Below are positions 1 through 64,000 of a stretch of DNA of 64,000 nt, in pieces. This stretch comes from Candidatus Roizmanbacteria bacterium CG_4_9_14_0_2_um_filter_38_17 (lineage in GTDB: Bacteria > Patescibacteriota > Microgenomatia > GCA-00278855): NCBI GenBank assembly GCA_002788855.1, contig PFSB01000017.1:35739-99738 (forward strand). Reading direction: 5' to 3'. Positions within the stretch are counted from its first letter, which is position 1, and each line of letters begins with the position of its first letter. The notes below the pieces were generated by a model. It searched no databases. It had not been told where the DNA came from and saw nothing but the letters and a program-made list of their open reading frames with translations. Position numbers and translations under genes: made by a program.

Positions 1-187
1 ACTATATATAAACCCTCATTGTGTTCACCAAATCTAAAATAGAAAGGCTGAATAGGAGAATATAAAGCCTCTAATCCATTTATGGCAACATCTGGATATA
101 AGCTGTCTATCTGACTGATCTGAGTAAAACGCAGATAAAATCCGACTATACTAATTATGCCAGCTAAAGTTAAAAATAGTTTATTTT

Positions 188-1744
188 TCATCGCTGTTCT
201 CTCATTAAGATAATGTTATCTATAAATATGCGACTATCTGCAGCCCCAGCGTCTTGCTCAATTAGTATTTTATTAATACTATCGCTATTAATATTTAAAA
301 GTGATAGTGGTATATTCACAATAGCCCAGCCCTTTTCTCCTCCGATTAAAAAGTCATTTACCATAACTTTATTGCTCTGTTTGTTTTGATCGTCAGATAC
401 AGATAGGCTTATAACCTGTTCCACATCTTCTCTATACAGATAGAACTGAATATTTGTGTATGATTGAGTAGAGACTAACTCTGGGAATACAAAGACGGCG
501 CCTGCTTGTGATTTCTTGAATTTAATTAATATTGATTTAAAACCTTCAACTGACATCTCGAGGCTCTTGATATCAGTGTCAGTTTCCCATCCTTCTTGGA
601 CAACATTTACCTTGAATTCATCGTCATAAAGTATATATTGAGAAGGTAAAGCGCTGAGATTTGTTTGAGCTTGCTCATTAATCTCTCTGTAAACTTCAGC
701 CACATTATCACCTTGAAGAGCTGCGTAAACTAATTTACCGTAATCAGATGGAATATATTTAACGTGGTCTTCAAGTAAACATGGACAACCTATGTCATGA
801 AAACTCCACGCTGCCCAGCCAATATCTAGCTGCTTGGCATAGCGGATTAGCGATGTAACATCTTTTTGACTCATACGTGGATACGCGTCTGCGCCAAATT
901 CTCCAATAAAAACAGGCAAATCTTGAGCTATTAATCCAAATATTTCTTCAAACTCTTCTACACTATTGTAGACATTTGCTCTATAAACTATATTGTCAAA
1001 AGGCATAGGATTGGCTAGGTATGGATTAATTTTGCGACCCCAATCTTCACCCGTAACAAAGATTAATGAGCGAGGATGAACTTGACGTACTTGAGCTATT
1101 AATGCACTATAGGCATTAAATATTTCCTCATGGGTAACATCATGCGGCTCAAGCATTAAGTCGTATAAAACAGTTGGGTCGTCTCTGTATTTATCAGCAA
1201 TATCCAGCCACATTTTATATGTCCCTTCATCGGGTAGTTGATTGAATGTTGTGACATATGGATGAATGAGTACATATGCACCTTGTTGTCTCGCTGGGCG
1301 TATAACCTGTTTCTCTAGAGCATCTAGTGTTCCTGCAGGATCACGCAGATAATCCTCTTGAATGATGCGAGTACGTATAATGTTAGCTCCCCAACTATTT
1401 ATAACATATCTCGTAGCCTTTGGATTCCACTTTTGTGTATCCCCTCCCCAGTTAACACCGGCTATATTTACGCCCCGCAATAGGACTCGCTCTCCTGATT
1501 CGTTAATGATATTTTTTTCATCTGTACTAAGCCAAGTGGCAGTTTTGTTTAATCCCAAGATTTGCCTAACAACACTTCCTGTGTCGTTAATAAAAGAACT
1601 CCTAAGACCAGGAAAGATAGAACTAATAAAGAAAATATTAACCAGAATAATAAATATAATTGGAAATATGGATTTTAGGTAAACTATGATCCCGCTAAGC
1701 GGGATGAAACACTTGATTATTTTTAGTAAATTTTTATTCTTCAT
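188..1744 (-). CDS. Clan GH-A (GH5-like) glycoside hydrolase with N-terminal transmembrane anchor and an extra C-terminal domain
   Basis: The translation has a GEFG nucleophile motif (VFIGEFGADA) about 85 residues after an acid/base-like LEPH motif, the spacing typical of the GH5 TIM barrel. The N-terminus is a hydrophobic helix. The Asn of the canonical NEP motif is Leu here, so the exact family is uncertain. Confidence 0.5.
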   Translation of the reverse strand: MKNKNLLKIIKCFIPLSGIIVYLKSIFPIIFIILVNIFFISSIFPGLRSSFINDTGSVVRQILGLNKTATWLSTDEKNIINESGERVLLRGVNIAGVNWGGDTQKWNPKATRYVINSWGANIIRTRIIQEDYLRDPAGTLDALEKQVIRPARQQGAYVLIHPYVTTFNQLPDEGTYKMWLDIADKYRDDPTVLYDLMLEPHDVTHEEIFNAYSALIAQVRQVHPRSLIFVTGEDWGRKINPYLANPMPFDNIVYRANVYNSVEEFEEIFGLIAQDLPVFIGEFGADAYPRMSQKDVTSLIRYAKQLDIGWAAWSFHDIGCPCLLEDHVKYIPSDYGKLVYAALQGDNVAEVYREINEQAQTNLSALPSQYILYDDEFKVNVVQEGWETDTDIKSLEMSVEGFKSILIKFKKSQAGAVFVFPELVSTQSYTNIQFYLYREDVEQVISLSVSDDQNKQSNKVMVNDFLIGGEKGWAIVNIPLSLLNINSDSINKILIEQDAGAADSRIFIDNIILMREQR

Positions 1745-3339
1745 TATTCTTTGTTAACTTTGTTAACTTTGTTAACTTTCCGCAAAATGTAACGAATCTG
1801 TTGGTCTTTTGTTCCAGACTTAATTCCCTGGATAATCTCTTCTGCCTCTAGCGTTGTACTACCTCCAGTATAATTAGTGAAGTCTATAACTAAATCACTA
1901 TTGATATATGCGTTGTAGAGGATCGTGTTATTTTCTACTGAATATGTATCGATAAGATTCTGCCGGTCTACGATATAATCTATAGACTTCCAGGTATTAT
2001 TAAGCCTCTCAATTGTAGCTGGATCCCTGTCAACTTTTTTGGCCATTTCAGATAGGGGAAAACTAATTGAGTTGGCTCCGTATGGCAACCTAAGATCTAA
2101 GAACATCCAGTCATCACTTATAATCACATCTTTTTGGGAGAGATTTTGTCTGATATATTTAAGTAAAGCAACTTGCTCATTAACACGATTCTGAGTATAT
2201 AGTTGCCCCCCAGTCAGCAGCAAGTAAATAGTAACAATTGGTAGGACTACAATGAGACTTTTGAGCAGTAATTGGCGTGCTAGGATGGACATCTTATGAT
2301 AGACGAGATTGATCACTAAGCTTATGTTGATTGTCAGAAATGTCAGCACGGGAATAATATAAAAACCTTGAATTAGTTGTCCGCGCAGAAGAAACGCGCT
2401 GTAGCCAATTGTTGCTATTAAAGAAGTGATGATAATTGAATTGCGCTTATATAAGCTGTACATTAATAGTGCCAATGTTGAGGCAACGCCAATTACTAAG
2501 AATGCTCTGTCTAACCCTAGCCATTCCGTAAGAGAGAGATCAAAGTAACTATTCTTGACCCAAGGATACTCCCCTCCACCTCTCCCCAACTGATATTGAA
2601 CTGTTTCAATTAAACTAACATGCTTTCCACCAGTAATTTGATCGGATAAAAACTCATTCCTAAGTAAAGCAGTTAAGGGAAATAGCCCAATAATAAATAA
2701 TGTGGTGATGAGCCAAGTGCCGATGGCATACAGCTTCAATGCGCCTTTGTTTAAGCTCCAAGCAAGATACAAGTAGGCTGGGTAGACGAATAAAGCAAAC
2801 TCTTTAGATAAAGCAGCGATTCCAAACGTCAGCGCTGACATGATAACCCTTTGCAGATTTCCGGCACCTGAAACAAGTAAATATAATGAGACTACTAGCC
2901 AAAGATTTTGGATATTATCTAGTAAAACCTGTCTATGAAAATAGATTGATAGTGGTGAAAATATTAGAAAAATTGTTCCAGCTAAGGCGATTATTTTCTT
3001 GCTGGTGACTTTTTCTAATAGTAAATATGTAAACAAATTTGCGACGCTAGCTACTATGACCATCAGCAATCTTGCAGATACAATAGATATTCCAAAAGTA
3101 AACGGACCACCTGTAAGTAAAAACCAGAGCCCTATAAATATCCACCCCAATGGAGGGTGGTCATAAAAGTAGGTATATGGGCTTAGTTGTCCACCATTTA
3201 CTGACCACCATCCTTGCGCAGCGTAGATACCCTCGTCAACATAAAATTCAGGATATTGCCAGAAATTAATAAAATGGGTGGCAAATGTCCCAAAGAAAAC
3301 AAAAAATGGAAATGTGTATTTGTTTACTATTCGTTTCAT
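1744..3339 (-). CDS. Polytopic membrane glycosyltransferase, GT-C fold (PMT/ArnT, GT39/GT83-like)
   Basis: It has more than 10 predicted transmembrane helices and an aromatic-rich first loop, the architecture of 4-amino-arabinose / mannosyl transferases. The C-terminus ends in a KVNKVNKVNKE tail encoded by a 9-nt tandem repeat. Its start overlaps the GT2 gene stop. Confidence 0.4.
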   Translation of the reverse strand: MKRIVNKYTFPFFVFFGTFATHFINFWQYPEFYVDEGIYAAQGWWSVNGGQLSPYTYFYDHPPLGWIFIGLWFLLTGGPFTFGISIVSARLLMVIVASVANLFTYLLLEKVTSKKIIALAGTIFLIFSPLSIYFHRQVLLDNIQNLWLVVSLYLLVSGAGNLQRVIMSALTFGIAALSKEFALFVYPAYLYLAWSLNKGALKLYAIGTWLITTLFIIGLFPLTALLRNEFLSDQITGGKHVSLIETVQYQLGRGGGEYPWVKNSYFDLSLTEWLGLDRAFLVIGVASTLALLMYSLYKRNSIIITSLIATIGYSAFLLRGQLIQGFYIIPVLTFLTINISLVINLVYHKMSILARQLLLKSLIVVLPIVTIYLLLTGGQLYTQNRVNEQVALLKYIRQNLSQKDVIISDDWMFLDLRLPYGANSISFPLSEMAKKVDRDPATIERLNNTWKSIDYIVDRQNLIDTYSVENNTILYNAYINSDLVIDFTNYTGGSTTLEAEEIIQGIKSGTKDQQIRYILRKVNKVNKVNKE

Positions 3340-4673
3340 TCTATATAGTATTGTTGTAATCTATGAGTATTGTAGTGTTCTGTTTTTTCCCAGTTATTAT
3401 CTCCTAGTAATATCTGAATTCCCCCTCTCAATGAGGAATATGCGAGTACTAGCTGATAAGGAAAATAAACTATAAGTAATAATATATAAATCATAGCAGA
3501 GCTTGCTATCTGATAGCTATACTTGAATTCATATAAACCGATGAGCATTAGAATAATATGGATAATCAGAAAATAGAGAGGTATAAATGAGTATAAAGTT
3601 AGCATAAATGGAACCCTAGAATTCAAAGCTAAAGTTGGTAAGATAACAAATCCAATTAAACTAAAATGATAGATCACGGGTTGTAAAATAACGTATAGAG
3701 CAAGTAACTGCTGTTTTAAGGTAGGAAGCTTGGTCCAGATGCCACTAAAAAGTATCTGAAAATATCCTCTATTCCAGCGTGATCGCTGTTTAATAAATGA
3801 ATTAAGATTTGCTGGTGTTTCTTCGAGAGTTGCAATACGCACATCGTTAATTGCCGTGATTTTGTATCCTGCCGCTGATAAACGCATTCCAATATCTGCA
3901 TCTTCCGTGAGCTTGGTGTCATCCCAACCTCCTATGCTCTGTAAAACAGAACGCGCAAAGAATACCGTATTTCCACCAAGAGGTGTAGCGCCTAAATCGC
4001 TAAACATGGGAATTACCGATTTAAACCAGTAGTAATACTCTAAGACATTTAATGGAGCAAACCATGATGCGTTAACAGTAACTAACTGCACTGCTGACTG
4101 AACTACATCTACTTTTCGCTTGCTAAATGTTGAATTAACTGCAGTTACTATATCCATATGAGGTTCGTCTTCAGCGTCAAATACTCCAATAAAATCACCA
4201 GTTGCATGAAGCAAGCCCTCATTAAGAGCTCTTGCTTTGTTGACTGGATAACCCGCGTAGGTAATTAGTTTTATATCTGTTCCATTTAATTCAGGTAATA
4301 GTTCGCGCACCTTATTGATTGTGCCTGTATCGTCATTGCGAATAACAACAATAACCTCAAATAATTGCTTAGGATAATTAATCTTTGCCATTGCTCGCAG
4401 CGTGTCCTGAATTACTTTTTCTTCGAATCTCGCTGGAATAATTAAGGTAAACTTACTCTTAATTGTAGATAAGGTCTCCATATCTGGTTTTAGATGTGTA
4501 AGGTCTTTGTCTATAAACCATGAATATAGTAGCCCATAAGTAGAGAAAGCTCCTTGGAGGATAAGGAGTGTAGTAAATACAAACAACAGCGAGCTTATGA
4601 GAGTTAAGCTTAAAAGCTGAGTTAAGCCCAATAATCCTAGTAAAAATACTGTAATAATAAGTACTGCTTTCAT
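3336..4673 (-). CDS. GT2-family processive beta-glycosyltransferase (cellulose/chitin/hyaluronan-synthase-like)
   Basis: It has a DxD motif (FDAEDEP) and a Q-x-x-R-W motif (QRSRWNRG). Transmembrane helices flank the cytoplasmic GT-A domain at both ends. Confidence 0.65.
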   Translation of the reverse strand: MKAVLIITVFLLGLLGLTQLLSLTLISSLLFVFTTLLILQGAFSTYGLLYSWFIDKDLTHLKPDMETLSTIKSKFTLIIPARFEEKVIQDTLRAMAKINYPKQLFEVIVVIRNDDTGTINKVRELLPELNGTDIKLITYAGYPVNKARALNEGLLHATGDFIGVFDAEDEPHMDIVTAVNSTFSKRKVDVVQSAVQLVTVNASWFAPLNVLEYYYWFKSVIPMFSDLGATPLGGNTVFFARSVLQSIGGWDDTKLTEDADIGMRLSAAGYKITAINDVRIATLEETPANLNSFIKQRSRWNRGYFQILFSGIWTKLPTLKQQLLALYVILQPVIYHFSLIGFVILPTLALNSRVPFMLTLYSFIPLYFLIIHIILMLIGLYEFKYSYQIASSAMIYILLLIVYFPYQLVLAYSSLRGGIQILLGDNNWEKTEHYNTHRLQQYYIE

Positions 4674-4769
4674 ATCCTATAGTGTAGTGATTATTATACC
4701 TCCATTGAGTTCAAATGCAAGTTTATTTACCAAGAAATCTCTAGAGGGGTTTGATTACCAATGAGGAAG

Positions 4770-5435
4770 TTATTGGAGCTCCACATTAACAAAAGTAACT
4801 CCGTCATTCAATGGATGTGGTTCTACATCACAACCTTGAAATGGACTTACTTCTTGCATGTTTTGTGATCCTCCACGATCAGTTAACCCCATGGAGAAAG
4901 TAACATTTGCTCGATCATCACCATATCTCCAGCGATCCATCTGTAAACTAACTGCTGATGTTTGTGCATCTGGTTGACCGTCTGCTGTCCATTTTATAAG
5001 ACTAGCATGGCTTTTGAATGCATCTGGAAGCTCCACTCGTGCATATGAGCGGACTTGAGCTGTTCCCTCTGTGATCATTTGTGCAACTTGTTCGCTGTTT
5101 AAAGAGTATGTCTGGCCTGTTCCCACTACTTTGCCGTTTTTAACCTCGTCGTGTTCGTGCATAGTTAGGGAGAATGGATAAGGGGTTAATGTTTCAGCTG
5201 CTTCTGCTGCTGGTGTAGCTGTTTCTACAGCTGCTGGTGTGTTCCCATTTGGATTAATCCAAGAAGCTTGCAATGTAGCCATGGCTTCTGGTTCGTTAGC
5301 CATGATAGTTGCAATTGGTGATGCGTTATCTTGATTACTGACTATCTTAAGTGCAGCTTCCTGAACTGAAGGAGCACATCCGCCAGTTAGTCCAGCTGCC
5401 AAAGTTAGTCTTAATGCTGTTTCTCTTAAATTCAT
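4770..5435 (-). CDS. Putative secreted lipoprotein of unknown function
   Basis: The N-terminus has a signal peptide with a lipobox-like LTGGC. There is an Ala/Thr/Pro-rich linker and no recognisable catalytic motif. Confidence 0.4.
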   Translation of the reverse strand: MNLRETALRLTLAAGLTGGCAPSVQEAALKIVSNQDNASPIATIMANEPEAMATLQASWINPNGNTPAAVETATPAAEAAETLTPYPFSLTMHEHDEVKNGKVVGTGQTYSLNSEQVAQMITEGTAQVRSYARVELPDAFKSHASLIKWTADGQPDAQTSAVSLQMDRWRYGDDRANVTFSMGLTDRGGSQNMQEVSPFQGCDVEPHPLNDGVTFVNVELQ

Positions 5436-5479
5436 ATTTATTAAACTCGAGAGGTTATTATAACTGGATATTTTATCTT

Positions 5480-5585
5480 TGTCAAGACTATGGGTTTGTA
5501 GTTACTAGCTTAAGGCAAGACCTTTCATTTTATGCAAGGTCTTGCCTTGTCTCGTAAGCGAGCTACTAACTCTAGCTTGACACAT
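5480..5585. repeat. Roughly 105-bp MITE-like element, copy A, with terminal inverted repeats TGTCAAGAC...CTTGACACA and an internal 11-bp-stem hairpin
   Basis: This is a near-identical direct repeat of 6145-6249. Its internal hairpin is AAGGCAAGACC-loop-GGTCTTGCCTT at 5512-5548. Confidence 0.7.
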
Positions 5586-5649
5586 GTAATGTAATATCCT
5601 ATAGGTTAAGGCTATAAGGGTTTTGAATCGCATATGTTATAATTAATTT

Positions 5650-5919
5650 ATGAAAACATCTGTTTTATCATTTCGGACTGTGATTGAGAAAGATGGCACT
5701 TCGTACCATGGGCATGTTCCTTCCTTGCCAGGATGCCACACTCAAGGAGAGTCAATTGAACAAACCCGCAAATACCTTAGAGAAGCAATAGCTGGTTATC
5801 TTAAAACACTTAAAAAACAAGGGTTGATAATTCCCACAGACGAAAGCTATGAATCTGTTGAGTCCTTTGACATGCGTAGCCTTTTTGAAAATCACCCCTC
5901 TTCTCAATCGTATGTCTAA
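5650..5919 (+). CDS. hicB: HicB-like antitoxin (UPF0150 family)
   Basis: The translation has the small HicB pattern (VIEKDGTSYHGHVPSLPGCHTQGESIEQ). It is paralogous to the ORF at 15247-15516 and overlaps the downstream hicA-like gene. Confidence 0.6.
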   Translation: MKTSVLSFRTVIEKDGTSYHGHVPSLPGCHTQGESIEQTRKYLREAIAGYLKTLKKQGLIIPTDESYESVESFDMRSLFENHPSSQSYV

Positions 5920-6130
5920 TATTCCTGTTATAACTGCTCGAAAACTGATTAAACTTTTAAGAAAAAATGGCTTTGTTCATTCTAGAACAGAAGGTAGTCA
6001 CCAGATATTTTTCCATCCAGGAAACAAGCGCATTGTTTCAGTTCCCGTTCATGCTGGAAAAGACCTTGGACGTGGAATCACCCGAGCGATTTTAAAAGAC
6101 GCTGATATCTTACCTGAAAGCTCTCTCTAA
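5912..6130 (+). CDS. hicA: HicA-like mRNA-interferase toxin (YcfA family)
   Basis: The true start MSNIPVITARKLIKLLRKNGF is internal to the tracked ORF 5849-6130. The GSH motif is typical of HicA. It is paralogous to 15516-15740. Confidence 0.6.
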   Translation: MSNIPVITARKLIKLLRKNGFVHSRTEGSHQIFFHPGNKRIVSVPVHAGKDLGRGITRAILKDADILPESSL

Positions 6131-6144
6131 AATAAACTGTTTAT

Positions 6145-6249
6145 TGTCAAGACTATGGGTTTGTAGTTACTAGCTTAAGGCAAGACCTTTCATTTCATGC
6201 AAGGTCTTGCCTTGTCTCGTAAGCGAGCTACTAACTCTAACTTGACACA
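6145..6249. repeat. Roughly 105-bp MITE-like element, copy B
   Basis: This is the same element as 5480-5585 with about 3 mismatches. It flanks the other side of the hicBA pair; the hairpin is at 6177-6213. Confidence 0.7.
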
Positions 6250-6278
6250 TTCATAAAGGCAACCTATAATACACGACT

Positions 6279-6944
6279 ATGAGCAATACTCTTACAAAGA
6301 AACTCTTTACTATTACTGCGTTGGCAATTATTCTAGGGAGTGTGTTTGGTTTTTCTGAAAGCAATGTGGATGGGAAGTCGGCCAGTGCTTTTATAGATAA
6401 GAAGATCAATAAATCTGGGACTAGTGATTATTATGATAATCTAACCGGATCAGATGCGTTTAAACCAGGAGAGGTAATCACCTACAAGATTTTTGTTCGT
6501 AACACCGGAGATGTAGATATTGTAAATATTCGCGTTAAGGATATATTTTCAAAATATGTTAACTATCACTCTGCTCCATCAGGAGGAGACTATAAAGATG
6601 GCGTGTGGGAAATAAATATAGGAACTCTTGCGCCTGGCGACACCAAAACATTAATGGTTCGTGGGTTAGTTGTGGGTAATCAAGACTTACCTAGTGATCA
6701 AAGCTTAATTTGTGATCTTAAAAATCGTGCGGAGATGCATGGTGATGTTTCTGGAGGTTTACTTGTAGCTGATGAGGCAGAGTTCTGTATTGAGCATGGA
6801 GTGATTACAACTACTGCGGTTACCACTTATGGTAAGGGTGGACCAGTTGCAGACTACTTACCTGAAGCAGGAGCTGGCAGTGTGATATTGATCACTTCAC
6901 TTCTATCTGGAGCAGGTCTGGCTTTCCGCAAGTTTGCTAAATAA
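6279..6944 (+). CDS. Sortase-anchored cell-surface protein (LPxTG-like LPEAG sorting signal)
   Basis: It has an N-terminal signal peptide. The C-terminus has YLPEAGAGS followed by a hydrophobic stretch and a positively charged tail (FRKFAK), and there is a conserved-repeat-like beta domain. Confidence 0.5.
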   Translation: MSNTLTKKLFTITALAIILGSVFGFSESNVDGKSASAFIDKKINKSGTSDYYDNLTGSDAFKPGEVITYKIFVRNTGDVDIVNIRVKDIFSKYVNYHSAPSGGDYKDGVWEINIGTLAPGDTKTLMVRGLVVGNQDLPSDQSLICDLKNRAEMHGDVSGGLLVADEAEFCIEHGVITTTAVTTYGKGGPVADYLPEAGAGSVILITSLLSGAGLAFRKFAK

Positions 6945-6977
6945 GTTGGTTGAATCGTCAACTAATCGTCAACCTTG

Positions 6978-7451
6978 CTACTCTGTAATCACCTGGGATA
7001 TTCTAATATCGTGTTCTGCTTGTGGTAATTCTGAAAAGATCTGAAAAGAAAAAGCGAGAGCTATGGTTGGAACGGAAAGATTTTCCAGAAAGCGGTCATA
7101 GTATCCCGCTCCTCTACCAATGCGTACACCGCTTTTTGTGAAGGCACGTCCCGGAACAATAATTAAATCCAGATCACTGGGGTTAATAGCTGTATTTTCA
7201 AAAAGCTTAACTGACGAAAGACTGTTCCCTTCTATTTTTGGAATATAAAAATCCTTTTTTATTTTAAATAGCGATTGTATTTGTACTTCGTCTCTAAGTG
7301 GCAAATAAACCATTATCTTATTAGATTTATCAAAGGACTGGCCTTTGATAAAATTGTCTATAAGAGAGGTGCTGTGGCTAGTTAAATCCTCAGTAGATAA
7401 TTTGTCAAATTCTTTTTTGATCAAATCTCGGTAATACTGTTTGTTTTGCAT
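6978..7451 (-). CDS. 5-formyltetrahydrofolate cyclo-ligase (MTHFS)
   Basis: The C-terminal GVRIGRGAGYYDRFL is the 5-FCL signature. The likely start is the internal Met (MQNKQYY) rather than the tracked 7520, which would overlap trmD. Confidence 0.6.
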   Translation of the reverse strand: MQNKQYYRDLIKKEFDKLSTEDLTSHSTSLIDNFIKGQSFDKSNKIMVYLPLRDEVQIQSLFKIKKDFYIPKIEGNSLSSVKLFENTAINPSDLDLIIVPGRAFTKSGVRIGRGAGYYDRFLENLSVPTIALAFSFQIFSELPQAEHDIRISQVITE

Positions 7452-7479
7452 CTTTTGGTAAAATGAATATAGGTAAACT

Positions 7480-8193
7480 ATGAAACATATGAATATAGAC
7501 ATTATAACTTTATTTCCCAAGATGTTCTCTGGACCATTCGAGGAATCAATAGTACAAAGAGCTCAGGATAAGAAACTTGTTCAGATAACTATCTACGACC
7601 TGCGTAACTGGGCTTTGGATAAACGTGGAACTGTAGATGACAAGCCTTATGGAGGAGGCACGGGAATGCTCTTGCGGCCTGAACCAATATTTGATGTAGT
7701 TAAAGATATTAAGTCCAAAAGTCCGACCAGTCACTTCGTAAAAGGTCGGACCTTAAATACAAGGGTTGTGCTGTTGGATGCGGGAGGAGAATTATATAAT
7801 CAAAAAAAAGCAGCTGAATACAGCAAGTTGGATCAGCTTATTTTAATCTGTGGCCATTATGAGGGAGTAGATTATCGTGTACACGAACATCTAGCTGACG
7901 AAATAATCTCCATTGGAAATTTTGTTCTAACGGGTGGAGAAATTCCTGCAATGCTTATAGCTGACTCAGTGACTAGGCTAATACCTGGGGTTTTAGAAAA
8001 AGAAGAAGCAACTACCATTGAATCATTCTCTGATGAGATGACATTGGAATATCCTCAATATACCAGACCTGAAATATACCAAGGGCATAAGGTCCCAGAA
8101 ATATTACTATCTGGTGATCATGCAAAGATAGATAACTGGAGAAAAGAAGAGAGTATTAAGAGAACTGAAGTTAATCGTTCAGATCTGGCTTAA
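7480..8193 (+). CDS. trmD: tRNA (guanine37-N1)-methyltransferase
   Basis: TLFPKMF is present, and ICGHYEGVDYRV plus GGE match the SPOUT-fold TrmD motifs. The gene begins with the MKHM repeat motif. Confidence 0.85.
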   Translation: MKHMNIDIITLFPKMFSGPFEESIVQRAQDKKLVQITIYDLRNWALDKRGTVDDKPYGGGTGMLLRPEPIFDVVKDIKSKSPTSHFVKGRTLNTRVVLLDAGGELYNQKKAAEYSKLDQLILICGHYEGVDYRVHEHLADEIISIGNFVLTGGEIPAMLIADSVTRLIPGVLEKEEATTIESFSDEMTLEYPQYTRPEIYQGHKVPEILLSGDHAKIDNWRKEESIKRTEVNRSDLA

Positions 8194-9253
8194 TATTTAG
8201 CCTAATTGTTTGCATATCTGTGGATGCAATATCCGTAAGGTAGTGTTCGTCTGCTGTTGTAATAATTGTTTGGTATCCAGAAATAATATTTTGAATAAGT
8301 TGGCGATGCTGTTTATCTAGTTCAGAAAAGATATCATCAAGTAAAAGAACTGGTTTTTCTTGGGTTTGGTGTTCCAGATACTTAAGCTCGCCATATTTTA
8401 GCCAAAGCACCCCCATGCGTTGTTCTCCTCTACTCCCAAATTGATCAAGATTAATTTTAGACTTTTCATTATTTAAGCAGAGAATAATATCGTCGCGGTG
8501 AGGGCCTACTAAGGTGTATCCTGCGGAGAGTTCAGCTTGTTGGTATTTTAATAGACGCTCTTTACTGATAGCGCTATGGTCATAGTTAAGAATAAAATTA
8601 AATTCAGGCGTATGTTGATTGTTTAAAAAGCTAATACATTCTTCGCGAAACTTTGTAATTATTTGTCCGTGCATAATTACCAAGCTGTCCCAGTGAGTTA
8701 ACTCATCTTCACGAAGAGTATTTTCCTCTCTCATTCTGTATAGTAGTTTATTTCTTCTACGTATTGCTTTTTCATATTCCGTCAAAGCGTGGGCATATTT
8801 TCTGTCTGTTTGGATAAGCACGCTGTCTAAAAAGTTTCTGCGCCTTGCCGGGGATCCAGTTATTAGCTGAATATCCTCTGGACTAAAAACAACAGCGTTA
8901 AATTCTCCTACGAAATTACTTTTTTGCTTGCCTACTCCATTTACCAGATATCTTTTTCCTGCTGTTCGTGTTCCGTTTGTTGTTCCGTTTGTTGTTATTA
9001 TTGTCAGCTCTTGTTTTCCATTTTGATTAGTTATGAATCCTTCAATTCTCGCTAGTTCAGATTCATGTGCAATTACAGCTTTTTCTACCAGTGCTCGAAA
9101 ACTTTTGCCTGTGGCTAGTAGATAAATAGCCTCTAGGATATTTGTCTTGCCTGCAGTGTTAGGCCCCACAATTGTGGTTAATGTAGGTGAAAACTTAAAC
9201 ATATGATCGTTGTATACGCGAAAATTATGAAGCTTAATATTTTGTATGAACAT
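8171..9253 (-). CDS. recF: DNA replication/repair protein RecF
   Basis: The N-terminal Walker A is GPNTAGKTNILEA and the C-terminal motif is LLLDDIFSELD, the SMC-like ABC ATPase pattern of RecF. Confidence 0.8.
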   Translation of the reverse strand: MFIQNIKLHNFRVYNDHMFKFSPTLTTIVGPNTAGKTNILEAIYLLATGKSFRALVEKAVIAHESELARIEGFITNQNGKQELTIITTNGTTNGTRTAGKRYLVNGVGKQKSNFVGEFNAVVFSPEDIQLITGSPARRRNFLDSVLIQTDRKYAHALTEYEKAIRRRNKLLYRMREENTLREDELTHWDSLVIMHGQIITKFREECISFLNNQHTPEFNFILNYDHSAISKERLLKYQQAELSAGYTLVGPHRDDIILCLNNEKSKINLDQFGSRGEQRMGVLWLKYGELKYLEHQTQEKPVLLLDDIFSELDKQHRQLIQNIISGYQTIITTADEHYLTDIASTDMQTIRLNIKPDLND

Positions 9254-9289
9254 TAAAGGATAATAACATTAATACGAAAGCTTGGAGTA

Positions 9290-10600
9290 TTATTTGTTAA
9301 TAATAAACAAAGTTTCCATTTTAGAAGAGAGTGAAGGGAAAAAACCATCCGTGAGATGTAGATTGTTCTTCTTGAAGAGATCTTTCCACCAAGTACGTGA
9401 GAAAACAGACACCCTTGATAGGTCGTGTCCATAAAATTTCTGCATCCACCAGTTTTCTGTTGTAAATACTTTATGAAAACAGTGTTTACGGCTTACTCGG
9501 CAACATTCTCTCAAGGCTTGGGGTAAATTATGCTCATCAATGTGGCTAAGTACGTTAAACGTAGCTACAACATCAAATGAATTGCTGTCATATGGAAGAT
9601 GAAGAATATCACCGTATTTGAGATGTTTTTTGATTCTTGGATTTGCTCTAGATAAAGCATATTTAGAAATCTCAATCCCCTTTGCATCAACTCCCAATAA
9701 CCTAAGGTAGTGCACTAAATGTCCAGTAGCACAGCCAACATCAAGCACTGATTTAGGCTTTAGAAATATTTTTATCATGAGAGCACGGTATATGTTGGCT
9801 AAATTGACTTTTAGTTTGCCCGTAAATTTAGTTGTGTATCCACGATACCCAACGCCTTCCTCATAGTATTCGCGGTTATAAAAAGATGCGTCAAGAGAAA
9901 ATGGAGAAATGACTGTTCCATGAAACTTCTTGCCAGTCATTAACTTTTCCATATTGGCAATATTTGTACCTCTTAGCACGATTACAGTAAGTCCGAGTTT
10001 TTGTGCTTCTTTGGCGGCAATTGGATCCCAAGGCACATTCATCCCTGGTGTCCATTCACTTCCAATAAGCCGGCGGAAGTATTTCCAGGTTGTGCGTTCT
10101 ATTGGGCGAGCATTTTTATCTATCCGAGGGTCTGCAGTATAGACCATATCTACGTTACTTAAGTTTATAAGAACTTTAGCCTTATGCATTTTAGCTAATA
10201 ACACTGCGCAGTAGTCTGTGGACCAGCCGGGTTTCCAGCCAGCAGCGACTACTACGGGTTCTTTTACGCCTGGTGCCATGCGATCATACTGATCAATGAT
10301 TTTAGTGTGGGCAATGTCTTTAAAGATTGTACGGATAAGATGGGCATTGATTCTAGTAGCATGAATACCTAGCCAGTCCAGGTCATCGCGGGTAACCTCG
10401 CCAATTACTTCATTTCCAGCATCGCGATAGCTTCTGGCAGTTGCCCCACCACCAGCAACAATAATAAATCGTCTGTTGTATTGGGTAATTTGAGTGCGAA
10501 TAAAGGTGTTAAAATCCTGGAGAAACTTGGTGTCTATTCCTCCGTTGGGAACAATTAATGATCCACCTAAGCTTAAAATAATTGTTTCTTCAAATGCCAT
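9290..10600 (-). CDS. pyrH: Archaeal-type UMP kinase (PyrH, amino-acid-kinase fold) fused to a C-terminal class I SAM-dependent methyltransferase
   Basis: The N-terminal 235 residues align motif-for-motif with archaeal UMPK (LGGS, VAGGGATAR, GWKPGWSTD, TADP). The C-terminal 190 residues carry the SAM-binding motif VLDVGCATG. Confidence 0.55.
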   Translation of the reverse strand: MAFEETIILSLGGSLIVPNGGIDTKFLQDFNTFIRTQITQYNRRFIIVAGGGATARSYRDAGNEVIGEVTRDDLDWLGIHATRINAHLIRTIFKDIAHTKIIDQYDRMAPGVKEPVVVAAGWKPGWSTDYCAVLLAKMHKAKVLINLSNVDMVYTADPRIDKNARPIERTTWKYFRRLIGSEWTPGMNVPWDPIAAKEAQKLGLTVIVLRGTNIANMEKLMTGKKFHGTVISPFSLDASFYNREYYEEGVGYRGYTTKFTGKLKVNLANIYRALMIKIFLKPKSVLDVGCATGHLVHYLRLLGVDAKGIEISKYALSRANPRIKKHLKYGDILHLPYDSNSFDVVATFNVLSHIDEHNLPQALRECCRVSRKHCFHKVFTTENWWMQKFYGHDLSRVSVFSRTWWKDLFKKNNLHLTDGFFPSLSSKMETLFIINK

Positions 10601-10800
10601 TTTTACCCATTAAAAAAGAGCCCGGAGGCCCTTAGTTTTGTGTTAATAACGTCCCATTGAGGACATTGCTTAAATTACAAACGATAATTTGATTCTGCAT
10701 AAACCTACTACCACTCCCTATGTATATATTATGTAATGTAATGGCAGAATAGCAGATTAATCCTTTCCCTGTCAACATTAGAGAATATTATACGTACAAT

Positions 10801-11910
10801 TTATGTATAAAGCAACTTCGTGGAGACAAAGTTCTTCATTTTAGTCTGGAAGATTTCTTTTGAGAAATTGTTGGCATGTTTTATACAGTCTTCTTTTCTT
10901 ATATTTAGTTTATCTAGTTTTTTCATTGCGGCAACAACTATTTCTAAATTTAACTCATCAAATAACACTCCTGTCTTGCCCTCTATAATTGTTTCTGGTA
11001 CTCCTCCGCTTCTTAGAGCTACTACCGGAATTCCATAGCCCATTGCCTCAACTGGGACAATTCCAAATTCTTCATCTTTAGCAGGAAAGATTAAAGCTTT
11101 CGCATTGGCATAAATAGAAGGTAGGTCTTTATCAGCTATCTCTCCTAAGAAAGTGACCAGAGACGGCGTTTTTACTTTAGATCGCAAATATTCTTCATCA
11201 GGTCCCTTACCTACGATAATTAACTGTTTATTGAGTTTTTGACAAGCTTCGATTGCCAAATCTATGTGTTTAGCTCGAGCCAAACGAGACACAACCAGGT
11301 AATAATCGCCAACACACTCTAAGTGTGTGTTTATATTAATCTTAACTGGTGGGTAGATTACTGTTGATTTGTGGCGGTAAAATTTAGTAATTCTCTTTTG
11401 TGTTTCTTTGGAGTTAGCAATAAAGTAATTAACGCTTTGGGCTATATTGAAATCATAGAGACGTAAAAAATGATTAACAATATAGCTGTATAGGCGCACA
11501 ACTTTGTACTTATTCCAGTTTCGTGCCGTATCATAGCCATAGAGATAACGAGGTGGAGTGTGTAGATATGAAATGTGTGTAGTGATTTTGGGATTGGTAA
11601 TAATTCCCCGAGGCATGTACCAAGCAGAAGAGCTGATTACGACGTCGTAGTCAGAAAAATCGAAATATTTCCAGACCCAGGGAGTTAAAAATCTAAGGGG
11701 TGAGTGGAATTTTTTTACAAACCAATTTCGCTCCACCCAGGAAGTTCGAATATCCCAGGTTTTAATTCTCTCAGCGTGTGGCCCCAATCCATCCCAGTTT
11801 ACAAAAGCGGTATAAATAGGTGCTTTTGGCCAGATTTCATGCATTGCCTCAAGCACTCTTTCTGCTCCACCATAGACCTGTAGATAATCATGAACTAGTG
11901 CTAGTTTCAT
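10801..11910 (-). CDS. GT4-family (group 1) glycosyltransferase
   Basis: It has the E-x7-E motif region (EEFGIVPVEAMGYGIPVVALRSGGVPE). Confidence 0.7.
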   Translation of the reverse strand: MKLALVHDYLQVYGGAERVLEAMHEIWPKAPIYTAFVNWDGLGPHAERIKTWDIRTSWVERNWFVKKFHSPLRFLTPWVWKYFDFSDYDVVISSSAWYMPRGIITNPKITTHISYLHTPPRYLYGYDTARNWNKYKVVRLYSYIVNHFLRLYDFNIAQSVNYFIANSKETQKRITKFYRHKSTVIYPPVKININTHLECVGDYYLVVSRLARAKHIDLAIEACQKLNKQLIIVGKGPDEEYLRSKVKTPSLVTFLGEIADKDLPSIYANAKALIFPAKDEEFGIVPVEAMGYGIPVVALRSGGVPETIIEGKTGVLFDELNLEIVVAAMKKLDKLNIRKEDCIKHANNFSKEIFQTKMKNFVSTKLLYT

Positions 11911-12353
11911 TTTAGAAATAGTGCTTTGGTAAATGCTTGCTTGTCATTGTCATGGGTTAGGATTCTTAGAACCTCATCAGGAAATATGAACTTTGCTTCG
12001 GAAACTTCCCAGTCGTGATCTTCAGGATTACCTGAAACATATTCCATAAGATAGTAGTGCACTGTCTTATCTATTAAACAATCTTCCCATTGATATTTAT
12101 ATTTTACCAATGGGAGCTTTTTTATAATTTTAGCCTTAATCCCTCCCTCTTCCCCTACTTCGCGAAGTGCTGCTTGTTCAATTGATTCATCGGCAATTTC
12201 ATCACCCACTAAGCCCTTAGGAAAACTCCAGTGACCAAACTGAGAGTGTTGAGTGATTAACCACAAAAGTGGTTGATCACGAAATCCTGAGCCTTGCGAA
12301 GGACTTTCCTTGCATACTATCCCCCCTGCTGAAATTTCTATTTTATTCTTCAT
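11907..12353 (-). CDS. NUDIX hydrolase
   Basis: It has a Nudix box (REVGEEGGI). Its start overlaps the GT4 gene. Confidence 0.7.
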   Translation of the reverse strand: MKNKIEISAGGIVCKESPSQGSGFRDQPLLWLITQHSQFGHWSFPKGLVGDEIADESIEQAALREVGEEGGIKAKIIKKLPLVKYKYQWEDCLIDKTVHYYLMEYVSGNPEDHDWEVSEAKFIFPDEVLRILTHDNDKQAFTKALFLK

Positions 12354-12375
12354 AGTTCGCTTAACTTGTTTTATT

Positions 12376-13305
12376 TTACAGCATTTCTAGTTGCTGGTTA
12401 TCCTCTTTCTCAACAATTTCTGGTTCTGGTTTTGTTGGTTGATATAACTTTTTAACGCGCGCCCAATGAGAGCGGAAGGCAAGTTTGTCAAAATGTTCTT
12501 TGGTTTCAACTGTGTCAAGGCGGCTTAATTTAGCAGTATTTAGATCAAGATCTATGTCAATATCTATAACAATTTGAGCTAATTTTTTAGCCATGAGGAC
12601 GTCTTTTTTAGAATCGGATAATAATTTTTGCTGTCTACCGCTTAGCTCTTGTAGATGATTATATACTTCCTCTAAAGAACTGTATTTAGTTATTAACTCG
12701 CTTGCAGATTTTGGACCGATCCCTTTAACACCTGGGTAATTATCTGAAGGATCACCCATAAGCGCTTTATAGTCAACCATTTGTTGAGGGTGAATTTTAT
12801 ATTTTTCCTCCACCTCTGTTTCACCAAATAATTTTCCTTGAGCTATACCTTTTACGGGCATATACACTTTTGTTTTTTGACTGACCAACTGTAATAAATC
12901 TCGATCTCCGGTAATAATAACTGTTTCTAGATTTCTGCTCTGGGCGAGGTTGGCCAAAGTTCCAATAATGTCATCTGCCTCATAACCTGCTTGCTCATAA
13001 ATAGGAATTCTAAGAGTATGTAGAAGTTCTTTAGTAGGCTTGATCTGGGAAATTAAATTGTCTGGTGTGAGTTTGCGCTGGACTCGGTAGTTTTCATATA
13101 ACTTATCTCTAAAAGTCGGCAAGGGCAAATCAAAGGCACAGATTATATATGCGGGATTAAATAATTCTATAAAGCTGAGTAACATTTGGGTAAATCCGTA
13201 AATAGCATTTATGGATGTCTTATCTTTTAGAGTTAATGTTTCGGGGAGTGCATAAAAAGCACGGTATAGTATCGCGTTGGAGTCGATTAGCAGCAGTTTT
13301 TCCAT
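12376..13305 (-). CDS. 5'-3' exonuclease (stand-alone Pol I N-terminal / FEN-like domain)
   Basis: The N-terminus LLIDSNAILYRAFYALP and an H3TH region are present; there is no polymerase domain. Confidence 0.8.
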   Translation of the reverse strand: MEKLLLIDSNAILYRAFYALPETLTLKDKTSINAIYGFTQMLLSFIELFNPAYIICAFDLPLPTFRDKLYENYRVQRKLTPDNLISQIKPTKELLHTLRIPIYEQAGYEADDIIGTLANLAQSRNLETVIITGDRDLLQLVSQKTKVYMPVKGIAQGKLFGETEVEEKYKIHPQQMVDYKALMGDPSDNYPGVKGIGPKSASELITKYSSLEEVYNHLQELSGRQQKLLSDSKKDVLMAKKLAQIVIDIDIDLDLNTAKLSRLDTVETKEHFDKLAFRSHWARVKKLYQPTKPEPEIVEKEDNQQLEML

Positions 13306-13308
13306 ATA

Positions 13309-15180
13309 TTAGTCTTTTTTCATTAGACTATCTAACTCTTCACCGTCCAAAGTCTCTTTTATAAGCAACTCTTTGGCCAAGCGGTCAAGCTTAAGCTTAT
13401 GCTTTTTTAATAATTGCTTTGCATCTGTGTATGCATTATCTATAATTAACTTTACCTCTTGGTCAATTAAAGACTGCATTTGCGGACTTATCTGCGGTTG
13501 CTCAAAATATCCTTTTCCTATCTCAACTTCCTGCATCTGGGATCCAAAGTCTATTGGACCAAGCTTGCTCATACCAAAATCCAGAACCATTGCGCGGGCT
13601 ATTCTGGTGGATACATCGATGTCACTAGAGGCGCCAGATGTCATCTCTGAAAATATGAGCTCCTCTGCAGCACGCCCGCCTAGCAATGTTCTAATCTGAG
13701 CAAGTAATCGGGTTTTTGTTTCGTGGGTTCTATCGGTTTCGGGAACAATTAAATTAAAACCTAATGCGCGACCACGAGACACAATGGAAATTCGGTGCAC
13801 TGGATCCGTGTCTTCCTGTACGTATGACATAACTGCGTGACCAGCTTCATGGTAAGCCGTCATTTTGCGGTCTTCATCCGATTGTAACCGCTTTTTTTCT
13901 GGTCCCAACTTAACTTTAGTAGCCGCTTCTTCAATGTGTTCCATGTTTATCTTTAGCTTATTCTCGCGAGCCGTAAGAATAGCTGCCTCATTCATCATGT
14001 TTTCAATATCTGCTCCGGAAAAACCTACTGTGCGGCGCGCCACTTTTTTCCAGTTAATACTTTTTACAAATGGTTTGCCTTTTGCATGTATCATGGCAAT
14101 TTCTTGTCTACCTTCAATGTCTGGTAAATCCAGCTGGATGCGTCGGTCAAAACGACCAGGTCGAAGTAATGCTGAGTCCAGCATGTCTCCACGGTTGGTT
14201 GCAGCAATTACAATAACGCTTTCATTGGGCTCAAAACCGTCCATTTCTACCAACATCTGGTTGAGTGTCTGCTCCCTTTCATCATGACCTCCCATCGCTC
14301 CGACGGAGCGCGTACGGCCAATTGCATCAACTTCATCAATAAAAATAATCGAAGGAGCCTGTTTTTTAGCGGTCTTAAACAGGTCCCGCATTCGGGCACT
14401 CCCTACTCCAACTAACATTTCCATAAATTCTGAGCCAGCCATGGAGAAAAAAGGCACCTTGGCTTCTCCAGCTACAGCTTTAGCAAGTAGAGTTTTACCA
14501 GTCCCCGATGGGCCAACAAGCAATACTCCTTTGGGAGTACGTGCTCCAACACTTGCGTATTTCTTCGGGTGCTTTAGAAAGTCTACAATTTCTTCCATTT
14601 CTTTTTTGGCTTCTTGGATACCCGCAATGTCTTTAAAGGTGATTTTGGGTTTTTCCTGATCAAATAGTTTGGCAGTAGATTGACCAAAAGAAAAAATTGA
14701 GCTTTGTGCCCCTTTAGCCTGGCGGAAGATAAAAAAGAAGAAGCCAACCATAAGCAAGATTGGTAATATATTTATAACCAGGTCAATAAAAGGTACATTA
14801 AAAAAACTATCTCCCTCGATTTCAATCTCAAGCCTTTTTGGATCTATCTGGGCATTTTGCAGGATCTCTACAAAAGAAGCCTGGGGTTCTTTAAAGGATT
14901 CAAACTTGTCTCCACCATTATATTCAGCAGTAACTTTACGTTCCTCAACCATTACTTTTTTGATTTTGCCAGCCTTGATATCTGTCAACACGCTGGAGAG
15001 AGGCTTTTTTTCTAATTCTTGAGATGCTTGATTTAAGCTGGCTAAAAAAGATAGCGCAAAGAATAAGATTAATCCCCACAAAAAAAGATTTTTGATATTA
15101 AGATTTAATTTAAACTCCTTACGAATCTTTTTAATTCCCAAAGATGGTTGTTTCTTAACATTGGTAGGCGCCTGTTTCAC
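13309..15180 (-). CDS. ftsH: ATP-dependent zinc metalloprotease FtsH
   Basis: It has a transmembrane N-terminus, the AAA Walker A GPSGTGKT, a second region of homology, and the HEAGHA zinc motif. Confidence 0.9.
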
Positions 15181-15246
15181 GCAGCAATTATACTATGAAC
15201 ACATGTTCTAGAGCTTAGGCACACTTTACTGTATAATAAAGTTTAT

Positions 15247-15516
15247 ATGGTTAAAGTACAGAATTTTAAAGTCGTTATTGAGCAAGACGAGAATGGCTAT
15301 TTTGTAGCTGATGTGCCCTCTATTCCTGGTTGCCATAGTCAAGGTGAATCTTATAAGGAAGCTATTGACAACGTTAGAGAAGCTATTGAACTATGTCTCG
15401 AAGTTGCTGAGGAAAATACGGACTATAAGTCAAAAATTGAGTTTGAAGAAGATACTACACCAAGCCGCTTTCTAGGAATAGCCCATGTTCCAGTTAGATT
15501 CCAGTTTTCTAAATAA
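15247..15516 (+). CDS. hicB: HicB-like antitoxin, second copy
   Basis: It is paralogous to 5650-5919 (VIEQDENGYFVADVPSIPGCHSQGES). Confidence 0.6.
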   Translation: MVKVQNFKVVIEQDENGYFVADVPSIPGCHSQGESYKEAIDNVREAIELCLEVAEENTDYKSKIEFEEDTTPSRFLGIAHVPVRFQFSK

Positions 15517-15740
15517 TGCCAAAGCTTTCCCCAGTTAAATCCAGAAAACTAATTAAATATTTGCAAAAACTAGGTTTTGAAGAAATAAGACAAAAGGGTA
15601 GTCATAAGTTTTTTTCTCATACAGATGGAAGAACTACAGTTGTTCCATTTCATCCAGTAGCAGATATTAGACCAGGTTTGTTACGAAAAATTCTTCAAGA
15701 CAGGTTGGTCTCTCCCAAAACATATCTACGAACAAAATAA
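15516..15740 (+). CDS. hicA: HicA-like toxin, second copy
   Basis: The translation reads KLIKYLQKLGFEEIRQKGSHKFF. It is contiguous with the hicB-like gene (its start at 15516 is the last base of the hicB stop). Confidence 0.6.
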   Translation: MPKLSPVKSRKLIKYLQKLGFEEIRQKGSHKFFSHTDGRTTVVPFHPVADIRPGLLRKILQDRLVSPKTYLRTK

Positions 15741-15763
15741 ACCATCTTAATTCAATTTACCTC

Positions 15764-16054
15764 TTGACAATATATCAGTATACTAGTACAATAGTACGCA
15801 TTATGGATAAAAGACTGAAATACCTAATCAATTCTCTCTTAGCAATAAAAACAGACAAAGCGATGTATGATTTTTTGCTAGGGATATTGACTCCACGAGA
15901 GTTACAGGAGTTACCATCGAGATTGGAGATAGTTAAGCTGCTTAAACAGGGAGTTCCACAGCATCGGATTGCAGAAACCTTGGGAACTGGGGTGGCAACA
16001 GTAACTAGAGGCTCAAAAGAGATTCAAAAAGGAAGATTTAAGAATATTACCTAA
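15764..16054 (+). CDS. TrpR / YerC-YecD family helix-turn-helix protein
   Basis: The translation has the LTPRE...RLEIVKLL...RIAETLG-type HTH. It sits immediately upstream of trpS. Confidence 0.5.
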   Translation: MTIYQYTSTIVRIMDKRLKYLINSLLAIKTDKAMYDFLLGILTPRELQELPSRLEIVKLLKQGVPQHRIAETLGTGVATVTRGSKEIQKGRFKNIT

Positions 16055-16215
16055 TGAAACAAACTAAACGTAAACATATTGGAATTATAGGAGGCGTTGG
16101 TCCTCAAGCAACGCTTGAGCTGGCAATTAACTATGAAGCAGTGGCACCACGTATGATAAACTCTATGGAAGTATTGGCAAAAGAAATTGTAAAGAGTTAT
16201 TACGAGCAAAATTAA
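16054..16215 (+). pseudogene. N-terminal fragment (53 codons) of an Asp/Glu/hydantoin-racemase-family gene
   Basis: The translation begins MKQTKRKHIGIIGGVGPQATLEL, matching the racemase N-terminal motif, and stops after about 50 residues. It is not in the ORF track because it is under 60 aa. Confidence 0.35.
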
Positions 16216-16224
16216 TTAAATAAC

Positions 16225-17247
16225 ATGAATAAAAAAAGAGTGTTATCTGGAATTCGTGCCACAGGCAGACTCCACTTGGGAAATTATCTAGGAGCAGTAA
16301 AGGGAATGCTTGCTTTGCAAGATAATAAGGAATATGAGACTTTGTTCTTTGTAGTTGACCTGCATACCATGACTACGCCGTATGACCCAGCTACTCTTTC
16401 AACTGCCACGAATGAAATTATACTTGATTATTTAGCGAGTGGACTTGATCCAAAGATAAGTGCAATCTTTGTTCAGTCAGATCTGGCTGATTTACATACG
16501 CAACTAATGTTTTATGTCTCCACCTCGGTGAGTATTGCCAGAATGCAGCATTTACCAACATTTAAAGACAAAGTTAAACAACACCCTAAGGGTGTCACCA
16601 TGGCTTTACTAAACTACCCTATTTTAATGGCGGCAGATATTTTGATTTACAAAGCATCCAAAGTTCCAGTGGGGATTGACCAAGAACCTCACCTAGAAAT
16701 TGCACGTGAGATTGCACGCAAAATGAATTCTCTTTATGGATTAGATTTTCCAGAACCAACTCGTTTTGCTACCAAGGGTGAATATATTCCTAGTTTAACT
16801 GGAGAAGGAAAGATGAGTAAAAGCGTGGAGGGTAGCTTTATTAATCTTACAGATGACTTAGATACGATAAAAAAACATCTAGCCTCAGCTCCAACTGATT
16901 CGGGTCAAGAAGATAAAGTTCCTTCTGTTGGTGGGGTAGCTAATTTGTTAACTTTTGTTGAGTTGTTTCAAGGAACAGACAAAAAAAAAGAGTATGAAAA
17001 ACAATATACAGGGACAGGAATTCGCTATGGAGATTTAAAAGCTGAACTGGCAGAAGCTATTTTTGAGGAATTAAAACCTATTCAAGCCAAACGCAAAGAA
17101 TTTGAGAGTGATCCAAAGAGAGTTAGGCAAATCTTGGATGAAGGTGCTCAGAAAGCCCGTATAATCGCATCCGCAACCATCAAGGAAGTTAAATCCGCAA
17201 TGGGCCTTAAGCAGCTAGAAACCCACTCCTGGAGTGGGTTAGGTTGA
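16225..17247 (+). CDS. trpS: Tryptophan--tRNA ligase
   Basis: It has the HIGH-type motif (GRLHLGN) and KMSKS. Confidence 0.9.
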   Translation: MNKKRVLSGIRATGRLHLGNYLGAVKGMLALQDNKEYETLFFVVDLHTMTTPYDPATLSTATNEIILDYLASGLDPKISAIFVQSDLADLHTQLMFYVSTSVSIARMQHLPTFKDKVKQHPKGVTMALLNYPILMAADILIYKASKVPVGIDQEPHLEIAREIARKMNSLYGLDFPEPTRFATKGEYIPSLTGEGKMSKSVEGSFINLTDDLDTIKKHLASAPTDSGQEDKVPSVGGVANLLTFVELFQGTDKKKEYEKQYTGTGIRYGDLKAELAEAIFEELKPIQAKRKEFESDPKRVRQILDEGAQKARIIASATIKEVKSAMGLKQLETHSWSGLG

Positions 17248-17369
17248 CACCTAAGGATTTAGTCCTTAAATTCTTTCTACAAGAGCAAACCTTGTGGGAT
17301 TTAAAACCTTGTGGGATTTAAGCATGATCTATGTTGTCCTCGTTGTATAATAAATGGGTTCATTGATAA

Positions 17370-17442
17370 TGCGGGGTAGTGTACGGTTGCACAGGAGGCT
17401 CATAATCTCCTAGACTAGGTTCGACCCCTAGCCCCGCAACCA
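17370..17442 (+). tRNA. tRNA with CAU anticodon (Met / fMet / Ile2 not distinguishable by eye); CCA encoded
   Basis: A manual fold gives acceptor stem tgcgggg/ccccgca, a D-arm, anticodon loop cuCAUaa, a TUC-loop ttcgacc, and a U1-A72 pair. An extended -10 box TGTATAAT lies at 17346-17353. Confidence 0.65.
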
Positions 17443-17525
17443 GATTTATTTAAAGCCATCCTTCAAGATGGTTTTTTTGTGGTAATAATTGCCCCGGGAG
17501 TTAGTTCACTGTAAAATGAAGCATA

Positions 17526-17598
17526 GGCCAGTGTAGCTCAGTTGGTAGAGCAAAGGAATCATAAACCTTCGGTCGCAGGTTCGAGTCCTGCCACTGGC
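17526..17598 (+). tRNA. tRNA with CAU anticodon (second copy; Met-type)
   Basis: The acceptor stem is gccagtg/cactggc, the D-arm is tagctcagttggtagagc, the anticodon loop is auCAUaa, and the T-arm is gcagg-ttcgagt-cctgc. Confidence 0.7.
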
Positions 17599-17599
17599 A

Positions 17600-18277
17600 C
17601 TATTTTCCAAAGTTTCTCTTTTGCTGGGAGTACCAATCTAGGGATTTGTTAAATTCTTCTACAGTAAAATCCGGCCAGAAAGTTGGAGTAAAGTAGAGTT
17701 CAGTATCTGCAATCTGCCAGGGTAAAAAGTCCGATAATCTTTGCTGCCCACCAGTTCTAATTAATAAGTCTGGATCGGGTTGTCCGGCTGTATCTAAATA
17801 CTGCCCAAACTCCTCCTCTGTAATCTCTTTGTGATCTTTGGGTAATTTATTAATGGCTCTAAGTATTTCATCTCTACCGCCATAAGACATTGCAAAGTTG
17901 ACAGTTATTTTAGTGTTGTTTTTGCTTTGTTCAACCCAACTATTGGTCATATCTTGGATATCTTTGGGAAATAAAGAGAGATTTCCCAGTACTTTAATAC
18001 GTATATTCTTGCGGTAGTACTTATTTACTTTCCTATTTAAACTTGTGCGAAACAAGTTTAATAAAAATTTAATTTCTTCTGGTTTTCTGTTCCAGTTTTT
18101 TATTGCAAGTGCCCAAAAGGTCAAATTCTGGATTCCTAGCTCTATAGAACGATCGATTATTGATTCAATTTTGCTCTCGCCAGTTAAATGTCCTTTAAAT
18201 TTTGGTAGCCTTTTTTCTTTTGCCCAGCGACGATTACCGTCCATGATTAAAGCTACGTGACTAGGTAAGTGTTCCAT
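17600..18277 (-). CDS. uppS: Undecaprenyl-diphosphate synthase (cis-isoprenyl transferase)
   Basis: It has HVALIMDGNRRWAK and DLLIRTGG...RLSDFLPWQ motifs. The likely start is MEHLPS; the tracked ORF extends upstream. Confidence 0.85.
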   Translation of the reverse strand: MEHLPSHVALIMDGNRRWAKEKRLPKFKGHLTGESKIESIIDRSIELGIQNLTFWALAIKNWNRKPEEIKFLLNLFRTSLNRKVNKYYRKNIRIKVLGNLSLFPKDIQDMTNSWVEQSKNNTKITVNFAMSYGGRDEILRAINKLPKDHKEITEEEFGQYLDTAGQPDPDLLIRTGGQQRLSDFLPWQIADTELYFTPTFWPDFTVEEFNKSLDWYSQQKRNFGK

Positions 18278-18346
18278 AAGTTTAGTATAGCAGATATTAA
18301 AAGCCAAGCTATCCACTAAAGTGTAAAGCTCGGCTGATATCTGCTC

Positions 18347-18691
18347 TTACAAAAATAGATTGAGCCATTCTCTCCAGATAGGAATTTCAGCTTTCATGTT
18401 TTTTTCATTCAGAGAACGATCAGACTTCGACTGAGGTATGACATAAGCAGTCTCCCCTGCTTTTCCTAGTCCTAGTTTTTCACGAGCTATTTCTTCAATA
18501 TATTCTCTACTTTGAATGTGCTGGTATTCTTCACGAAGTAGTGCATTTTCCTCTTGAACCTCATGAAGTCTTTCTTGTGCCTTATTTACCAACTGACTAC
18601 GCGTAGACAAATCTATGATTGAGCGGGAAAGGTTAACAATTAGAACGATCCCGATAATAATAATTATCCAGCTTATTGTTTTTGCATTCAT
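18347..18691 (-). CDS. FtsB/DivIC-like septum-formation initiator (single TM plus coiled coil)
   Basis: There is an N-terminal transmembrane helix followed by a heptad-rich segment (LHEVQEENALLREEYQ). Confidence 0.45.
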   Translation of the reverse strand: MNAKTISWIIIIIGIVLIVNLSRSIIDLSTRSQLVNKAQERLHEVQEENALLREEYQHIQSREYIEEIAREKLGLGKAGETAYVIPQSKSDRSLNEKNMKAEIPIWREWLNLFL

Positions 18692-18776
18692 TAGGTGATT
18701 AGTTTATTATATTTATCTAAAATCAAGCATAAAAAGCATTGACGTTCATTTAATAGCATGCTATTATAGGCTAGTC

Positions 18777-19664
18777 TTGCCCCCAATACGTTTGACTATT
18801 ATGGATACTAGTTTAGCATCAATTAAAGATCAGTTTATACAGTTCTTAGATGATAAGGGTCGCGCTGTGGCAACTGTCCTTGCATATGGTAAGGATGTTG
18901 ATCAATTAACCCAATATTTAATCAAAAGCGGGCGCAAGAACATTAATGAGGTGACAGAAGCTGATCTGCAAGCTTTTTTAAAAACGCTTCAGGATAATAG
19001 CTATACTCAGAAATCCGTATCCAGAAAAATTAACTCGATCAAGACGCTCTATAGGTTTTTAGTTGGTGAGGGTATTTTGCAGCAAAATGTCGCAGCGAAT
19101 ATTAAGCACCCACACATCGAGCACAAAGAGCCTCGTGTATTATCTAAGATGGAATACCGCGCTCTTCGTGATGCTTCTCGTGAAGATGAGCGTATTTCAG
19201 CAATTATTGAGCTATTTTTACAAACTGGAGTAAGAATTGGTGAGCTTGCCCAGATTAGATTGGAAGACGTTACCAGTAATGAATTAGTTGTGCGTAATGC
19301 TAGAGATAAAATAGATCGCAAGGTTCCAGTTAATTTGTCTTCAAGTGACTCTCTTAAAAGATACATGGGTGTGCGTCCTCAGTCTGAAAGTGAGCGCTTA
19401 TTTATTACTAAAACAGGCAGACCCTTGCTCGTTCGCAATATTCGTACAGCAATTGATCGCTACTTCAAAGAGGCTGGGATTAAAGAATGCACCGTAAATG
19501 ACCTGCGTAATACTTTTATTGCTCATCAGTTGGCAAATAATGCACCTTTGGAGTATGTATCTGCGATCGTTGGGCATAAAAGAGTATCTACGACTGAAAA
19601 ATATTTAGATCTGGTTGATCTTGGGGATGCTAAATCTAAAGATCCGAAGCTTCAAGAACTTTAA
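18777..19664 (+). CDS. Tyrosine site-specific recombinase (XerC/XerD / phage-integrase family)
   Basis: The C-terminal catalytic residues are present (R...HxLR...HxxxxTT.KY: LRNTFIAHQL, GHKRVSTTEKY). It lies immediately 5' of the tRNA pair. Confidence 0.7.
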   Translation: MPPIRLTIMDTSLASIKDQFIQFLDDKGRAVATVLAYGKDVDQLTQYLIKSGRKNINEVTEADLQAFLKTLQDNSYTQKSVSRKINSIKTLYRFLVGEGILQQNVAANIKHPHIEHKEPRVLSKMEYRALRDASREDERISAIIELFLQTGVRIGELAQIRLEDVTSNELVVRNARDKIDRKVPVNLSSSDSLKRYMGVRPQSESERLFITKTGRPLLVRNIRTAIDRYFKEAGIKECTVNDLRNTFIAHQLANNAPLEYVSAIVGHKRVSTTEKYLDLVDLGDAKSKDPKLQEL

Positions 19665-19717
19665 CCTTCGTCTCTTTGATTATCTTTCCTGCTTGGCGTG
19701 ATAAAATTAGCTTTCGG

Positions 19718-19789
19718 GCGCCTGTAGCTCAATGGCAGAGCACTGATCTTATAAGTCAGGGGTTCTTGGTTCGAATCCAAGCAGGCGCA
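19718..19789 (+). tRNA. tRNA with UAU anticodon (reads AUA; tRNA-Ile-UAU)
   Basis: A manual fold gives acceptor gcgcctg/caggcgc, D-stem gctc/gagc, anticodon stem ctgat/gtcag with loop cuUAUaa, and T-arm cttgg-ttcgaat-ccaag. Confidence 0.6.
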
Positions 19790-19792
19790 CCC

Positions 19793-19868
19793 GGGCCTGT
19801 AGCTCAACTGGCAGAGCGCTTCAATGGCATTGAAGAGGTTGTGAGTTCGACCCTCATCAGGTCCACCA
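19793..19868 (+). tRNA. tRNA-Ala (GGC)
   Basis: The acceptor gggcctg/caggtcc has a G3:U70 wobble, the alanine identity element. The anticodon loop is auGGCau, the T-loop is ttcgacc, and the 3' CCA is encoded. It lies 3 nt after the previous tRNA. Confidence 0.75.
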
Positions 19869-19870
19869 CG

Positions 19871-22234
19871 TTACAGCTGGGCACGCTGGTTTATTTCCGC
19901 TTCCACAACTTCATGGGCTCGCCCATATTTTAGGCGAGAGAGCTTCTTGATAGCTTCGGCAATTTTAAGATTAGACATTCTTTTCTCTGCTTCCAGATCG
20001 CGAGTTAAATCAACAGAGAATGGTGGGACTGGTTCGTTGTTAACTTGAGTTCTCATGTATGCATGAAATCTCTCAATATTGATCAGGTCTGATTCATTAA
20101 AAGTTGGCTGGAATTCGTGTTGAAGGTAATTAGCATCCGTAACTCCCACACGAAAAGCCACAAGTGTTCCTACGTTACCAAAGACAGCATTTTTAACTTC
20201 CTCTTCCATTTGACCAATAAATTGATTAGCCACACACAAATTTAACTTAAATTTACGAGCCTCTGATAAGATTTGTGAGAAATCTGGTGTGGCAAAATTT
20301 TGGAACTCATCAACATAAAGATAAAAATCTTTTCGCAATTCACGAGGCGTATCTACCCTACTCATAGCCGCAACTAGGATTTTTGGCACAATCACCAAAC
20401 CCAAAAACTGAGAATTTTCCTCTCCCAATGCTCCTTTGGATAGGTTGATAAGAAGAATTTTACCTTCATCCATTACTTTGCGAAAATCAAATGCTGACTT
20501 AGATTGACCAATAATATTACGCATGGTTTTATTAGTGACGAAACGACCAAACTTAGATACGATGTAGTCTAGTACTTCAGATTTATGAAAATCACTAGTC
20601 TGGGCAATTTGATCAGTCCAGTAGCGCCTAACAACTGGGTCTTGAACTTTTGGAAGCAATTGTTGAACATATTTAGCATCAGTTAGGACGCGAACTATTT
20701 CCACAAATGTCGCCCCTTCATCACTCATAACTGTCAACATTGCATTCCTGACTGCATGTTCAAAGCGTGGTCCAATAATACCCGTCTTCATGGGATCATA
20801 AAGTTTATACATCAACCCAATGATTGAGTTAGCAATAAAATGCTTTTGCTCTTCGGTTTTAGCTTCCAAGAGATTCATACCCATGGGACGGTCTGTATCT
20901 GATGGGTCAAAATGAATAACGTCTTCAGCTCGCTCAGGTGGTATCATCGGCAGCAAATCCTCAATAAGATCTCCATGTGGATCCATTACGCAGATCCCCT
21001 TGCCAGCGCGAATGTCTTGAATTGCCATGCTTTTTAGTTGCTCAGACTTGCCTACGCCGGTTTTTCCGATGATATACATGTGACGTGCACGATCTTCATC
21101 ATTAAGATAAACAGGGCGGGTCATGCCACGATAGACACTCTTACCAATATACATTCCAGTTTTGGCCATATTAGCTGGTGCTGGTGCACGCTTGGCGTTT
21201 AACCAATAAATGCCTGGAGTTTCAATCGTTTTGTTTGGAAAATGAATAATAGTTGCCAGCTCTTCTGTGGATAAGACGCCGCTACGTTTAAAGCGCTTAA
21301 TACTCAACATAGGTAAATAACGATAAATCACATCCAACATAAACATTCCCTTAAACCGGATTTTGTTAGTAGTGAATTTATTGTGTGTTGAGTTAAATTG
21401 GGAAAAAGATGACTTAATATTGTCCAGGTGCATCTTTGCCAGTGATTTATTGGAAGATGAAACAATAATACGGATTTCTGTCTCAAATCCAGATTTTGAC
21501 ACTTTATTTTCTATTGCTTCAAGTGTTTTAGCCTCCACGTTATACTTGGCCTCTTCTGGATTAGATTCTTTTTTCTTTGTACTAGAGATGTACTCTCTGC
21601 CAGTTTTAGCCCAGTCGTCCTTGGCTGGATAGATCATGTACTGGATCATTGCGCCTTCTCCGGTTCCCATCTTGGCAAGACCTGCCGTTAAAGAAGAAAG
21701 CGGGTCGGTCGGTAAATCTTTATATATTTTAATTGGCTTATGATCTTCCTTTGCTAGTTTTAATGAGGTAAATTCAACGTGGCCTTGTTTAGAGAAAATA
21801 TTAAACTCGCTAACTTCTTTAACTTCTGCTCCAGGATAGGCTCCATGAATATGTTTTTCGACTAAGTCTTTAAGCTCCCGAGGCGTAGATACATAAAATC
21901 GTATATCACCAGCAGTTGCTACGATTTCAAATGTTAGGTGGTCTGGAATCTCCAGCATTTTAAAGATTCCTTCTCCTCCACTACTAATAGTAGACAATGA
22001 TGCAAAGAATTGCTCGGCTGCATCGATCTTTACTTCATTATCGCGAGGAAGCGCAACGTGTAGTAGAGCCATGTCCAATGAGCGATCCTCGCGGTTCCTC
22101 CAGCGCAGGTAAAGAATTAATGCATATGTTACTAAACCAGCTGCTGCAACTAGAAATATAAAGATAGCGGCAATGATTATATAGAGCTCGAGTGAAGATA
22201 TTATGTCTGCTGGTTGGATTGTATTGTTTAGCAT
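19871..22234 (-). CDS. Membrane-anchored P-loop ATPase of the type IV secretion coupling-protein / VirB4-TraG superfamily (AAA_10 / TraG-D_C-like)
   Basis: There is one N-terminal TM helix and a roughly 330-aa unique domain. The Walker A is IIGKTGVGKS, followed by a DPHGD motif (compare DPKGE in VirD4/TraG) and a C-terminal Walker B-type region (LYVDEFQNF). Confidence 0.5.
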   Translation of the reverse strand: MLNNTIQPADIISSLELYIIIAAIFIFLVAAAGLVTYALILYLRWRNREDRSLDMALLHVALPRDNEVKIDAAEQFFASLSTISSGGEGIFKMLEIPDHLTFEIVATAGDIRFYVSTPRELKDLVEKHIHGAYPGAEVKEVSEFNIFSKQGHVEFTSLKLAKEDHKPIKIYKDLPTDPLSSLTAGLAKMGTGEGAMIQYMIYPAKDDWAKTGREYISSTKKKESNPEEAKYNVEAKTLEAIENKVSKSGFETEIRIIVSSSNKSLAKMHLDNIKSSFSQFNSTHNKFTTNKIRFKGMFMLDVIYRYLPMLSIKRFKRSGVLSTEELATIIHFPNKTIETPGIYWLNAKRAPAPANMAKTGMYIGKSVYRGMTRPVYLNDEDRARHMYIIGKTGVGKSEQLKSMAIQDIRAGKGICVMDPHGDLIEDLLPMIPPERAEDVIHFDPSDTDRPMGMNLLEAKTEEQKHFIANSIIGLMYKLYDPMKTGIIGPRFEHAVRNAMLTVMSDEGATFVEIVRVLTDAKYVQQLLPKVQDPVVRRYWTDQIAQTSDFHKSEVLDYIVSKFGRFVTNKTMRNIIGQSKSAFDFRKVMDEGKILLINLSKGALGEENSQFLGLVIVPKILVAAMSRVDTPRELRKDFYLYVDEFQNFATPDFSQILSEARKFKLNLCVANQFIGQMEEEVKNAVFGNVGTLVAFRVGVTDANYLQHEFQPTFNESDLINIERFHAYMRTQVNNEPVPPFSVDLTRDLEAEKRMSNLKIAEAIKKLSRLKYGRAHEVVEAEINQRAQL

Positions 22235-22656
22235 TAACTTTTTATTAATCTTCCATGTACTTCTTTAATTGCTATATGAGCTTTTTTAAGCTGGCGTACA
22301 CACCAAATAGACATCCAGCGAACTGATTCCCAGACATGTGCATGTAATCCTTTTACAATTTCATCATCAGTTAATGGTAATTTAACTGTCGTTCCGGTTG
22401 TTTGGTTGACTGGGGTGGTGGGCCCGGTGTGTTGTAAGCCTGCTTTTTCTACGTCTTTGGGTATTTCTGGACGTTGAGAAATCTCTTTGACGTGCTCAGC
22501 AACTTCTTTGGATTTTTTAACTTCACTGTATTCATGTACAGCTTCTTGTAATCCAGTGTCTGAACTTACGGCCATTGGTTCGTGCTCAATACTAGTGTGA
22601 GTAGATGCGCTTGTTACGTCTTGATCATCCTGTGGTTTTTTGTTGGAGTCATCCAT
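22234..22656 (-). CDS. Hypothetical acidic protein, start-overlapping the T4SS-type ATPase gene
   Basis: It has an ORF only, with an Asp/Glu/Thr-rich N-terminal half and no recognisable motif. Confidence 0.3.
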   Translation of the reverse strand: MDDSNKKPQDDQDVTSASTHTSIEHEPMAVSSDTGLQEAVHEYSEVKKSKEVAEHVKEISQRPEIPKDVEKAGLQHTGPTTPVNQTTGTTVKLPLTDDEIVKGLHAHVWESVRWMSIWCVRQLKKAHIAIKEVHGRLIKS

Positions 22657-22681
22657 GAAATTATTATAGCAGAGACAGCGC

Positions 22682-23086
22682 TTACGAGATCTGTTTGAAG
22701 TTGAATAGTTTTAAACCTGGAATTTGTTTGAAATGTTTAACATTTCTGGTTGCAACTTCTGCGTTAAGAGATAGAGCTGTTGCGCCTATTACAAGATCGA
22801 CTGTTCCTAGAAATCCAATTCTATTATTTCTACCTATCTCCCCAGCAAGTTTTGCAATATCTTCTGTTAGAACGATTCTCTCAAACGGTTTAAGTAAATC
22901 CTCGGCTTTTTTTAGCACAAAGCTTTCTAAGAACTCATAACCTACAAATAACTCAACTAAAACTACAGTTGGAATATATAATTTATAGTTTTTTTCTGTA
23001 CTTGCTCTTAGTAGAAGTTTAAAATTACTATTGCTCTTTTTAAGATGGTCTATAAATATATCAGTGTCTAATACTATAGATTTCAT
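22682..23086 (-). CDS. vapC: PIN-domain ribonuclease toxin (VapC-like)
   Basis: The N-terminal IVLDTDIFIDHL is present. Acidic residues are spaced as in PIN folds. It overlaps the upstream antitoxin gene. Confidence 0.65.
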   Translation of the reverse strand: MKSIVLDTDIFIDHLKKSNSNFKLLLRASTEKNYKLYIPTVVLVELFVGYEFLESFVLKKAEDLLKPFERIVLTEDIAKLAGEIGRNNRIGFLGTVDLVIGATALSLNAEVATRNVKHFKQIPGLKLFNFKQIS

Positions 23087-23358
23087 TTTTTTAGCCTGCT
23101 ATTGATTGTTTTAATGTCTGTTTTTCTTAGAGCTTCCCTATTTTTGTCTGCGGGTAAATCCTTCCAAGCTCCATGCATGCTTTCAACAAATTTCATGTAT
23201 TCATCCCAGTCTGTCTCCTTTTTTGGTGGAACTAACACACCGACAGTTTCATCGATTTTTTCATCTACAATTGTTACTGATTCACCACCGTACCTTGCCA
23301 GTCGTAGATACATAGATAGATTTTCTCTAAATTCAGATATTGATACGCTTCTTTTCAT
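23083..23358 (-). CDS. Phd/YefM-family antitoxin
   Basis: The translation has VSISEFRENLSMYLRLARYGGESVTIV, typical of Phd/YefM. There is a 4-nt overlap with the PIN gene. Confidence 0.55.
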   Translation of the reverse strand: MKRSVSISEFRENLSMYLRLARYGGESVTIVDEKIDETVGVLVPPKKETDWDEYMKFVESMHGAWKDLPADKNREALRKTDIKTINSRLKK

Positions 23359-23460
23359 ACCTTACTTATATTACAATATGTACATATTGTCAAGTTACAA
23401 AGGCGAAGCCTTTCAAGGCGGGCAAACAAGGTCTAAATTGAGCCTTACTTAAGATTGACT

Positions 23461-24882
23461 TTAACAACCAAACTTAAATCCGCATGTGCATTCTTTGGTA
23501 AAATTACTGTTACCTTTTTCACTAGGATAGTATTTGTCACAATCAGGTTTAGGACAATGGTAATGATCGTCTTCCTTGCTTCTTCCGCAGTGACAAGTTG
23601 AGCTATCTTCATTTTCTCCAGTTAAACCAAGTCTGTTCCCTCCTATAGATTTAACTAATGTACTTCCGCCTCCATTGCATCCTGGCATTTGCTGTAGTCT
23701 TTCTAATGCGCCATAGCCTGGATCAGGCAACAGTAATAATGGTAAATAGTCGAGTCTTGGGTCAAGCATTGGGACTGCTGTATGTACTTGAGACTCAACA
23801 CTACTTCTGTATACGCTGTTTAAGTTGAACTCTGAAAGACTTAATACAGTGTGACCTAGTTTACGTGCAACATCCATAATTGATAATCCATTTATGAGTC
23901 GGGTCCTTGCTTCCGCGATGAAATTATCCACGGTTGCACGCTCAATTATCTCAAGATCTAATAATTGAGCCAGTCGGTCCAAATCATGGTGAATTGAAGC
24001 AAAACTAGCTTTCTTTCCAGCAAGAGTACCACCCATTAAGCTTTGAATTCTATCAACCACCTGATGCATTCCATTAACTCCCTCTTTTGGTGGAATCTCG
24101 ATTACAGAACCTACTATCAGTTTTATTTGATCGCGCTGATCTAACCCATTGAACCCTGGCAGATCGCATTCAAATTGCTCTAATAGCTGCCTATTTTGGT
24201 CTAACGTCATATCTGTTTGTACTGTTGCAGCTTTTATTTCACCATTGTCACCAACTTGATATACGTATGTTTGAGTGTCAAGATATGTAATATTTTTTCC
24301 TGATGCTTGTTCCTTAAGATCAGACCAACCCGGTGGACTGGAAATAAAAAAAACTGTTCTTGGTTGAGCTTTTATTAATCGCTCTGAAAGTTCTTTTACG
24401 GAGGCGTGAGCAGCTCCCCCTCTCTCTTTCTGATCAGTGATATCTTCGTAGTGAGCGTCACCATAGTCTGGACAAATTAACCCAACTTTACCATTCTCAT
24501 GTTTTGCTTGGATTTTGATTGGATATACCAGTCTCTCGGATAAGTACTCCAATCTGAATGCAGCAATATCTTCTTTAGTTACAGCTAACCATAGGTTAAC
24601 TACTTCTTCTCTGGAATTCCCCATAAGCGCACCCTTTTCCAGCATGCTTAGTAATTGCTCGGTTTGCCCTGCAACGTTAAATCCCGTTCCCGGCAGTAAC
24701 CACCAATCCCCACGCTCAATTGCTAATTCTAATTCTTGTTTTGATTTATCAATTACAGGTCCAATGACTCGGTAATCTAGGTCGTTATGAGTTTGTGGTT
24801 CTTGATTAAGTTGAAATGGTATTATTACCTCGTGTGGATAGTTAGGTATTATTCCAGATTGTACTTGTAATTCTTTTAACAT
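23461..24882 (-). CDS. Hypothetical cytoplasmic protein with a C-terminal Cys/His-rich metal-binding-like tail
   Basis: It has a canonical RBS and a 473-aa ORF. The tail is CHCGRSKEDDHYHCPKPDCDKYYPSEKGNSNFTKECTCGFKFGC. No motif I can assign. Confidence 0.4.
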   Translation of the reverse strand: MLKELQVQSGIIPNYPHEVIIPFQLNQEPQTHNDLDYRVIGPVIDKSKQELELAIERGDWWLLPGTGFNVAGQTEQLLSMLEKGALMGNSREEVVNLWLAVTKEDIAAFRLEYLSERLVYPIKIQAKHENGKVGLICPDYGDAHYEDITDQKERGGAAHASVKELSERLIKAQPRTVFFISSPPGWSDLKEQASGKNITYLDTQTYVYQVGDNGEIKAATVQTDMTLDQNRQLLEQFECDLPGFNGLDQRDQIKLIVGSVIEIPPKEGVNGMHQVVDRIQSLMGGTLAGKKASFASIHHDLDRLAQLLDLEIIERATVDNFIAEARTRLINGLSIMDVARKLGHTVLSLSEFNLNSVYRSSVESQVHTAVPMLDPRLDYLPLLLLPDPGYGALERLQQMPGCNGGGSTLVKSIGGNRLGLTGENEDSSTCHCGRSKEDDHYHCPKPDCDKYYPSEKGNSNFTKECTCGFKFGC

Positions 24883-24984
24883 ATTTTCTCCTGCTCGGGA
24901 TTATGCATAAGTGAGTTCCTGACTTTACAGTTGCGGCACAGTTGCTGACTTTCACAGCATTCCTCTTATTCTTAATGCAGTTTA

Positions 24985-25500
24985 TTAAATTTTACTATTC
25001 CAGATTCTCTCTTCTACTCCAGCTTCTTTATTAACTAAGCGGGCAAGGGCATAGAGATAGTCGGACAGACGGTTCATGTATTGTAACAGATTTTTTTGTA
25101 AAATATTAGCAGTAACAAGTCTCCGCTCAGCTCGACGGCAAATTGTTCTGGCAAAATCTAGCTGTGCAGATTTAACTGATCCACCTGGTATATAAAACTG
25201 AGTTTGCTGTGGTAGTTTTTTTTGAATCATATCTATTTCCTTTTCAATCTCACTTACTCTTTTTTCAAGCATCTTATTTCTAGCTTCTTGATACTTTTTC
25301 TCTCCAGCTAGTAGCGCACAAATATGCATTAAGTCTGATTGAATATTATTAAAGGCCTTGCCTTTAATAAAGCCGATTGCGCTGTTTAATTCATCAATCG
25401 TGCCGTAGGCTTCAACTAGTGGATCGTCTTTGGAGATTCTAGTTCCTATACGCAAGGAGGTTTCACCTTTATCCCCTGTCTTTGTGTAAAACTTCAGCAT
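24985..25500 (-). CDS. ATP:cob(I)alamin adenosyltransferase, PduO type
   Basis: It has TKTGDKGETSL and EAYGTIDELNSAIG, the PduO N-terminal domain signature. It overlaps the upstream RNR gene end. Confidence 0.75.
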   Translation of the reverse strand: MLKFYTKTGDKGETSLRIGTRISKDDPLVEAYGTIDELNSAIGFIKGKAFNNIQSDLMHICALLAGEKKYQEARNKMLEKRVSEIEKEIDMIQKKLPQQTQFYIPGGSVKSAQLDFARTICRRAERRLVTANILQKNLLQYMNRLSDYLYALARLVNKEAGVEERIWNSKI

Positions 25501-28500
25501 TCAGAGTAGCCACAGCTGTAGCACTTTTTACAGCCTTCCTCGTGAGCAAGAGATGCATCCCCACAGTCGGGGCAGATATCTAGATGTGTGGTAGGTTGCA
25601 TCATTAGTTGAGCAGGTAATGTGACTATCTTTTCCTCTTTTACTTCTTTATCTGTATTAAAGCTATTTCCGTTTAATTTTGCGTGTCCGTTGGTCGTTGA
25701 ATTCGTGTGATTCATTATTTTATATGTGCCGTTTGTAGCTGTTACATTAAAATGTGCTCCGAGTACTTTGGCTAAAGCATCTGGCAGGCTTAAAACCTTC
25801 TCTTTGCCAAAACCTGTACTAGATCTTCCACCGATACCACCAAGTTGATACAACACGCTGCGAACGCGTTCTTCCCCGCTAACTGGTGCATTTATTCTGA
25901 ACACGAGTGAAATAAGTCTTCCCATTGCTTCTGCCATTGCGGAAATGTCTGTCCCTCCTTTGCCAATATTTATAAAGACTTCTGATGGTTCCCCTCCTGG
26001 ATCTGTATTGACAGTAATAAAACTTTTACCAACGGGGGTCTGCATTTTATATGTTGCCCCTTGCAATACAAGTGGTCTCCTGGTAATGGTTGGCATATCT
26101 TTTGGTAGCTCTCCATTTGTTTGCTGGCCTGCCACGTTTTCGCCAGATGGCGACTTTACGTGGTCAGTTTCTCGCTCTAACACACCTGGGCGTGACCCTT
26201 CTCTCATAAAGGTTACACCTTTACAACCAAGGTCATAAGCCATAGTATAGAGTTCTTTGACGTCTTCAACCGTAAAGTCTGCTGGGGCATTGACTGTTTT
26301 GGATATGGAGGCGTCAACATATTTCTGAATTGCAGCTTGAACTCGTACATGATTCTGTGGGGTTAAATCTGCCGCAGAGACAAAGTAATCTGGTCGCTCA
26401 TCATCAGGATGATCTTTTCTCCAGGCGTCATACAGTGGGTGAAAAATCTTGTGTTCTCCTAGTCTGTCACGACGAGTGAAGGAGAACTCAAATACTGGTT
26501 CAATTCCAGAAGATACCCCGGCCATTAGCGAAGTAGATCCGGTTGGTGCTTGCATAAGGATAACTGAGTTTCGTACTCCGTGCTTGCTAATCTTTTTTCG
26601 AATTCGCTCAGGAAGTTGCTTAATAAAATATGCATTGAGATATTTGTTGCGTTGAAATTTAGGGAAAGCACCTTTTTCTTTTGCTAGCTCGGCTGACTGA
26701 TCGTATGCAGCGTCACGAATCAGTTTATAAATTTTATCAATTACCTCTAATCCTTTTTCTGATCCATAGCGTATCTTCATTTTTATTAATGCATCTGCCA
26801 AGCCCATGGTGCCTATTCCAATTCGGCGTTCACCTTCAAGTTGAGTCTTTCTGATACCTTCAAATATGTAGACATCCCCATCAATAACATTGTCTTGAAA
26901 ACGCACCGCTACTTTTACGTGGTCTGCTAAAAGATCGTAATCAAAATTACCACTATCGTTTACAAAAGTAGCTAGGTTTAGCGACCCTAAATTACAAACC
27001 CCCCAAGGTGGTAATCCTTCCTCACCACAGTTTGAGATGATCATGCCATTGGCAGAAAATCTATGAATCTTATCTACGGTGATATCAAAGACGTCTTCTT
27101 GGCCATCTGAGACAAGCTCAGTAAACGTAGCGATGAAAGTTTCTGTATATGGACCTCGTTTGCCGTAACTTTCTAGAAGCGTCTCTAGCTTATCTTGTTT
27201 GTATTTGTGTAAGAAATTTATCTCTTTAGCAAAGCGAGTTAGATTGTCTTTGCTGATAACTAGATCGTGATATGCTTGACATTGATTAGGTAAACTATGA
27301 AACAATTGTTTGTATCCACCATGATCGTCTGGGAGAGCTCTTTCCCCAGCTTTTCGCCGGTTAGCATAGATTTTGCTTGCAATACCAAAATTAAGTAGCA
27401 AAAGTTGTGTGTCTTGCAATAATTCGTAACTTATAGATGTTAGCCTAACGCTTATTCCTTTTTTAGATGTGCCTGCCACATGTCCATCGGCAGAAAAGAG
27501 AGCTTGAATAAAGCCTTTTTGCATGGCTTTAGACCCGCTCAATACAGCTACTGGGACCTTGTATTTGTTCTCCGGAGTTAGTCCATACCGACCAGCTAGT
27601 CTCCATAGCCTGGTTGACTCGACAACTGCTTTGTCTTCACTGTCTATGTATTGCGGAGCAATGGGATATGAACGAGCAACCACTTGTTCACCATCAACCA
27701 TTTTGTGAACATAAATAGCAAACTGTGGGGCTAATTCTTGTTTTTCGCTACCGTAAAAATATAAGGTAGCGTTACCATTTTTCTTGAGTGAACCGTCCCC
27801 CACTAACCAGCCCAAAACTCGTCCTTGTTCTAGTGATCCTTGTGTGCCAAATGCTCCGTAGCTTGAAAGTTTAATCTTATCTCCTTGCTGTAGCTTGCCT
27901 GCTTCTACCTTGCCCGTGGTAGTAAACACCTTATGATCTTTTGTTAGCCGTAGTTCGTATCCTTCTTTAGTTTTTAGTCGATAAACAGATTTTGTGCCGG
28001 TCTTAAAGAAACTAGTTGCACGATAGCTTTCACCATCAACTACTGCTTTGACTGGTTCTCCAGATAGATAAAGCTCGCCAACGGTTTTAATTCCGTCTGA
28101 AGTTGTAACTTTGGTATCTGCTGTGACACAAGGATTAACACAGTTAATGCGGTTGAAGTAATAATTATTGTGCCACTTGTTATATCTTTCCATAAATACT
28201 ACTCCGGGCTCAGCAGAGTTCCAAGCGGCTTCACAGATTTGATCCCATAAATCACGAGCGCGAACTGTACTATGGACATTGACTTTTCCTCCTATATCTA
28301 ACCAATCCTGCATATATCCATCCCATTCTTTGTCATATTTGGGGTCGTCGATGTCTGGATAAATAAAATTCCAGTCATCGTCATTTTTCACAGCTTCCAT
28401 AAACTTGTCAGAGACACAAACTGAAAGATTTGCTCCCCGAATACGCGTTAGATCTCTCTTTACATTGATAAATTCCTGTACGTCAGGGTGCCAATCCCAA

Positions 28501-29006
28501 AGCATAATCATCAAAGCGCCTCTTCTGGTTCCACCTTGTTGAATAATGTCATGAGTAGCAACTGAATAAAGCTCAGCCCAGTTTACTGGTCCTGAAGAGT
28601 AGCCATTGACCTTGCTCACACGTGCACCACGAGGCCTGAGACTAGAAAGATTTACCCCTACCCCGCCACCGTGCGCCATAATCTCAACCATGTGTCCTAG
28701 GTTTTCTAAGATACCGTTTCGGGAATCTGGTGGATTGGGAATAACGTAACAATTGTAGTAAGTCACATCGTAGCCGGTTCCTGCGCCTGCTAAAACTCTG
28801 CCACCTGGCACATACCTAAAGTCCTGCATTACTCGATTGAACTCGTCCTCCCAATGCTTACGATTGCTAGGTTTTTCCTCTTTAGCTATGCCGCGAGCTA
28901 CGCGAGCCCACATCTGTTTAGGATCTTTTTCGATAGGATCTCCTGCCTTATTTTTTAGGGCGTACCTATCTTTGAATACTTTTTCGCTTACTCCTTCTAG
29001 TTTCAT
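25494..29006 (-). CDS. nrdJ: Class II adenosylcobalamin-dependent ribonucleotide reductase (NrdJ) interrupted by an intein
   Basis: The exteins reconstitute ...RINCVNP|CGEEGLPPWGVCNLGS, the class II NPCGE active site. The total is 1170 aa versus about 800 expected without the 367-aa insert. Confidence 0.85.
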   Translation of the reverse strand: MKLEGVSEKVFKDRYALKNKAGDPIEKDPKQMWARVARGIAKEEKPSNRKHWEDEFNRVMQDFRYVPGGRVLAGAGTGYDVTYYNCYVIPNPPDSRNGILENLGHMVEIMAHGGGVGVNLSSLRPRGARVSKVNGYSSGPVNWAELYSVATHDIIQQGGTRRGALMIMLWDWHPDVQEFINVKRDLTRIRGANLSVCVSDKFMEAVKNDDDWNFIYPDIDDPKYDKEWDGYMQDWLDIGGKVNVHSTVRARDLWDQICEAAWNSAEPGVVFMERYNKWHNNYYFNRINCVNPCVTADTKVTTSDGIKTVGELYLSGEPVKAVVDGESYRATSFFKTGTKSVYRLKTKEGYELRLTKDHKVFTTTGKVEAGKLQQGDKIKLSSYGAFGTQGSLEQGRVLGWLVGDGSLKKNGNATLYFYGSEKQELAPQFAIYVHKMVDGEQVVARSYPIAPQYIDSEDKAVVESTRLWRLAGRYGLTPENKYKVPVAVLSGSKAMQKGFIQALFSADGHVAGTSKKGISVRLTSISYELLQDTQLLLLNFGIASKIYANRRKAGERALPDDHGGYKQLFHSLPNQCQAYHDLVISKDNLTRFAKEINFLHKYKQDKLETLLESYGKRGPYTETFIATFTELVSDGQEDVFDITVDKIHRFSANGMIISNCGEEGLPPWGVCNLGSLNLATFVNDSGNFDYDLLADHVKVAVRFQDNVIDGDVYIFEGIRKTQLEGERRIGIGTMGLADALIKMKIRYGSEKGLEVIDKIYKLIRDAAYDQSAELAKEKGAFPKFQRNKYLNAYFIKQLPERIRKKISKHGVRNSVILMQAPTGSTSLMAGVSSGIEPVFEFSFTRRDRLGEHKIFHPLYDAWRKDHPDDERPDYFVSAADLTPQNHVRVQAAIQKYVDASISKTVNAPADFTVEDVKELYTMAYDLGCKGVTFMREGSRPGVLERETDHVKSPSGENVAGQQTNGELPKDMPTITRRPLVLQGATYKMQTPVGKSFITVNTDPGGEPSEVFINIGKGGTDISAMAEAMGRLISLVFRINAPVSGEERVRSVLYQLGGIGGRSSTGFGKEKVLSLPDALAKVLGAHFNVTATNGTYKIMNHTNSTTNGHAKLNGNSFNTDKEVKEEKIVTLPAQLMMQPTTHLDICPDCGDASLAHEEGCKKCYSCGYSEC
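27030..28130 (-). mobile_element. Intein with LAGLIDADG homing-endonuclease domain, inserted at the RNR catalytic cysteine
   Basis: It is NrdJ residues 293-659. It starts at Cys (CVTADTKV), ends ...GMIISN, and is followed by extein Cys. The two LAGLIDADG-type blocks are LGWLVGDGSL and FIQALFSADGHV. Confidence 0.8.
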
Positions 29007-29449
29007 AATATTTTTTTTAATTCTTTTTGAAATTCTTCAACTTCTACAAATCTTTTAAAAACCGAAGCAAATCTAATATATGCTACTTTATCTATTACTT
29101 TTAAGTGGTCAGCTATTAAGTTGCCAATTTCTCCGCTCTCAATTTCAACTGCGTCACCGTTACGTAATTGCTGCTCAACTTTATTAATTATTTCGTCAAT
29201 CTGATCGTGCGACACTTTAGTTCTTTCAGACGCTTTTAATACTCCATTTTTAACCTTATTTCGATCAAACTGTTCTCGCTTCCCGTCTTTTTTCTTAACA
29301 ATTAATGGCTCTGTTTCGATCCTTTCATATGTTGTATATCTTTTTTCACACTCTAGACATTCTCTTCTGCGCCTAGTTATAGCTAATTCTTGCGAATCGC
29401 GCGTTTCCATCACCTTGCTTTGATCAAAAGAGCAAAATGGACAAATCAT
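29003..29449 (-). CDS. nrdR: Transcriptional repressor NrdR
   Basis: It has an N-terminal zinc ribbon (CPFC...CLEC) and an ATP-cone. Its stop overlaps the nrdJ start. Confidence 0.85.
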   Translation of the reverse strand: MICPFCSFDQSKVMETRDSQELAITRRRRECLECEKRYTTYERIETEPLIVKKKDGKREQFDRNKVKNGVLKASERTKVSHDQIDEIINKVEQQLRNGDAVEIESGEIGNLIADHLKVIDKVAYIRFASVFKRFVEVEEFQKELKKIL

Positions 29450-29686
29450 TTTTTTTCTATAAAAGCACTATGGGTAGTGCCAGCCATAAGCGTAAGACAT
29501 TATTTAGACAGTGTCAATGAAACAAACTATATCAGAAAAGCTCAATAATCACTTTTGAACCTAAGGCTATGTCAGTAATATAACTATAGGCTTAAATGAA
29601 CATTCTAATATGTGGCAGTAAAATATGGTCAGTTGTCTTGAATAACTAATTTAGTCTATATACCCTATATAGGGCCTAGGTATAGA

Positions 29687-30346
29687 CTATTGTCGGCTTT
29701 CTATTTCTAGTATTCTTTGGTTTACTTCTTCTGCTCTTTGAACACTCTCTTCATACCCCTTTTGTAAATTCTCTGGGGCATTATTTTTCATAATAATTAA
29801 CACTTCCTGGTGTTTGTTCGCAGATTTTTTGTATGTATCAATAGTGTTATTGGAAACAGAATCTTTATCTTCCTTTTGTAAATCATTAATAATATCGATC
29901 CCATTATTAAAGAACCCCTGAGCTTCTGCTACGGTTTTAGCTGCAAGCTCATATTTCCCTTTTTCAATCAAAAATACGCCCATGTTTAGCCGCTTATCAG
30001 CCATTAGTAGATTAAACTCTATTTTCCTCTGAGGGTCCTGAATAAAAAGATTTAACAACTTGTCTCTAAAAAGTTTGAGTGGATATAGTGCATGGTCAGG
30101 AAGGATGCCTGGATATGGTAAATTATAAACCGTTTTGTCCTGTATTTCCTCCATGACCATTATACCTGGATTGTCTATTGGTTGGGCCTGCATTGAGGCT
30201 TGTAAAACATCTAACCTGTCCGCCTCCGTCGTTGCCAACATGGAATTAGGAAGCTCCTCTGCAGTAGTCGTGCTAACGCTGTTATTAAAAAACAGGGGGC
30301 TAAATAATGCCAGAATGAGAATAAAACCAATTACTGACTGCTTCAT
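29687..30346 (-). CDS. Secreted hypothetical protein
   Basis: It has a signal peptide (ILALFSPLFF) and a helical, Lys/Glu-rich C-terminal half. Confidence 0.35.
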   Translation of the reverse strand: MKQSVIGFILILALFSPLFFNNSVSTTTAEELPNSMLATTEADRLDVLQASMQAQPIDNPGIMVMEEIQDKTVYNLPYPGILPDHALYPLKLFRDKLLNLFIQDPQRKIEFNLLMADKRLNMGVFLIEKGKYELAAKTVAEAQGFFNNGIDIINDLQKEDKDSVSNNTIDTYKKSANKHQEVLIIMKNNAPENLQKGYEESVQRAEEVNQRILEIESRQ

Positions 30347-30400
30347 TAAGTTCGTTTTTACCTCAATTGAGTTGGTTTGTCAACTGATTTATTCATTCAG

Positions 30401-30625
30401 TCAGTCATATTTAGCCAATTCAGTTAACATTTTTCTGTTCTTTTTTACGATCTTTTTTAACCATTGTTCTAATTTTTCGTTAACTTTTGTAACTATAAGT
30501 AGTTTATTTTTTGTTTCAAATGTTGAAATAACTCTATCCCCTATTTTCCAACCAAGTTCTTTTAGATGTTCTTTAGGAATGGTTACCGCTGCAGAATTAC
30601 CAACCCTGATTATTTTTTGCCTCAT
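30401..30625 (-). CDS. AbrB/MazE/SpoVT-family swapped-hairpin DNA-binding protein
   Basis: The translation has IRVGNSAAVTIPKEHLKELGWKIGDRV, the classic looped-hinge-helix motif. Confidence 0.5.
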   Translation of the reverse strand: MRQKIIRVGNSAAVTIPKEHLKELGWKIGDRVISTFETKNKLLIVTKVNEKLEQWLKKIVKKNRKMLTELAKYD

Positions 30626-30684
30626 GTTATAACCGTTATAACATCCTTACCGGTGAATATCAACCTGGCCTATCGAAAGAAAAT

Positions 30685-31248
30685 CTAATGGGAGTTTCCA
30701 TCAAAGCCTAACTTGTCTAAGACTATCCCCATGGTCTCGTTGGGACCGGTTGTATAGGTGTCTAATACTAAGTTGTAATACTTGGGGTCCCAGAAATCAT
30801 ATTTACCGTAGAGTGCCTGCCACTTTTTAATATTCCCCTTTTCACGGGACTCTATCTGCTTTTTGGCTTCATCTACTGACATATTATCTCTGTTGACTAA
30901 TCTATCTATACGCAAAGCGTCGTCACACGTTAGAAGAACTCGTAAAACTCCTTTAATATCCTTTGCTACAAATCCAGATAGCCAGGCTTCGTAGATGAGT
31001 TTGTCTTCATTGGTAAGCTTCTCTTTTGTCATCGCTTCAATGTCCTTTTCCCATTGGTCGGCTCTTGTATCAGAACCTGAGAAATGCTCACTTTTACCAC
31101 GCTTGCGGTCAAATTCTCGTTGCAGGTCGCCAACGTTAATTCTTTTCCAGCCAAGGGCACGCTCAAGATTCTTAGCTAAAGTAGAGGTTCCAGTGGCAAT
31201 TCTGCCAGACACAGTGATATTGCTATATTTGTAATTCTTGCCAGCCAT
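30685..31248 (-). CDS. Archaeal-type cytidylate-kinase-like P-loop protein with atypical Walker A
   Basis: It has the Cmk-family-2-like layout (ITVSGRIATGTSTLAKNLERALGW ... LTCDDALRIDRL). The Walker A lysine is replaced by Thr (GTST). Confidence 0.45.
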   Translation of the reverse strand: MAGKNYKYSNITVSGRIATGTSTLAKNLERALGWKRINVGDLQREFDRKRGKSEHFSGSDTRADQWEKDIEAMTKEKLTNEDKLIYEAWLSGFVAKDIKGVLRVLLTCDDALRIDRLVNRDNMSVDEAKKQIESREKGNIKKWQALYGKYDFWDPKYYNLVLDTYTTGPNETMGIVLDKLGFDGNSH

Positions 31249-31286
31249 GTTAAGAATTATATTCTGGTTGACATATTATTACAAGG

Positions 31287-32450
31287 ATGATAAAAGAGGT
31301 TATGGTAAGGGTCGTCAAGAATCAACAATGTTACCTCACATACGACGACGTTCTCCTTTTACCTGAATATACGGATTTTAGCCGAGGAGATATTAACCTA
31401 AGGACACAGTTAACCAAAAAAATCGGGCTTGATCTTCCCTTAGTTGCAGCTCCCATGGATACGGTGGCTGAAAGCAAGTTGGCAATAGCTCTAGCAAAAC
31501 TTGGTGGGATTGCTTTTATTCACCGAAATCTAACTGTGGCTGATCAAGCAATGGAAGTCAAAGCAGTTAAGCAAAAAAACTTTTTAGTTGGAGCCGCGAT
31601 CGGAGCAAGCTCCGGGTATGAGGATAGGGTGGAAGTTTTAGTTAAAACAGGAGTAGATGTGATAGTGGTTGATTCTGCACATGGATACGCAAAGAATGTA
31701 ATTGACACAATAAAGTGGGTAAAGAACAAATATCCCAAGCTTCAAGTAATTGGAGGGAATATTGCGACAAAAGATGGCGCAGAGGCTTTAATCAAAGCAG
31801 GAGCAGATGGCCTTAGAGTAGGCATGGGACCTGGCGCAATCTGCACCACTCGGGTTATTTCAGGAATGGGAGTCCCGCAGATTAGTGCAGTATCAGACTG
31901 TGTTGAAGTAGCAGACAAGTACAGTGTACCAGTAATTGCTGATGGAGGAATTGCCCACTCAGGAGATATTGTTAAGGCATTGGCGGCGGGAGCGGCAAGC
32001 GTAATGATGGGCAGCTACTTTGCCTCTGCGGAAGAGTCACCTGGAAAAGTAGTTGATCTTGAGGCTCTGCAAGTACCAGCTAGGTTTAAGAGTATCTTAA
32101 AAGATGGCATAAAAATATATAAGTTTAAGGAGTATCGGGGAATGGGGTCGGTAGGAGCGATGAAAAAAGGTACTAAGATTAAGTCAGAAGACGAGTACCA
32201 TGGTAAGAGTTATAAGGATCGAGTAATGGTCGCAGAAGGAGTTGAGGGCTTGGTGCCTGTCAAAGGAACTGTTAAAGACCTTGTTGACCAAGCTGTTGGA
32301 GGAATGAAATCGGGGCTTTATTATGTTGGGGCAAAGAGTATTTCCGAATTGCAAAAGAAAGCTAAATTCATTCAGATAACCCAAGCATCGCTAACTGAAG
32401 GCCATCCACATGATATTTTAGTTACAAACGCTGGGAGTAATTACCAATGA
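31287..32450 (+). CDS. guaB: IMP dehydrogenase, short form lacking the CBS subdomain (GuaB; GMP reductase not excluded)
   Basis: It has the catalytic-Cys loop GMGPGAICTTRV and a C-terminal flap. Its stop overlaps the guaA start. Confidence 0.7.
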   Translation: MIKEVMVRVVKNQQCYLTYDDVLLLPEYTDFSRGDINLRTQLTKKIGLDLPLVAAPMDTVAESKLAIALAKLGGIAFIHRNLTVADQAMEVKAVKQKNFLVGAAIGASSGYEDRVEVLVKTGVDVIVVDSAHGYAKNVIDTIKWVKNKYPKLQVIGGNIATKDGAEALIKAGADGLRVGMGPGAICTTRVISGMGVPQISAVSDCVEVADKYSVPVIADGGIAHSGDIVKALAAGAASVMMGSYFASAEESPGKVVDLEALQVPARFKSILKDGIKIYKFKEYRGMGSVGAMKKGTKIKSEDEYHGKSYKDRVMVAEGVEGLVPVKGTVKDLVDQAVGGMKSGLYYVGAKSISELQKKAKFIQITQASLTEGHPHDILVTNAGSNYQ

Positions 32451-33970
32451 TAGTTATTGTAGACTTTGGCAGTCAAACCACACATTTAATCGGCAGACGT
32501 ATTCGTGATTTTGGAGTTGATGTAACAATTATTGAACCAGAAAGAGCCCTTCGACAAGCTCAGGACCTTCGGCCCAAAGGGATTATTTTGTCAGGTGGAC
32601 CAGCAAGTGTGTACGCACGAAGCGCCCCAACCATAGATAAGAAGGTATTTGATCTGGGGATACCAATTCTTGGCATTTGTTATGGCTGGCAACTTACAGC
32701 ACACCTGCTTAATGGTGAAGTTAAAAGCGGAAAAAAAGAATACGGCCCAACCACATTAAAAATTGATGATTATTCTGATCTATTTTATGGACTACCACGT
32801 GAAACAAGAGTTTTTGAATCACATGGAGACACAGTGTATAAAATGCCAAAGGGTTTTAAGGTTATTGCGAAGACCGGAAGCGTTGAGAATGCAGCCGTAA
32901 GAGAAGATAAGCGCAAAATTTATGGAGTCCAGTTTCATCCCGAAATGCACCACACGAAACAAGGCAGACAAATCTTAAAAAACTTCATCACAATAATATG
33001 TAATATTGGTGTTCATCCAGTTCGCATTAATACTAATTCAATAATCCAAGAAATTAGAGAAAAAGTAGGAGATAAACAGGTTATTGGTGCATTTTCAGGA
33101 GGAACAGATTCGGCAATTGCAGGGGCTTTGGTGGCTAAGGCTATCGGGAAACAGTTTATACCCATCTACATTGATAGTGGCCTAATGCGAGAGGGAACTT
33201 TGGAGAGAATTAAGAGTGATTTTCCAAAAGTCTTGGGAATAAAAGTACAGGTAATTAATACCCGCAAAGAATTTCTAAAACGTTTAAAAAGCGTCACCGA
33301 TCCAGAGAAAAAACGGAAAACTATTGGAAACTTGTATATTGAATTATTTGAGCGAGAGATAAAAAAATACAAAAACGTTGCATTTTTGCTCCAAGGAACA
33401 ACCTATGCAGACTTTATACAGGCAAAAGGACAAGGAAAAGAAAAATCTGCACACATAAAAAGCCATCATAATGTTGGTGGCTTGCCCAAAAACATGAAAT
33501 TAAAGCTACTTGAACCACTGCGATACTACTATACCGATCAGGTCAGGAAAATTGGATTATTGCTTAAGCTACCTAAAGATATTGTTTTTCAACAACCTTT
33601 TCCAGGACCTGGTCATGCTGTGCGAATAGTTGGAGAAGTAACAGAGAGTAGACTAGATCAACAAATTATGGCCGATGCTATCGTTGTTGATGAACTTAAA
33701 AAATCTGGCTGGTACGATAAAGTGTTTCAGTGTTGGTCTGTGATGACTGGAACAAATAGCACTGGTGTAAAAGGTGATGAGAGATTTTATGGGGAAGTTG
33801 TGGCATTGAGAATAGTAGATAGTAAAGATCGGATGACAGCTGATTGGTCAAGAATTCCGCATAAAGTACTCGCAAGATTATCTACACGTATTGTTAATGA
33901 AGTACCGGAGATCTCGCGCGTTGTGTATGACATCACCACCAAACCCCCAGCTACCATGGAATGGGAATAA
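32447..33970 (+). CDS. guaA: GMP synthase (glutamine-hydrolysing)
   Basis: It has a GATase N-terminus (the class I triad region), the PP-loop SGGTDS, and the C-terminal dimerisation motif. Confidence 0.9.
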   Translation: MIVIVDFGSQTTHLIGRRIRDFGVDVTIIEPERALRQAQDLRPKGIILSGGPASVYARSAPTIDKKVFDLGIPILGICYGWQLTAHLLNGEVKSGKKEYGPTTLKIDDYSDLFYGLPRETRVFESHGDTVYKMPKGFKVIAKTGSVENAAVREDKRKIYGVQFHPEMHHTKQGRQILKNFITIICNIGVHPVRINTNSIIQEIREKVGDKQVIGAFSGGTDSAIAGALVAKAIGKQFIPIYIDSGLMREGTLERIKSDFPKVLGIKVQVINTRKEFLKRLKSVTDPEKKRKTIGNLYIELFEREIKKYKNVAFLLQGTTYADFIQAKGQGKEKSAHIKSHHNVGGLPKNMKLKLLEPLRYYYTDQVRKIGLLLKLPKDIVFQQPFPGPGHAVRIVGEVTESRLDQQIMADAIVVDELKKSGWYDKVFQCWSVMTGTNSTGVKGDERFYGEVVALRIVDSKDRMTADWSRIPHKVLARLSTRIVNEVPEISRVVYDITTKPPATMEWE

Positions 33971-34038
33971 ATTATAGAGTCGACCCCTATAATAGCCCGT
34001 AAACTGGGGCTTATTGTAAGGCTAAGCCTTACTTGGGA

Positions 34039-34497
34039 TTATTCTACCTTGAGGATTTGGGCGAGCTTGGAGGTGGAGGGAGTATTGATTTGATCTGTTA
34101 CTATTTTTAATTCACCACCAATACCTGCGGCCTGCTTGCGCTTATTATCTAGTTGCGGGTCGTTTTTTGTAACAGCTATCACGTCTGGTTTAATCGCCTT
34201 AACCAGATCAAAATAGTCTTTATCTGAATTCATCTCGTTTAGGAGAATTACGTAATCTACACATATAAGTTCACTAAGAATTTCAGCTCGAATTTGTTGA
34301 TTGAAAATTGGCCGACTCTTTCCTTTAAGTCTTTGCACAGTAGTGTCACTTTCCAGCGCTACAATTAATATGTCACCATATTTTTTGGCTTCTTTTAGAA
34401 ACTTTATGTGCCCATAGTGGAGAAGGTCAAATACACCTCCAGCTAAAACTAGCTTCTTATTACTGGGTATTTGATCAAGCTTAATAATTTTATTCAT
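34039..34497 (-). CDS. Cytidylyltransferase-like nucleotidyltransferase (HxGH family; TagD / RfaE-domain-II-like)
   Basis: It has GGVFDLLHYGHIKFL, the (H/T)xGH motif of the class I nucleotidylyltransferase fold. Confidence 0.55.
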   Translation of the reverse strand: MNKIIKLDQIPSNKKLVLAGGVFDLLHYGHIKFLKEAKKYGDILIVALESDTTVQRLKGKSRPIFNQQIRAEILSELICVDYVILLNEMNSDKDYFDLVKAIKPDVIAVTKNDPQLDNKRKQAAGIGGELKIVTDQINTPSTSKLAQILKVE

Positions 34498-34500
34498 ACT

Positions 34501-36204
34501 TTAAGCTCCAGTCCCCCGCAAATACACCGCTTGCCAAGGTCTGAAATTAGAGAAAAATGTTCTACTGGTAAGAGTTTCACCATTTCTGGTAACTGTGTAA
34601 TCAAAGGCAACTTTCGATCCCCAAGCGGCAAAGTCTACCTGTTTAACAGATCCAACAGGGAGTGATGGATCGTCCTGATAAAGTGGTTCTGGAGGCGATT
34701 GCTGATCCCAGACACGGTGATTTGAGATAGTAGTTTCTCTCCCATCAGAAGTACCATAAATTTCATAAGTCAATTTAGCTTGGGCGCTGTCAACTTTTGT
34801 TTGAATTAGTATGTATGCGGTGGTGTCATTTTTAAAGCGAAAGTCCGTTGATGGTGCATAGACTGTTGCGTCAAGCCCTGGCTTAAAATTGCCTTTTTCA
34901 TAGTACACCACACGGTAAGAATGAGCCTTTCGTTCTGTGATAGGAAGCCCCGCGTCCAATACAGCGCGAAATAAAGTGGTGGAATCTTGGCAAACTCCTC
35001 CCCCATCACCAAGAACTGTGCGCCCATCTTTGATAACATAAGCAGCCTGATAACCACTTGAATAAGAAATATCTCCAACTGTATCGTTAAACGAAAATTC
35101 CTCACCTGGAGGAATAAGTGTTCCATTAATACGACTTGCTGCCAGCGATAAATTATGTATCCTGCCTACTGCAGAACCAGTAAAGTATGAAACACCTTGA
35201 CTTAAAAGATCATTAATTCCTAAGCTATTTGCGTCTTGATTCACAATTTCCGGTTGAGTAATGACTACACTTAGCTCCACTTCATGAGTCTGTGAGTCGA
35301 GATTCTCTAACAGTATTAGGGCATTGGTTAGTTCTACGGATGCTTGTTCTTTTTTAAGTTCTTGACCAGCATCGGCTGGTTTAAATGCCGTCACTTTCCC
35401 ATTTTCTAACTTCAAGAGAGCATTTTGAGGAGGATGATCATGACTTTGTGCATAAGTATCTATAAGTACTGCTATTTTTTCTGTGTCATAGCCTCCCTTA
35501 AAATTCAATAAGCTAATGATCCGTTCCCCGTCCAACTCTTCCATGTTATCTGCAATGTGAATAGATAATGTTTTAGATAAGAATTTCTGTCCACGAGCTA
35601 GTGTACTTTCCAGTTGGGAGCTAGATATGGCTACTTCAACCAGTTTTACTGGTAGCTTTATGTGGTTAAAATTTAGCATGGCAAGTTGATTATTTATTAA
35701 GTCAATAACCTCTTGCTGTGGTAATTCTTGCCCATCTTGACCTGGAATTGTTTCTAGCGTATCCTCTACTAACTGTATTTCGGTTTTCTGTGCTGGAAAA
35801 CTGAGTTGAGCAGAAATCGTGGCAATCGATGCCTCAAGTTCTAAATTATTAATTTCATAGCTCACTGGTTGATTGTTAAACTGTTGGGTTAAAAGTTTTA
35901 CGATACTGCGTTGGTTAAATGCAGCGTCGATAGAGCTACTGATGCGAGGATTATATTGTAGTTCCTTTAAGGATAATTCCCAAGTGGTGTTTTGGTGTGT
36001 TAATACAATACTTTCTGGTGTATTCTCATTAATTAAAAGTCGAAGTTTATCTTGAGCCTCTGCTCTGGTTAAGGCGCTCATGCTGATTCCAGCAATACTC
36101 ATACCAGGATAAAGACGATCATTTAAGTAAATGAAGCTCGCCCCAAACCCTAGAATTATTCCGATAAAAATGACTGTTAATGACCTGATTATTATTTGTT
36201 TCAC
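34501..36204 (-). CDS. VanW-family protein with N-terminal TM anchor
   Basis: The C-terminal block GGGVCQDSTTLFRAVLDAGLPI is present. This is the VanW architecture with repeat and linker domains. Confidence 0.6.
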   Translation of the reverse strand: MKQIIIRSLTVIFIGIILGFGASFIYLNDRLYPGMSIAGISMSALTRAEAQDKLRLLINENTPESIVLTHQNTTWELSLKELQYNPRISSSIDAAFNQRSIVKLLTQQFNNQPVSYEINNLELEASIATISAQLSFPAQKTEIQLVEDTLETIPGQDGQELPQQEVIDLINNQLAMLNFNHIKLPVKLVEVAISSSQLESTLARGQKFLSKTLSIHIADNMEELDGERIISLLNFKGGYDTEKIAVLIDTYAQSHDHPPQNALLKLENGKVTAFKPADAGQELKKEQASVELTNALILLENLDSQTHEVELSVVITQPEIVNQDANSLGINDLLSQGVSYFTGSAVGRIHNLSLAASRINGTLIPPGEEFSFNDTVGDISYSSGYQAAYVIKDGRTVLGDGGGVCQDSTTLFRAVLDAGLPITERKAHSYRVVYYEKGNFKPGLDATVYAPSTDFRFKNDTTAYILIQTKVDSAQAKLTYEIYGTSDGRETTISNHRVWDQQSPPEPLYQDDPSLPVGSVKQVDFAAWGSKVAFDYTVTRNGETLTSRTFFSNFRPWQAVYLRGTGA

Positions 36205-36239
36205 ACCTTATAAAAACGGTTGGGTAAACTAGGTAAACT

Positions 36240-37748
36240 ATGAGACACATGAAACACCTATGCTATGATAACATAAGCATGGCTGATAACGAACAAAAAG
36301 ACCCACAGGGTCCATTGAAATCTAAGCAGACTGATCCACTAGATCCGTTGGAGAGTGCGTATGAAAGCGATGTATTTCATGGAGACCCAATCATGGATGA
36401 TGAGTATATCGAGCCAGAACTCCCCCCACCACCACCTGCCTCAATTTTTCAGCGCATCTTAAAAGCAATTCCCTTCTTAATTGGAATAATTATTCTACTC
36501 CTACTGGGGTATTTGGCCTACAACTACTTTTTAGAACGTAATGGCAAGGGTGGACCAGCAGACTTAAACTATTGGACGCTGTGGGAAGACGATAGTGTTT
36601 ACCAGCCTCTGATTGAGGAGTACCAGCAGCAGCATTTGGGAGTTACAGTCACATTGCAGAAACAATCAGTTATTCAATATCGTGAGCGACTACAAACACA
36701 TATTGCCCGTGGGGAAGGACCAGACATCTTTCGCTTTCATAATACCTGGACTCCGATGCTCCAAGACGAGCTATCAGCTATGCCAAATAGCGTGATGACA
36801 CGAGCTGAATTTAAAGAAGCTTATTACCCTGTAATAGTAGAAGATCTCTCTGTTGGAGAAACAACTGTAGGCCTCCCATTAATGTTCGATGGATTAGTGG
36901 TTTTTTATAACAAAGATATTTTACAGGCAGCTGGTTTTAGTGCTCCTTCTGGCGACTGGAATGAGTTTTTACTACAAGCAGAGAACATGACAGTTAAACA
37001 AGGTAATAAGATTGTGACGGCGGGAGCTGCCCTTGGCCGAGCAGACAATATTGAACATTTTTCAGATATACTCGGGCTATTAATGTTGCAAAATGGTGCC
37101 AATCCTGCTCGTCCTAATACCGACGCTGGCGCGGGTGGGCTGGTGTTTTATCGTATATTCGCCCAGACCCCAGATAACGTTTGGAGTTTGGAATTTGATA
37201 ATGATATTCTTGCTTTTGCAGGAGGGAAGGTTGCCATGATTTTTGCGCCTTCTTGGGAAGCTTTCACTATTGCTGCTATAAATCCAGATCTGAATTTCTC
37301 CACTTCTCCTGTACCCCAGGTTGCTGGCTCCGAAAGCCAAGTTGCCTGGGCTAGTTATTGGGCTGAGGGAGTGAATGCAAAAAGTCCCAACCAACAACAA
37401 GCTTGGGAGTTCCTAAAGTTTATGGCACAAAAAGAGTCACTGGAAAAATTCTATAAGCTAACCGCGGAAACCAGGGTCTTATTTGGAGAGCCGTATCCAA
37501 GACGCGACCTCGTAGAAACACTAGGACAAAATGACTACTTAGCGCCATTGGCTCAACAGGGTGAGTTTGCCCAGAGTTTTTACATGGCATCGCGCACGTA
37601 TGATAATGGAATTAATGATGGGATTATTCAGTACTATAAAAATGCAGTTAATAGTTTAGATTCTGGTAATAGCCCCCAAGAAGCTTTGGAAACTGCCGCA
37701 CAAGGAATCACCCAGGTCTTAGAGAGATTTAATGTGGTAATTGAGTAA
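36240..37748 (+). CDS. Membrane-anchored extracellular solute-binding protein (ABC sugar-type SBP family 1-like)
   Basis: It has a long acidic/proline-rich cytoplasmic tail, one TM helix, and a periplasmic-binding-protein-like domain. No permease gene is adjacent. It begins with the MKHM-type repeat (MRHMKH). Confidence 0.45.
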   Translation: MRHMKHLCYDNISMADNEQKDPQGPLKSKQTDPLDPLESAYESDVFHGDPIMDDEYIEPELPPPPPASIFQRILKAIPFLIGIIILLLLGYLAYNYFLERNGKGGPADLNYWTLWEDDSVYQPLIEEYQQQHLGVTVTLQKQSVIQYRERLQTHIARGEGPDIFRFHNTWTPMLQDELSAMPNSVMTRAEFKEAYYPVIVEDLSVGETTVGLPLMFDGLVVFYNKDILQAAGFSAPSGDWNEFLLQAENMTVKQGNKIVTAGAALGRADNIEHFSDILGLLMLQNGANPARPNTDAGAGGLVFYRIFAQTPDNVWSLEFDNDILAFAGGKVAMIFAPSWEAFTIAAINPDLNFSTSPVPQVAGSESQVAWASYWAEGVNAKSPNQQQAWEFLKFMAQKESLEKFYKLTAETRVLFGEPYPRRDLVETLGQNDYLAPLAQQGEFAQSFYMASRTYDNGINDGIIQYYKNAVNSLDSGNSPQEALETAAQGITQVLERFNVVIE

Positions 37749-37799
37749 TATTAATTCTTCGATCAAGAATGTGCTCTCTTCTAATCTCTTAATAGATTA

Positions 37800-38732
37800 T
37801 CAGTTGTGTTTTTGTTTCTTTTTTTCATCATCTCTAAAAGGAAGCCTTATTTGTTTTGCTCCCGACCTATGTTCAAGAACTTTAATTATTTCATAATCCG
37901 ATTTTATTCCCGTATCTGAAATCCATTGTTTTTCACGTAGCATAACTTTAAATAAATCATCTTTAAAAAACCCGTCTTTGTTTTGCTGAACCTTATTAAC
38001 AAAATCCTCATCGCTAATCGTTGCATAAAATTCTACATTCCCATCACTGAATTTCCATTTATGTCCTTCTATAAACGAGATAGTAGTAACTGTTAAAAAC
38101 ACTTCTCGTTCTTGGTCTTGCAATAGCTCGTCTGGTATTTCAGATAGCTTGAAATAATCTTTTTCCTCTTTTTTAATTACTATTTCTTGGTTGTTTTTTT
38201 TAATTGCAAAACTATCTATTCCCTCTTGTGATAAGGGCTCTGTAATCACTTTTTGTATAGATGTTCTAATTTTTACATTTGAAAATAATGCAATTACTCT
38301 TGGATTAGTTTCATATTTTTCTTTATCCTCAACTTCAATTATTGTCTTTGTTTTGTTTATATTTTTTATATTTTTTATATTTCGGTTTCTAAGCCAAAGA
38401 AGAAAAGCGATTAATCCGCCACTAGGTACTCCAATAAATCCAAGAATTTGCAGAAGATTGGATGCAGCATTTGCTTGGTCAGAGTTAAAAAGCGAAGTTA
38501 AACCATCTATTCCACCCTGAACTACGGATAAATCAAAACCAAAAGAACCACTTTTAAAGGTACCTTTTACATTAACTTGAACTTTTGTTTTGTCTCCGTA
38601 GGTTATCTTGTTTGTCTCATCCAACACGTCACTTATTGCAAGTAAAGCAGGGGCAAGGTCACGCACATCCATCTCATTGTGCTGTAGGGCATCGCCATCG
38701 TAGACAACTTGAAAATATTCTTTTTGTGTCAT
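37800..38732 (-). CDS. Hypothetical protein with central TM segment
   Basis: It has an ORF only and contains an IKNIKNINK tract encoded by a short tandem repeat at 38355-38395. Confidence 0.3.
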   Translation of the reverse strand: MTQKEYFQVVYDGDALQHNEMDVRDLAPALLAISDVLDETNKITYGDKTKVQVNVKGTFKSGSFGFDLSVVQGGIDGLTSLFNSDQANAASNLLQILGFIGVPSGGLIAFLLWLRNRNIKNIKNINKTKTIIEVEDKEKYETNPRVIALFSNVKIRTSIQKVITEPLSQEGIDSFAIKKNNQEIVIKKEEKDYFKLSEIPDELLQDQEREVFLTVTTISFIEGHKWKFSDGNVEFYATISDEDFVNKVQQNKDGFFKDDLFKVMLREKQWISDTGIKSDYEIIKVLEHRSGAKQIRLPFRDDEKKKQKHN

Positions 38733-38837
38733 ATTTTTACTTCATTTCATTTTAGAATCTATCTGCTTTCAAGCTTAACAACAAAAAAATCAAATTACAA
38801 GAATTTAAATGAGGAAAAAGTTATTGAGTAGACTGTG

Positions 38838-39449
38838 TCAAACGCTGGACGTTTGACACGCTTGATACAATTCTCCTACTTTTTCCCAGTTAATAATATT
38901 AAAGAAGGCGGAGATATAGTCTGGTCGTTTATTTTGATATTTTAGATAATAAGCGTGTTCCCAGACGTCTAGCCCTAAGATTGGCGTGTCACCTTGCATT
39001 AGAGGGCTATCTTGATTAGCCGTGCTGTAAACGGCTGTAGATTTGTCCTCTTTTATTACTAACCAAGCCCAACCAGATCCAAAGCGAGTTGCGGCAGCGT
39101 TAGTAAATTTTTCTTTAAATTTGGCATAATCGCCAATTGCTTTTGCTAGTTCTCCAGTTGGCTCATTTGTGGTGTTTGGAGACATAATCTGCCAAAAAAG
39201 CATGTGGTTTGCATGTCCTCCTCCGCTGTTAATAACTGCTTGGCGAATATCTTCCGGTACGGAGTTTATGTCTTTTAATAAGTCCTCGATGGATTTAGAA
39301 GATAGCTCAGTGTGTCCTTCAAGCGCTGTGTTAAGTTTATCTACGTATCCAGCGTGATGTTTTTCGTGGTGAATATGCATTGTAGCCTCATCAATGTATG
39401 GCTCAAGCGCATTATATTCGTATGGAAGACTTGGTAGTTGAAAACTCAT
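38838..39449 (-). CDS. sodA: Fe/Mn superoxide dismutase
   Basis: It has [10 protein letters not shown] and DVWEHAYY metal-ligand motifs. Confidence 0.9.
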
Positions 39450-39517
39450 GTTCTACACTTATACCACAAAAGCTTATGCCAGTGGGGAAACCATGAAACA
39501 TGTGATAATATTGAGTT

Positions 39518-40450
39518 ATGCTCGTACCATATTCAACACAATTTACAAATTATAACCGCGCCTATCGGTGGACAGGTTTACAAATTACAAATAAGATCCA
39601 AAGAGCTGTTATTCAAACCATAGCTTACTCTGCAGTTTTTAATTATCCACTTACAGCCCAGGAGATTAAACAGTATTTAATTTCTGAACTAGAAATTGGT
39701 GACTCACTTAATCAATTATTAAATTCAAATTCTATCGAACATAAGAATGGTTATTATTTTTTGCCGGGGTTTGAGAGTAGCGTAGCCCAGCGGGAAAAGA
39801 GAAAACCAATTGCAGCTAATAAGAGAGTGATGCTGAATCGTTTCATAGCATTAGCAATGTGTATTCCCACAATAAAACTTATTGGCATCTCTGGCGCGTT
39901 GGCCATGGAAAATGCACACAAAGAAGACGATATTGATCTGTTTATTGTTACAACTTCAGGCACCACGTGGTTAACAAGGATGCTTTGTATTTTACTGGCG
40001 GAAGGATTAGGTCAAAGAAGAAGACCAAAAGCTACAGACGTACAAAACAAGCTATGTTTAAACATGTTTATAGATGAAGCACACTTAGCGATACCAAAAG
40101 CAGAAAGAGATTTGTTTTCGGCTCACGAGGTAGTTCAGTTAAAACCAGTTTATAACAAAGAACACACTTATGAAAAGTTTTTGCTGGTAAATAGTTGGGT
40201 AAGCGCGTATCTTCCTAATGCTAGCAATTCAACTAAGTTCGGACCTTCTGCTTTGCATAGGGTCCGACCAAGTCTCGCTCTTGTAATATTTGCAGAACAA
40301 GTTGCTCGTTTTTTTCAACGAATTTATATGAAAGGGCGGGTTACTCACGAGGTTCTTGAAGATGGATACTTGCGTTTTCACCCATCAGATGCCAGACGAT
40401 TTGTGTTTGGTAGGTTCGAGCAAATCCTTCAAAAGGCAATTTTGCTATAG
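39518..40450 (+). CDS. Hypothetical protein with Pol-beta-type nucleotidyltransferase-like motif
   Basis: It has GISGALAMENAHKEDDIDLFIV (GS...DxD). The start is uncertain. A copy of the MKHM repeat lies just upstream but opens only a 20-codon ORF. Confidence 0.3.
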   Translation: MLVPYSTQFTNYNRAYRWTGLQITNKIQRAVIQTIAYSAVFNYPLTAQEIKQYLISELEIGDSLNQLLNSNSIEHKNGYYFLPGFESSVAQREKRKPIAANKRVMLNRFIALAMCIPTIKLIGISGALAMENAHKEDDIDLFIVTTSGTTWLTRMLCILLAEGLGQRRRPKATDVQNKLCLNMFIDEAHLAIPKAERDLFSAHEVVQLKPVYNKEHTYEKFLLVNSWVSAYLPNASNSTKFGPSALHRVRPSLALVIFAEQVARFFQRIYMKGRVTHEVLEDGYLRFHPSDARRFVFGRFEQILQKAILL

Positions 40451-40522
40451 GCTATTGACAAATAGTCACTCTCTATTTAGAATAAGCAATTACTAGGCAA
40501 GAGTGCTAAAAATGGGTAAACC

Positions 40523-40831
40523 ATGAAACATATGACAAACAACACAAAAATACAGCCTCTTTTAGACAACGTCTTAATTGAGCCAGCAGAAGAAGAAACA
40601 AAATCTCCTGGTGGAATATACTTACCCGAAAATGCCAAAGAAAAACCAACTATTGGTGAGGTTTTAGCGGTCGGACCTGGAAAATTAGACGAGAACGGCA
40701 AAATTATTAAACTGTCTGTAAAAGTAGGAGACAAGGTGTATTACAAGAAATGGGGAGGAAACGAAATTAAGATTGCAGGTGTTGAGCTATTACTAGTTGA
40801 AGAGAAGGATGTTCTCGCTATTATAAAATAA
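40523..40831 (+). CDS. groES: Co-chaperonin GroES
   Basis: The translation has IQPLLDNVLIEP...GGIYLPENAKEKP...GEVLAVGPG. It is N-terminally extended by MKHMTNN from the repeat motif. Confidence 0.9.
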   Translation: MKHMTNNTKIQPLLDNVLIEPAEEETKSPGGIYLPENAKEKPTIGEVLAVGPGKLDENGKIIKLSVKVGDKVYYKKWGGNEIKIAGVELLLVEEKDVLAIIK

Positions 40832-42490
<1,659 letters not shown>

Positions 42491-42524
42491 TCTTTCACTA
42501 CTCCCCCATTGTATAATTACCCTC

Positions 42525-43106
42525 ATGAGACTAGTTTTGCAAAGAGTTAAACGCGCTTCTGTTAAGGTTCAAAATAAAGCTACTATTAAAATCGATCGTG
42601 GCTATCTAATCTATGTTGCTGTTGGCCAAGAAGACACTGTGAATGACGTAACTATCTTAGTCGATAAACTTGGTAAACTGCGATTCTTTCCACAGAAAGA
42701 TAAGGTTCGGGTAAACCATGAAACACATGACTTTCAAAAATCTATAATAGATATTAAAGGGAGTATCCTAGTAATACCTAACTACACTTTGTACGGTGAT
42801 CTCAATGACGGTAATCGTCCATACTTTGGACAGGCTGCTGAGCAAGAGATGGCGGCAAAATTGTATAAGCAGCTCTTAAAACAGCTGAAGAAAACGTGTG
42901 GTACGACTGTAACTGTTAAAACAGGTATGTTTGGAGAGTTTATGGAAGTGTCCGCCACCAATGATGGGCCGGCAACCTTAGTTCTTGAGCCAGACTTAAT
43001 TGGCCAAATGGAAAGGGAATTAGAAATAGAAGAAACGGATGATAATTATGCTGAAAATTTTGATGACATGCTCGACAAACTTGGCGTAGACCTAGACAAC
43101 ATATAA
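42525..43106 (+). CDS. dtd: D-aminoacyl-tRNA deacylase with acidic C-terminal extension
   Basis: It has MRLVLQRVKRASV and SATNDGPATLVL motifs. It contains an in-frame copy of the repeat motif at 42709-42731. Confidence 0.8.
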   Translation: MRLVLQRVKRASVKVQNKATIKIDRGYLIYVAVGQEDTVNDVTILVDKLGKLRFFPQKDKVRVNHETHDFQKSIIDIKGSILVIPNYTLYGDLNDGNRPYFGQAAEQEMAAKLYKQLLKQLKKTCGTTVTVKTGMFGEFMEVSATNDGPATLVLEPDLIGQMERELEIEETDDNYAENFDDMLDKLGVDLDNI

Positions 43107-43126
43107 AGGCTTCGCCTTTATATGTT
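43098..43126. terminator. 13-bp-stem hairpin overlapping the dtd stop codon (AACATATAAAGGC-ttc-GCCTTTATATGTT)
   Basis: It is a perfect inverted repeat seen directly in the sequence. There is no U-tract, so intrinsic-terminator function is inferred only from its position between dtd and the ALDH gene. Confidence 0.4.
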
Positions 43127-43170
43127 GAGAGGCGCTTGACTCCCCTTCTTTTACCCACTATGATGTTAAT

Positions 43171-44649
43171 ATGCAAAATTTCTTCAAGGAAATCTCTGAT
43201 CATAAAGATATTCCTACCTACAAGATGTTTATTGAAGGTAAGTGGCAGTTTTCTTCTAGTGATCGAACAAATGATATTGTTTCTCCGATTGATGGCAAGA
43301 TTGTGGGCAGAGTTGATGTTGCAACTTCTGATGAAATTAATAGAGCTGTTAAATCAGCAAAGAAAGCACAAGAAAATTGGGGTAATACAAGCTTAAACAC
43401 CAGAATTACATCAATGATGCTAGTAGCGGATTACTTGCGAGAGTATTCTGGGGAGCTTGGAAAAATATTAGCAGTAGAGATTGGAAAACCAGCTAATGAA
43501 GCAATTAAAGAATATGTACGCTCGGCGGAGATGATTGATGCGTTTATTGGTGAGGTCAGAAGTTTGCGGGGCGAAGAGATTCCTTCAGACCAGTTTCCTG
43601 GGGTAGAGCTGGGGAAAACAGCAATCGTAAAAAGGGTGCCAAGAGGAGTAATATTAGCGATTGCTCCATTTAACTATCCTATTAATCTAGCGGTGTCCAA
43701 ATTAGCACCAGCTCTTTTAACAGGTAATACTGTTGTATTTAAGCCTCCAACTTATGGATCAATTTCAGGAACATATTTGACCAAAATCTTTGTTGAAAGC
43801 GGTTTACCAGAGGGAGTTATTCAGCTTATAACCGGAGCAGGTTCCCAAATTGGAACTAAAACTACTGGTCACCCAGATATTGCCATGGTAGCTTTTACGG
43901 GTTCTTCTGAAGCTGGTGAAACTATCTGTAATAATTCTGGCATGGCAGATTGTTTATTTGAATGCGGAGGTAACAATCCGTTAATAGTACTATCCGATGC
44001 CAATTTAGATCTTACAACCGAGCATATTTCAAAAGGGGCATTTTCATATTCCGGGCAAAGATGTACTGGGGTAAAGAAAATCTATGGACTGCGTGCTACT
44101 TTGGATAAAGTTATTCCAAGGGTCGTGGAGTATACCAAGGCAAATATGAAGCTGGGAGATCCAATGAATAAGGGGATCAATATGGGTCCAGTTATAACTG
44201 AGAAGGCAGCTCATACTATCATGCGTCGTATTAATGACGCAGTAAAACAAGGAGCAGAGCTTGTATATGGAGGAAATGCTGATGGGCCCTATATAGAACC
44301 AACTATTCTTCGTAATGTAACGGAAAAAATGGAAGTAGCACATATGGAGACTTTTGGGCCAGTTATTTCGTTTATTGAAGTTGATAATATTGATGATGCA
44401 ATTGAGATGATAAATGACTCAAAATATGGTCTCCAGGCCTCTATCTTTACCGAAGATGAAGGAACTGGTTTGTCCTTAGCAGATAGGATTAATACGGGAA
44501 CAGTCCAGATAAACTCGAATCCCCAGCGAGGGCCAGATCACTTTCCATTTATGGGGGTAAAATCCTCAGGTATTGGAGTGCAGGGAATAAGATATTCTCT
44601 AGAGGCTATGACAAGGTTAAAGTCAGTGGTATTAAACAGCCCCCACTAA
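43171..44649 (+). CDS. Aldehyde dehydrogenase family (GapN-like NAD(P)-dependent, non-phosphorylating)
   Basis: The catalytic Glu motif is FECGGNNP and the catalytic Cys motif is GQRCTG. It has a Rossmann GxGxxG. Confidence 0.8.
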   Translation: MQNFFKEISDHKDIPTYKMFIEGKWQFSSSDRTNDIVSPIDGKIVGRVDVATSDEINRAVKSAKKAQENWGNTSLNTRITSMMLVADYLREYSGELGKILAVEIGKPANEAIKEYVRSAEMIDAFIGEVRSLRGEEIPSDQFPGVELGKTAIVKRVPRGVILAIAPFNYPINLAVSKLAPALLTGNTVVFKPPTYGSISGTYLTKIFVESGLPEGVIQLITGAGSQIGTKTTGHPDIAMVAFTGSSEAGETICNNSGMADCLFECGGNNPLIVLSDANLDLTTEHISKGAFSYSGQRCTGVKKIYGLRATLDKVIPRVVEYTKANMKLGDPMNKGINMGPVITEKAAHTIMRRINDAVKQGAELVYGGNADGPYIEPTILRNVTEKMEVAHMETFGPVISFIEVDNIDDAIEMINDSKYGLQASIFTEDEGTGLSLADRINTGTVQINSNPQRGPDHFPFMGVKSSGIGVQGIRYSLEAMTRLKSVVLNSPH

Positions 44650-44879
44650 ATATGTCTAGTTTTATGCATTCCAAAATTATTCAAAAAACGGTTGATACTG
44701 TTACGAGCAGGCTTGGTAATCTTCTAGCTTCTATTATAACTCACACACCAAGTCACTACTCCGAAATTGATAAATTGGTAGGTGCAGTTAGAGTTAAGAG
44801 TAAGAAAAAAGTTACTTTATCTACTGATATTGATGATATTTACTATCGATGAAATAGTGTTAATTTTAAGGAGTTAAAC

Positions 44880-45221
44880 CTACTCACAAACCCTTTTTAA
44901 TCCCAAGCGAAGCAAAGCAAGGTCGCTCGTCGTAGCTTTAGCTCCGACGAAGCGGGCCAAACCCCCCTTCCTCCCGCCCGCGGAAGCGACCCTTTCGGAT
45001 TGGACGATTTTCCTTCGACTTCGCTCAGGCCTTCGGCTCTGAGGCTCAGGCTCGAAGAGATGGTGAGCCACTCGGCCCTGAGCTCGTGGCCGAAGGACCT
45101 GTCGAACCACAAGTTTTTCTTTGGCGGCAAATTCTTTTAATTCGGAAATTTGAGATTCAATACTTAAAATTTGTCGTTCTTCGCTGTCCGTTGATTTTCT
45201 GGTGTAGATAAAGTATTTCAC
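44880..45221 (-). pseudogene. Truncated serine-recombinase (resolvase) N-terminus fused to a GC-rich foreign-looking fragment
   Basis: The first roughly 39 codons are resolvase-like (YTRKSTDSEERQ...IESQ). The reading frame then runs into 44890-45110, a roughly 220-bp block of about 60% GC encoding low-complexity sequence. Confidence 0.4.
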
Positions 45222-45376
45222 AGTTTCCCCTTAAAAATTAAAAATGAAAATTCGGGAAGCCCGCTTTTGACCAGCCCCGCGAGATACGGAGCAAAGATAA
45301 AAAATTCCAATTTGCGCTTAAAATCGGCTGGCGAGCCCTCGAGAGAGGCGATGAGCCAACAAAGACATTTCCCAAC

Positions 45377-45463
45377 TGGCGGAGAGGGAGGGATTCGAAC
45401 CCCCGTATGCATAGCATGCATGGTTTTCAAGACCAGCCCGTTAAGCCGCTCCGGCACCTCTCC
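45377..45463 (-). tRNA. tRNA-Ser (UGA), long variable arm, CCA encoded
   Basis: Reverse-complement fold: acceptor ggagagg/cctctcc, anticodon loop cuUGAaa, variable arm gcatgctatgcatac, and T-loop ttcgaat. Confidence 0.8.
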
Positions 45464-45467
45464 CTAG

Positions 45468-45555
45468 CGGAGGAGATGGGATTCGAACCCATGTGAGCTG
45501 TAAAGCTCAGGAGTTTAGCAAACTCCCCGAATTGACCAGACTATCGGACTCCTCC
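45468..45555 (-). tRNA. tRNA-Ser (GCU), long variable arm
   Basis: Reverse-complement fold: acceptor ggaggag/ctcctcc, anticodon loop uuGCUaa, variable arm tgagctttacagctcac, and T-loop ttcgaat. Confidence 0.8.
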
Positions 45556-45583
45556 AGTTAGCTTGTAGTATTATAGCAAGAAT

Positions 45584-46240
45584 ATGTTTAAGTTCGATAA
45601 TTTAGGTAAATACCCAGAAATCGCTCATTTTGTTACAAATCGAGAGTTTGGGGAAGTTACGCTTGAGGGCGGACAAGAAAAGCTCGCAAAAGAGCAAAAT
45701 ATTGAGGCTAAGCAAGTAGTTGTTATTCAACAAGTACATGGAAACGGAGTTATTGAGGCTAAAATAGGGAATTTGCAAGAGGGAGATGCCTTAGTAACTA
45801 ATAAAACTGGTCTATGCCTAGCTGTGAGAGTAGCAGACTGTGTTCCTATGCTACTTTTTGACCCTACAAAGAAGATTGTTGGAGCTATCCATGCCGGATG
45901 GAGAGGTAGTGCAAAACAGATTGCCTTTAATACACTTAAATATATGCAGAATAGGCACATGGTAAATCCGGGTGATGTTATAGTTGGGATTGGACCGTCC
46001 ATTGGCCCTTGTTGTTTTGAAGTAAAAGAAGATGTAGCCAGTCAATTCGAGGATAAATATAAGACAGCTGGAACTATCGATCTCTGGAAGGCCAATTATG
46101 ATCAGTTATTAATGGGTGGTGTTAAGAAGAAAAATATTGAAGTGGCTAATATCTGCACAAAGTGCAATCTAGATAAATATTTCTCTTATAGAGCAACGGG
46201 GGATGCGTCCAGCTTTGCCTGTGGGATTATGTTGCTATAA
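45584..46240 (+). CDS. YfiH/PgeF-family (DUF152) purine-nucleoside-phosphorylase / multicopper-polyphenol-oxidase-like protein
   Basis: It has AIHAGWRGS and GPSIGPCCFEV motifs. Confidence 0.75.
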   Translation: MFKFDNLGKYPEIAHFVTNREFGEVTLEGGQEKLAKEQNIEAKQVVVIQQVHGNGVIEAKIGNLQEGDALVTNKTGLCLAVRVADCVPMLLFDPTKKIVGAIHAGWRGSAKQIAFNTLKYMQNRHMVNPGDVIVGIGPSIGPCCFEVKEDVASQFEDKYKTAGTIDLWKANYDQLLMGGVKKKNIEVANICTKCNLDKYFSYRATGDASSFACGIMLL

Positions 46241-46247
46241 TCCTCTT

Positions 46248-46682
46248 ATGGAGTATAAGAATAGGAAAGCGAGACAATATAGCATTACCGATGAGTATGT
46301 TGCAGGTATTGTGCTGACAGGAGCGGAGGCTAAGTCAATAAAGTCGGGTAGAATGAAGCTGGATGGAAGTTACGCCAAAATTAGAAATAATGAGGTGTTT
46401 TTAGTAGGAGCTATAATCCCTCAGTATAAGTATTCAAGTCTAAAGGATTACGACCAGCAACGAACAAGAAAGTTGTTGCTTAAAAAGTCTGAAATAATCT
46501 CTCTTCAGTCCAAGATTCAGAGCGGGAGATTGACCCTAATCCCCCTCTCATGCTATACTTCTCGCGGTTTGGTAAAGATCAAGCTGGGACTGGCTCGGGG
46601 CAAAAAAATGCATGAGAAACGAGACGAGCTAAAAAAGCGAGATTCCAAACGAGAAATTGAAAGAGAATTGAAGAATTACTAA
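46248..46682 (+). CDS. smpB: SsrA-binding protein SmpB
   Basis: It has NRKARQ...AGIVLTGAEAKSIKSG...LVGAIIPQY. The true start MEYKNRKAR is internal to the tracked ORF. Confidence 0.85.
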   Translation: MEYKNRKARQYSITDEYVAGIVLTGAEAKSIKSGRMKLDGSYAKIRNNEVFLVGAIIPQYKYSSLKDYDQQRTRKLLLKKSEIISLQSKIQSGRLTLIPLSCYTSRGLVKIKLGLARGKKMHEKRDELKKRDSKREIERELKNY

Positions 46683-46683
46683 C

Positions 46684-47115
46684 GGGGATGTGTTGATTTG
46701 ACAGGATGAGTACTTTAACAACTTGCAAGCCGAGCTGATTAACTCGCTAAACTTATCAAAAAATCTAATTGCAGAGGATAAAACCCTTGCAGCTTTGAAG
46801 TCCCGTTTGCGCGGGATGGAAGAGGCCTTAATGGCAAAGCGCTTCGCAGCTCGCGCTGCTTTTGCTTACGCTTAAAGGCTGTTTATAGGTCTTTCACTCG
46901 ATGAAGATTTATAGGCACAAACAAAGTCGAGGCGTCAGATAAAGAATCTAGCCTGATCTTTATCGGAGAAATAAGGCAATCCTTAATGATAAGGATAGGT
47001 AAACTATCTTCGATTTGTTAGTTTAATGTCATTAAGTATCAAACTAACTAAGCTTGTGAATGAAGTTGTTTTGCTCGCTTTCTGGACGAGGGGTCACCCC
47101 CCTCCATCTCCACCA
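46684..47115 (+). ncRNA. ssrA: tmRNA (ssrA), about 432 nt, standard (non-permuted) form
   Basis: The 5' end GGGGAUGUGUUGAUUUGACAGG matches the tmRNA 5' consensus. The 3' end has T-arm gaggg-gtcaccc-ccctc, acceptor catctcc, and ACCA. The acceptor pairing 5' ggggatg with 3' catctcc gives a G3:U wobble, the alanine identity pair. An in-frame Ala-rich tag ORF ends ...AARAAFAYA-stop at 46873-46875. The position directly after smpB is canonical. Confidence 0.6.
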
Positions 47116-47121
47116 CGTAAA

Positions 47122-47859
47122 ATGGCTAATCCTCTACTTGTATTTTTAAAATTGCTTTCTCCCAAGCGGTGCGTGAGTTGTAGAAAATTTGGAGCATATT
47201 TTTGTGTTAACTGCTTAAAAAGCATTAAGCCAGTTTTTCATCAAAAATGTATTGCGTGCCAAAGAGTTTCTCATGGTGGAGCTACTCATAGGGACTGCAA
47301 TAAAAGATATGGACTTGATGGGTTGTTCTGCTTGTTTAAATACCAGACAACTATAAGAGCTGGAATAACTAAGCTTAAGTATCAAAAATTAACAGATATT
47401 GAAGACGAGCTTGTAGATTTAATAGGAACTAATTTACTGCTACAAGGCGAGGCTGAGTCGCTAGATGATCTAGAGGAATTTATCTTTTCTAAGCGTCCTA
47501 TTGTAGTGCCCGTACCGCTGCATTGGTGGAAACTGGCACAAAGAGGGTTTAATCAGGCCGAGATTATAAGCGAAGTAGTCGCTAGCGAATACGATCTCCC
47601 AGTTATGCCAAGAGTCCTAAGACGCAAATTTAGATCATCGAGTCAGACAAAGTTAACAAGCAAACAAAGGGTAATAAATGCTAAAAATATATATTCTGTA
47701 AATACAGATTATCTGGAGCAAGGAAAAATTGACCCAGCGCTTTGTAATATTCTATTAGTAGATGATGTAACTACTACTGGCTCTACTTTGAAAGAAGCTG
47801 CAATTGCTTTAAAACGCGTGGGTGTAAAGCGTGTCTGGGGAATAGCTCTCGCCTCATAA
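47122..47859 (+). CDS. comF: ComF-family phosphoribosyltransferase-domain protein
   Basis: It has an N-terminal Cys4 zinc finger (CVSC...CVNC / CIAC) and the C-terminal PRTase motif LLVDDVTTTGST. The start is at the Met after the tmRNA 3' end. Confidence 0.7.
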   Translation: MANPLLVFLKLLSPKRCVSCRKFGAYFCVNCLKSIKPVFHQKCIACQRVSHGGATHRDCNKRYGLDGLFCLFKYQTTIRAGITKLKYQKLTDIEDELVDLIGTNLLLQGEAESLDDLEEFIFSKRPIVVPVPLHWWKLAQRGFNQAEIISEVVASEYDLPVMPRVLRRKFRSSSQTKLTSKQRVINAKNIYSVNTDYLEQGKIDPALCNILLVDDVTTTGSTLKEAAIALKRVGVKRVWGIALAS

Positions 47860-47885
47860 CTTCGAGAACCCGCTTCTCGAAGTTG

Positions 47886-49664
47886 TTATTCAAGTTGAAA
47901 AGAGTAGATTGTGTCTTTGGATAATAGATACACAGTATTGGCTGATTCTGAGACGGTAAAATCTAGTATATTATCTAGCTCTTTCCAGCTATACTGCGCT
48001 TTATATAATCCGTCTTCTCCTAGTGTTATTATTCTGTTGCCATCTAAAAGATATAAATTGTCTAGTTCAGGAGTTTTAACCAATTTCATGTTACTCCCAA
48101 GTTTTTGCTCTAAACCTCGAATATAATAAGAATCACGCCGACCTCCAATAAATTTTAGAATCTGAGAGCCAGAAGGTGAACCCGAAACAACCCAAATCGC
48201 CCCATCAATAGCAAATGTTTGTGGTTCCAATATTTTATAATCACCCAATAAATATGATTTTTTAGAAGAAAAGGTATCCCCAGCAGAAAGATATTTCCAG
48301 ATAGACCCATCGCTGCTTAATAGATACATATTCCCACCAAAGTATTTTAGATCAACAGCTTCTCCCCACTCTTCATCCTTTTCAATAATAGTTTGATCAT
48401 TAATTCCAACTATATTTACACCCTTGTCTGTGAGCATATATAAGCTAGAATTAGCTCCGGTAAGGTTGCTTGCTTTTATGAGCCAACTCCCACCGGCAAC
48501 AACTTCGCTTTTCTTTGTCTGTGCATCCAACTTTGCTACAAGCTGGTTCTTAGAGCTATATAAATACAAATTTGAACCTATTAGGTCTAGTTCATCAGCA
48601 CTGAGATTATCACGCAAAAGTGAGAGCTCAAAAAAAAGCTTGGGCTCTACTTGGTATGTTGCGGTTGCGGCTACTTGGGCATCTTTTAATTTTTGAAGCA
48701 GCTCTTCAACTTGCTTGTATTCAGAATCATTTTTATCTATTTTAAGTAGAAGCTCAGTTAACACTTGTTCTCCTTGGCCCAGAACACTGCGAGCGCGAAT
48801 GCGATTTAATTCAATCAGAGCTGTTCCCTCCTCTAACTTATGCTCGGCCATTGCAATAGATGTTGAAACTTGATCTTGAGAAACGCTTGGCGTGCTTATC
48901 CAACGGACTAATAGAAAAATTGTGGCAGCGATGATAACAAACGCCATGGTTTTAATGGGATAACGACTAATTAAACGCTTTGCGCGGCGCAACTGACGTG
49001 TGAAATTAGTGATCCTATGAATATTTCTGGTTATCCCTGGCAAAACAGCTGCAAGCTTCATTCTTGGTAGTTTAATTTTTATTGGCTGGTCTGCCTTTGC
49101 AATACCTGTGATCTGTAGCAATAACCCTACAGCTTCAAGCTTAGTTTTGTTTTTATTCTGAACTAGCTGTATTTCGTCAATAAGTTCGTCTATACTATCA
49201 ATATCTACGAGCTGCCTAATAAAATTAGCTTTGCCCATAGACTCGAGTCCAGGGGTATCAATGAGAGCCAGTCTGTCTCCATCTTGAAGCTTGCCTTGTG
49301 TCTGCCCACTTTTATCCAGCAACTCTATGGCTTGACCATTGCGAATTAAAAGAACTGTGGCGTTTGATGTATGCACAGTTACCGAATTAGTGTCAATAGA
49401 TACGTGTAGCGCGCCTATTGTCTCGATCTGATCTTGAAATGAAGCTAATAGTTTGTCTATTAATTGTTTGCGAGTGCCATTATTAAACTGCAAGTAACCG
49501 TTAATGGATAAACCATGAAACATCTGATTTATTAACAAGTGCCGACCTTCGGAGCTGGGAGCTGATTTGAGTTTGAGAATAACACCATAGTTATGCTGAA
49601 AATACGCTTGTGACCACACCTGGTGGCCACATATTAATGAGGCAGAGTGAAGCTTGAGGCTCAT
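47886..49664 (-). CDS. Hypothetical bitopic membrane protein (cytoplasmic N-domain, one TM, repeat-rich extracytoplasmic domain)
   Basis: It has an ORF only, with a TM helix near residue 240. It contains the repeat motif on the opposite strand at 49506-49527. Confidence 0.3.
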   Translation of the reverse strand: MSLKLHSASLICGHQVWSQAYFQHNYGVILKLKSAPSSEGRHLLINQMFHGLSINGYLQFNNGTRKQLIDKLLASFQDQIETIGALHVSIDTNSVTVHTSNATVLLIRNGQAIELLDKSGQTQGKLQDGDRLALIDTPGLESMGKANFIRQLVDIDSIDELIDEIQLVQNKNKTKLEAVGLLLQITGIAKADQPIKIKLPRMKLAAVLPGITRNIHRITNFTRQLRRAKRLISRYPIKTMAFVIIAATIFLLVRWISTPSVSQDQVSTSIAMAEHKLEEGTALIELNRIRARSVLGQGEQVLTELLLKIDKNDSEYKQVEELLQKLKDAQVAATATYQVEPKLFFELSLLRDNLSADELDLIGSNLYLYSSKNQLVAKLDAQTKKSEVVAGGSWLIKASNLTGANSSLYMLTDKGVNIVGINDQTIIEKDEEWGEAVDLKYFGGNMYLLSSDGSIWKYLSAGDTFSSKKSYLLGDYKILEPQTFAIDGAIWVVSGSPSGSQILKFIGGRRDSYYIRGLEQKLGSNMKLVKTPELDNLYLLDGNRIITLGEDGLYKAQYSWKELDNILDFTVSESANTVYLLSKDTIYSFQLE

Positions 49665-49903
49665 AGCATAATTAAGCCCAGAATAAAGACACCGATGGCT
49701 AGAAAAAGATGAAAAATACTGATTAGGTTAAAAAGTGGAGAGGCCCCAAGCTTAATTGATTGTATCATTAAGTTAACTTGCCTCCAGACTGCGAATGCAA
49801 AAAAAATGTACATAAAAGCAATTGTAATTAGCATAAATTTGGCAATACCACCTGGGGTTATGCTTGTCAATAAGTCTAAAAATAAATTACTATTCAAGTT
49901 CAT
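49661..49903 (-). CDS. Small hydrophobic membrane protein
   Basis: It is an 80-aa ORF with two predicted TM helices and is start/stop coupled to its neighbours. Confidence 0.25.
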   Translation of the reverse strand: MNLNSNLFLDLLTSITPGGIAKFMLITIAFMYIFFAFAVWRQVNLMIQSIKLGASPLFNLISIFHLFLAIGVFILGLIML

Positions 49904-50480
49904 CTTTATGTTTAGCTATAAATGCTTGTGCTTTTGATGGTTCGTTTTGCTCCCAAACTTCTAGAATTTTCCTGACAACAGCAGCCGGATCTGGAACGTC
50001 TTCAAAGTCTAGATTTGGTTTAGCGCCAGCTGTCTGAATAAATACATCTCCAAAGTTAAAAGTTGTTCTGACGAAACCTGTTCGTCTGAAAGTAATATCT
50101 TCCAGTTGAGTAATTCTCGTCGCGGTTTCTTCTTTCGATAGTAAGGATGGAAACTCAATATCCACCAGCCTATGGTTGGTAACCAGATCAACGTCATAAA
50201 ACCAAAGCAAGAAGCGCATAAATGCATAGCCAAATGTACTCATATACCATATGAATAAAATATAGATAATTAGGTTGAAAGTTATAAACGTAGGCAGAAC
50301 ACCAATTTCAAGTATTAGTGGCACGATGAGCAAAGGCGTAAGCGCTAATAAAATTGCGCTGACTATCCAGGAAATTTGAGTAATGGGATGGCGACGCAAT
50401 AATAATACAATATCTTCGTCACTTGTTTGTGTCTCAAATCGTAATCCCCGTGGTTTATGTATAAAACTTGCAAGTATCAT
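49890..50480 (-). CDS. Bacterial PH-domain (YdbS/bPH_2-like) membrane protein
   Basis: It has two N-terminal TM helices followed by a PH-like domain (DVDLVTNHRLVDIEF...). Confidence 0.45.
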   Translation of the reverse strand: MILASFIHKPRGLRFETQTSDEDIVLLLRRHPITQISWIVSAILLALTPLLIVPLILEIGVLPTFITFNLIIYILFIWYMSTFGYAFMRFLLWFYDVDLVTNHRLVDIEFPSLLSKEETATRITQLEDITFRRTGFVRTTFNFGDVFIQTAGAKPNLDFEDVPDPAAVVRKILEVWEQNEPSKAQAFIAKHKDELE

Positions 50481-52237
50481 TTTCTTTCTATATTATACAG
50501 TGGTCCTACAATTTGAATATTTGCCGGTGCCCTTAGATTGAAATAGCTTTTAAATTCATCTCCATTAAAACTAATTCCATTAATATTCACACTCGTTGTT
50601 CTACCGTTCCCAAAATCTGCTCCGACAGAAACACTAGTAGCATTATCTATTGGCGACCCTCCCCTACTTCTTAGTTCTTGTTTCACTTTGTCTTCATTCC
50701 AGACTTCACCCCCATAAGGATGTGCTTTGTCAGTTTGGTAAAAATGATCGCCCAAATTACTGTCTTTCTTTGCCAGCATTATCACATTGGCAATATCCGC
50801 AACTTCATTTGGTTTTAGCCATGCTGATTTACCATATTCACCGCGCGAACCTTGAGCAGCATAGAAACATGGTGAATCTTTATCATATGCTTTACTATTA
50901 AGATCTTCAAAACTATTTGCGCTTCCGTTTGTATCTTGGGTTCTTTTGGTCCAACTCTTGTTTGATCCCCATACATCTGCTGAACTATAAGTATAGCCTC
51001 CATCGGTTGATGAATACCAAGCTATTATAATCTCACCTCCATTAGTTAAAACCTTACCTGCAGTATCATTTACTGCTTGCTCCCATGCGCCACCTTTTGG
51101 ATCAGTTTTAAATACCTGACAGTATTGATTAGCACAGATAGATTTTCGTCCTCTATCTGTTTGGGCTATAACATATGAGCGAGCGGCAATTGCCTGTGCC
51201 TTTAAAGCTTCACTTGGCCAACTTGCTGGGACTTCGTATATTCTTTTGATATATTCTTCTAGATTTCCACTCCAGATAACATTCCCAGCATCATATCCAT
51301 TCCCATCGTTAACATTGATGGTTGTTTCTATTTGTTGGGATCCATCAAAGCTGTAGTATGCATTTAAAATTGCTTCTGCATTTTGTCCTGCTTGAGCCCT
51401 ACCCAACGCCCCGTATTGGTTCATACCCACTCTGTGCGGAATTCCGTAAGTATAAAAAGCAAGTGCTGGAGAAAATCCAGGATCAATTTTTCTATCATCT
51501 GTGCAAAATAGTGCCCCTGCTCCTAAGCTTATTGGTAAGTTTAAGTTTCCTAATCTTGCGGACAAAATACTTTGTTGGCGGGCAGAAAGCTGGGCAATTT
51601 GGCCTTGTAAATCCGACTGGTATGCTTTTGCTCCCGCTACTTCTTTACGAAAGAAAGCAGCTTGTTCATCTGTTTTTTCTTTTACTATCGCAAGTCGGAC
51701 TTTTTCACTTTTAAGCTCTTCTTTCTTCTCTTCCAGGTTTTTAATAAACAATACTAATTGCACAATTTCGTTACGGTCTTGTTCGAGAACTCGCTTGTTA
51801 TATCCAGCTAGACGAATGGTCTCACCCAAGCTTGCTTTTGTCCCGAACAGCATCTGGATAGTTAAACTGTCTAGCCTTTTATCTTTAATAAAGAACTCGC
51901 GGATGCGCTTTTCAAGTAAGACTTGTTTCTGTGTTAGATTCTTATCTCCCTCATCTATCTTGCGCTCTTTATCTTTAAAACTGGCCTCAACTCGTTTAAT
52001 ACCATCCTGAATATTAGCTAAGTTCTGTTCTAATCCCTTTAGGGTTGTTTCAAGTGGAGCTGTGGCAGATTGACTTTGTTCTAGCTTATTAGATAGATTA
52101 GCAAGCTCCTTTTCAATATCCTCCAGTTCTCCAGCTTGAGCAAAGTTCGTAAACAGTAAAGAGTGAAAAGTAAAGAGAATAAGAATAGCTATAATTGCTA
52201 TGTTTTTTAGTCGCAAAATTTTATTTATAGCTCTCAT
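50477..52237 (-). CDS. SpoIID/LytB-domain protein with long N-terminal coiled coil
   Basis: It has a signal/anchor, about 200 aa of heptad-rich sequence (EnvC-like), and a C-terminal SpoIID-like block (AWYSSTDGGYTYSS). Confidence 0.5.
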   Translation of the reverse strand: MRAINKILRLKNIAIIAILILFTFHSLLFTNFAQAGELEDIEKELANLSNKLEQSQSATAPLETTLKGLEQNLANIQDGIKRVEASFKDKERKIDEGDKNLTQKQVLLEKRIREFFIKDKRLDSLTIQMLFGTKASLGETIRLAGYNKRVLEQDRNEIVQLVLFIKNLEEKKEELKSEKVRLAIVKEKTDEQAAFFRKEVAGAKAYQSDLQGQIAQLSARQQSILSARLGNLNLPISLGAGALFCTDDRKIDPGFSPALAFYTYGIPHRVGMNQYGALGRAQAGQNAEAILNAYYSFDGSQQIETTINVNDGNGYDAGNVIWSGNLEEYIKRIYEVPASWPSEALKAQAIAARSYVIAQTDRGRKSICANQYCQVFKTDPKGGAWEQAVNDTAGKVLTNGGEIIIAWYSSTDGGYTYSSADVWGSNKSWTKRTQDTNGSANSFEDLNSKAYDKDSPCFYAAQGSRGEYGKSAWLKPNEVADIANVIMLAKKDSNLGDHFYQTDKAHPYGGEVWNEDKVKQELRSRGGSPIDNATSVSVGADFGNGRTTSVNINGISFNGDEFKSYFNLRAPANIQIVGPLYNIERK

Positions 52238-53082
52238 TTGTTCATTAAACCAAGAAGTTGACGATTATTCTGATATAGTTTATGAAAGTTATTAGCAAAA
52301 TTTTCTACAAATGAGCTATCGGTGAAAAATGGCAGAAGATCTTCTTTTAAGTAATTCGATTTTATGGCTTGAATGTTTTTATCGAGCAATGTTTGTATTT
52401 CTGCTGTTTTGCTAATTTTTGTAATATCCTTCAATCGCTTTAGATTAGGCTCTACTCTCTGTTCCATAAACCAGATAAGATCGTAATAGTCTCTTCCTTT
52501 AAAAGTAATTAAACCTCCTTTGTCTTTGCGAAATGTGCGTTGAAGTATAGCAGCAATTTTAGAAGAGCACATATCGGCTAAAGAATATCTGTTAATAATA
52601 AAATTAAAGTCTCCGATGTTCTTAATAGAAATTTCCTTCATATAATACTTACTATCCAGTGGGCCCAGATCAATTCGCACAAAAAGAACATTGCTGTCGC
52701 TAGGAGTAATATTTAAACCTACCCGGTCTAACATGGGAAACTTTAGGTACATCTGACTCTTATTCCCTGCTAACTTAAATTCAAAATCTTTCACTTGTAG
52801 ACTGCCAACAAAGTAGTTTGTTAAATCTCTCTCAAATCTAGAAATTGATAGATTATTAAAGTTTGCTACATCAAAATCCAGGTCTTCTGATAATCTGGGT
52901 AGTCCAAAACAGAAACGCAGAGCTGTTCCACCTTTAAAAATAAAGCTTTTACCATATCTAGAGCTGTAGACGTAGTTTAATACATATCCCTGCAATGCTT
53001 CTTTTAGCAGATTCCTTAAATATGGTGGACTAGCGCTTTTTTTGTTTAGCTGGACTATGCTGGAAAGTTTATTTATTAACAT
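52234..53082 (-). CDS. AbiEii/AbiGii-family nucleotidyltransferase toxin (type IV TA)
   Basis: It has GGTALRFCFGLPRLSEDLDFDV, the DUF1814 signature. Confidence 0.75.
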   Translation of the reverse strand: MLINKLSSIVQLNKKSASPPYLRNLLKEALQGYVLNYVYSSRYGKSFIFKGGTALRFCFGLPRLSEDLDFDVANFNNLSISRFERDLTNYFVGSLQVKDFEFKLAGNKSQMYLKFPMLDRVGLNITPSDSNVLFVRIDLGPLDSKYYMKEISIKNIGDFNFIINRYSLADMCSSKIAAILQRTFRKDKGGLITFKGRDYYDLIWFMEQRVEPNLKRLKDITKISKTAEIQTLLDKNIQAIKSNYLKEDLLPFFTDSSFVENFANNFHKLYQNNRQLLGLMNK

Positions 53083-53707
53083 ATTTTGCTATCCTCTCCA
53101 TCTTAGCAGAATTAGATAATTTCACGTAGCTCTTGAATTCTCTAATATCTTCATCCTGTAGCTGACTCCAGTTAATTCGTAAAGATGCTTTAATTTCTGT
53201 TTCTAGGTCTTTACCTAAGTTACGTTTTAGATATAAGAAATCAAATAGTGTTTTAGCTTTTGTGGCGATTGCTATAGTGTATGTATCTCCGCTTACTATT
53301 GAATATCCTGTAAATAATTTATTCTTAATACTCCGATAAGCAAAACTGCCTAGCTGGTTTTGAAACAGCCGGGTTGATTTATTTGTTATGCTTGTGATTT
53401 GGTAGGTTGCTTCAGGAATTAAATTATATTTACTAAGCATGTACTCAAGAGAAAGATAAGAAGGATAACGCAGGATATTTGCTACGTATTCTAGGTAGAG
53501 TTCTTTATTAGACACAGAACTATAATACGGATCAGTAACGTACATGCCCTTTTTTAGACTAATTAAATAACCTTTATTAGCAAGCTGCTCAATTTTTTTA
53601 TCAAGATTCTTACCATCCTTTCCAATAAGCATCCCCGCCGTTGACTTAGTGAAGTACGGTAGCAGCTCAAGCTGAGCCTGATCTTTTATTCCAGATATGC
53701 TAATCAT
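53069..53707 (-). CDS. AbiEi-like antitoxin / transcriptional regulator
   Basis: It lies immediately upstream of the AbiEii gene with a 14-nt overlap. The size and position are as in abiEi-abiEii pairs. Sequence assignment is weak. Confidence 0.45.
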   Translation of the reverse strand: MISISGIKDQAQLELLPYFTKSTAGMLIGKDGKNLDKKIEQLANKGYLISLKKGMYVTDPYYSSVSNKELYLEYVANILRYPSYLSLEYMLSKYNLIPEATYQITSITNKSTRLFQNQLGSFAYRSIKNKLFTGYSIVSGDTYTIAIATKAKTLFDFLYLKRNLGKDLETEIKASLRINWSQLQDEDIREFKSYVKLSNSAKMERIAKYVNK

Positions 53708-53795
53708 AGTGTAGTAATTATGGAATAGATGTTAGAGAAAGTCAAGCATTCGTGCTCAACTTGTTTCGCCTACGAATTTGCGCTACACTTGAACT

Positions 53796-54323
53796 ATGAG
53801 GAAAGCTTTTATATTTTTTGTTTTGTTGATTAGTCCGTGGCTTTTTCAGGTTTCTCTGGTGTATGCTCACGAAATAGCTCCTGCTCCGCATGTGTCCATT
53901 GCTATACCAACACCTGATGCGGCTCAAAGATGTGATATTTGTGGGTCTTGCTATAACCAAGCTACGCAAGTGAATGATGAACCTGGAGACTATGATCAAT
54001 GTGTTTTGTGTTTAACAAAAAATACTGCTGGCCATCCACCTGAGCATAAATGGACGCCGTTGGGTTGTTTGCCAACGTCTCCGGGGTTATTTACCCAGGT
54101 AATATTGCGTGTATTTGTCTCCATTGTGGGTGGCGTTGCTTTCTTAGCAATTCTCTATGGTGGAGGACTAATTCTCTTCTCGAATGGGATACCAGAAAGG
54201 GTTGAGACAGGACGCAGTATTCTTATATCTTCAGTAGCGGGGGTATTACTAGTGATCTTTGCGGTATTTATATTAGAGTTTATCGGCCTGGAGATCTTCG
54301 GGTTACCAGGATTTGGAGGATGA
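53796..54323 (+). CDS. Secreted Cys-rich protein with C-terminal two-helix VirB2/TrbC-like (T4SS-pilin-type) module, paralog 1
   Basis: It has a signal peptide and a Cys-rich segment (CDICGSC...CVLC). The motif WTPLGCLPT precedes two TM helices with GG and GR loop motifs, and the protein ends GLPGFGG. Confidence 0.5.
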   Translation: MRKAFIFFVLLISPWLFQVSLVYAHEIAPAPHVSIAIPTPDAAQRCDICGSCYNQATQVNDEPGDYDQCVLCLTKNTAGHPPEHKWTPLGCLPTSPGLFTQVILRVFVSIVGGVAFLAILYGGGLILFSNGIPERVETGRSILISSVAGVLLVIFAVFILEFIGLEIFGLPGFGG

Positions 54324-54378
54324 TGGCAAATATTGGCAAATATTGGCAATTGGTGTTATAATTTAGATTGGGTAAACC

Positions 54379-54660
54379 ATGAAACATATGAGAACAGTAA
54401 ATATTTCACTACCAGAAAATTTAGCTCAGCGAATTGAAGTTTTGTTAGCACAAAAAGAGTTTGTTTCTCGCTCAGAAGTGGTACGGACAGCGTTAAGAGT
54501 ATTTTTTACGCTGGAGCAAAGAGTGGATCCAGTTGAATTAGTTCCGTTTACAAAAAAACCACTAATAGATATTAAATCTGAACTTAAAGAAGCAGGTCAT
54601 GATTCTGTTTTTGTGGATAGTGTGATAAAGGGCTTAAAGGAATCGTCTGTATATAAGTAA
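54379..54660 (+). CDS. Ribbon-helix-helix (CopG/Arc-like) DNA-binding protein
   Basis: It has VNISLPENLAQRIEVLL...SRSEVVRTALRVFF, a beta-strand followed by two helices as in RHH folds. It starts with the MKHM repeat. Confidence 0.5.
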   Translation: MKHMRTVNISLPENLAQRIEVLLAQKEFVSRSEVVRTALRVFFTLEQRVDPVELVPFTKKPLIDIKSELKEAGHDSVFVDSVIKGLKESSVYK

Positions 54661-54858
54661 TCGTAATTCATGCAAATTCTGCCGCTTAAAGCTGTTGCCA
54701 AAACATCTTAATATCTACTCATTTCGTATTGATCGTAAATGGAGAGCTATTTTTATAGTGACAAGAGATAACAAAGCAGAGATTATTGATATTAATCTAC
54801 ATTATAGGTAAGATGGATTTAGAATTTGTTGGATTTATAGGATAAAGGAGTTAATTAT

Positions 54859-56175
54859 ATGAAGTTATCAAAAATGAGCTTATTTAAGAACCGTCCCTTA
54901 TTACTTAGTTTGGTTTTGCTGTGCATCTTGTATCTAGCTAGCCCAACAAAAGCATATGCTCAAAACATCTCAATTCAACCAGAAGAATTTAGGACAACTG
55001 TTGATGAGTTTGGCATTGATCTCACAAATCTAAATCCCGATGTCGAGTATAAATTAAATATCCAATGCTTAGGTACACAAGTTGACTACAAATATAGCTT
55101 TGTGCCCAAGAGTCTAGATAGGGCCTATTGGCTAGATGAGATCCCAACATCTATTAAATTATACATTTACAAGTCAGGGCAAGGAATGAATTGTACTTTT
55201 CAATCTAATAACTACGATTCCCAGGTTCACACTGTTACTCTTACATGGGGAAGTAATGGTAAAACTCAAAAAAATTACAAAGTTTTGCCAAGAGAGAATT
55301 ACTGCAATGTTGAATTTGATAACGACAATATCGATGTTAATTTCGATCTGAGCACCGCCGGCTTTCGTATTTATCCCGTAGATGGGTATATATTTACTGG
55401 AATTCACGGAGTTATACTTAGAGATAAAGATAATACAATTATATACAATGTTACCGGTATTATCGCGGATGATGATGGTAAAATAAAAGGACATTTGGAT
55501 GAATTTGGAGAATTCTCTAACCCTGGCACATATTCAGTTGAATTAATTAAAAATAGTAATCAATTATGCACTGGCTCATTTAATTTATATAGTTATTTAG
55601 AACCAACTCCAACACCAGATCCTCAATTCACAGCTGTCTGTAACCAAGGTTACGATGACTACTTGTCTAAGTCTGAAAATTCTGGCAAGACCGCAGCTGA
55701 ACTTCTTAGTGGCTTTTGTTCTCAGTCGCAATACTCTAGTTGCCATCAGTGTCCTCAGCCTACTCCAGGACAGCCAGGGATTAATCCAAGGGCAATTTGT
55801 GAGCAATTAGGAGATAGTAATGATCAGTCGTCGTGTTTTAAGTGTTTTGACCCAAAAAATTATGGTTCTGATGCAAATGAACGCTCTAAATCCCCTGGTT
55901 CCTGGACGGCGCTGGGGTGTATACCAACAGATACAGCGGGCTTTGTGAAGTGGTTATTGGGACCTTTCATGGGGATTGCGGGAGGAATTGCCTTTTTGTT
56001 GATCTTAAAGGGTGGATATCAGATCATGTTTTCACAAGGAAATCCGGAGTCAATTACGGATGGAAGAGATACGATAGTTGCCGCAGTCTCTGGACTTGTT
56101 GTGATAATCCTTTCAGTAGCAATTTTGGAGATAATTGGAGTGGAAATATTAAATATACCAGGATTTGGTAGATAA
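54859..56175 (+). CDS. Large secreted protein: N-terminal beta-rich domain, Cys-rich linker, and C-terminal VirB2/TrbC-like two-helix module, paralog 2
   Basis: It has a canonical RBS and a signal peptide (AYA|QN). The C-terminal 150 aa align with paralog 1 (WTALGCIPT...GGIAFLLILKGG...GR...PGFGR). Confidence 0.5.
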   Translation: MKLSKMSLFKNRPLLLSLVLLCILYLASPTKAYAQNISIQPEEFRTTVDEFGIDLTNLNPDVEYKLNIQCLGTQVDYKYSFVPKSLDRAYWLDEIPTSIKLYIYKSGQGMNCTFQSNNYDSQVHTVTLTWGSNGKTQKNYKVLPRENYCNVEFDNDNIDVNFDLSTAGFRIYPVDGYIFTGIHGVILRDKDNTIIYNVTGIIADDDGKIKGHLDEFGEFSNPGTYSVELIKNSNQLCTGSFNLYSYLEPTPTPDPQFTAVCNQGYDDYLSKSENSGKTAAELLSGFCSQSQYSSCHQCPQPTPGQPGINPRAICEQLGDSNDQSSCFKCFDPKNYGSDANERSKSPGSWTALGCIPTDTAGFVKWLLGPFMGIAGGIAFLLILKGGYQIMFSQGNPESITDGRDTIVAAVSGLVVIILSVAILEIIGVEILNIPGFGR

Positions 56176-56221
56176 TGATTATAACCGTTAATAAGTTGAC
56201 AAAAGATAACAGAAACGAGAC

Positions 56222-56327
56222 AAGGCGAGGCTTTTCACTTTAGTGGATAGCCTTGCCTTAAGCGAGTGATTGTCTTATCCGCTTAACTTAAAGGCAAGAC
56301 CTTCCATTTCATGTAGGGTCTTGCCTT
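56222..56327. repeat. Two tandem hairpins of the AAGGCAAGACC family downstream of pilin-like paralog 2 (third partial copy of the hicBA-flanking element core)
   Basis: At 56222-56259 the stem is aaggcgaggct/agccttgcctt. At 56291-56327 the stem is aaggcaagacc/ggtcttgcctt, followed by the same gtctcg tail as copies A and B. Confidence 0.6.
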
Positions 56328-56533
56328 GTCTCGCTTGTTGAATTGTGAACAGTTACTAATCTAGGGTTTGGCAGGTAGTTGATTGTGTATTATGATTACA
56401 TCATGAGAAATACTAAACAAAAACGCATGAAAGCAATAAAGATAAAAAAGCCGTTGAAACATGGCTTAAAGAAACAAGAGACGAGTGGCCGGATAGGTGG
56501 AAATCCAATGAAAGATATTGATATAATTTCATT

Positions 56534-56890
56534 ATGAATGATAAATTGGCATTAACATTACCGGGGGGGTTTGATGTAGATGTTCCTGTTCCTACGGTTG
56601 GGGCTGGGACTCCAACTCCGGATGGCTTGCTGCAGCAAGGTGGGATTAACATAGGGACAATTATTAACTCATTGCTGCCTTTGGTGTTTTGGTTTGCCGG
56701 AATTTTGTTATTTGTTTATCTTATTTATGGAGGGTACAAGATGCTTACCTCGATGGGAGATGAAGGAGCTATAGAAGAAGCAAAAGGCACGATTACCAAT
56801 GCAATTCTGGGGATAGCTATTGTATTTGTGGCATACTTTGTAGCCCAATGGATGGCGAGTGTTTTTGGAATCAACGACCTGTTTGGTTAA
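56534..56890 (+). CDS. Small VirB2/TrbC-like two-TM pilin-type protein, paralog 3
   Basis: It has a Gly/Pro/Thr-rich N-terminus followed by two TM helices. The loop (LIYGGYKMLTSMGDEGAIEEAKG) resembles those of paralogs 1 and 2. Confidence 0.4.
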   Translation: MNDKLALTLPGGFDVDVPVPTVGAGTPTPDGLLQQGGINIGTIINSLLPLVFWFAGILLFVYLIYGGYKMLTSMGDEGAIEEAKGTITNAILGIAIVFVAYFVAQWMASVFGINDLFG

Positions 56891-57864
56891 AAAAGGTGGT
56901 TTTGGGTTAAGCGTGCTCCCTTTGCTGGTTTGTTGATGATAACTCTTTTTACTTCAGGTAGTTGCTTGAGTTTGTTGACAAGTATTTTTGTATTCTTTTC
57001 CTGACAAATAATGTGAACATCCTGTCCGGTATTAATTGTGAAATAAGTTTCCAGTCCCTTGTTTCGCCAACTCTTAACCGCTTTCATTACGATAAGAGTT
57101 CCATTCTGCCAGTAAATCAGCGATGGCCAAGAGGTTAACATTATTGCGTGCAATTCTAATGCTTCCACCTCTAACAATTTTCCAAAAGCCGTAAAATCTT
57201 TTGTTTTAATATACTGGATGGCTTTTTTTATTTTATTATCTATATTTTTTAATCGTGTATCCATAAAGAGGCTTGAGCCTGAAATTGTTTGGCCCTCACT
57301 GGTAGAGATGTCTTTTTTACTGGAACTTACAAGTGCTACAACGTCAACAATGTTCCAGTGATTGGCATTAAAAATTGTTTTGGCAAAAGACGTTTCGCTC
57401 GTATCACCATTCATCCACTGAACAAAGCCATCCGGAATTGAGCGGCAGGCGGATCCAGATCCTTGGCGGGCAAGAATAGAGAGCTCCTTTTCACTTAGAT
57501 TAAGTCCTGCCGATTTTGCTGATGCAACTGTTAAGGCAGCAAATCCTGAGGCAGAAGACGAGAGACCTGTTGAGCTGGAAAAATTATTTATTGATATGAC
57601 TTTTGCATGTGTATTAATTTGAGCTAAAGTACGTACGCGGTCCAGCTGCGTAATTGCACGAGCAGATTCGTCTTTGATCGTTTTACCATTAATAATTATT
57701 TCGTCTTTGGTATATTTTTGTGAAAATTCAATCGTTGTTGTTGTGGTTAAATTGCTTAGATTCATAGCAATACTACCGTTTTCCGGTAGGCGTAAGTTTT
57801 CGTCCTTCCTTCCCCAATACTTAATAAAGGCGATGTTGGATGGGGCTATTGCTGTTGCTTTCAT
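56887..57864 (-). CDS. mvaD: Diphosphomevalonate decarboxylase
   Basis: It has APSNIAFIKYWGRKD, the MVD signature, and a GHMP C-terminal region. Confidence 0.8.
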   Translation of the reverse strand: MKATAIAPSNIAFIKYWGRKDENLRLPENGSIAMNLSNLTTTTTIEFSQKYTKDEIIINGKTIKDESARAITQLDRVRTLAQINTHAKVISINNFSSSTGLSSSASGFAALTVASAKSAGLNLSEKELSILARQGSGSACRSIPDGFVQWMNGDTSETSFAKTIFNANHWNIVDVVALVSSSKKDISTSEGQTISGSSLFMDTRLKNIDNKIKKAIQYIKTKDFTAFGKLLEVEALELHAIMLTSWPSLIYWQNGTLIVMKAVKSWRNKGLETYFTINTGQDVHIICQEKNTKILVNKLKQLPEVKRVIINKPAKGARLTQNHLF

Positions 57865-58829
57865 AATTCCAATTGTACACCAGGAGCTCCTGTTTGAATA
57901 TTAATTAATTCCCCACCTGCAGCAACGATCGCTTGCTCAACTGGTTGCTTAGTTTTGTCTGATACCAGTGCAATCATACAATCTCCTCCACCAGCGCCGG
58001 AGAGTTTTGCCCCATAAGCTCCCGCACTTAGCGCGGCTACGCACAAATCATCCAATTTTTCGGTAGAAACTCCTAATTGAACCAGGAGTCCATGATTGAT
58101 GCGCATGAGATTGCCTAAGCTTTGCCAATCCTGATTTTCAAGACAAATTTTTCCTTGGCTTACTAGCTCTGCTATTGTATTAAAAATGTCATCAAACATC
58201 GCTGGATTTTTTTCTTTACGCTTTGCAAGGTCTTTAACAATTGTAGCTGTATCTTCCTTGATTCCTGAATAACCCACAACCAGTGATATTTTTGCTTTAG
58301 TAGTTGGTTCAATCTCTTTTCCACCAGTTACAAAGTAAAGTGTGCCGCCAAAAACAGCTGCTGCAACATCAAAACCCGAGCCAACTCCTTGAACGTCTAA
58401 CACTGTCTGGTAGCTAAGATCAAATATTTCACGCTTAGATAGATTTATACCAGTTAATTCAGCTAATCCTTTTATCGTGCAGACTGCAGCGCCGGATGAG
58501 GAGCCAAATCCAAATTTTGCTTTGAATTGGGATTTGGTAGTTATGCTGACACCGTGTTTTAGTGGGTATACTTTGTGAAAATTTCTTACTGCAATCTCGA
58601 CAAACTGAGCAGGTTTAGGAATCTCTCCTTTTCCAAGCTCTTCCAGCTTTTTTTCGTAGTTTTCTAACTCTACATCCTTAGCATTTAGAATTATTTTTTG
58701 GGTTCTGAGCTTTGATATTTGAGCTTGTAATCGGTGGTTTATGGCTGTAACAAGGCATGGGCGGTTATATACAACTGCGTGTTCACCTAATAGCATTAAT
58801 TTCCCCGGAGCTGAAACTTTAATCGTCAT
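57861..58829 (-). CDS. GHMP kinase, mevalonate-kinase-like (presumed phosphomevalonate kinase)
   Basis: It has SAPGKLMLLGEHAVVY and a GHMP motif GFGSSSG. It is the second MK-type kinase in the operon. Confidence 0.55.
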   Translation of the reverse strand: MTIKVSAPGKLMLLGEHAVVYNRPCLVTAINHRLQAQISKLRTQKIILNAKDVELENYEKKLEELGKGEIPKPAQFVEIAVRNFHKVYPLKHGVSITTKSQFKAKFGFGSSSGAAVCTIKGLAELTGINLSKREIFDLSYQTVLDVQGVGSGFDVAAAVFGGTLYFVTGGKEIEPTTKAKISLVVGYSGIKEDTATIVKDLAKRKEKNPAMFDDIFNTIAELVSQGKICLENQDWQSLGNLMRINHGLLVQLGVSTEKLDDLCVAALSAGAYGAKLSGAGGGDCMIALVSDKTKQPVEQAIVAAGGELINIQTGAPGVQLEL

Positions 58830-59758
58830 ACAACTATTTTTTCAATGCGTACTCCTTCTGTTCCTAGATTGGCTTTCATAATTTCAAGGCCATATTTTTT
58901 AATACTCTGTTTAAGCTTGTTAAGATTTTTATGATATACAGGTAATACCCCTGATTTATCCTTAAATCCTCCCCCTCCGCTAATCTTTGCTACTCCTCCG
59001 CTTTTTTCTATACTGCGAATAATCGAAGCGGTAGAGTTGCTGACCATACCGGCTTTTTCCAGAAGTCTTCCGTTTTCTTTTATTCCCTTCATTAGTGACA
59101 GCTCGTCCTCGTCGTGAATGGCTTGGGTTATCTGTTTAGTAACTATTTCAAAATCATCCACCGAATTTGGTTTGAATTTTTCAACCATTTCTTTAGTTGA
59201 TTCTTTGGGCTTACCAGTATTGATAAGATAAAAATGCTGGAGCGAATTGGCTACTTTAAACTGAAACTTAAAGAGGGATTTTAAGAATTCAAATTCTTTC
59301 CTGTACCAGACAAATCCCCCAAATGTAACTGTTGATGTGTCAACTCCCGAGGGGTTGCCGTGCTGGAACTTGTCTACCTTGTAGGCTAGCTCGTTTATTA
59401 ATCTGTGGTCAAGTTTAGAATTTCCGGAAGTGGCTACTAAAAATGCAGTTACAATTCCTACACCAAGAGCAGCGGATGACCCCATGCAGGCACCACGTGG
59501 GATATCACTTATGATTTCAAGATTGAAATTCGTGGGAAACTTTGCGCCAAGATAGTTTTGCATTATCTCAACAGCCTTTTTTACTAGCTTCCCCTTAGTC
59601 ATGGCATATCGAGAACCCGCTTCTCGAAGTTCAGGATATGTGGTTAGGGTTACAGTTAGACGCTTGTCCACTGCGGCTGCAAGAGCTGGCTTACCATAAA
59701 CAACCGCATGCTCCCCTGTTATTATTATTTTCCCCGGTACACTGATTACTACTTTCAC
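58826..59758 (-). CDS. mvk: Mevalonate kinase
   Basis: It has SVPGKIIITGEHAVVYG and a GHMP ATP motif (GMGSSAALGV). Confidence 0.7.
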   Translation of the reverse strand: MKVVISVPGKIIITGEHAVVYGKPALAAAVDKRLTVTLTTYPELREAGSRYAMTKGKLVKKAVEIMQNYLGAKFPTNFNLEIISDIPRGACMGSSAALGVGIVTAFLVATSGNSKLDHRLINELAYKVDKFQHGNPSGVDTSTVTFGGFVWYRKEFEFLKSLFKFQFKVANSLQHFYLINTGKPKESTKEMVEKFKPNSVDDFEIVTKQITQAIHDEDELSLMKGIKENGRLLEKAGMVSNSTASIIRSIEKSGGVAKISGGGGFKDKSGVLPVYHKNLNKLKQSIKKYGLEIMKANLGTEGVRIEKIVV

Positions 59759-60054
59759 TTTATTTTAAATTTAATTCCATAAGGAATGATGCCTTCTTTG
59801 CTACTTTCTCTGACTTTGCGTAAAACGGCTTTTACTTTTACTCCGGATTTTAGCTTTAGAATATTACAGTCAACTAGCTGACCGGCCATTTTTACTCCAG
59901 ATTTAAGCTCTATTAATGCAACAATGTATGGAGCAAATTGCTTAAATCCGGTAGGTGGCGTGCGCACGATAGTCCAAGACAGCACTTGTCCTTCCTGTAA
60001 TAGGAGTTCTGGAATGTATTTTTGCCTGCGCCAGAGTTTTATTGGACTTATCAT
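59755..60054 (-). CDS. DUF35-family OB-fold protein (thiolase/HMGS scaffold-type), lacking the Zn-ribbon
   Basis: It has WTIVRTPPTGF...APYIVALIELKSGVKMAGQLVD, the DUF35 OB-fold pattern. There is no CxxC pair. Confidence 0.5.
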   Translation of the reverse strand: MISPIKLWRRQKYIPELLLQEGQVLSWTIVRTPPTGFKQFAPYIVALIELKSGVKMAGQLVDCNILKLKSGVKVKAVLRKVRESSKEGIIPYGIKFKIK

Positions 60055-60061
60055 ATTATTT

Positions 60062-60099
60062 AAGGCAAGGCCTTTAATTTTTATTAAAGGCCTTGCCTT
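60062..60099. repeat. Perfect 15-bp-stem hairpin (AAGGCAAGGCCTTTA / TAAAGGCCTTGCCTT), a member of the AAGGCAAG(A/G)CC palindrome family
   Basis: It sits in the 19-nt gap between the thiolase and DUF35 genes inside the mevalonate operon. Confidence 0.6.
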
Positions 60100-61231
60100 T
60101 ATTAGTTAAGATGTGAATTACTGCAGTTCCTCCTGATCCTCCAATATTGTGAGTTAATCCTAATTTAGCCTCTCCTTTGACCTGCCTTTTACCGGCCGAG
60201 CCCCTAAGTTGCTCAACTATTTCCACAACCTGCTTTACGCCAGTTGCTCCAACTGGGTGGCCAGCGGCTTTTAATCCTCCCGATGTGTTTACTATTAGCC
60301 CCTTACTTCCTAGCTTAAATTGTCCTTTTTCCAGCCTTGGACCCGCTTCTCCTTTTTTAACAAATCCAATATCTTCAAGAGCTAATATTTCAGCTATCGT
60401 GAAGCAGTCGTGAAGCTCGGCAACGTTTATTTCTTGTGGATCAATATTTGCACTGGCAAATGCTTTTTGAGAAGCAAGTTTTGTTGCTTTGATTTCAGTA
60501 ATAGACTCTCTTCCTGCTAACCCGGTGCTATCTGTGGCAACTTGTGAAGCAAGGATTTTTACTTGTTGATTTTTTGCTGTAAGAATTACAGCACTCGCTC
60601 CATCTGTGATCGGCGAGCAATCGTATAGTTTAAGTGGGTCGGCAATACATGTGCTGTTTAGCACATCTTGTTTAGTTAGTGTAAATGGATATTGGGCTTT
60701 GCAGTTTAAGCTGGCGTGAAAGTGATTTTTAACTGCAACTAGCGCAAGTTGGCTTTCTGTTGTGCCATACTTTTGCATATGCGCTCTTGCCATTAACGCA
60801 TAAAGAGCTGGAAATGTTAATCCAGCAATACGCTCGTCTTCACTAGCTGCCTGCATTAAGCCCGCGGCGACTTCTTCGGGTGCATAGTCAGTCATTTTTT
60901 CGATACCTAAAGCTAGTACGGTTTGATATGAACCGCTTTTTACCGCCTGACAAGCTTGGTGTACGGCAATACCACCGGAAGCACAGGCTGCTTCAACTTT
61001 AATCGCTGGAATGTTTAAACCAAGTTCTCCAGAGATGGCGGCTCCTAGCTGTTCTTGATCACCAAAATTACCAGAAAGCATGTTTCCAACATAAATAGCA
61101 TCGAGGTTCTTTATTTCAAGGTTAGCGTCCTCAAGTGCGCCATAAATAGCTTCTTTCATTAAAGAAGCAAATCCCTGACTCCAGAGTTCTCCAAATTTTG
61201 TTGTATATACTCCTGCAATGCCTATTGTCAT
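60074..61231 (-). CDS. Archaeal-type acetoacetyl-CoA thiolase (SCP-x / thiolase-like)
   Basis: It has the thiolase fold with an active-site Cys region (VEAACASGG) and C-terminal GHP and GG motifs. Confidence 0.7.
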   Translation of the reverse strand: MTIGIAGVYTTKFGELWSQGFASLMKEAIYGALEDANLEIKNLDAIYVGNMLSGNFGDQEQLGAAISGELGLNIPAIKVEAACASGGIAVHQACQAVKSGSYQTVLALGIEKMTDYAPEEVAAGLMQAASEDERIAGLTFPALYALMARAHMQKYGTTESQLALVAVKNHFHASLNCKAQYPFTLTKQDVLNSTCIADPLKLYDCSPITDGASAVILTAKNQQVKILASQVATDSTGLAGRESITEIKATKLASQKAFASANIDPQEINVAELHDCFTIAEILALEDIGFVKKGEAGPRLEKGQFKLGSKGLIVNTSGGLKAAGHPVGATGVKQVVEIVEQLRGSAGKRQVKGEAKLGLTHNIGGSGGTAVIHILTNKGKAFNKN

Positions 61232-62313
61232 ATTATGCCTGTCATTTTTAAATACTGGATATAGTTTATGTACTCTTTGTCTTTAATCTGTGTGGATACA
61301 GAATTATTTTTAGGTAAACTATGAAACAGTAGTTTTCGGTATTCTACTATCTCCTTTGTTACTTCAAAACTAAAAGCATCAGACCCCGCTCCTGAGCCGT
61401 ATGAAACAACAAAAATTCGTTCTCCTGGCTTTGCTACGTCCAACACTGCTGCAAATCCTATAAGGGTTGAGGCAGAATATGGATTGCCTATTTGATTAAT
61501 AATTAAACTTGGCTCAAGTTGTGAGCTTGAAAATCCTAGTTCTTTTGCTACTTGTCTTGGAAACTTGCCATTTGGCATATGAAAAACACAGTATTTATAG
61601 TCTGTTGGTTCTGTTTTGCTTATCTTTAATAGTTGAGTTGCTGCCTCTTTGACGTGTCTTAGATACGCAGGCTTGCCGGTAAATCTACCGCCATGAGAAG
61701 GATATTTAATTCCATCTCTGCGCCAGAAGTCTGGGGTATCGGAAGAATAAGAAGTCATACAGATAAGCTTGGCAATTACTTTTTCGCTTCCTAGAATATA
61801 GGCTACTGCAGCCGAACCGGCTGTATACTCTAGCGCATCGTGCGGTCTGCTCTGTGCTTTATCCGATCCGATAACTAATGCCTGATGATATCTTCCTGAC
61901 TCAATAAGTCCGAGGCTGGCCTGCATACCTGCTGTAGCTGCTTTGCAGGCGAATTCCAGATCTGCCGCAAGATAATTATTTGATAAGCCAAGGGTGTCTC
62001 CCACAATTGTAGATGTGGGATTTACTGCGTATGGATGAGATTCTGATCCAACAAAAACTATGTCAATACTTCCAACTTGCTTAAGACTTAACCTTTCACT
62101 TCGTAAAGGGTTAAGTCTTGCAATTGCAAGCTGGGCTGCTTCTACTGCCAGAGTTACCGAGTCTTCGTCGATACCCGCTACTGCCTTTTCGTTTATTCCC
62201 AGTGAAGTGATCACATCATTGGGATTTTTACCCCAGACACTACAGATTTCCTCTACCTTTATTCGGTAGCGTGGAATGTATGATCCATAACTAATAATTC
62301 CTGCTTGTTTCAT
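61228..62313 (-). CDS. Archaeal-type HMG-CoA synthase
   Basis: It has GIISYGSYIPRYRI, the N-terminal signature of archaeal-type HMGS. Its stop overlaps the thiolase start. Confidence 0.75.
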   Translation of the reverse strand: MKQAGIISYGSYIPRYRIKVEEICSVWGKNPNDVITSLGINEKAVAGIDEDSVTLAVEAAQLAIARLNPLRSERLSLKQVGSIDIVFVGSESHPYAVNPTSTIVGDTLGLSNNYLAADLEFACKAATAGMQASLGLIESGRYHQALVIGSDKAQSRPHDALEYTAGSAAVAYILGSEKVIAKLICMTSYSSDTPDFWRRDGIKYPSHGGRFTGKPAYLRHVKEAATQLLKISKTEPTDYKYCVFHMPNGKFPRQVAKELGFSSSQLEPSLIINQIGNPYSASTLIGFAAVLDVAKPGERIFVVSYGSGAGSDAFSFEVTKEIVEYRKLLFHSLPKNNSVSTQIKDKEYINYIQYLKMTGII

Positions 62314-63419
62314 CTTGCTAATTTTTGGTGCGCCACTGCTAGTGACCCTACTGATTGACTGGCTAATAAAGATAATTCACCAGCAAGAACTGCTCCGGCA
62401 AGAACTTCAGCTAATTCCTGCGAGCTACCTACTTTTAGTATTTGAAGTGCTTCTTTTTGTGTGGCAAGTTTAGTCCCTCCACCAACTATTCCCACTAACA
62501 AAGCTGGCAAGTAAACACTAAAGTGTAGATCGCCGTTAGCAAGTCCTCTTGCAACGGTGATTCCCATGCTTCCTTCCACAACATGAGCAGGATCTTGTCC
62601 GGTAGCAATAAATATGGCAGCAACAATGTTGGCGTAGTGTGCGTTAAAACCCATGCTTCCACTTAACGCGGATCCCAGTATGCATTTTGCAAGCCAAACT
62701 TCCTGGATCTTTGGAGCTGTGGTTTTTAGTGTTTCACTTACAACATTGGCGGGGATAATAACTTCAGCCCAGGCTTTAAACCCGCGACCATTTATGAAGT
62801 TAAGCCACGCCGGCTTCTTATCTATGTCATAGTTACCGGCAATAGAGATGCAACTGGATTTGGTTTTGGCTTCAATTGTTTTGGCTATTTTGTCCGTAGC
62901 AATTGTTGCCATGTTCATGCCCATCGCATCTTGGGTATTAAAGTACAGACGTAAAAATACGTAATTACCAACAGAGCTTGTATCTATTTTTGTTAGCTCG
63001 ATGTGAGACGACATTGTTTTGGCAATTTTGTCTAAATTTTTTAAATTTCTCTCCACCCACTTTACAAGAGAACCCGCTTCTCTAAGTGATTTAATTTTAA
63101 AAACTGGCCCACGAGTTACTCCCACTCTTGATGCAATCGAAACAGCTCCCTTGGATCTTGCGATCGCTTTGCAACCACGATTTACAGAAGCTACAAGTGC
63201 TGCCTCAGTTGTGGAAAGAGGTAAAAAATATTCTCTGCCGTTAACCAAAAGCGGGCCGGCAATACCCATTGGAATTTGTGTCGAGCCAATAACGTTTTCA
63301 CAATTTTTGTTCTGTTCGCCAATTGTATGTTTACCCATTTGCTCTAGATTAACATTGAGCTTTGTCTCTAGATACTCTCTGCGTTCTTTTGCTGATTTTA
63401 GGTTGCGTAACTTTGTCAT
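62310..63419 (-). CDS. HMG-CoA reductase (catalytic domain only)
   Basis: It has ENVIG..P.GIAGPL, DAMGMNM, and IVGGGT motifs. Confidence 0.8.
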   Translation of the reverse strand: MTKLRNLKSAKERREYLETKLNVNLEQMGKHTIGEQNKNCENVIGSTQIPMGIAGPLLVNGREYFLPLSTTEAALVASVNRGCKAIARSKGAVSIASRVGVTRGPVFKIKSLREAGSLVKWVERNLKNLDKIAKTMSSHIELTKIDTSSVGNYVFLRLYFNTQDAMGMNMATIATDKIAKTIEAKTKSSCISIAGNYDIDKKPAWLNFINGRGFKAWAEVIIPANVVSETLKTTAPKIQEVWLAKCILGSALSGSMGFNAHYANIVAAIFIATGQDPAHVVEGSMGITVARGLANGDLHFSVYLPALLVGIVGGGTKLATQKEALQILKVGSSQELAEVLAGAVLAGELSLLASQSVGSLAVAHQKLAR

Positions 63420-63422
63420 ATT

Positions 63423-63929
63423 TTAGATAAACGGAATGCGGAAAATATTTAACTTGTACATTAACAATGCATAACCAATACCAGCGGGAAATATAATTAT
63501 GGAAGCTATAATTATGCGTTGTAAGTCAAGCTTGAGAGCGAAACGGAGAGTTAGGTAATATAAAATGCCTTTCCATAGAAATAATATTAAACTAGCTACA
63601 ACAAATGCATAACTAAAAAGCTGACCAGCTAATGAAGAGGTACGAGGTGGTGGAATAAGAAAATAGAGAGTGGAAGTCATGTAAAACCAGATTAACGTTG
63701 GCCAGAGACTATAACCCCAGGCGATTGCCACGCCAGACAATTTTCCCTCACCCTTAAGCAGCCTCCCCACAGAATATATGCTTAACACCACCAGTGCGTA
63801 AGTGGTAAGTGTTACCATGGAAATAGTTATCCCGCTTTTGGCTACAATGTATGGGTGAAGTCCGTGTCTTACAACGCCAGCGAAGAAAAAATATAACCCG
63901 ATAAAAACAAACAGTGGAAAGATTTGCAC
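63423..63929 (-). CDS. Hypothetical polytopic membrane protein
   Basis: It has an ORF only, with 5-6 predicted TM helices. Confidence 0.3.
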   Translation of the reverse strand: MQIFPLFVFIGLYFFFAGVVRHGLHPYIVAKSGITISMVTLTTYALVVLSIYSVGRLLKGEGKLSGVAIAWGYSLWPTLIWFYMTSTLYFLIPPPRTSSLAGQLFSYAFVVASLILFLWKGILYYLTLRFALKLDLQRIIIASIIIFPAGIGYALLMYKLNIFRIPFI

Positions 63930-64000
63930 AGGGTGAACACTTTTAACAATCTCTCGATAGGTTTCATATGGCTTGGCAAAAACTCCATAAGAGTTTTGTA

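Follow-up and report, generated by a model that had tools for sequence, protein, structure and literature searches.

Integron cassettes, with their attC sites, and Xer-dependent dif modules are small promoter-proximal units, often toxin-antitoxin pairs, which have no recombinase of their own, use imperfect palindromes as their sites and vary in number. Correia elements of Neisseria and promoter-bearing MITEs are about 100-150 bp long and combine inverted ends and a hairpin RNA with promoter hexamers at the termini; Correia elements occur as many dispersed copies with TA duplications. The locus described here can be set beside both groups. It is found in a window of 64 kb (the whole stretch of Roizmanbacteria DNA that was analysed), where a hicBA toxin-antitoxin pair is placed between two direct copies of a palindromic segment of 107 nt. 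We suggest, with a probability of about 0.7, that these are two copies of a native divergent-promoter core which came to lie around hicBA, and that the resulting 665-bp unit is gained and lost by recombination between them.

The two copies are located at 5479-5585 and 6144-6250 (no strand is assigned to either), in direct orientation and with a start-to-start spacing of 665 nt. They are identical at 105 of 107 positions (98.1%), and the two mismatches are at position 53 (T in copy 1, C in copy 2) and at position 97 (G and A, respectively). The sequence-only reading, made from the letters and without database searches, had described 105-bp repeats of about 97% identity at 5480-5585 and 6145-6249; these are real, and only their limits and identity had to be corrected. 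In the whole 64-kb window there is no other direct repeat that reaches 35 nt and no further copy of the full-length segment, and the 37-nt core pattern is expected zero times by chance, as estimated from shuffles. The contig JAACWJ010000007.1 (GCA_009992065.1) also matches the window, whose DNA is that of a Candidatus Roizmanbacteria of the Microgenomates (Patescibacteria). The ends of the repeat read TTGTCAAG... on the left and ...CTTGACACAT on the right, giving inverted termini, TGTCAAG ... CTTGACA, that are perfect over 7 nt. The RNA-folding check proposed with the earlier description had a positive outcome, each copy being predicted to form a long imperfect hairpin (RNA fold -47.2 kcal/mol, z -6.3; DNA fold -27.1 kcal/mol, z -7.7). 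The stem of the core has 17-nt arms with one mismatch, in which 13 perfect pairs (AAGGCAAGACCTT/AAGGTCTTGCCTT) are accompanied by three more, so that the hairpin formerly given a perfect 11-bp stem is present and its stem is slightly longer.

What lies at the two outer ends of this arrangement is best understood from the promoters. The left terminus of copy 1 is the -35 hexamer of a predicted leftward promoter (TTGACA-17-TATAAT; 5457-5485, minus strand) upstream of the gene at 4770-5435, and the right terminus of copy 2 is that of a predicted rightward promoter of the same form (6242-6270, plus strand) upstream of the ATG at 6279. Both match the sigma-70 consensus at 12 of 12 positions and are the only perfect matches found by a scan of the whole window; the four matches at 11 of 12 positions are all placed just upstream of start codons. 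Since both of these promoters put their -35 hexamer at an outer end of the repeat, the terminal inverted repeats that had been noticed do exist, but are the back-to-back -35 hexamers of a predicted divergent promoter pair. Each copy thereby extends from one -35 hexamer to the other, and the -10 hexamers of the two outer promoters are outside the 107-nt repeat. From their match to the consensus and their placement we infer that the outer promoters are active. Only 8 nt separate the rightward -10 hexamer from the ATG at 6279, and the mRNA of the right-hand gene would consequently be nearly leaderless.

Both flanking genes encode proteins of 221 aa. The left one (4770-5435, minus strand) has a start that resembles a lipoprotein signal, as judged by eye, and no Pfam match, and the right one (6279-6944, plus strand) encodes a DUF11/CLIPPER domain protein according to Pfam. 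Because the promoter core is duplicated, both neighbours would keep a full consensus promoter in spite of the hicBA pair between them. Within the locus, a weak TATAGG lies 17 nt beyond the rightward TTGACA of copy 1, upstream of hicB. CCTATA occurs in the 20 bases that follow copy 1 on the right, at the offset it has in the true -10 region, and because of this common motif the original duplication may have reached as far as the -10 hexamer.

The DNA between the copies (5586-6143, plus strand, 558 bp) is composed of the upstream region of hicB, hicB and hicA, and together with one 107-bp copy it forms the variable unit of 665 bp. Gene hicB (5650-5919, plus strand) encodes an antitoxin of 89 aa in which only the N-terminal HicB-like domain was matched (Pfam HicB_lk_antitox, 3e-08), and hicA (5912-6130, plus strand) encodes a toxin of 72 aa (Pfam HicA_toxin, 4e-21). 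The two genes share 8 nt where hicB ends, and by its domains and adjacency the pair is a type II HicAB system. Both genes fall between the copies, in agreement with the earlier view that the repeats bracket the operon exactly. An extended -10 motif, TGTTATAAT (5635-5643, plus strand), was read from the sequence; it ends 6 nt before the hicB ATG and is probably the own promoter of hicBA. A second hicBA pair at 15247-15740 is only distantly paralogous (the aligned parts of the proteins are 48% and 39% identical) and, as had been observed, has no flanking repeats. Relatives of HicB are very few, those with 57-69% identity (L146, L147) are not flanked by repeats, and no donor context for hicBA was found among the HicB relatives or in viral contigs, the latter containing neither the repeat element nor a HicB relative.

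The origin of the repeat can be judged from relatives that do not have hicBA. We compared the contigs of homologues of the DUF11 protein (91, 87, 81, 78 and 69% identity), and those of L142/L143, L144 and L145, whose DUF11 proteins are 69-81% identical to that of the window, lack the toxin-antitoxin pair. In L142 and L144 the start of a called minus-strand gene is directly divergent from the DUF11 gene with no hicBA between them; L143 and L145 are shorter and cover the intergenic segment and the DUF11 gene only. Each of these four has one segment, TGTCAAGACTATGGG...TTGACA, which aligns with the 107-bp repeat (the alignment was of copy 1 with the one segment in each of L142, L144 and L145), and in each both promoters are intact. 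Invariant across the relatives are TGTCAAGACTATGGG on the left, TTGACA on the right and CCTATAAT 8 nt before the ATG. The leftward promoter is also retained in the hicBA-less relatives, L142, L144 and L145 included, as TTGACA-17-TATAAT or TACAAT. The middle of the segment is variable: in L142 and L143 the hairpin has another stem, whose arms still pair, the one of L145 is degenerate, and L144 has a segment of 53 nt without the hairpin.

Because the hicBA-less lineages keep one orthologous copy in the same place, the segment is native and not an insertion. The 107-bp sequence is evidently native intergenic DNA of this locus, and what was inserted is, by the same alignments, evidently hicBA together with a second copy of the segment. 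The search for empty sites that had been proposed along with the transposon idea found instead this single orthologous segment upstream of the DUF11 gene.

A different kind of comparison is offered by L129, a contig of a related organism found in the metagenome scan. It shares with the window 85.1% and 80.3% identity in the flanking genes and about 82-84% in the genes further upstream, whereas copy 1 is 98.1% identical, copy 2 99.1%, hicB 97.4% and hicA 99.1%. The non-coding positions are also the same (64 of 64 for the bases before hicB, and 13 of 13), and the step in identity is located within 1-2 nt of the outer ends of both copies. In L141 the block is 96.7% identical and the flank 86%. 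Purifying selection is ruled out as the reason for this conservation, because non-coding and synonymous positions are identical as well. Since in L129 a block of 97-100% identity (5479-6250) is enclosed by flanks of 80-85%, a recent exchange of the block seems to have taken place between lineages whose divergence elsewhere is about 17%.

Among the relatives the number of 665-bp units is 0, 1 or apparently 2. The flanks of L132 are 99.9-100% identical to the window and enclose the order element-hicBA-element-hicBA-element, that is, two tandem 665-bp units. Its middle copy has C at position 53, the allele of copy 2, and G at position 97, the allele of copy 1, and is in this sense a SNP hybrid. 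Such a hybrid would be the expected product of an unequal crossover of copy 2 with copy 1 between 53 and 97, or of the re-integration of a 665-bp circle, although L132 is a metagenome contig, the C53/G97 pair is also present in L129 and a mixture of strains in the assembly path is conceivable.

The toxin gene is apparently decaying in three contigs that represent two lineages. In L129 hicA has a 1-nt deletion in an A-run, which causes a frameshift, in L141 an internal deletion of 106 nt, and in L148 a different internal deletion of roughly 50 nt (the junction sequence was read by eye). In the L141/L148 lineage an IS30-like element, with a gene for an HTH_38 domain and with inverted ends identified by reading the sequence, is located inside copy 1, and the left flank differs there.

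We propose that recombination between the 107-bp copies would add or remove the 665-bp unit. This could be an unequal crossover, or a postulated 665-bp circle could be excised and re-integrated in a Campbell-type event. Through the same 107-bp homology the unit could be transferred, at this single locus, from one related Roizmanbacteria lineage to another, and exchange confined to this homology would be the reason that the high-identity block stops at the outer limits of the copies. Recombination limited in this way would also account for the constant position of the unit, the clean single copy after loss and the tandem arrays. The founding event, a duplication of native promoter DNA around a foreign hicBA, is not accounted for by homologous recombination alone. 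If a simple single crossover had integrated the unit into a diverged lineage, a copy that is a hybrid with the resident segment would be expected; the copies of L129 are not of this kind, which would fit such an integration only if gene conversion followed.

The central hairpin is a separate and older feature, and it is the only part of the repeat that belongs to a dispersed family. It is composed of two inverted AAGG-CAAGA-CCTT units and placed at 5512-5548 in copy 1, with its counterpart at 6177-6213 in copy 2 (no strand is assigned to any of the hairpins). A profile search of the 64-kb window identified exactly five copies of the core hairpin at four intergenic loci. At 56206-56342 two inverted core hairpins, 56291-56333 and its inverted partner 56206-56271, form a REPIN-like doublet of hairpins, and a further core hairpin with a perfect 17-bp stem is located at 60052-60110, between two minus-strand genes. 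The arms AAGGCAAGRCC / GGYCTTGCCTT are found at 5512, 6177, 56291 and 60062, and a diverged inverted form at 56215-56263. The partial third copy reported before at 56291 was confirmed (43 nt, 91-93% identical); its partner and the hairpin at 60052 had been overlooked. A weak nhmmer match at 25340-25370 was dropped, as it is inside a coding region. The core motif has 10 occurrences against 2.1 expected, and compensatory changes affect 6 of the 15 stem pairs when the copies of the window and two relatives are considered, which speaks for the structural conservation that a comparison of copies had been proposed to reveal.

The rest of the repeat behaves differently. Its arms outside the hairpin occur nowhere beyond this locus in the 64-kb window and the 151 loci fetched, and a metagenome scan for the core together with GTCTCG gave only two stretches, L129, which is the same locus in the relative, and L130, which matches the window at 52513-57412, i.e. 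the 56291 locus. The count of copies that had been suggested consequently gives a divided answer, the whole element being confined to this locus in the 64 kb and the public contigs covered, and the core hairpin dispersed.

In a scan of one genome per species, a large share of the matches listed came from Patescibacteria, often as extended perfect palindromes, and the matches listed also included many terminator-like chance matches from unrelated phyla. At four of the scan loci the hairpin adjoins a gene of about 220 aa encoding a Y1_Tnp protein (IS200-like, HUH). It is present on both sides of the gene in three of them (L013, L051 and L100), and in the truncated locus L039 the motif is beside the RayT-like gene on one side. 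Three additional loci (L149, L150 and L151) were chosen by protein similarity alone, and in all three the gene has AGGCAAGRCC or GGYCTTGCCT on either side, upstream at a distance of no more than about 55 nt and downstream at the stop codon or immediately beyond it; in L150 and L151 the motif is a small single hairpin, e.g. CGTTAGG-TCTTG-CCTAACG. In total, Y1_Tnp genes are bracketed by the motif in six loci, in addition to the one-sided L039. The Y1_Tnp protein family has 7139 homologues at E <=1e-10, mostly from Nomurabacteria and Paceibacterota, some of them annotated at source as "REP element-mobilizing transposase RayT".

As each arm of the hairpin in the window, AAGG-CAAGA-CCTT, equals one RayT-side unit, the hairpin can be described as an inverted doublet, which is the architecture of a REPIN, and it is probably a REP/REPIN sequence. 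This family of REPIN-like hairpins and its RayT-like partner appear to be widely shared among Patescibacteria; nothing on REP or RAYT systems in Patescibacteria or the candidate phyla radiation came up in the literature searched.

Several other explanations of the locus have to be weighed against recombination between duplicated promoter cores. The one put forward by the sequence-only reading is a MITE-like, non-autonomous transposon of 105-107 bp with terminal inverted repeats, which would have inserted independently on either side of hicBA or would move with it as a composite. The perfect 7-nt termini together with the long hairpin fold suggest such an element, and the block bounded by the copies does have a separate and recent history, so that the cassette idea is upheld as far as this history and the 0, 1 or 2 units are concerned. 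The transposon mechanism is not: the termini belong to native divergent promoters, hicBA-less relatives retain a single orthologous copy at the locus, the arms are at no other site in the window and the 151 loci fetched, and a target-site duplication is absent, the flanks of copy 1 (TTATCT/GTAATG) and copy 2 (TGTTTA/TCATAA) sharing nothing and none being present around the composite. Three of the four defining features of a MITE fail in the 107-bp repeat and the fourth is ambiguous, as the 7-nt inverted termini exist and coincide with the two -35 hexamers; this explanation is largely refuted and we consider it very unlikely. An ordinary pair of terminators, or a small RNA gene present twice, which had been named as the alternative to the transposon, is extremely improbable. 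Copy 2 does place a strong hairpin directly 3' of the hicA stop codon, but a terminator scan calls neither copy, the stem is followed by GTCTCGTAAGC with no T-run, and copy 1 is between two gene starts, where nothing needs termination. For a small RNA, Rfam found nothing at gathering scores and, with a permissive E-value on 5400-6320, only a chance-level match (E = 0.066), and L144 keeps the segment without any hairpin.

The two remaining alternatives concern enzymes acting on the palindrome or on its ends. A RayT-like transposase of single-stranded DNA could cut beside the REPIN hairpin, at an identical position in both copies, so that a single-stranded circle of 665 nt would be excised and re-inserted with the hairpin acting like an attC site. 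The RayT-like genes of Patescibacteria are indeed flanked by the motif from which the core hairpin is built, the hairpins on either side of such a gene are spaced at about 680-790 nt, near the 665 nt found here, and the predicted products, sharp boundaries and tandem arrays included, are the same as those of homologous recombination. On the other hand, neither the window nor the Roizmanbacteria loci fetched contained a RayT gene by tblastn, the duplication covers the full 107 bp with its native arms and not the hairpin alone, and among the hairpin-bracketed intervals of other Patescibacteria loci only RayT itself is clearly bracketed, no further cassette-like gene being recognised. Moreover, the crossover interval of L132 (53-97) is equally consistent with plain homology. 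We regard this explanation as unlikely, and its stronger form, in which the hairpin would be the recombination site of a RayT-like HUH enzyme supplied in trans and the hicBA unit a minimal integrase-free cassette, excised and re-inserted as ssDNA at hairpins, as decidedly doubtful. The founding duplication could also have arisen from staggered nicks at the inverted CTTGACA on opposite strands, leaving 107-nt overhangs to which a foreign hicBA was joined, with fill-in duplicating the segment. This would give a reason for the duplication ending 1-3 nt outside both inverted hexamers, otherwise a coincidence, but no such enzyme or precedent was identified here and the limits of homology alone can account for the identity ending at the ends of the copies; it is speculation, and highly improbable. 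The duplicated promoter core as the substrate of homologous recombination is the reading we prefer.

Under the preferred reading, the locus would be a clear natural case of a selfish toxin-antitoxin pair that has settled in a strong two-way promoter with neither neighbour disabled. The homology needed for the pair to be gained, lost, amplified or passed to a diverged strain would then come from the duplicated promoter core. The locus also provides a caution for scans based on the letters alone, as back-to-back -35 hexamers can mimic terminal inverted repeats. The side finding of a REPIN-like family with a RayT-like partner is perhaps the more important one. Patescibacteria genomes are about 1 Mb in size, and if the RayT cassette were true, an integron-like system built on REPINs would exist in these reduced genomes.

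When the locus is compared with the systems mentioned at the beginning, the 107-bp segment shares with Correia elements the size, the inverted ends, the hairpin RNA fold and the promoter hexamers at the ends. It differs in being confined to a single locus, in having no target duplication and in being orthologous to native DNA in relatives. The hicBA unit, like integron cassettes and dif modules, is small, bracketed by palindromes, variable in number and without a recombinase of its own, but its repeat is native promoter DNA. Inspection by eye showed that the GTTRRRY / RYYYAAC core sites of attC are absent in the right arrangement (GTTACTA ... TACTAAC is in the wrong order and off consensus), and no dif-like motif was seen. 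With IS200/IS605 and their non-autonomous derivatives (PATEs) the locus has in common a gene between two subterminal hairpins in direct orientation, as in the RayT-like loci L013, L051 and L100; unlike them, it has duplicated DNA that extends well past the hairpins into the native promoter, and no transposase is present here.

The REP/REPIN sequences and their RAYT (TnpA_REP, Y1 HUH) are matched by the central hairpin: it is short, palindromic and intergenic, it doubles a smaller unit in inverted orientation, and its core is dispersed in the window, shows compensatory changes and elsewhere brackets Y1_Tnp genes. The resemblance is limited to the core of about 40-50 nt, since neither the 107-bp repeat nor its arms belong to the family, and differs further in that the Roizmanbacteria DNA fetched gave no RayT and that the family is here one of Patescibacteria. 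From duplication-amplification by unequal crossover and from Campbell-type events the locus differs in having a promoter core as its repeat, a toxin-antitoxin pair as its amplified cargo and a unit that has apparently been exchanged between diverged lineages. It shares with them the tandem units of fixed length, the hybrid junction copy and the loss that leaves a single repeat, and duplication-amplification by unequal crossover, together with Campbell-type integration and excision, are the nearest known processes to what we propose for the hicBA unit.

In a lineage related to that of the window, the block formed by the hicBA pair and its two flanking 107-bp repeats has copy 1 of the repeat interrupted by an IS30-like element (L148:3817-4917 and L141:1-117). 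This element encodes a 344-aa protein with an HTH_38 domain and has inverted ends, read by eye as GATTCTAA and GAAGTGCACCA. To its left lie Pyr_redox and ABC transporter genes, unlike the left flank of the window, which suggests a rearrangement. The toxin gene hicA is damaged in both of these contigs and in a third related one, by the loss of 1 nt from an A-run in L129 (at about position 5697), of 106 nt in L141 (516/517) and of roughly 50 nt in L148 (at about 5294). In all three, hicB is intact, and the three distinct lesions look like independent decay of the toxin.

The gene to the left of the block (4770-5435, 221 aa) is 362 aa long in some strains, for example at L132:2698-3786 on a contig that apparently carries two tandem hicBA units. 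At least three long contigs encode this longer form, which includes an internal tandem duplication spaced at 423 nt, with a 112-nt repeat of 97% identity. From our own reading of the sequence, the 221-aa protein has an N-terminal stretch resembling a lipoprotein signal (LTGGC), and the DUF11/CLIPPER protein (6279-6944) to the right of the block has at its C-terminus an LPEAG motif and then a hydrophobic tail; both consensus-promoter genes look as if they encode cell-surface proteins. Upstream of the DUF11 gene, 8 nt separate the end of the -10 hexamer from the ATG (6265-6281), a distance constant in all relatives, and the probable -10 hexamer of hicB ends 6 nt before its ATG (5635-5652). These short distances imply leaderless or nearly leaderless mRNAs.

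Elsewhere in the window, Rfam matches at the gathering score identified an AdoCbl-II (cobalamin) riboswitch on the minus strand (24904-24979) and a tmRNA gene on the plus strand (46684-47115). Two tRNA-Met genes lie within 17370-17600, and ARAGORN called a tRNA-Ile with anticodon TAT (19718-19791), which is adjoined by a tRNA-Ala (GGC).

The core hairpin of the 107-bp repeat recurs in the window as a REPIN-like doublet (56206-56342), downstream of a gene ending at 56175, in which two inverted copies about 25 nt apart are enclosed by the outer pairing CGAGACAAGG/CCTTGTCTCG. Another copy, with a perfect 17-bp stem (60052-60110), is placed between two minus-strand genes, and the end of the listed ORF 60074-61231 falls within it.

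The motif AGGCAAGRCC/GGYCTTGCCT was also found on both sides of RayT-like Y1_Tnp genes (about 220 aa) at six loci (L013:3205-4068, L051:1798-2543, L100:4507-5395, L149:9944-10673, L150:9962-10683 and L151:9962-10689). These motif-bracketed genes belong to Nomurabacteria, Yonathbacteria and Paceibacterota, and their protein family has 7139 homologues (E <= 1e-10), with identities of about 60-65% among the best matches listed. The motif is present too in Saccharibacteria contigs and in the Roizmanbacteria genome of the window. The literature searched yielded no account of a Patescibacteria system of this type. Together, the motif and the RayT-like genes look like a REPIN-RAYT system common to much of Patescibacteria.

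Follow-up and report, generated by a model that had tools for sequence, protein, structure and literature searches.

Mobile DNA is usually thought to need hundreds of bases, with terminal repeats, hairpins and target duplications. IS200/IS605 elements integrate beside a fixed 4-5-nt target, which they do not duplicate. Rickettsia palindromic elements (RPE; 100-150 bp) are palindromes found in frame in protein-coding genes and in RNA genes, while mycobacterial interspersed repetitive units (MIRU; 46-101 bp) occupy intercistronic positions only, co-oriented with operons, their stop and start codons overlapping those of the flanking genes so that translational coupling is kept. We know of no description of a MIRU inserted into coding sequence. 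REP/REPIN sequences are 20-40 nt long, RAYT-mobilised, palindromic and extragenic, and have a GTAG/CGTC head (PMC3116915, PMC3733652). The closest precedent for the repeat analysed here comes from Nostoc punctiforme and its relatives, whose small dispersed repeats (SDR1-8) measure 21-27 nt (Elhai et al. 2008, Genome Res 18:1484, as described in PMC4390886, PMC2884548 and PMC3116915); SDR5 inserts between nucleotides 3 and 4 of HIP1 (PMC4390886).

The repeat, an 18-nt unit, was analysed in a 64-kb stretch of DNA (the window) from a Candidatus Roizmanbacteria MAG, a CPR bacterium. Like the SDR, it is very short, both dispersed and tandem, and precisely inserted at a short specific target; in both cases mobility is deduced from presence/absence comparisons and no mobilising enzyme has been assigned. 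It differs in being shorter than the 21-27-nt SDR, in its hosts (CPR bacteria with ~1-Mb genomes rather than cyanobacteria) and in that two of its three subtypes are unstructured, whereas SDR form hairpins. SDR4-6 are said to have a conserved predicted hairpin within the unit. Unlike the SDR, the 18-nt unit contains SD, ATG and stops, accumulates at start codons, and is documented in conserved enzymes (as six-codon inserts) and in tmRNA. With IS200/IS605 elements and their miniature derivatives (PATEs) it shares a fixed short one-strand target, the lack of duplication and precise ends. Its orientation is uniform over the 64 kb of the window and mixed in relatives; the subterminal hairpins of those elements are missing from it, no tnpA lies nearby, and IS200/IS605 derivatives measure 100 nt or more. 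REP/REPIN are likewise short, highly repeated, non-coding and presumed to be mobilised in trans, but the unit is not palindromic, has no head, and occurs within genes and at start codons. As with RPE, insertion into protein and RNA genes is tolerated as an extra peptide, here of exactly six residues from 18 bp. One MIRU-like arrangement was seen, in the relative L130, where the upstream ORF ends at the TGA of the unit, overlapping the unit's ATG.

The 18-nt unit and its copies in the window

The repeat is discrete, 18 nt long and of consensus Y-RGGTAAAC-YATGAAACA. A preliminary description had assigned it 20-23 nt, which included the YATGA that follows; this is the target site. Two linked subtypes were recognised, TAGG..T.. 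and TGGG..C.. (T and C subtypes), together with a third (TAGGTAAACTATCTTCGA) that has only the first 12 nt, the 18-nt length and the NNTG rule in common with the others, lacks an ATG and is not leader-like. The leader had been called SD-less, but an SD-like AGGT/GGGT sits 5 nt 5′ of the unit's own ATG. In the sense direction, two frames of the unit are closed by stops (TAA, TGA), and in the TAGG subtype all three are; in the antisense direction every frame is open. No stable hairpin was predicted for the ATG-bearing subtypes (fold −1 to 0 kcal/mol, equalled by shuffles), the unit ends (TRGGT... / ...AAACA) show no inverted repeats of the MITE type, and no palindrome, GTAG head or CGTC head was found in the unit. 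In the third subtype a 5-bp stem (AGGTA/TATCT) can be drawn, by eye only.

The window holds 12 copies (~1 per 5 kb), all on the + strand, and the unit family is its most repeated 11-14-mer family. The excess over shuffled sequence is clear within the window: a 22-mer with ≤3 mismatches gave six matches, against 0.00 expected from 100 dinucleotide-preserving shuffles. The 16-nt core GGTAAACYATGAAACA gave 11 matches with ≤3 mismatches on the + strand and just two poor ones, with three mismatches each, on the − strand. All eight sites of the preliminary description, which had counted at least eight, were recovered at the coordinates it gave; it had missed those at 27287-27304 (RNR intein) and 1676-1711 (GH5 gene). 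It had also placed copies on both strands, but only the orientation of the host gene varies. At least six of the 12 copies lie within genes and five at gene starts; no − strand gene start in the window has a unit, though most genes are on that strand. The copies and associated features are:

188-1744, − strand: GH5 cellulase gene, with the unit at 1676..1711 antisense in its N-terminal signal/TM region
1676..1711, + strand: T-subtype unit (TAGGTAAACTATGA/AACA), split by another 18-nt insert
1690-1707: hairpin insert TCCCGCTAAGCGGGATGA, 18 nt, of different sequence, interrupting the unit at 1676..1711
7470..7487, + strand: T-subtype unit TAGGTAAACTATGAAACA, one base 5′ of the native trmD ATG (7489)
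27287..27304, + strand: T-subtype unit, antisense and in frame in the LAGLIDADG intein of class II ribonucleotide reductase (RNR; gene 25494-29006, − strand), encoding the insert QLFHSL
36221..36256, + strand: nested unit pair at the start of the solute-binding-protein gene
39483..39500, + strand: C-subtype unit with one mismatch (TGGGGAAAC...), in a divergent intergenic region
40513..40530, + strand: C-subtype unit, one base 5′ of the native groES ATG (40532)
42708..42725, + strand: unit CGGGTAAACCATGAAACA, sense and in frame in dtd, encoding RVNHET before the native HD
46996..47013, + strand: third-subtype unit TAGGTAAACTATCTTCGA, in the tmRNA gene (46684-47115)
49505..49522, + strand: C-subtype unit with one mismatch, lying antisense in the 592-aa gene (47886-49664, − strand), in frame and close to its 5′ end
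54369..54386, + strand: C-subtype unit, one base 5′ of the native RHH gene ATG (54388)
61311..61328, + strand: T-subtype unit lying antisense in the HMG-CoA synthase (HMGS) gene (61228-62313, − strand), close to its 3′ end and encoding LFHSLP in frame

Two of these had been read differently. What looked like a tandem duplication at 36222 is a nested pair: the outer C-subtype unit (36221-36229 and 36248-36256) is split, exactly before its own internal CATGA, by an inner one of the T subtype (36230-36247, with one mismatch). The supposed half-site in the tmRNA (46997-47007) is a full 18-nt unit, missing from the tmRNA gene of the relative L228.

Filled and empty sites, and the target

Relatives (denoted by L numbers) allowed eight comparisons of filled and empty sites, and in all of them the difference was 18 nt (six codons). 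The sites are two in Dtd, two in HMGS, and one each in the RNR intein, a YfiH-like gene, an aldehyde-dehydrogenase start and the tmRNA. A check of whether orthologues lack the internal inserts had been proposed, and the dtd unit of the window is indeed missing from L132, L129, L127 and all other homologues in protein and DNA alignments; L131 carries the inserts Dtd-A and Dtd-B with 160 nt between them, one in each orientation. The HMGS C-terminal site is empty in L272 and L273 (protein and DNA alignments), with unambiguous boundaries and no duplication, while the N-terminal site is filled in L272. The six-residue insert of the RNR intein is missing from nine homologous inteins. Conversely, some sites without a unit in the window have one in relatives: the YfiH-like gene in L228, and the aldehyde-dehydrogenase start in L132/L233 (L131 and L129 being empty like the window). 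The tmRNA unit coincides with an insertion relative to the Rfam model, and the same 18-mer is also inserted elsewhere in relatives. No target-site duplication was found in five clean events. The earlier view of the repeat as a miniature insertion is borne out by the relatives: at the Dtd, HMGS and RNR-intein sites they are shorter by exactly 18 nt. The operator offered as an alternative gains no support.

Orthologous copies were present in species 81-88% identical, including an identical one at trmD in L211 (81% identity) and a perfect one in L238 for the unit at 39483..39500. More distantly, the unit is missing from the groES of a relative at 54% Dtd identity, and 36 kb of relatives at 54-69% Dtd identity contained none. 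No presence/absence polymorphism was found among near-identical strains, which thus give no sign of current activity, and the HMGS presence/absence seen in L274 stems from homologous recombination of a unit-carrying tract, not from a new insertion.

The insertion point lies directly 5′ of N-N-T-G, most often YATGA, a short and asymmetric target. In the 3′ flanks of 11 window copies, T was found at +3 in 10/11, G at +4 in 10/11 (G background 20%) and A at +5 in 8/11; their 5′ flanks have no consensus. Viewed on the bottom strand, insertion occurs 3′ of TCATR, or at least C-A-N-N, in 10/11 window copies. Either orientation is used. Relatives also contain head-to-tail arrays of 2-3 units, mixed subtypes included (L224, L219, L220, L240, L253, L262), and the unit is present in a phage-like contig. 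Together, the sequence comparisons indicate that the 18-bp units found in Roizmanbacteria and close relatives very probably form a family of non-autonomous mobile units. Neighbouring copies in relatives, some within a few hundred bases, are in the same orientation in four cases and opposite in 16. A replication-strand mechanism would be compatible with the all-+ orientation seen in the window, but in the relatives most neighbours face opposite ways.

Possible routes of movement and rival explanations

The comparisons show that new copies arise as exact 18-bp insertions without target-site duplication, and that they can nest in existing units and stack as arrays. As a tentative proposal, in which we have less than even confidence, a trans-acting strand-transfer enzyme may read the conserved 5′ part (TAGGTAAACTAT) plus the fixed 18-nt length and move single-stranded DNA. 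The unit would be transferred by cut- or copy-and-paste, as in the 'peel and paste' of IS200/IS605. The unit has no hairpin like the ends bound by IS200/IS605 or RAYT enzymes, which counts against this route, and no reverse transcriptase, transposase, HUH protein or RAYT is encoded within the 64-kb window or the 10 kb beyond it. The main alternative to single-stranded DNA transfer would be an RNA-templated route, in which the ATG-bearing units are the 18-nt 5′ leaders of mRNAs. A reverse transcriptase would prime on a nicked DNA 3′ end with microhomology to the YAUGA(A) after the leader and run off at the RNA 5′ end, leaving a sharp 5′ boundary, and the cDNA would be joined into the target. 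This would account for start-type units beginning 5-7 nt 3′ of -10-like boxes, about where transcription would start, for the identity of the target YATGA with the sequence after the unit in typical donor genes, and, by repeated addition, for the arrays; the unit also resembles a generic translation-initiation region, its IMG/VR matches being mostly GGAGGTAAAC-ATG-AAA gene starts. We nevertheless regard such retro-copying as improbable: there is no reverse transcriptase in the window, neither 5′-truncated copies nor variable target duplications were found (solo halves occur at chance frequency), the third subtype obeys the same length and target rule without an ATG or any likeness to a leader, and position 1 of the unit is a pyrimidine, an unusual transcription start.

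Explanations that dispense with a mobile unit fare worse. A conserved translation-initiation or regulatory motif evolving in place, its in-gene copies being chance matches or relics, would agree with the five gene-start copies in the window, with the SD-like tetramer and ATG within the unit, and with the conservation of orthologous copies (71/72 nt, against 217/240 in the flanks), but is highly improbable given the clean 18-nt indels in Dtd, HMGS, the intein, the YfiH-like gene and the tmRNA in both orientations, the arrays and nested copy, and the lack of units at − strand gene starts. The presence of 12/12 window copies on one strand recalls a strand-polar chromosomal signal (FtsK-orienting, Chi) or a DNA-uptake sequence enriched by biased uptake or recombination; CPR bacteria are believed to rely on DNA uptake, and one unit did move between lineages inside a homologous-recombination tract. 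Such motifs, however, arise by point substitution and not as discrete 18-nt blocks, whereas every copy tested is an 18-nt indel when orthologous sites are compared. The two orientations within a few hundred bases in relatives, the density of the units, and the nesting and arrays of 2-3 identical units are also unexpected for a polar signal, which we consider very unlikely. As to an adapter, vector or assembly chimera, the CATATG and CCATG in the motif are familiar from cloning sites; identical copies in assemblies made independently from the same population (ENA, JGI, NCBI, Logan), orthologous copies in species just 81-88% identical, and copies in frame inside genes leave artefact with a negligible probability.

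The 18-base unit is apparently one of the smallest mobile DNA elements seen: a block without terminal repeats, hairpins or duplications has inserted repeatedly into essential genes, start codons and a structural RNA. More speculatively, and with rather more doubt than confidence, it might be the smallest self-contained mobile DNA documented so far, in which an enzyme of a type new to transposition reads ~12 nt and measures 18 nt, acting on single-stranded DNA or on an RNA copy. The units would then serve, throughout a CPR lineage, as portable translation-initiation cassettes by which leaderless genes become SD-led. In that case, genomes of ~1 Mb would offer a tractable system for how very small mobile repeats move; CPR genomes are tiny, and comparison of unit-bearing with unit-free ones could therefore identify the enzyme, a question that for the analogous cyanobacterial repeats dates from 2008.

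Units at start codons and within genes

Among 66 unique copies, ~24 lie directly 5′ of the ATG of a long ORF, while in-gene copies are ~11 antisense and ~5 sense; no TAGG-type unit lies sense in an ORF. Start-type units have a -10-like box 5-7 nt on their 5′ side, such as TAAAAT (5 nt) at trmD, TATAAA (6 nt) at the nested pair and TATAAT (6 nt) at the RHH gene, and the gene at 39518 receives an extended -10-like box from TGTGATAAT, the 3′ flank of the unit at 39483..39500. At the aldehyde-dehydrogenase start the unfilled sequence is TTGACT-N17-TATGAT-N6-ATG, and TANNNT peaks 6-9 nt 5′ of the ATG in 24/66 window genes. Many target genes look leaderless because the -10 box is only 5-7 nt upstream.

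From reading frames and copy positions, selection would set which copies survive. The pile-up at start codons would reflect the YATGA target preference plus selection, as a unit should be harmless where the ATG of its target is the start codon. Copies inside genes would persist mostly in antisense orientation, as six added residues in loops or termini that tolerate them, because the sense strand has stops and the antisense none. We infer a translational role for the start-site copies from their sequence: each would bring in RGGT as an SD-like sequence, place an in-frame ATG (giving the MKH prefix) 9 nt upstream and close the frames upstream with stops, and promoter-proximal, apparently leaderless genes would become genes with an 18-nt SD-bearing leader. 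The unit may thus alter translation of leaderless genes in CPR bacteria. The unit's own ATG adds MKH at trmD (7480) and gives MKHM... at groES (40523); the GroES of a distant relative lacks MKH, in keeping with the earlier proposal of a cassette upstream of the original ATG, the second ATG being the native start. Six-residue inserts in conserved enzymes could pass for lineage-specific protein features, and start-codon calls are mis-set by the unit. Gene callers already disagree on groES (99 vs 102 aa), the solute-binding protein and the 592-aa gene.

Extent, composition and setting of the repeat

A 22-mer of the repeat, with up to three mismatches allowed, occurred six times in the window against 0.00 expected from shuffles, and its k-mers are the most repeated of the window. 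Its 16-nt core was found 11 times on the + strand, with no convincing occurrence on the − strand. All eight sites listed in the preliminary description were present in the window sequence, and two more had been overlooked, at 27287 (in the ribonucleotide reductase (RNR) intein) and 1676 (in the GH5 cellulase gene, 188–1744, −). The 10 kb adjoining the window's left end held no units. A metagenome scan returned 59 loci, mostly of 35–42% G+C (L-numbers denote such contigs and other loci of relatives); several were syntenic with the window at 75–88% identity. Pooling the window and these loci gave 66 unique copies.

The unit is exactly 18 nt long, since its period is fixed by perfect arrays of units joined head to tail (L224 has three; L219, L220, L240/245/256 and L253/262 have two each), some of which combine different subtypes. 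The consensus is T(C)-R-GGTAAAC-Y-ATGAAACA, in which the conserved 5′ part, TAGGTAAACTAT, is followed by N6 to complete the 18 nt. T occupies position 1 in 61/65 copies. The bases at positions 2 and 10 go together, the pairs being A/T (31 copies), G/C (29), A/C (5) and never G/T, which separates a T-subtype (TAGG..T..) from a C-subtype (TGGG..C..). A third subtype without ATG, TAGGTAAACTATCTTCGA, has only the first 12 nt in common with these, but shares their length, dispersal and flank, and forms a tandem pair in L262. The 'half-site' reported in the tmRNA is indeed related to the motif; it is not partial, however, but a unit of this third subtype. No stable fold was predicted for the unit.

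When the 16-mer GGTAAACYATGAAACA was compared with 185,579 species genomes, the matches listed (120 loci) were single chance matches in unrelated taxa, none of them a relative. A 17-mer scan of IMG/VR recovered mostly generic GGAGGTAAAC-ATG-AAA gene starts, the only bona fide unit being that of contig L130. The family is thus restricted to this lineage, as 36 kb from relatives at 54–69% Dtd identity held no units. A sequence with three mismatches to the unit (CCAGTAAAGTATGAAACA, 35177–35194, antisense in a VanW-domain gene) may be a decayed copy.

The 100-kb contig containing the window was recovered in ENA, JGI, NCBI (GCA_009992065.1) and Logan assemblies. The host population belongs to Candidatus Roizmanbacteria (CPR/Patescibacteria), its Dtd protein being identical to an NCBI entry under that name; the window (39% G+C) bears a typical CPR housekeeping set, with groESL, dtd, smpB-tmRNA, trmD, an archaeal-type mevalonate operon, toxin–antitoxin pairs, type-IV-secretion-like genes and a class II RNR gene with a LAGLIDADG intein. 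Further features were:

19718–19791, tRNA-Ile, anticodon UAU
23461–24882, −, gene of unknown function, with the AdoCbl-II riboswitch upstream of it
24904–24979, AdoCbl-II riboswitch, just downstream of the cobalamin adenosyltransferase gene
24985–25500, −, cobalamin adenosyltransferase gene, following the RNR gene
25494–29006, −, intein-containing class II RNR gene
46684–47115, tmRNA of 432 nt, found by Rfam (101 bits) and missed by ARAGORN, probably because of insertions

Insertion at orthologous sites and choice of target

Eight comparisons of orthologous sites with (filled) and without (empty) the unit revealed clean indels, supporting the earlier proposal of a miniature insertion.

Filled and empty orthologous sites
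Dtd, first event: unit CGGGTAAACCATGAAACA (RVNHET) before the conserved CAT GAC; filled in the window and L131 (84% identity), empty in L132, L129 and L127 and in every other homologue, as far as Desulfosporosinus
Dtd, second event (Dtd-B): 160 nt upstream of the first, opposite orientation; filled in L131/L232/L238, empty in the window
Aldehyde dehydrogenase: unit one base before the ATG; filled in L132 and L233, empty in the window, L131 and L129 (TTGACT-N17-TATGAT-N6-ATG)
YfiH-like gene: antisense unit; filled in L228, empty in the window
HMG-CoA synthase (HMGS) C-terminus: antisense unit, LFHSLP; filled in the window and L274, empty in L272 and L273
RNR intein: 6-aa insert in the window's intein; empty in nine homologous inteins
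tmRNA gene: third-subtype unit in the window; empty in L228
HMGS N-terminus: third-subtype unit, VEDSLP; filled in L272, empty in the window and L273

The empty HMGS C-terminus in L272 and L273 (AAAAYTAC/AAAATAAT, the slash marking the junction) fixes both boundaries of the insertion and excludes any duplication there. The HMGS gene of L274 is a mosaic: upstream of the unit it follows L273 for 600 nt (98–99% identity), then, ∼35 nt short of the unit, it switches to the sequence of the window (98% identity). This shows homologous exchange between lineages ∼12% apart, and units therefore also travel passively, in recombined tracts; precise excision was rejected as the cause of the HMGS pattern in favour of such a mosaic. 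No presence/absence polymorphism was seen among near-identical strains.

The target was deduced from 11 window copies found without reference to their flanks. On the 3′ side, Y occupied +1 in 9/11, T +3 in 10/11, G +4 in 10/11 (the background of G being 20%) and A +5 in 8/11, while the 5′ flanks yielded no consensus. As the HMGS and Dtd-B events are flanked by GTAG and ACAG, respectively, N-N-(T)-G is the only real requirement. The preferred pentamer, YATGA, is also present within the unit, which explains the nested copy at 36221–36256: the 'tandem duplication' described at 36222 does consist of two units, but one is inserted in the other, just before the outer unit's CATGA. Mixed-subtype arrays would likewise reflect repeated targeting of one good site. 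Target-site duplication was considered and rejected, since the internal YATGA does not covary with the flanking one and five clean events lack any duplication. At the trmD start (7462–7496), an 8-nt direct repeat, ATGAATAT, lies on both sides of AGGTAAACTATGAAACAT and is kept in L211 as well. This repeat represents either an uncommon case of target duplication or coincidence in an AT-rich leaderless promoter.

Possible routes of movement and known systems

The unit has precise ends, a fixed length of 18 nt and a conserved 5′ 12-mer; it is inserted without duplication at a short, asymmetric, one-sided target that can be used repeatedly, and its orientation in the window is uniform (12/12 units on the + strand; two-sided binomial ∼5 × 10–4, post hoc). 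That the replichore generally dictates orientation is unlikely, since relatives, the syntenic region included, carry units in both orientations. In one relative (L257, compared with window 33992–34112), a ∼690-bp cassette without counterpart in the window is inserted between 34030 and 34038, and inverted-orientation units lie close to both ends of the rearranged region.

The features of the unit most resemble single-strand transposition of the HUH type (IS200/IS605), and tentatively, an enzyme acting on single-stranded DNA might move the units. Precise ends, the lack of duplication and the short one-sided target are shared with IS200/IS605; against membership of that family stand the missing hairpins, the fact that no tnpA lies nearby and perhaps the mixed orientation in relatives. 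No transposase was found among the window genes, Pfam annotation of the remaining genes included, and the sole recombinase is XerC/D-like. Less probably still, the unit might be a copied mRNA leader returned to DNA, which would account for its sharp 5′ end at a likely transcription start and for the YATGA microhomology; however, the third subtype has no ATG, truncated copies are absent, and the window genes include no reverse transcriptase. The rest of our expectation lies with some process other than these two. An excised circle joined at a YATGA core would yield circularly permuted inserts, none of which was seen, and slipped replication or a template switch on R/R′ homology would yield inserts of 9 nt rather than the 18 nt observed; both routes were rejected on these grounds.

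The closest precedent is provided by the small dispersed repeats of Nostocaceae (21–27 nt), the phenomenology of which matches as far as the accounts consulted go. Those accounts describe the repeats as possibly mobile and ∼20 bp long, citing Elhai 2008, and SDR5 as inserting precisely inside HIP1 (PMC2884548, PMC4390886). The Roizmanbacteria unit differs from the repeats so described in host, size, lack of a hairpin and translational content, and in being documented as inserted into conserved enzymes and tmRNA. It lacks the defining features of MITEs, of REP/REPINs and of uptake or polar motifs, and the literature searched did not mention any such repeat from CPR bacteria. Very small mobile repeats are a poorly understood class, to which this unit adds a new variant that is smaller and distinctive in function.

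Where copies persist

Read in sense, the unit has a TAA in frame B (TAA-ACY-ATG) and a TGA in frame C, and frame A is open only for units starting TGG or CGG, the TAGG subtype starting with TAG; in antisense, all three frames are open. Among the 66 unique copies, no TAGG unit lies in sense inside an ORF, in-gene copies are ∼11 antisense to ∼5 sense, and ∼24 are separated from the ATG of a long ORF by exactly one base. The stop codons of the unit would explain the first two patterns. Where the ATG of a YATGA target is a start codon, a unit placed in front of the target would carry no cost. It would bring an SD-like RGGT and, 5 nt further on, a new ATG whose frame is invariably that of the native start (ATG AAA CAY ATG, MKHM).

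At most start-type copies, a −10-like hexamer lies 5–7 nt upstream of the unit, and TANNNT is enriched 6–9 nt before the ATG of window genes (24/66, about one third; for example, TATAAT-N7-ATG at dtd and TATGAT-N6-ATG at aldehyde dehydrogenase). Many target genes thus look leaderless, and the unit would serve them as an 18-nt leader; the sequence suggests widespread leaderless mRNAs in the window, beside SD-led genes inside operons. In a few cases (L243, L239), the unit instead separates an SD already present from the ATG. Orthologous units are more conserved than their flanks (71/72 nt versus 217/240), which fits either function at start sites or homogenisation.

In contig L130 (IMG/VR 3300008255_001602), a perfect unit occupies the junction of two genes. 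The upstream ORF now terminates at the unit's TGA, overlapping its ATG, so that the ATGA coupling overlap is preserved. Together with L218, this contig is phage-like (major head protein, DNA methyltransferases, 38.8% G+C) and may represent a Roizmanbacteria phage or prophage.

Other repeats were also seen. A different 18-nt insert, TCCCGCTAAGCGGGATGA (1690–1707; 6-bp stem, TAA loop), splits the unit at 1676 within ATGA; with a 4-nt ambiguity in its boundary, it may instead be an insert of 14 nt that duplicated ATGA. No second copy was found in ∼480 kb of related sequence. A hairpin-like motif, GAGAACCCGCTTCTC, occurs on the + strand at 47864–47878, 59611–59625 and 63068–63082, and partially at 60341, with seven distinct contexts in relatives. 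It encodes an in-frame REAGS in HMG-CoA reductase and a GHMP kinase, and is not an insertion since length is unchanged with respect to PDB 6hr7. Finally, a ∼90-nt long-hairpin repeat, AAGGCAAGACC...GGTCTTGCCTT (5490–5580, 6155–6245 and 56270–56340), adjoins HicAB toxin–antitoxin modules; in strain L269 the HicAB module is present as a tandem duplicate.

What the first reader, a model, noticed from the sequence alone, without database searches (positions are those of the whole stretch)
53796..56890. Cluster of three paralogous secreted proteins sharing a Cys-rich linker plus a two-helix VirB2/TrbC-like module, one fused to a 230-aa N-terminal beta domain
Paralog 1 (53796-54323) and paralog 2 (54859-56175) share about 150 C-terminal residues: a Cys-rich segment, WTxLGC(L/I)PT, helix 1 ...GG(V/I)AFLxILxGG..., a loop F(S)xGxPExxxxGR, helix 2, and a terminal PGFG(G/R). 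Paralog 3 (56534-56890) has the same two-helix hairpin with a GG and a charged loop. The layout, with a cysteine before helix 1, a Gly-rich first helix, a charged loop and a Gly-ending second helix, is that of T4SS pilins such as VirB2/TrbC. A pilin module fused to a large extracellular domain in paralog 2 is unusual and would fit a tip-adhesin-like or surface-display variant. An RHH regulator gene (54379-54660) is embedded in the cluster and an AbiE toxin-antitoxin pair sits immediately upstream. Together with the T4SS-family ATPase at 19871-22234, this could be part of a host-attachment or DNA/protein-transfer apparatus that is poorly characterised in small-genome bacteria.
Basis: partly seen in the sequence, partly recalled or inferred. 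Interest (0 to 1): 0.7.

Follow-up and report, generated by a model that had tools for sequence, protein, structure and literature searches.

The report
Pilin genes with variable surface domains
Three neighbouring genes in a tiny-genome Roizmanbacteria (Patescibacteria) encode VirB2-like secretion-system pilins, a gene class already described in these bacteria; two belong to a seemingly undescribed subtype that carries a highly variable, cysteine-rich outer domain and may act as the host-binding subunit.

Summary
P1 (53796-54323), P2 (54859-56175) and P3 (56534-56890) are real paralogues with a two-helix hairpin. P3 passes Pfam PF18895 (T4SS_pilin). P1 and P2 fall just below the cut-off but are homologous by profile-profile comparison (99% probability).

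VirB2-like pilin arrays in Patescibacteria are already published (Wang 2023; Quinonero-Coronel 2025). The source genome, GCA_002786635.1, is in the 2025 dataset and is listed as VirB4-positive.

Four points seem not to be described:
- P1 and P2 belong to a large "head-type" subfamily, at least 744 clusters, mostly Microgenomatia. It has a signal peptide, a variable ectodomain of 0-700 aa, a Cys-stapled WTALGCIPT hairpin, the pilin hairpin and a PGFG end.
- A head gene is almost always followed within -4 to +12 nt by a P3-type partner, then by six further short pilins. All are positional orthologues in a fixed order.
- A SpoIID wall-hydrolase gene is the divergent neighbour in 64 of 70 loci.
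- The ectodomain is replaced between near relatives while the module stays 98% identical.

The RHH gene is the antitoxin of a decayed toxin-antitoxin cassette, not a conserved regulator. The AbiE pair is a lineage-specific insertion. No assembly into a pilus has been shown.

The parts
53796..54323 (+). P1: small head-type VirB2-like pilin (175 aa). Signal peptide aa 1-24 (VYA|H). Cys-rich linker with six Cys (46, 49, 52, 69, 72, 91), including a CxxC. Beta-hairpin WTPLGCLPT, helices 96-127 and 133-168, tail PGFGG.
   Evidence: ORF. PF18895 23.6 bits, E 5.5e-5. Module profile 116.3 bits. AF2 pLDDT 77.7, with the hairpin above 90. An orthologous small head gene lies in Roizmanbacteria locus L021.
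54859..56175 (+). P2: large head-type pilin (438 aa). Signal peptide aa 1-34 (54859-54960). Species-specific beta-rich ectodomain aa 35-245 (54961-55593). Pro/Thr and Cys-rich linker aa 246-345 (55594-55893). Pilin module aa 346-438 (55894-56172) ending IPGFGR.
   Evidence: ORF. PF18895 26.2 bits. NF045849 weak hit. Module profile 142.7 bits. AF2: module pLDDT 80-96, N-terminal region low. Weak tandem Ig-like Foldseek hits. 12 Cys in the mature protein. The ectodomain has no homologue, while the module is 98% identical to P0001.
56534..56890 (+). P3: partner-type short pilin (118 aa). It has no classical signal peptide and no Cys. Helical hairpin at about aa 45-108.
   Evidence: PF18895 44.3 bits, above the 26.6 cut-off. 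NF045849 25.9 bits. Its best cross-locus hits are all 'partner' genes that directly follow a head gene.
50477..52237 (-). SpoIID-domain peptidoglycan hydrolase (586 aa). It is the conserved divergent neighbour of the head pilin gene and a candidate functional analogue of VirB1.
   Evidence: PF08486 63.4 bits. Divergent and adjacent to the head gene in 64 of 70 related loci, and within 1-1.7 kb in three more. Same arrangement in L074 and L021.
52234..53707 (-). AbiEii toxin (52234-53082) and AbiEi antitoxin (53069-53707). A lineage-specific insertion between SpoIID and P1, not part of the pilin system.
   Evidence: Pfam AbiEii 1e-21. PADLOC AbiEi 1.8e-44 and AbiEii 2.8e-32. Found in only 1 of 80 related loci, and at a different position there.
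54379..54811 (+). Decayed type II toxin-antitoxin cassette inserted between P1 and P2: RHH antitoxin (54379-54660) plus a frameshifted and deleted RelE/HigB-like toxin remnant (54671-54811).
   Evidence: RHH_1 25.8 bits. The remnant is 48% identical over 40 aa to the intact 84-aa toxin paired with an RHH after the second array. No RHH homologue in the 80 related loci. L021 carries an unrelated 133-aa gene at the same spot.
56195..56350 (+). Strongly structured REP-like palindromic element in the unusually long (358 nt) P2-P3 spacer. Possibly a terminator or stabiliser that uncouples P3 from P2.
   Evidence: MFE -68.9 kcal/mol, z -8.9. Hairpin arms recur at four other places in the window: palindromes at 5512-5548, 6177-6213 and 60062-60099, and a single arm at 25348-25364; 9 arm matches in all against 0.18 expected. 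In relatives the head-to-partner gap is -4 to +12 nt.
19871..22234 (-). VirD4-like coupling-protein homologue (787 aa, N-terminal TM segment). Same family as the ATPase encoded beside VirB3/VirB4 in a relative. Here it lies 32 kb from the pilins, next to tRNA genes, an integrase and a PIN/Phd pair.
   Evidence: TrwB_AAD_bind, DUF87 and TraG-D_C. 35% identity over 690 aa, E 2e-142, to L096 724 aa. NCBI nr name 'type IV secretion system DNA-binding domain-containing protein'.

Best explanation
P1, P2 and P3 are the 5' 'head' of a split, conserved set of nine VirB2-like (PF18895) pilin genes belonging to the T4SS-like apparatus of a Roizmanbacteria (Microgenomatia, Patescibacteria) genome. The other six short pilins lie about 8 kb downstream, just past the window end and behind a mevalonate operon.

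Each protein inserts in the membrane as a helical hairpin with both ends outside and the loop inside.

P1 and P2 are 'head-type' subunits. They consist of a Sec signal peptide, a variable disulfide-rich ectodomain, a disulfide-stapled beta-hairpin (WTALGCIPT), the hairpin and a PGFG end. P3 is their cognate 'partner' subunit.

Inferred mechanism: the short pilins polymerise into a T4SS-dependent filament or channel extension. The head-type subunits are incorporated in low copy, at the tip or at initiation, and display a fast-changing ectodomain that recognises the host cell surface. The divergently encoded SpoIID hydrolase opens the wall for the structure.

Shown: family membership, architecture, gene order, orthology, ectodomain replacement and linkage to T4SS genes in relatives.
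Inferred: topology, disulfides, polymerisation, tip or adhesin role, and the role of SpoIID.
For: Family membership:
- PF18895 hits.
- hhalign of the head module against partner and array profiles gives 99.1% probability, E 1e-18.

Literature:
- Pilin arrays of this family are essential in S. epibionticum and lie inside its T4SS cluster.
- 441 arrays have been reported, most often in Microgenomatia.

Genome context:
- The source genome is VirB4-positive.
- A second array of six pilins follows, then a VirB6/TrbL-like polytopic protein.
- A relative has, in order: array, VirB6-like, T4CP-like, PrgI/VirB3-like, TraC-like and VirB4, all within 11 kb.

Conserved architecture:
- 79 of 80 loci have a head gene followed by a partner, with a gap of -4 to +12 nt in about 70 of 77.
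- Positional orthology holds for 78 of 78 partners. For the seven short-pilin positions the same-position rate is 75-99%, except position 5 at 39%.

Both ends outside:
- Head types have signal peptides (65 of 84).
- Cys-rich extensions occur on the N side and, in some proteins, on the C side of the hairpin.
- The total Cys count is even in 59 of 81, and 219 of 221 have a Cys within 45 aa upstream of the GC cysteine.

Recognition role:
- Ectodomain length ranges from 0 to 700 aa. Pfam finds only Ig-like folds, in 2 of 42 proteins.
- The P2 module is 98% identical to P0001 while the N-terminal 240 aa are unrelated.

SpoIID is the divergent neighbour in 64 of 70 loci.
Against: - No experiment shows that any PF18895 protein forms a pilus.
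- The PDB profile search finds no pilins.
- TrbC/VirB2 Pfam scores are far below the cut-off (12-14 bits against 27.9).
- No virB4 lies within +/-10 kb of the head gene in 80 loci.
- One single-scaffold 1.02 Mb genome (GCA_001780985.1, L064) has head and partner genes but is listed VirB4-negative.
- The head-type loop is neutral to acidic (-0.4), unlike the basic loops of partner and array pilins. This may mean it does not pack like a standard subunit.
- The P2 ectodomain model has low confidence.
Confidence: 0.6

Rival explanations
1. The proteins are membrane-anchored surface-display or envelope proteins that use the helical hairpin only as an anchor. Together with SpoIID and the other conserved upstream genes they form a fixed hetero-oligomeric envelope complex (wall remodelling, division or attachment plaque). 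They do not depend on VirB4 and never polymerise into a pilus.
For: - Strict synteny with SpoIID (64 of 70 loci), the 196-aa membrane protein (66 loci) and the 592-aa protein (58 loci), rather than with virB4.
- A fixed set of ancient orthogroups in a fixed order looks like a stoichiometric complex.
- One single-scaffold genome with head and partner genes is listed VirB4-negative.
- The short pilins lack signal peptides.
Against: - The family is homologous to PF18895 pilins, which are essential and encoded inside the T4SS cluster in Saccharibacteria.
- In a relative, the array is followed by VirB6-like, T4CP-like, VirB3-like, TraC-like and VirB4 genes within 11 kb.
- The source genome is VirB4-positive.
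- The VirB4-negative call may reflect HMM sensitivity.
Confidence: 0.2
2. The three genes are recent, redundant paralogues kept for antigenic or host-range variation of one major pilin. This is the explanation suggested in the literature for Patescibacteria pilin arrays, by analogy with Bartonella and Anaplasma VirB2 paralogues.
For: - Low identity between array members (23-39%). The paper reports an average of 25% and proposes this reading.
- P1 and P2 are a lineage-specific duplication of the head type, also seen in L021, L035, L053 and L054.
- Strain-level gain or loss of one array pilin (112 aa against 160 aa), with assemblies breaking at that point.
Against: - Each position has its own orthologue across Microgenomatia: 78 of 78 partners, 183 of 184 array pilins, and 75-99% at the same position except position 5. 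The paralogues are therefore ancient and not interchangeable.
- Variation is concentrated in the head ectodomain, not across the array.
Confidence: 0.1
3. The two-helix module is a holin, bacteriocin-immunity or other small-membrane-protein family unrelated to secretion. The resemblance to VirB2 is only compositional.
For: - A weak Phage_holin_3_5 hit for P1 (E 0.31).
- Helical hairpins are structurally generic.
Against: - PF18895 is above the cut-off for P3, and profile-profile probability is 99% for P1 and P2.
- Weak but consistent hits to TrbC and to the Mycoplasma ICE pilin-like family.
- Conserved linkage to VirB6-like, VirB3-like and VirB4 genes in relatives.
- No phage or bacteriocin genes nearby.
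Confidence: 0.02

Closest known systems
VirB2-like pilin arrays of the Patescibacteria T4SS (S. epibionticum ML1 SEML1_0006-0019; N. lyticus TM7x; survey of Quinonero-Coronel et al. 2025, PMC12102498)
   Same: - Same Pfam family (PF18895).
- Tandem arrays of 2-11 divergent pilins, sometimes interrupted by a non-pilin gene, and most abundant in Microgenomatia.
- The source genome is part of that dataset and is VirB4-positive.
   Different: - The papers read here do not describe a head-type subclass with a signal peptide, disulfide-stapled junction and variable ectodomain. One states that no adhesins were detected.
- They do not describe the tightly coupled head-partner pair, the positional orthology or the SpoIID neighbour.
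- They suggest that the paralogues serve variation. The data here indicate fixed, non-redundant subunits.
VirB2 / TrbC / TraA conjugative pilins of diderm T4SS (Pfam PF04956)
   Same: - Small helical hairpin with Gly-rich helices and a short polar loop.
- Predicted topology with both ends outside and the loop inside. P1 and P2 have a cleavable signal peptide.
   Different: - PF04956 scores of 12-14 bits against a cut-off of 27.9.
- The organism is a monoderm. The genes are not next to virB3/virB4 in the window.
- P2 carries an ectodomain of about 310 aa, so head-to-tail cyclisation is implausible.
- P3 has no signal peptide.
- The protein ends in PGFG with no evidence of C-terminal processing.
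Archaeal Ced/Ted conjugation-like pilins (A. pernix pilus, PDB 8dfu)
   Same: - A VirB2-like hairpin in an organism without an outer membrane.
   Different: - No sequence relationship was detected.
Mycoplasma ICE Mbov_0395 pilin-like conjugal transfer protein (NCBIfam NF045849)
   Same: - Weak profile hits for P3 (25.9 bits) and P2 (19.6 bits).
- A wall-less or monoderm T4SS context of the MPF-FATA type.
   Different: - Both scores are below the family cut-off of 40 bits.
- No ICE context here.
Minor (pseudo)pilin sets and tip adhesins of type IV pili and type II secretion; VirB5 and PrgB adhesins of T4SS (functional analogy only)
   Same: - A fixed set of several non-redundant pilin paralogues in a conserved order.
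- One subunit carries a large variable domain that could sit at the tip and bind the target.
   Different: - No homology: the folds and the assembly machinery differ.
- The tip location of the head type is inference only.

Membership tests
Pfam PF18895 T4SS_pilin | Whole-protein score at or above the gathering cut-off (26.6 bits) | tested here: met
   P3 scores 44.3 bits, E 1.9e-11.
Pfam PF18895 T4SS_pilin | The same criterion applied to P1 and P2 | tested here: inconclusive
   P2 scores 26.2 and P1 23.6 bits, just below 26.6. Homology is nevertheless established: hhalign of the head module against partner and array profiles gives 99.1% probability, E 1.6e-18 and 4.9e-19, and 34 of 42 homologues hit PF18895.
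Pfam PF18895 T4SS_pilin | Two long hydrophobic helices joined by a short polar loop | tested here: met
   AF2 models: P2 helices 359-390 and 396-429 at pLDDT 87-96; P1 helices 96-127 and 133-168 at pLDDT above 90.
Patescibacteria VirB2-like pilin array (Quinonero-Coronel 2025) | Two to eleven PF18895 genes in tandem or separated by one non-pilin gene | tested here: met
   The order is P1, RHH, P2, P3. Six more pilins follow 8 kb downstream.
Patescibacteria VirB2-like pilin array (Quinonero-Coronel 2025) | The genome encodes a VirB4 ATPase | tested here: met
   GCA_002786635.1 is listed 'Presence of VirB4: Yes' in Table S1. This was not verified on sequence, because virB4 lies outside the window. 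A relative has VirB4 about 9 kb beyond its array.
Patescibacteria VirB2-like pilin array (Quinonero-Coronel 2025) | Pilin genes close to virB4 (within 20 CDS) | tested here: not met
   No VirB4 among the window ORFs scanned, and none within +/-10 kb of the head gene in 80 loci. In the relative L096 the array, but not the head pair, is within about 10 CDS of virB4.
VirB2/TrbC pilin (Pfam PF04956) | Score at or above the gathering cut-off (27.9 bits) | tested here: not met
   P2 scores 12.3 bits (E 0.2) and P3 14.0 bits (E 0.059). P1 gives no hit.
VirB2/TrbC pilin (Pfam PF04956) | N-terminal signal peptide removed before assembly | tested here: inconclusive
   P1 and P2 have classical signal peptides (VYA|H, AYA|Q). 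P3 and most short pilins do not: 4 of 77 partners and 12 of 178 array pilins. Cleavage itself cannot be tested here.
VirB2/TrbC pilin (Pfam PF04956) | C-terminal processing or head-to-tail cyclisation; polymerisation with phospholipid into a pilus | not testable with these tools
   This needs mass spectrometry or cryo-EM. 168 of 221 head-type proteins end [IL]PG[FL] plus 0-4 residues, which argues against a long cleaved C-terminal peptide.
VirB2/TrbC pilin (Pfam PF04956) | Fold match to solved conjugative pilins | tested here: inconclusive
   [not shown]
Holin / bacteriocin-immunity small membrane proteins | Significant profile match, with a phage or bacteriocin gene context | tested here: not met
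   The best hit is Phage_holin_3_5 at E 0.31. The neighbours are housekeeping, toxin-antitoxin and pilin genes.
PGF-CTERM / sortase-type C-terminal sorting signals | The motif precedes a C-terminal TM helix and a basic tail | tested here: not met
   Read directly from the sequence: PGFG(G/R) follows the second helix and is the very end of the protein.

The most novel reading that the evidence does not exclude
The head-type family would be the missing host-recognition component of the Patescibacteria T4SS-like pilus. It would be a VirB2-like pilin fused to a rapidly exchanged, disulfide-rich ectodomain, loaded with its partner subunit at the tip or start of a heteromeric filament. That filament would be built from eight fixed pilin orthogroups and pushed through the wall with the help of a dedicated SpoIID hydrolase. 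This would be the first conjugative-type pilin that is itself the adhesin, and a genomic marker of host specificity in Microgenomatia.
Probability: 0.3. Interest if true: 0.75.

Novelty: new variant of a known kind. Interest (0 to 1): 0.5.

Why it matters
Patescibacteria make up a large share of uncultured bacteria and appear to live attached to host cells. Their T4SS-like system is essential in the one species tested, but what it does and how it recognises hosts are unknown. A published survey found no adhesins.

The head-type subfamily combines a conserved pilin module with a swappable outer domain. It has a dedicated partner, a fixed gene order and a conserved wall-hydrolase neighbour. This gives a concrete candidate for the specificity determinant and a testable model of the filament's composition.

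The fixed positional orthology also argues against reading the arrays as simple antigenic variation.

The base finding, VirB2-like pilins in a CPR genome, is no longer new.

Tried and rejected
- PDB sequence searches. Profile searches with the head alignment (0 hits) and with the short-pilin alignment (designed proteins and GPCR helices) found no pilins.
- Promoter and terminator scan of 53600-57100. Counts equal the shuffled expectation (12 against 11.2, and 2 against 2.6). The near-consensus promoters before the RHH gene and P3 are suggestions only.
- Search for a P-loop VirB4 within +/-10 kb of the head gene in 80 loci found none.
VirB4 of the source genome therefore rests on the published table.
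- Table S3 of the 2025 paper is cut in the stored copy, so I could not check whether P1-P3 are listed there.
- Rejected readings: RHH as a pilin regulator; zinc-finger hits of the Cys linker (E 0.07-0.16); PGFG as a PGF-CTERM-like sorting signal (wrong position).


Full report
OBSERVATION

The four ORFs are present as described. P1 (175 aa) and P2 (438 aa) align over 119 residues at 39% identity, E 8e-28. P3 (118 aa) is a distant paralogue, E 3e-6 to P2. A profile of the shared module finds only these three ORFs in the six-frame translation of the window. The shared region is about 120 aa rather than 150.

FAMILY

Pfam places the module in PF18895 (T4SS_pilin). P3 scores 44.3 bits against a cut-off of 26.6, P2 26.2 and P1 23.6. 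There are weak hits to TrbC/VirB2 (PF04956) and to the Mycoplasma ICE pilin-like family NF045849. Profile-profile comparison of the P1/P2 module with profiles of short pilins gives 99.1% probability.

WHAT IS ALREADY KNOWN

Wang et al. 2023 reported essential predicted pilins inside the T4SS cluster of Southlakia epibionticum. Quinonero-Coronel et al. 2025 searched 3,035 Patescibacteria genomes with PF18895 and PF04956. [quoted passage not shown] A 2025 review repeats this.

[quoted passage not shown] That genome is in the 2025 dataset and is listed as VirB4-positive. NCBI calls all three proteins hypothetical. UniProt calls P2 'Ig-like domain-containing'. The core interpretation is therefore correct but no longer new.

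THE HEAD-TYPE SUBFAMILY

All 42 homologues of P2 share only the C-terminal 20-45% of the query. The alignment shows a strongly conserved module, sWTALGCIPT...GIAGGIAFLLI..GG..I..S.GNPE....G...I..A..GL..I.FS..LL..IGV.IL.IPGFG, behind N-terminal regions that cannot be aligned.

An exhaustive profile search gives 744 representatives at E <= 1e-30. Almost all have the module at the extreme C-terminus, in proteins of 114-820 aa.

In species-representative genomes the family is essentially confined to Microgenomatia: Gottesman-, Woese-, Shapiro-, Roizman-, Beckwith- and Daviesbacteria.

Other features:
- Length runs from 95 to 801 aa, median 193.
- 65 of 84 have a signal-peptide-like N-terminus, against 4 of 77 partners and 12 of 178 array pilins.
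- 221 of 257 carry [AS][LIVM]GC[ILV]. Of these, 219 have a Cys within 45 aa upstream (102 as CxxC), and 168 end [IL]PG[FL] plus 0-4 residues.
- The total Cys count is even in 59 of 81. The minimal forms have exactly 1+1 Cys.
- Mature P1 has 6 Cys and mature P2 has 12.

I infer a conserved extracellular disulfide that staples the segment before helix 1.

Cys-rich extensions also occur C-terminal to the hairpin: the L021 801-aa protein, the 160-aa array pilin, and 8 of 221 proteins overall. Both termini must therefore face outward, which is the VirB2 topology.

Pfam recognises only Ig-like folds (Big_7, Filamin), in 2 of 42 ectodomains. P2's own ectodomain has no detectable homologue. It is modelled as a low-confidence beta-sandwich. 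P0001 has a module 98% identical to P2's, but its N-terminal 240 aa are unrelated. This pattern is typical of recognition proteins.

GENE ORDER

In 79 of 80 related loci one head-type gene (two in L021, L035, L053 and L054) is followed at once by a short pilin. The gap is -4 to +12 nt in about 70 of 77 loci. In about 45 loci, five to seven further short pilins follow, either directly or 5-10 kb downstream.

These are positional orthologues. All 78 partners hit a partner best, and 183 of 184 array pilins hit an array pilin best. In 11 loci with seven short pilins, the best hit is at the same position in 75-99% of comparisons. Position 5 is the exception at 39%, because it is confounded with position 6. 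The array is thus a set of about eight ancient, non-interchangeable subunits rather than a pool of recent variants.

In the source genome the remaining six pilins start about 0.9 kb past the window end. They lie behind the mevalonate operon and a divergent ECF sigma gene. This arrangement is shared with about 30 loci. One array pilin is present or absent between strains, and most assemblies break there.

LINK TO THE SECRETION MACHINERY

After the second array come an RHH/RelE pair and a 503-aa polytopic protein. One of 26 members of that protein's family reaches Pfam TrbL/VirB6 at E 4.9e-6.

In a relative (GCA_964448085.1) the array is followed within 11 kb by, in order, the VirB6-like gene, a T4CP-like ATPase, a PrgI/VirB3-like gene, a TraC-like gene and a VirB4 gene (DUF87, AAA_10, P-loop_TraG).

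The window's 787-aa ATPase is 35% identical (E 2e-142) to that T4CP-like protein. Here, however, it sits 32 kb away beside tRNA genes, an integrase and a PIN/Phd pair. No VirB4 lies in the window.

One caveat: a single-scaffold Gottesmanbacteria genome with head and partner genes is listed VirB4-negative.

NEIGHBOURS

A SpoIID-domain hydrolase is the divergent, adjacent neighbour of the head gene in 64 of 70 loci with enough upstream sequence, and lies within 1-1.7 kb in three more. The 196-aa membrane protein, the 592-aa protein and a ComF-like gene are also conserved upstream. The 2025 paper notes that most pilin-bearing genomes lack VirB1. SpoIID is a candidate functional substitute; this is inference.

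In the window, the AbiE pair is inserted between SpoIID and P1. It is absent from that position elsewhere.

The RHH gene is followed by a frameshifted RelE/HigB-like remnant at 54671-54811 and has no counterpart in the related loci. L021, also a Roizmanbacteria, has the same order of small head, insert, large head and partner, but with an unrelated insert. RHH is therefore the antitoxin of a decayed cassette, not a pilin regulator.

The 358-nt P2-P3 spacer, an outlier, contains a REP-like structured element.

VERDICT

It is wrong about the regulator and out of date about novelty.

What remains of interest is the head-type subclass and the fixed architecture around it, which I did not find described in the papers searched. 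Function remains inferred.

Noticed in passing
window 56195-56350; also 5512-5548, 6177-6213, 60062-60099, 25348-25364: A REP-like intergenic palindrome family, AAGGCAAGACCTTnCAT / ATGnAAGGTCTTGCCTT. There are 9 arm matches against 0.18 expected. In the P2-P3 spacer, three hairpins nest inside an outer stem (MFE -68.9 kcal/mol, z -8.9).
   Followed up: partly
window 54671-54811 (+): Remnant of a RelE/HigB-like toxin gene, frameshifted and internally deleted, directly after the RHH gene. An intact RHH (95 aa) plus toxin (84 aa) paralogue sits after the second pilin array (L086 5236-5777).
   Followed up: yes
L086 6012-8537 (about 0.9-3.4 kb past the window end); L087: A second array of six short PF18895 pilins lies behind a divergent ECF sigma gene. 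One pilin (112 aa, a near-duplicate of the core of the 160-aa one) is missing in another strain. Most public contigs of this organism end inside this array.
   Followed up: partly
P3 (window 56534-56570) and the short pilins of loci L001-L080 and L086: The short pilins lack a hydrophobic signal peptide but start with a conserved very short N-terminus. Partners have M-x(2-6)-[LF]-A-Q-x-L-x-L-P-G. Array pilins have M-x(2-5)-[AVI]-[YF]-A. This looks like the -3/-1 end of a signal peptide without its h-region, and could be an unrecognised short leader.
   Followed up: partly
P0043, P0044, P0046, P0054, P0066: A few database proteins carry 3-8 pilin modules in one ORF (for example 820 aa with 8 modules). 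They are either true fused arrays or stop codons read through under an alternative genetic code.
   Followed up: no
L021 8573-10978: An 801-aa head-type protein has the pilin module in the middle (aa 511-602), followed by a Cys-containing C-terminal extension of about 200 aa. This supports a topology with both ends outside.
   Followed up: partly
L064 (MFJV01000001.1, GCA_001780985.1): A single-scaffold 1.02 Mb Gottesmanbacteria genome has head and partner pilin genes but is listed 'VirB4: No' in the 2025 survey. Either its VirB4 is divergent or the pilin set does not depend on VirB4.
   Followed up: no
window 47026-52237 (-/+) and 80 related loci: A conserved block lies upstream of the head pilin across Microgenomatia: a ComF-like phosphoribosyltransferase, a 592-aa unknown protein, a 196-aa two-TM PH-like protein and SpoIID. 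The listed ORF start 47026 of the ComF-like gene overlaps the tmRNA (46684-47115). Public gene calls start it at about 47122.
   Followed up: partly
window 17370-23358: A possible integrated-element remnant: two tRNA-Met, a tyrosine integrase (18777-19664), tRNA-Ile(tat) and tRNA-Ala, the T4CP-like ATPase, a 140-aa ORF overlapping its start, and a PIN/Phd toxin-antitoxin pair.
   Followed up: no
window 23461-29449: The class II ribonucleotide reductase gene (25494-29006) carries an intein with a LAGLIDADG endonuclease, with NrdR upstream. An AdoCbl-II riboswitch (24904-24979, -) precedes a 473-aa protein with no Pfam match and a Cys-rich C-terminus, next to a cobalamin adenosyltransferase gene.
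   Followed up: no
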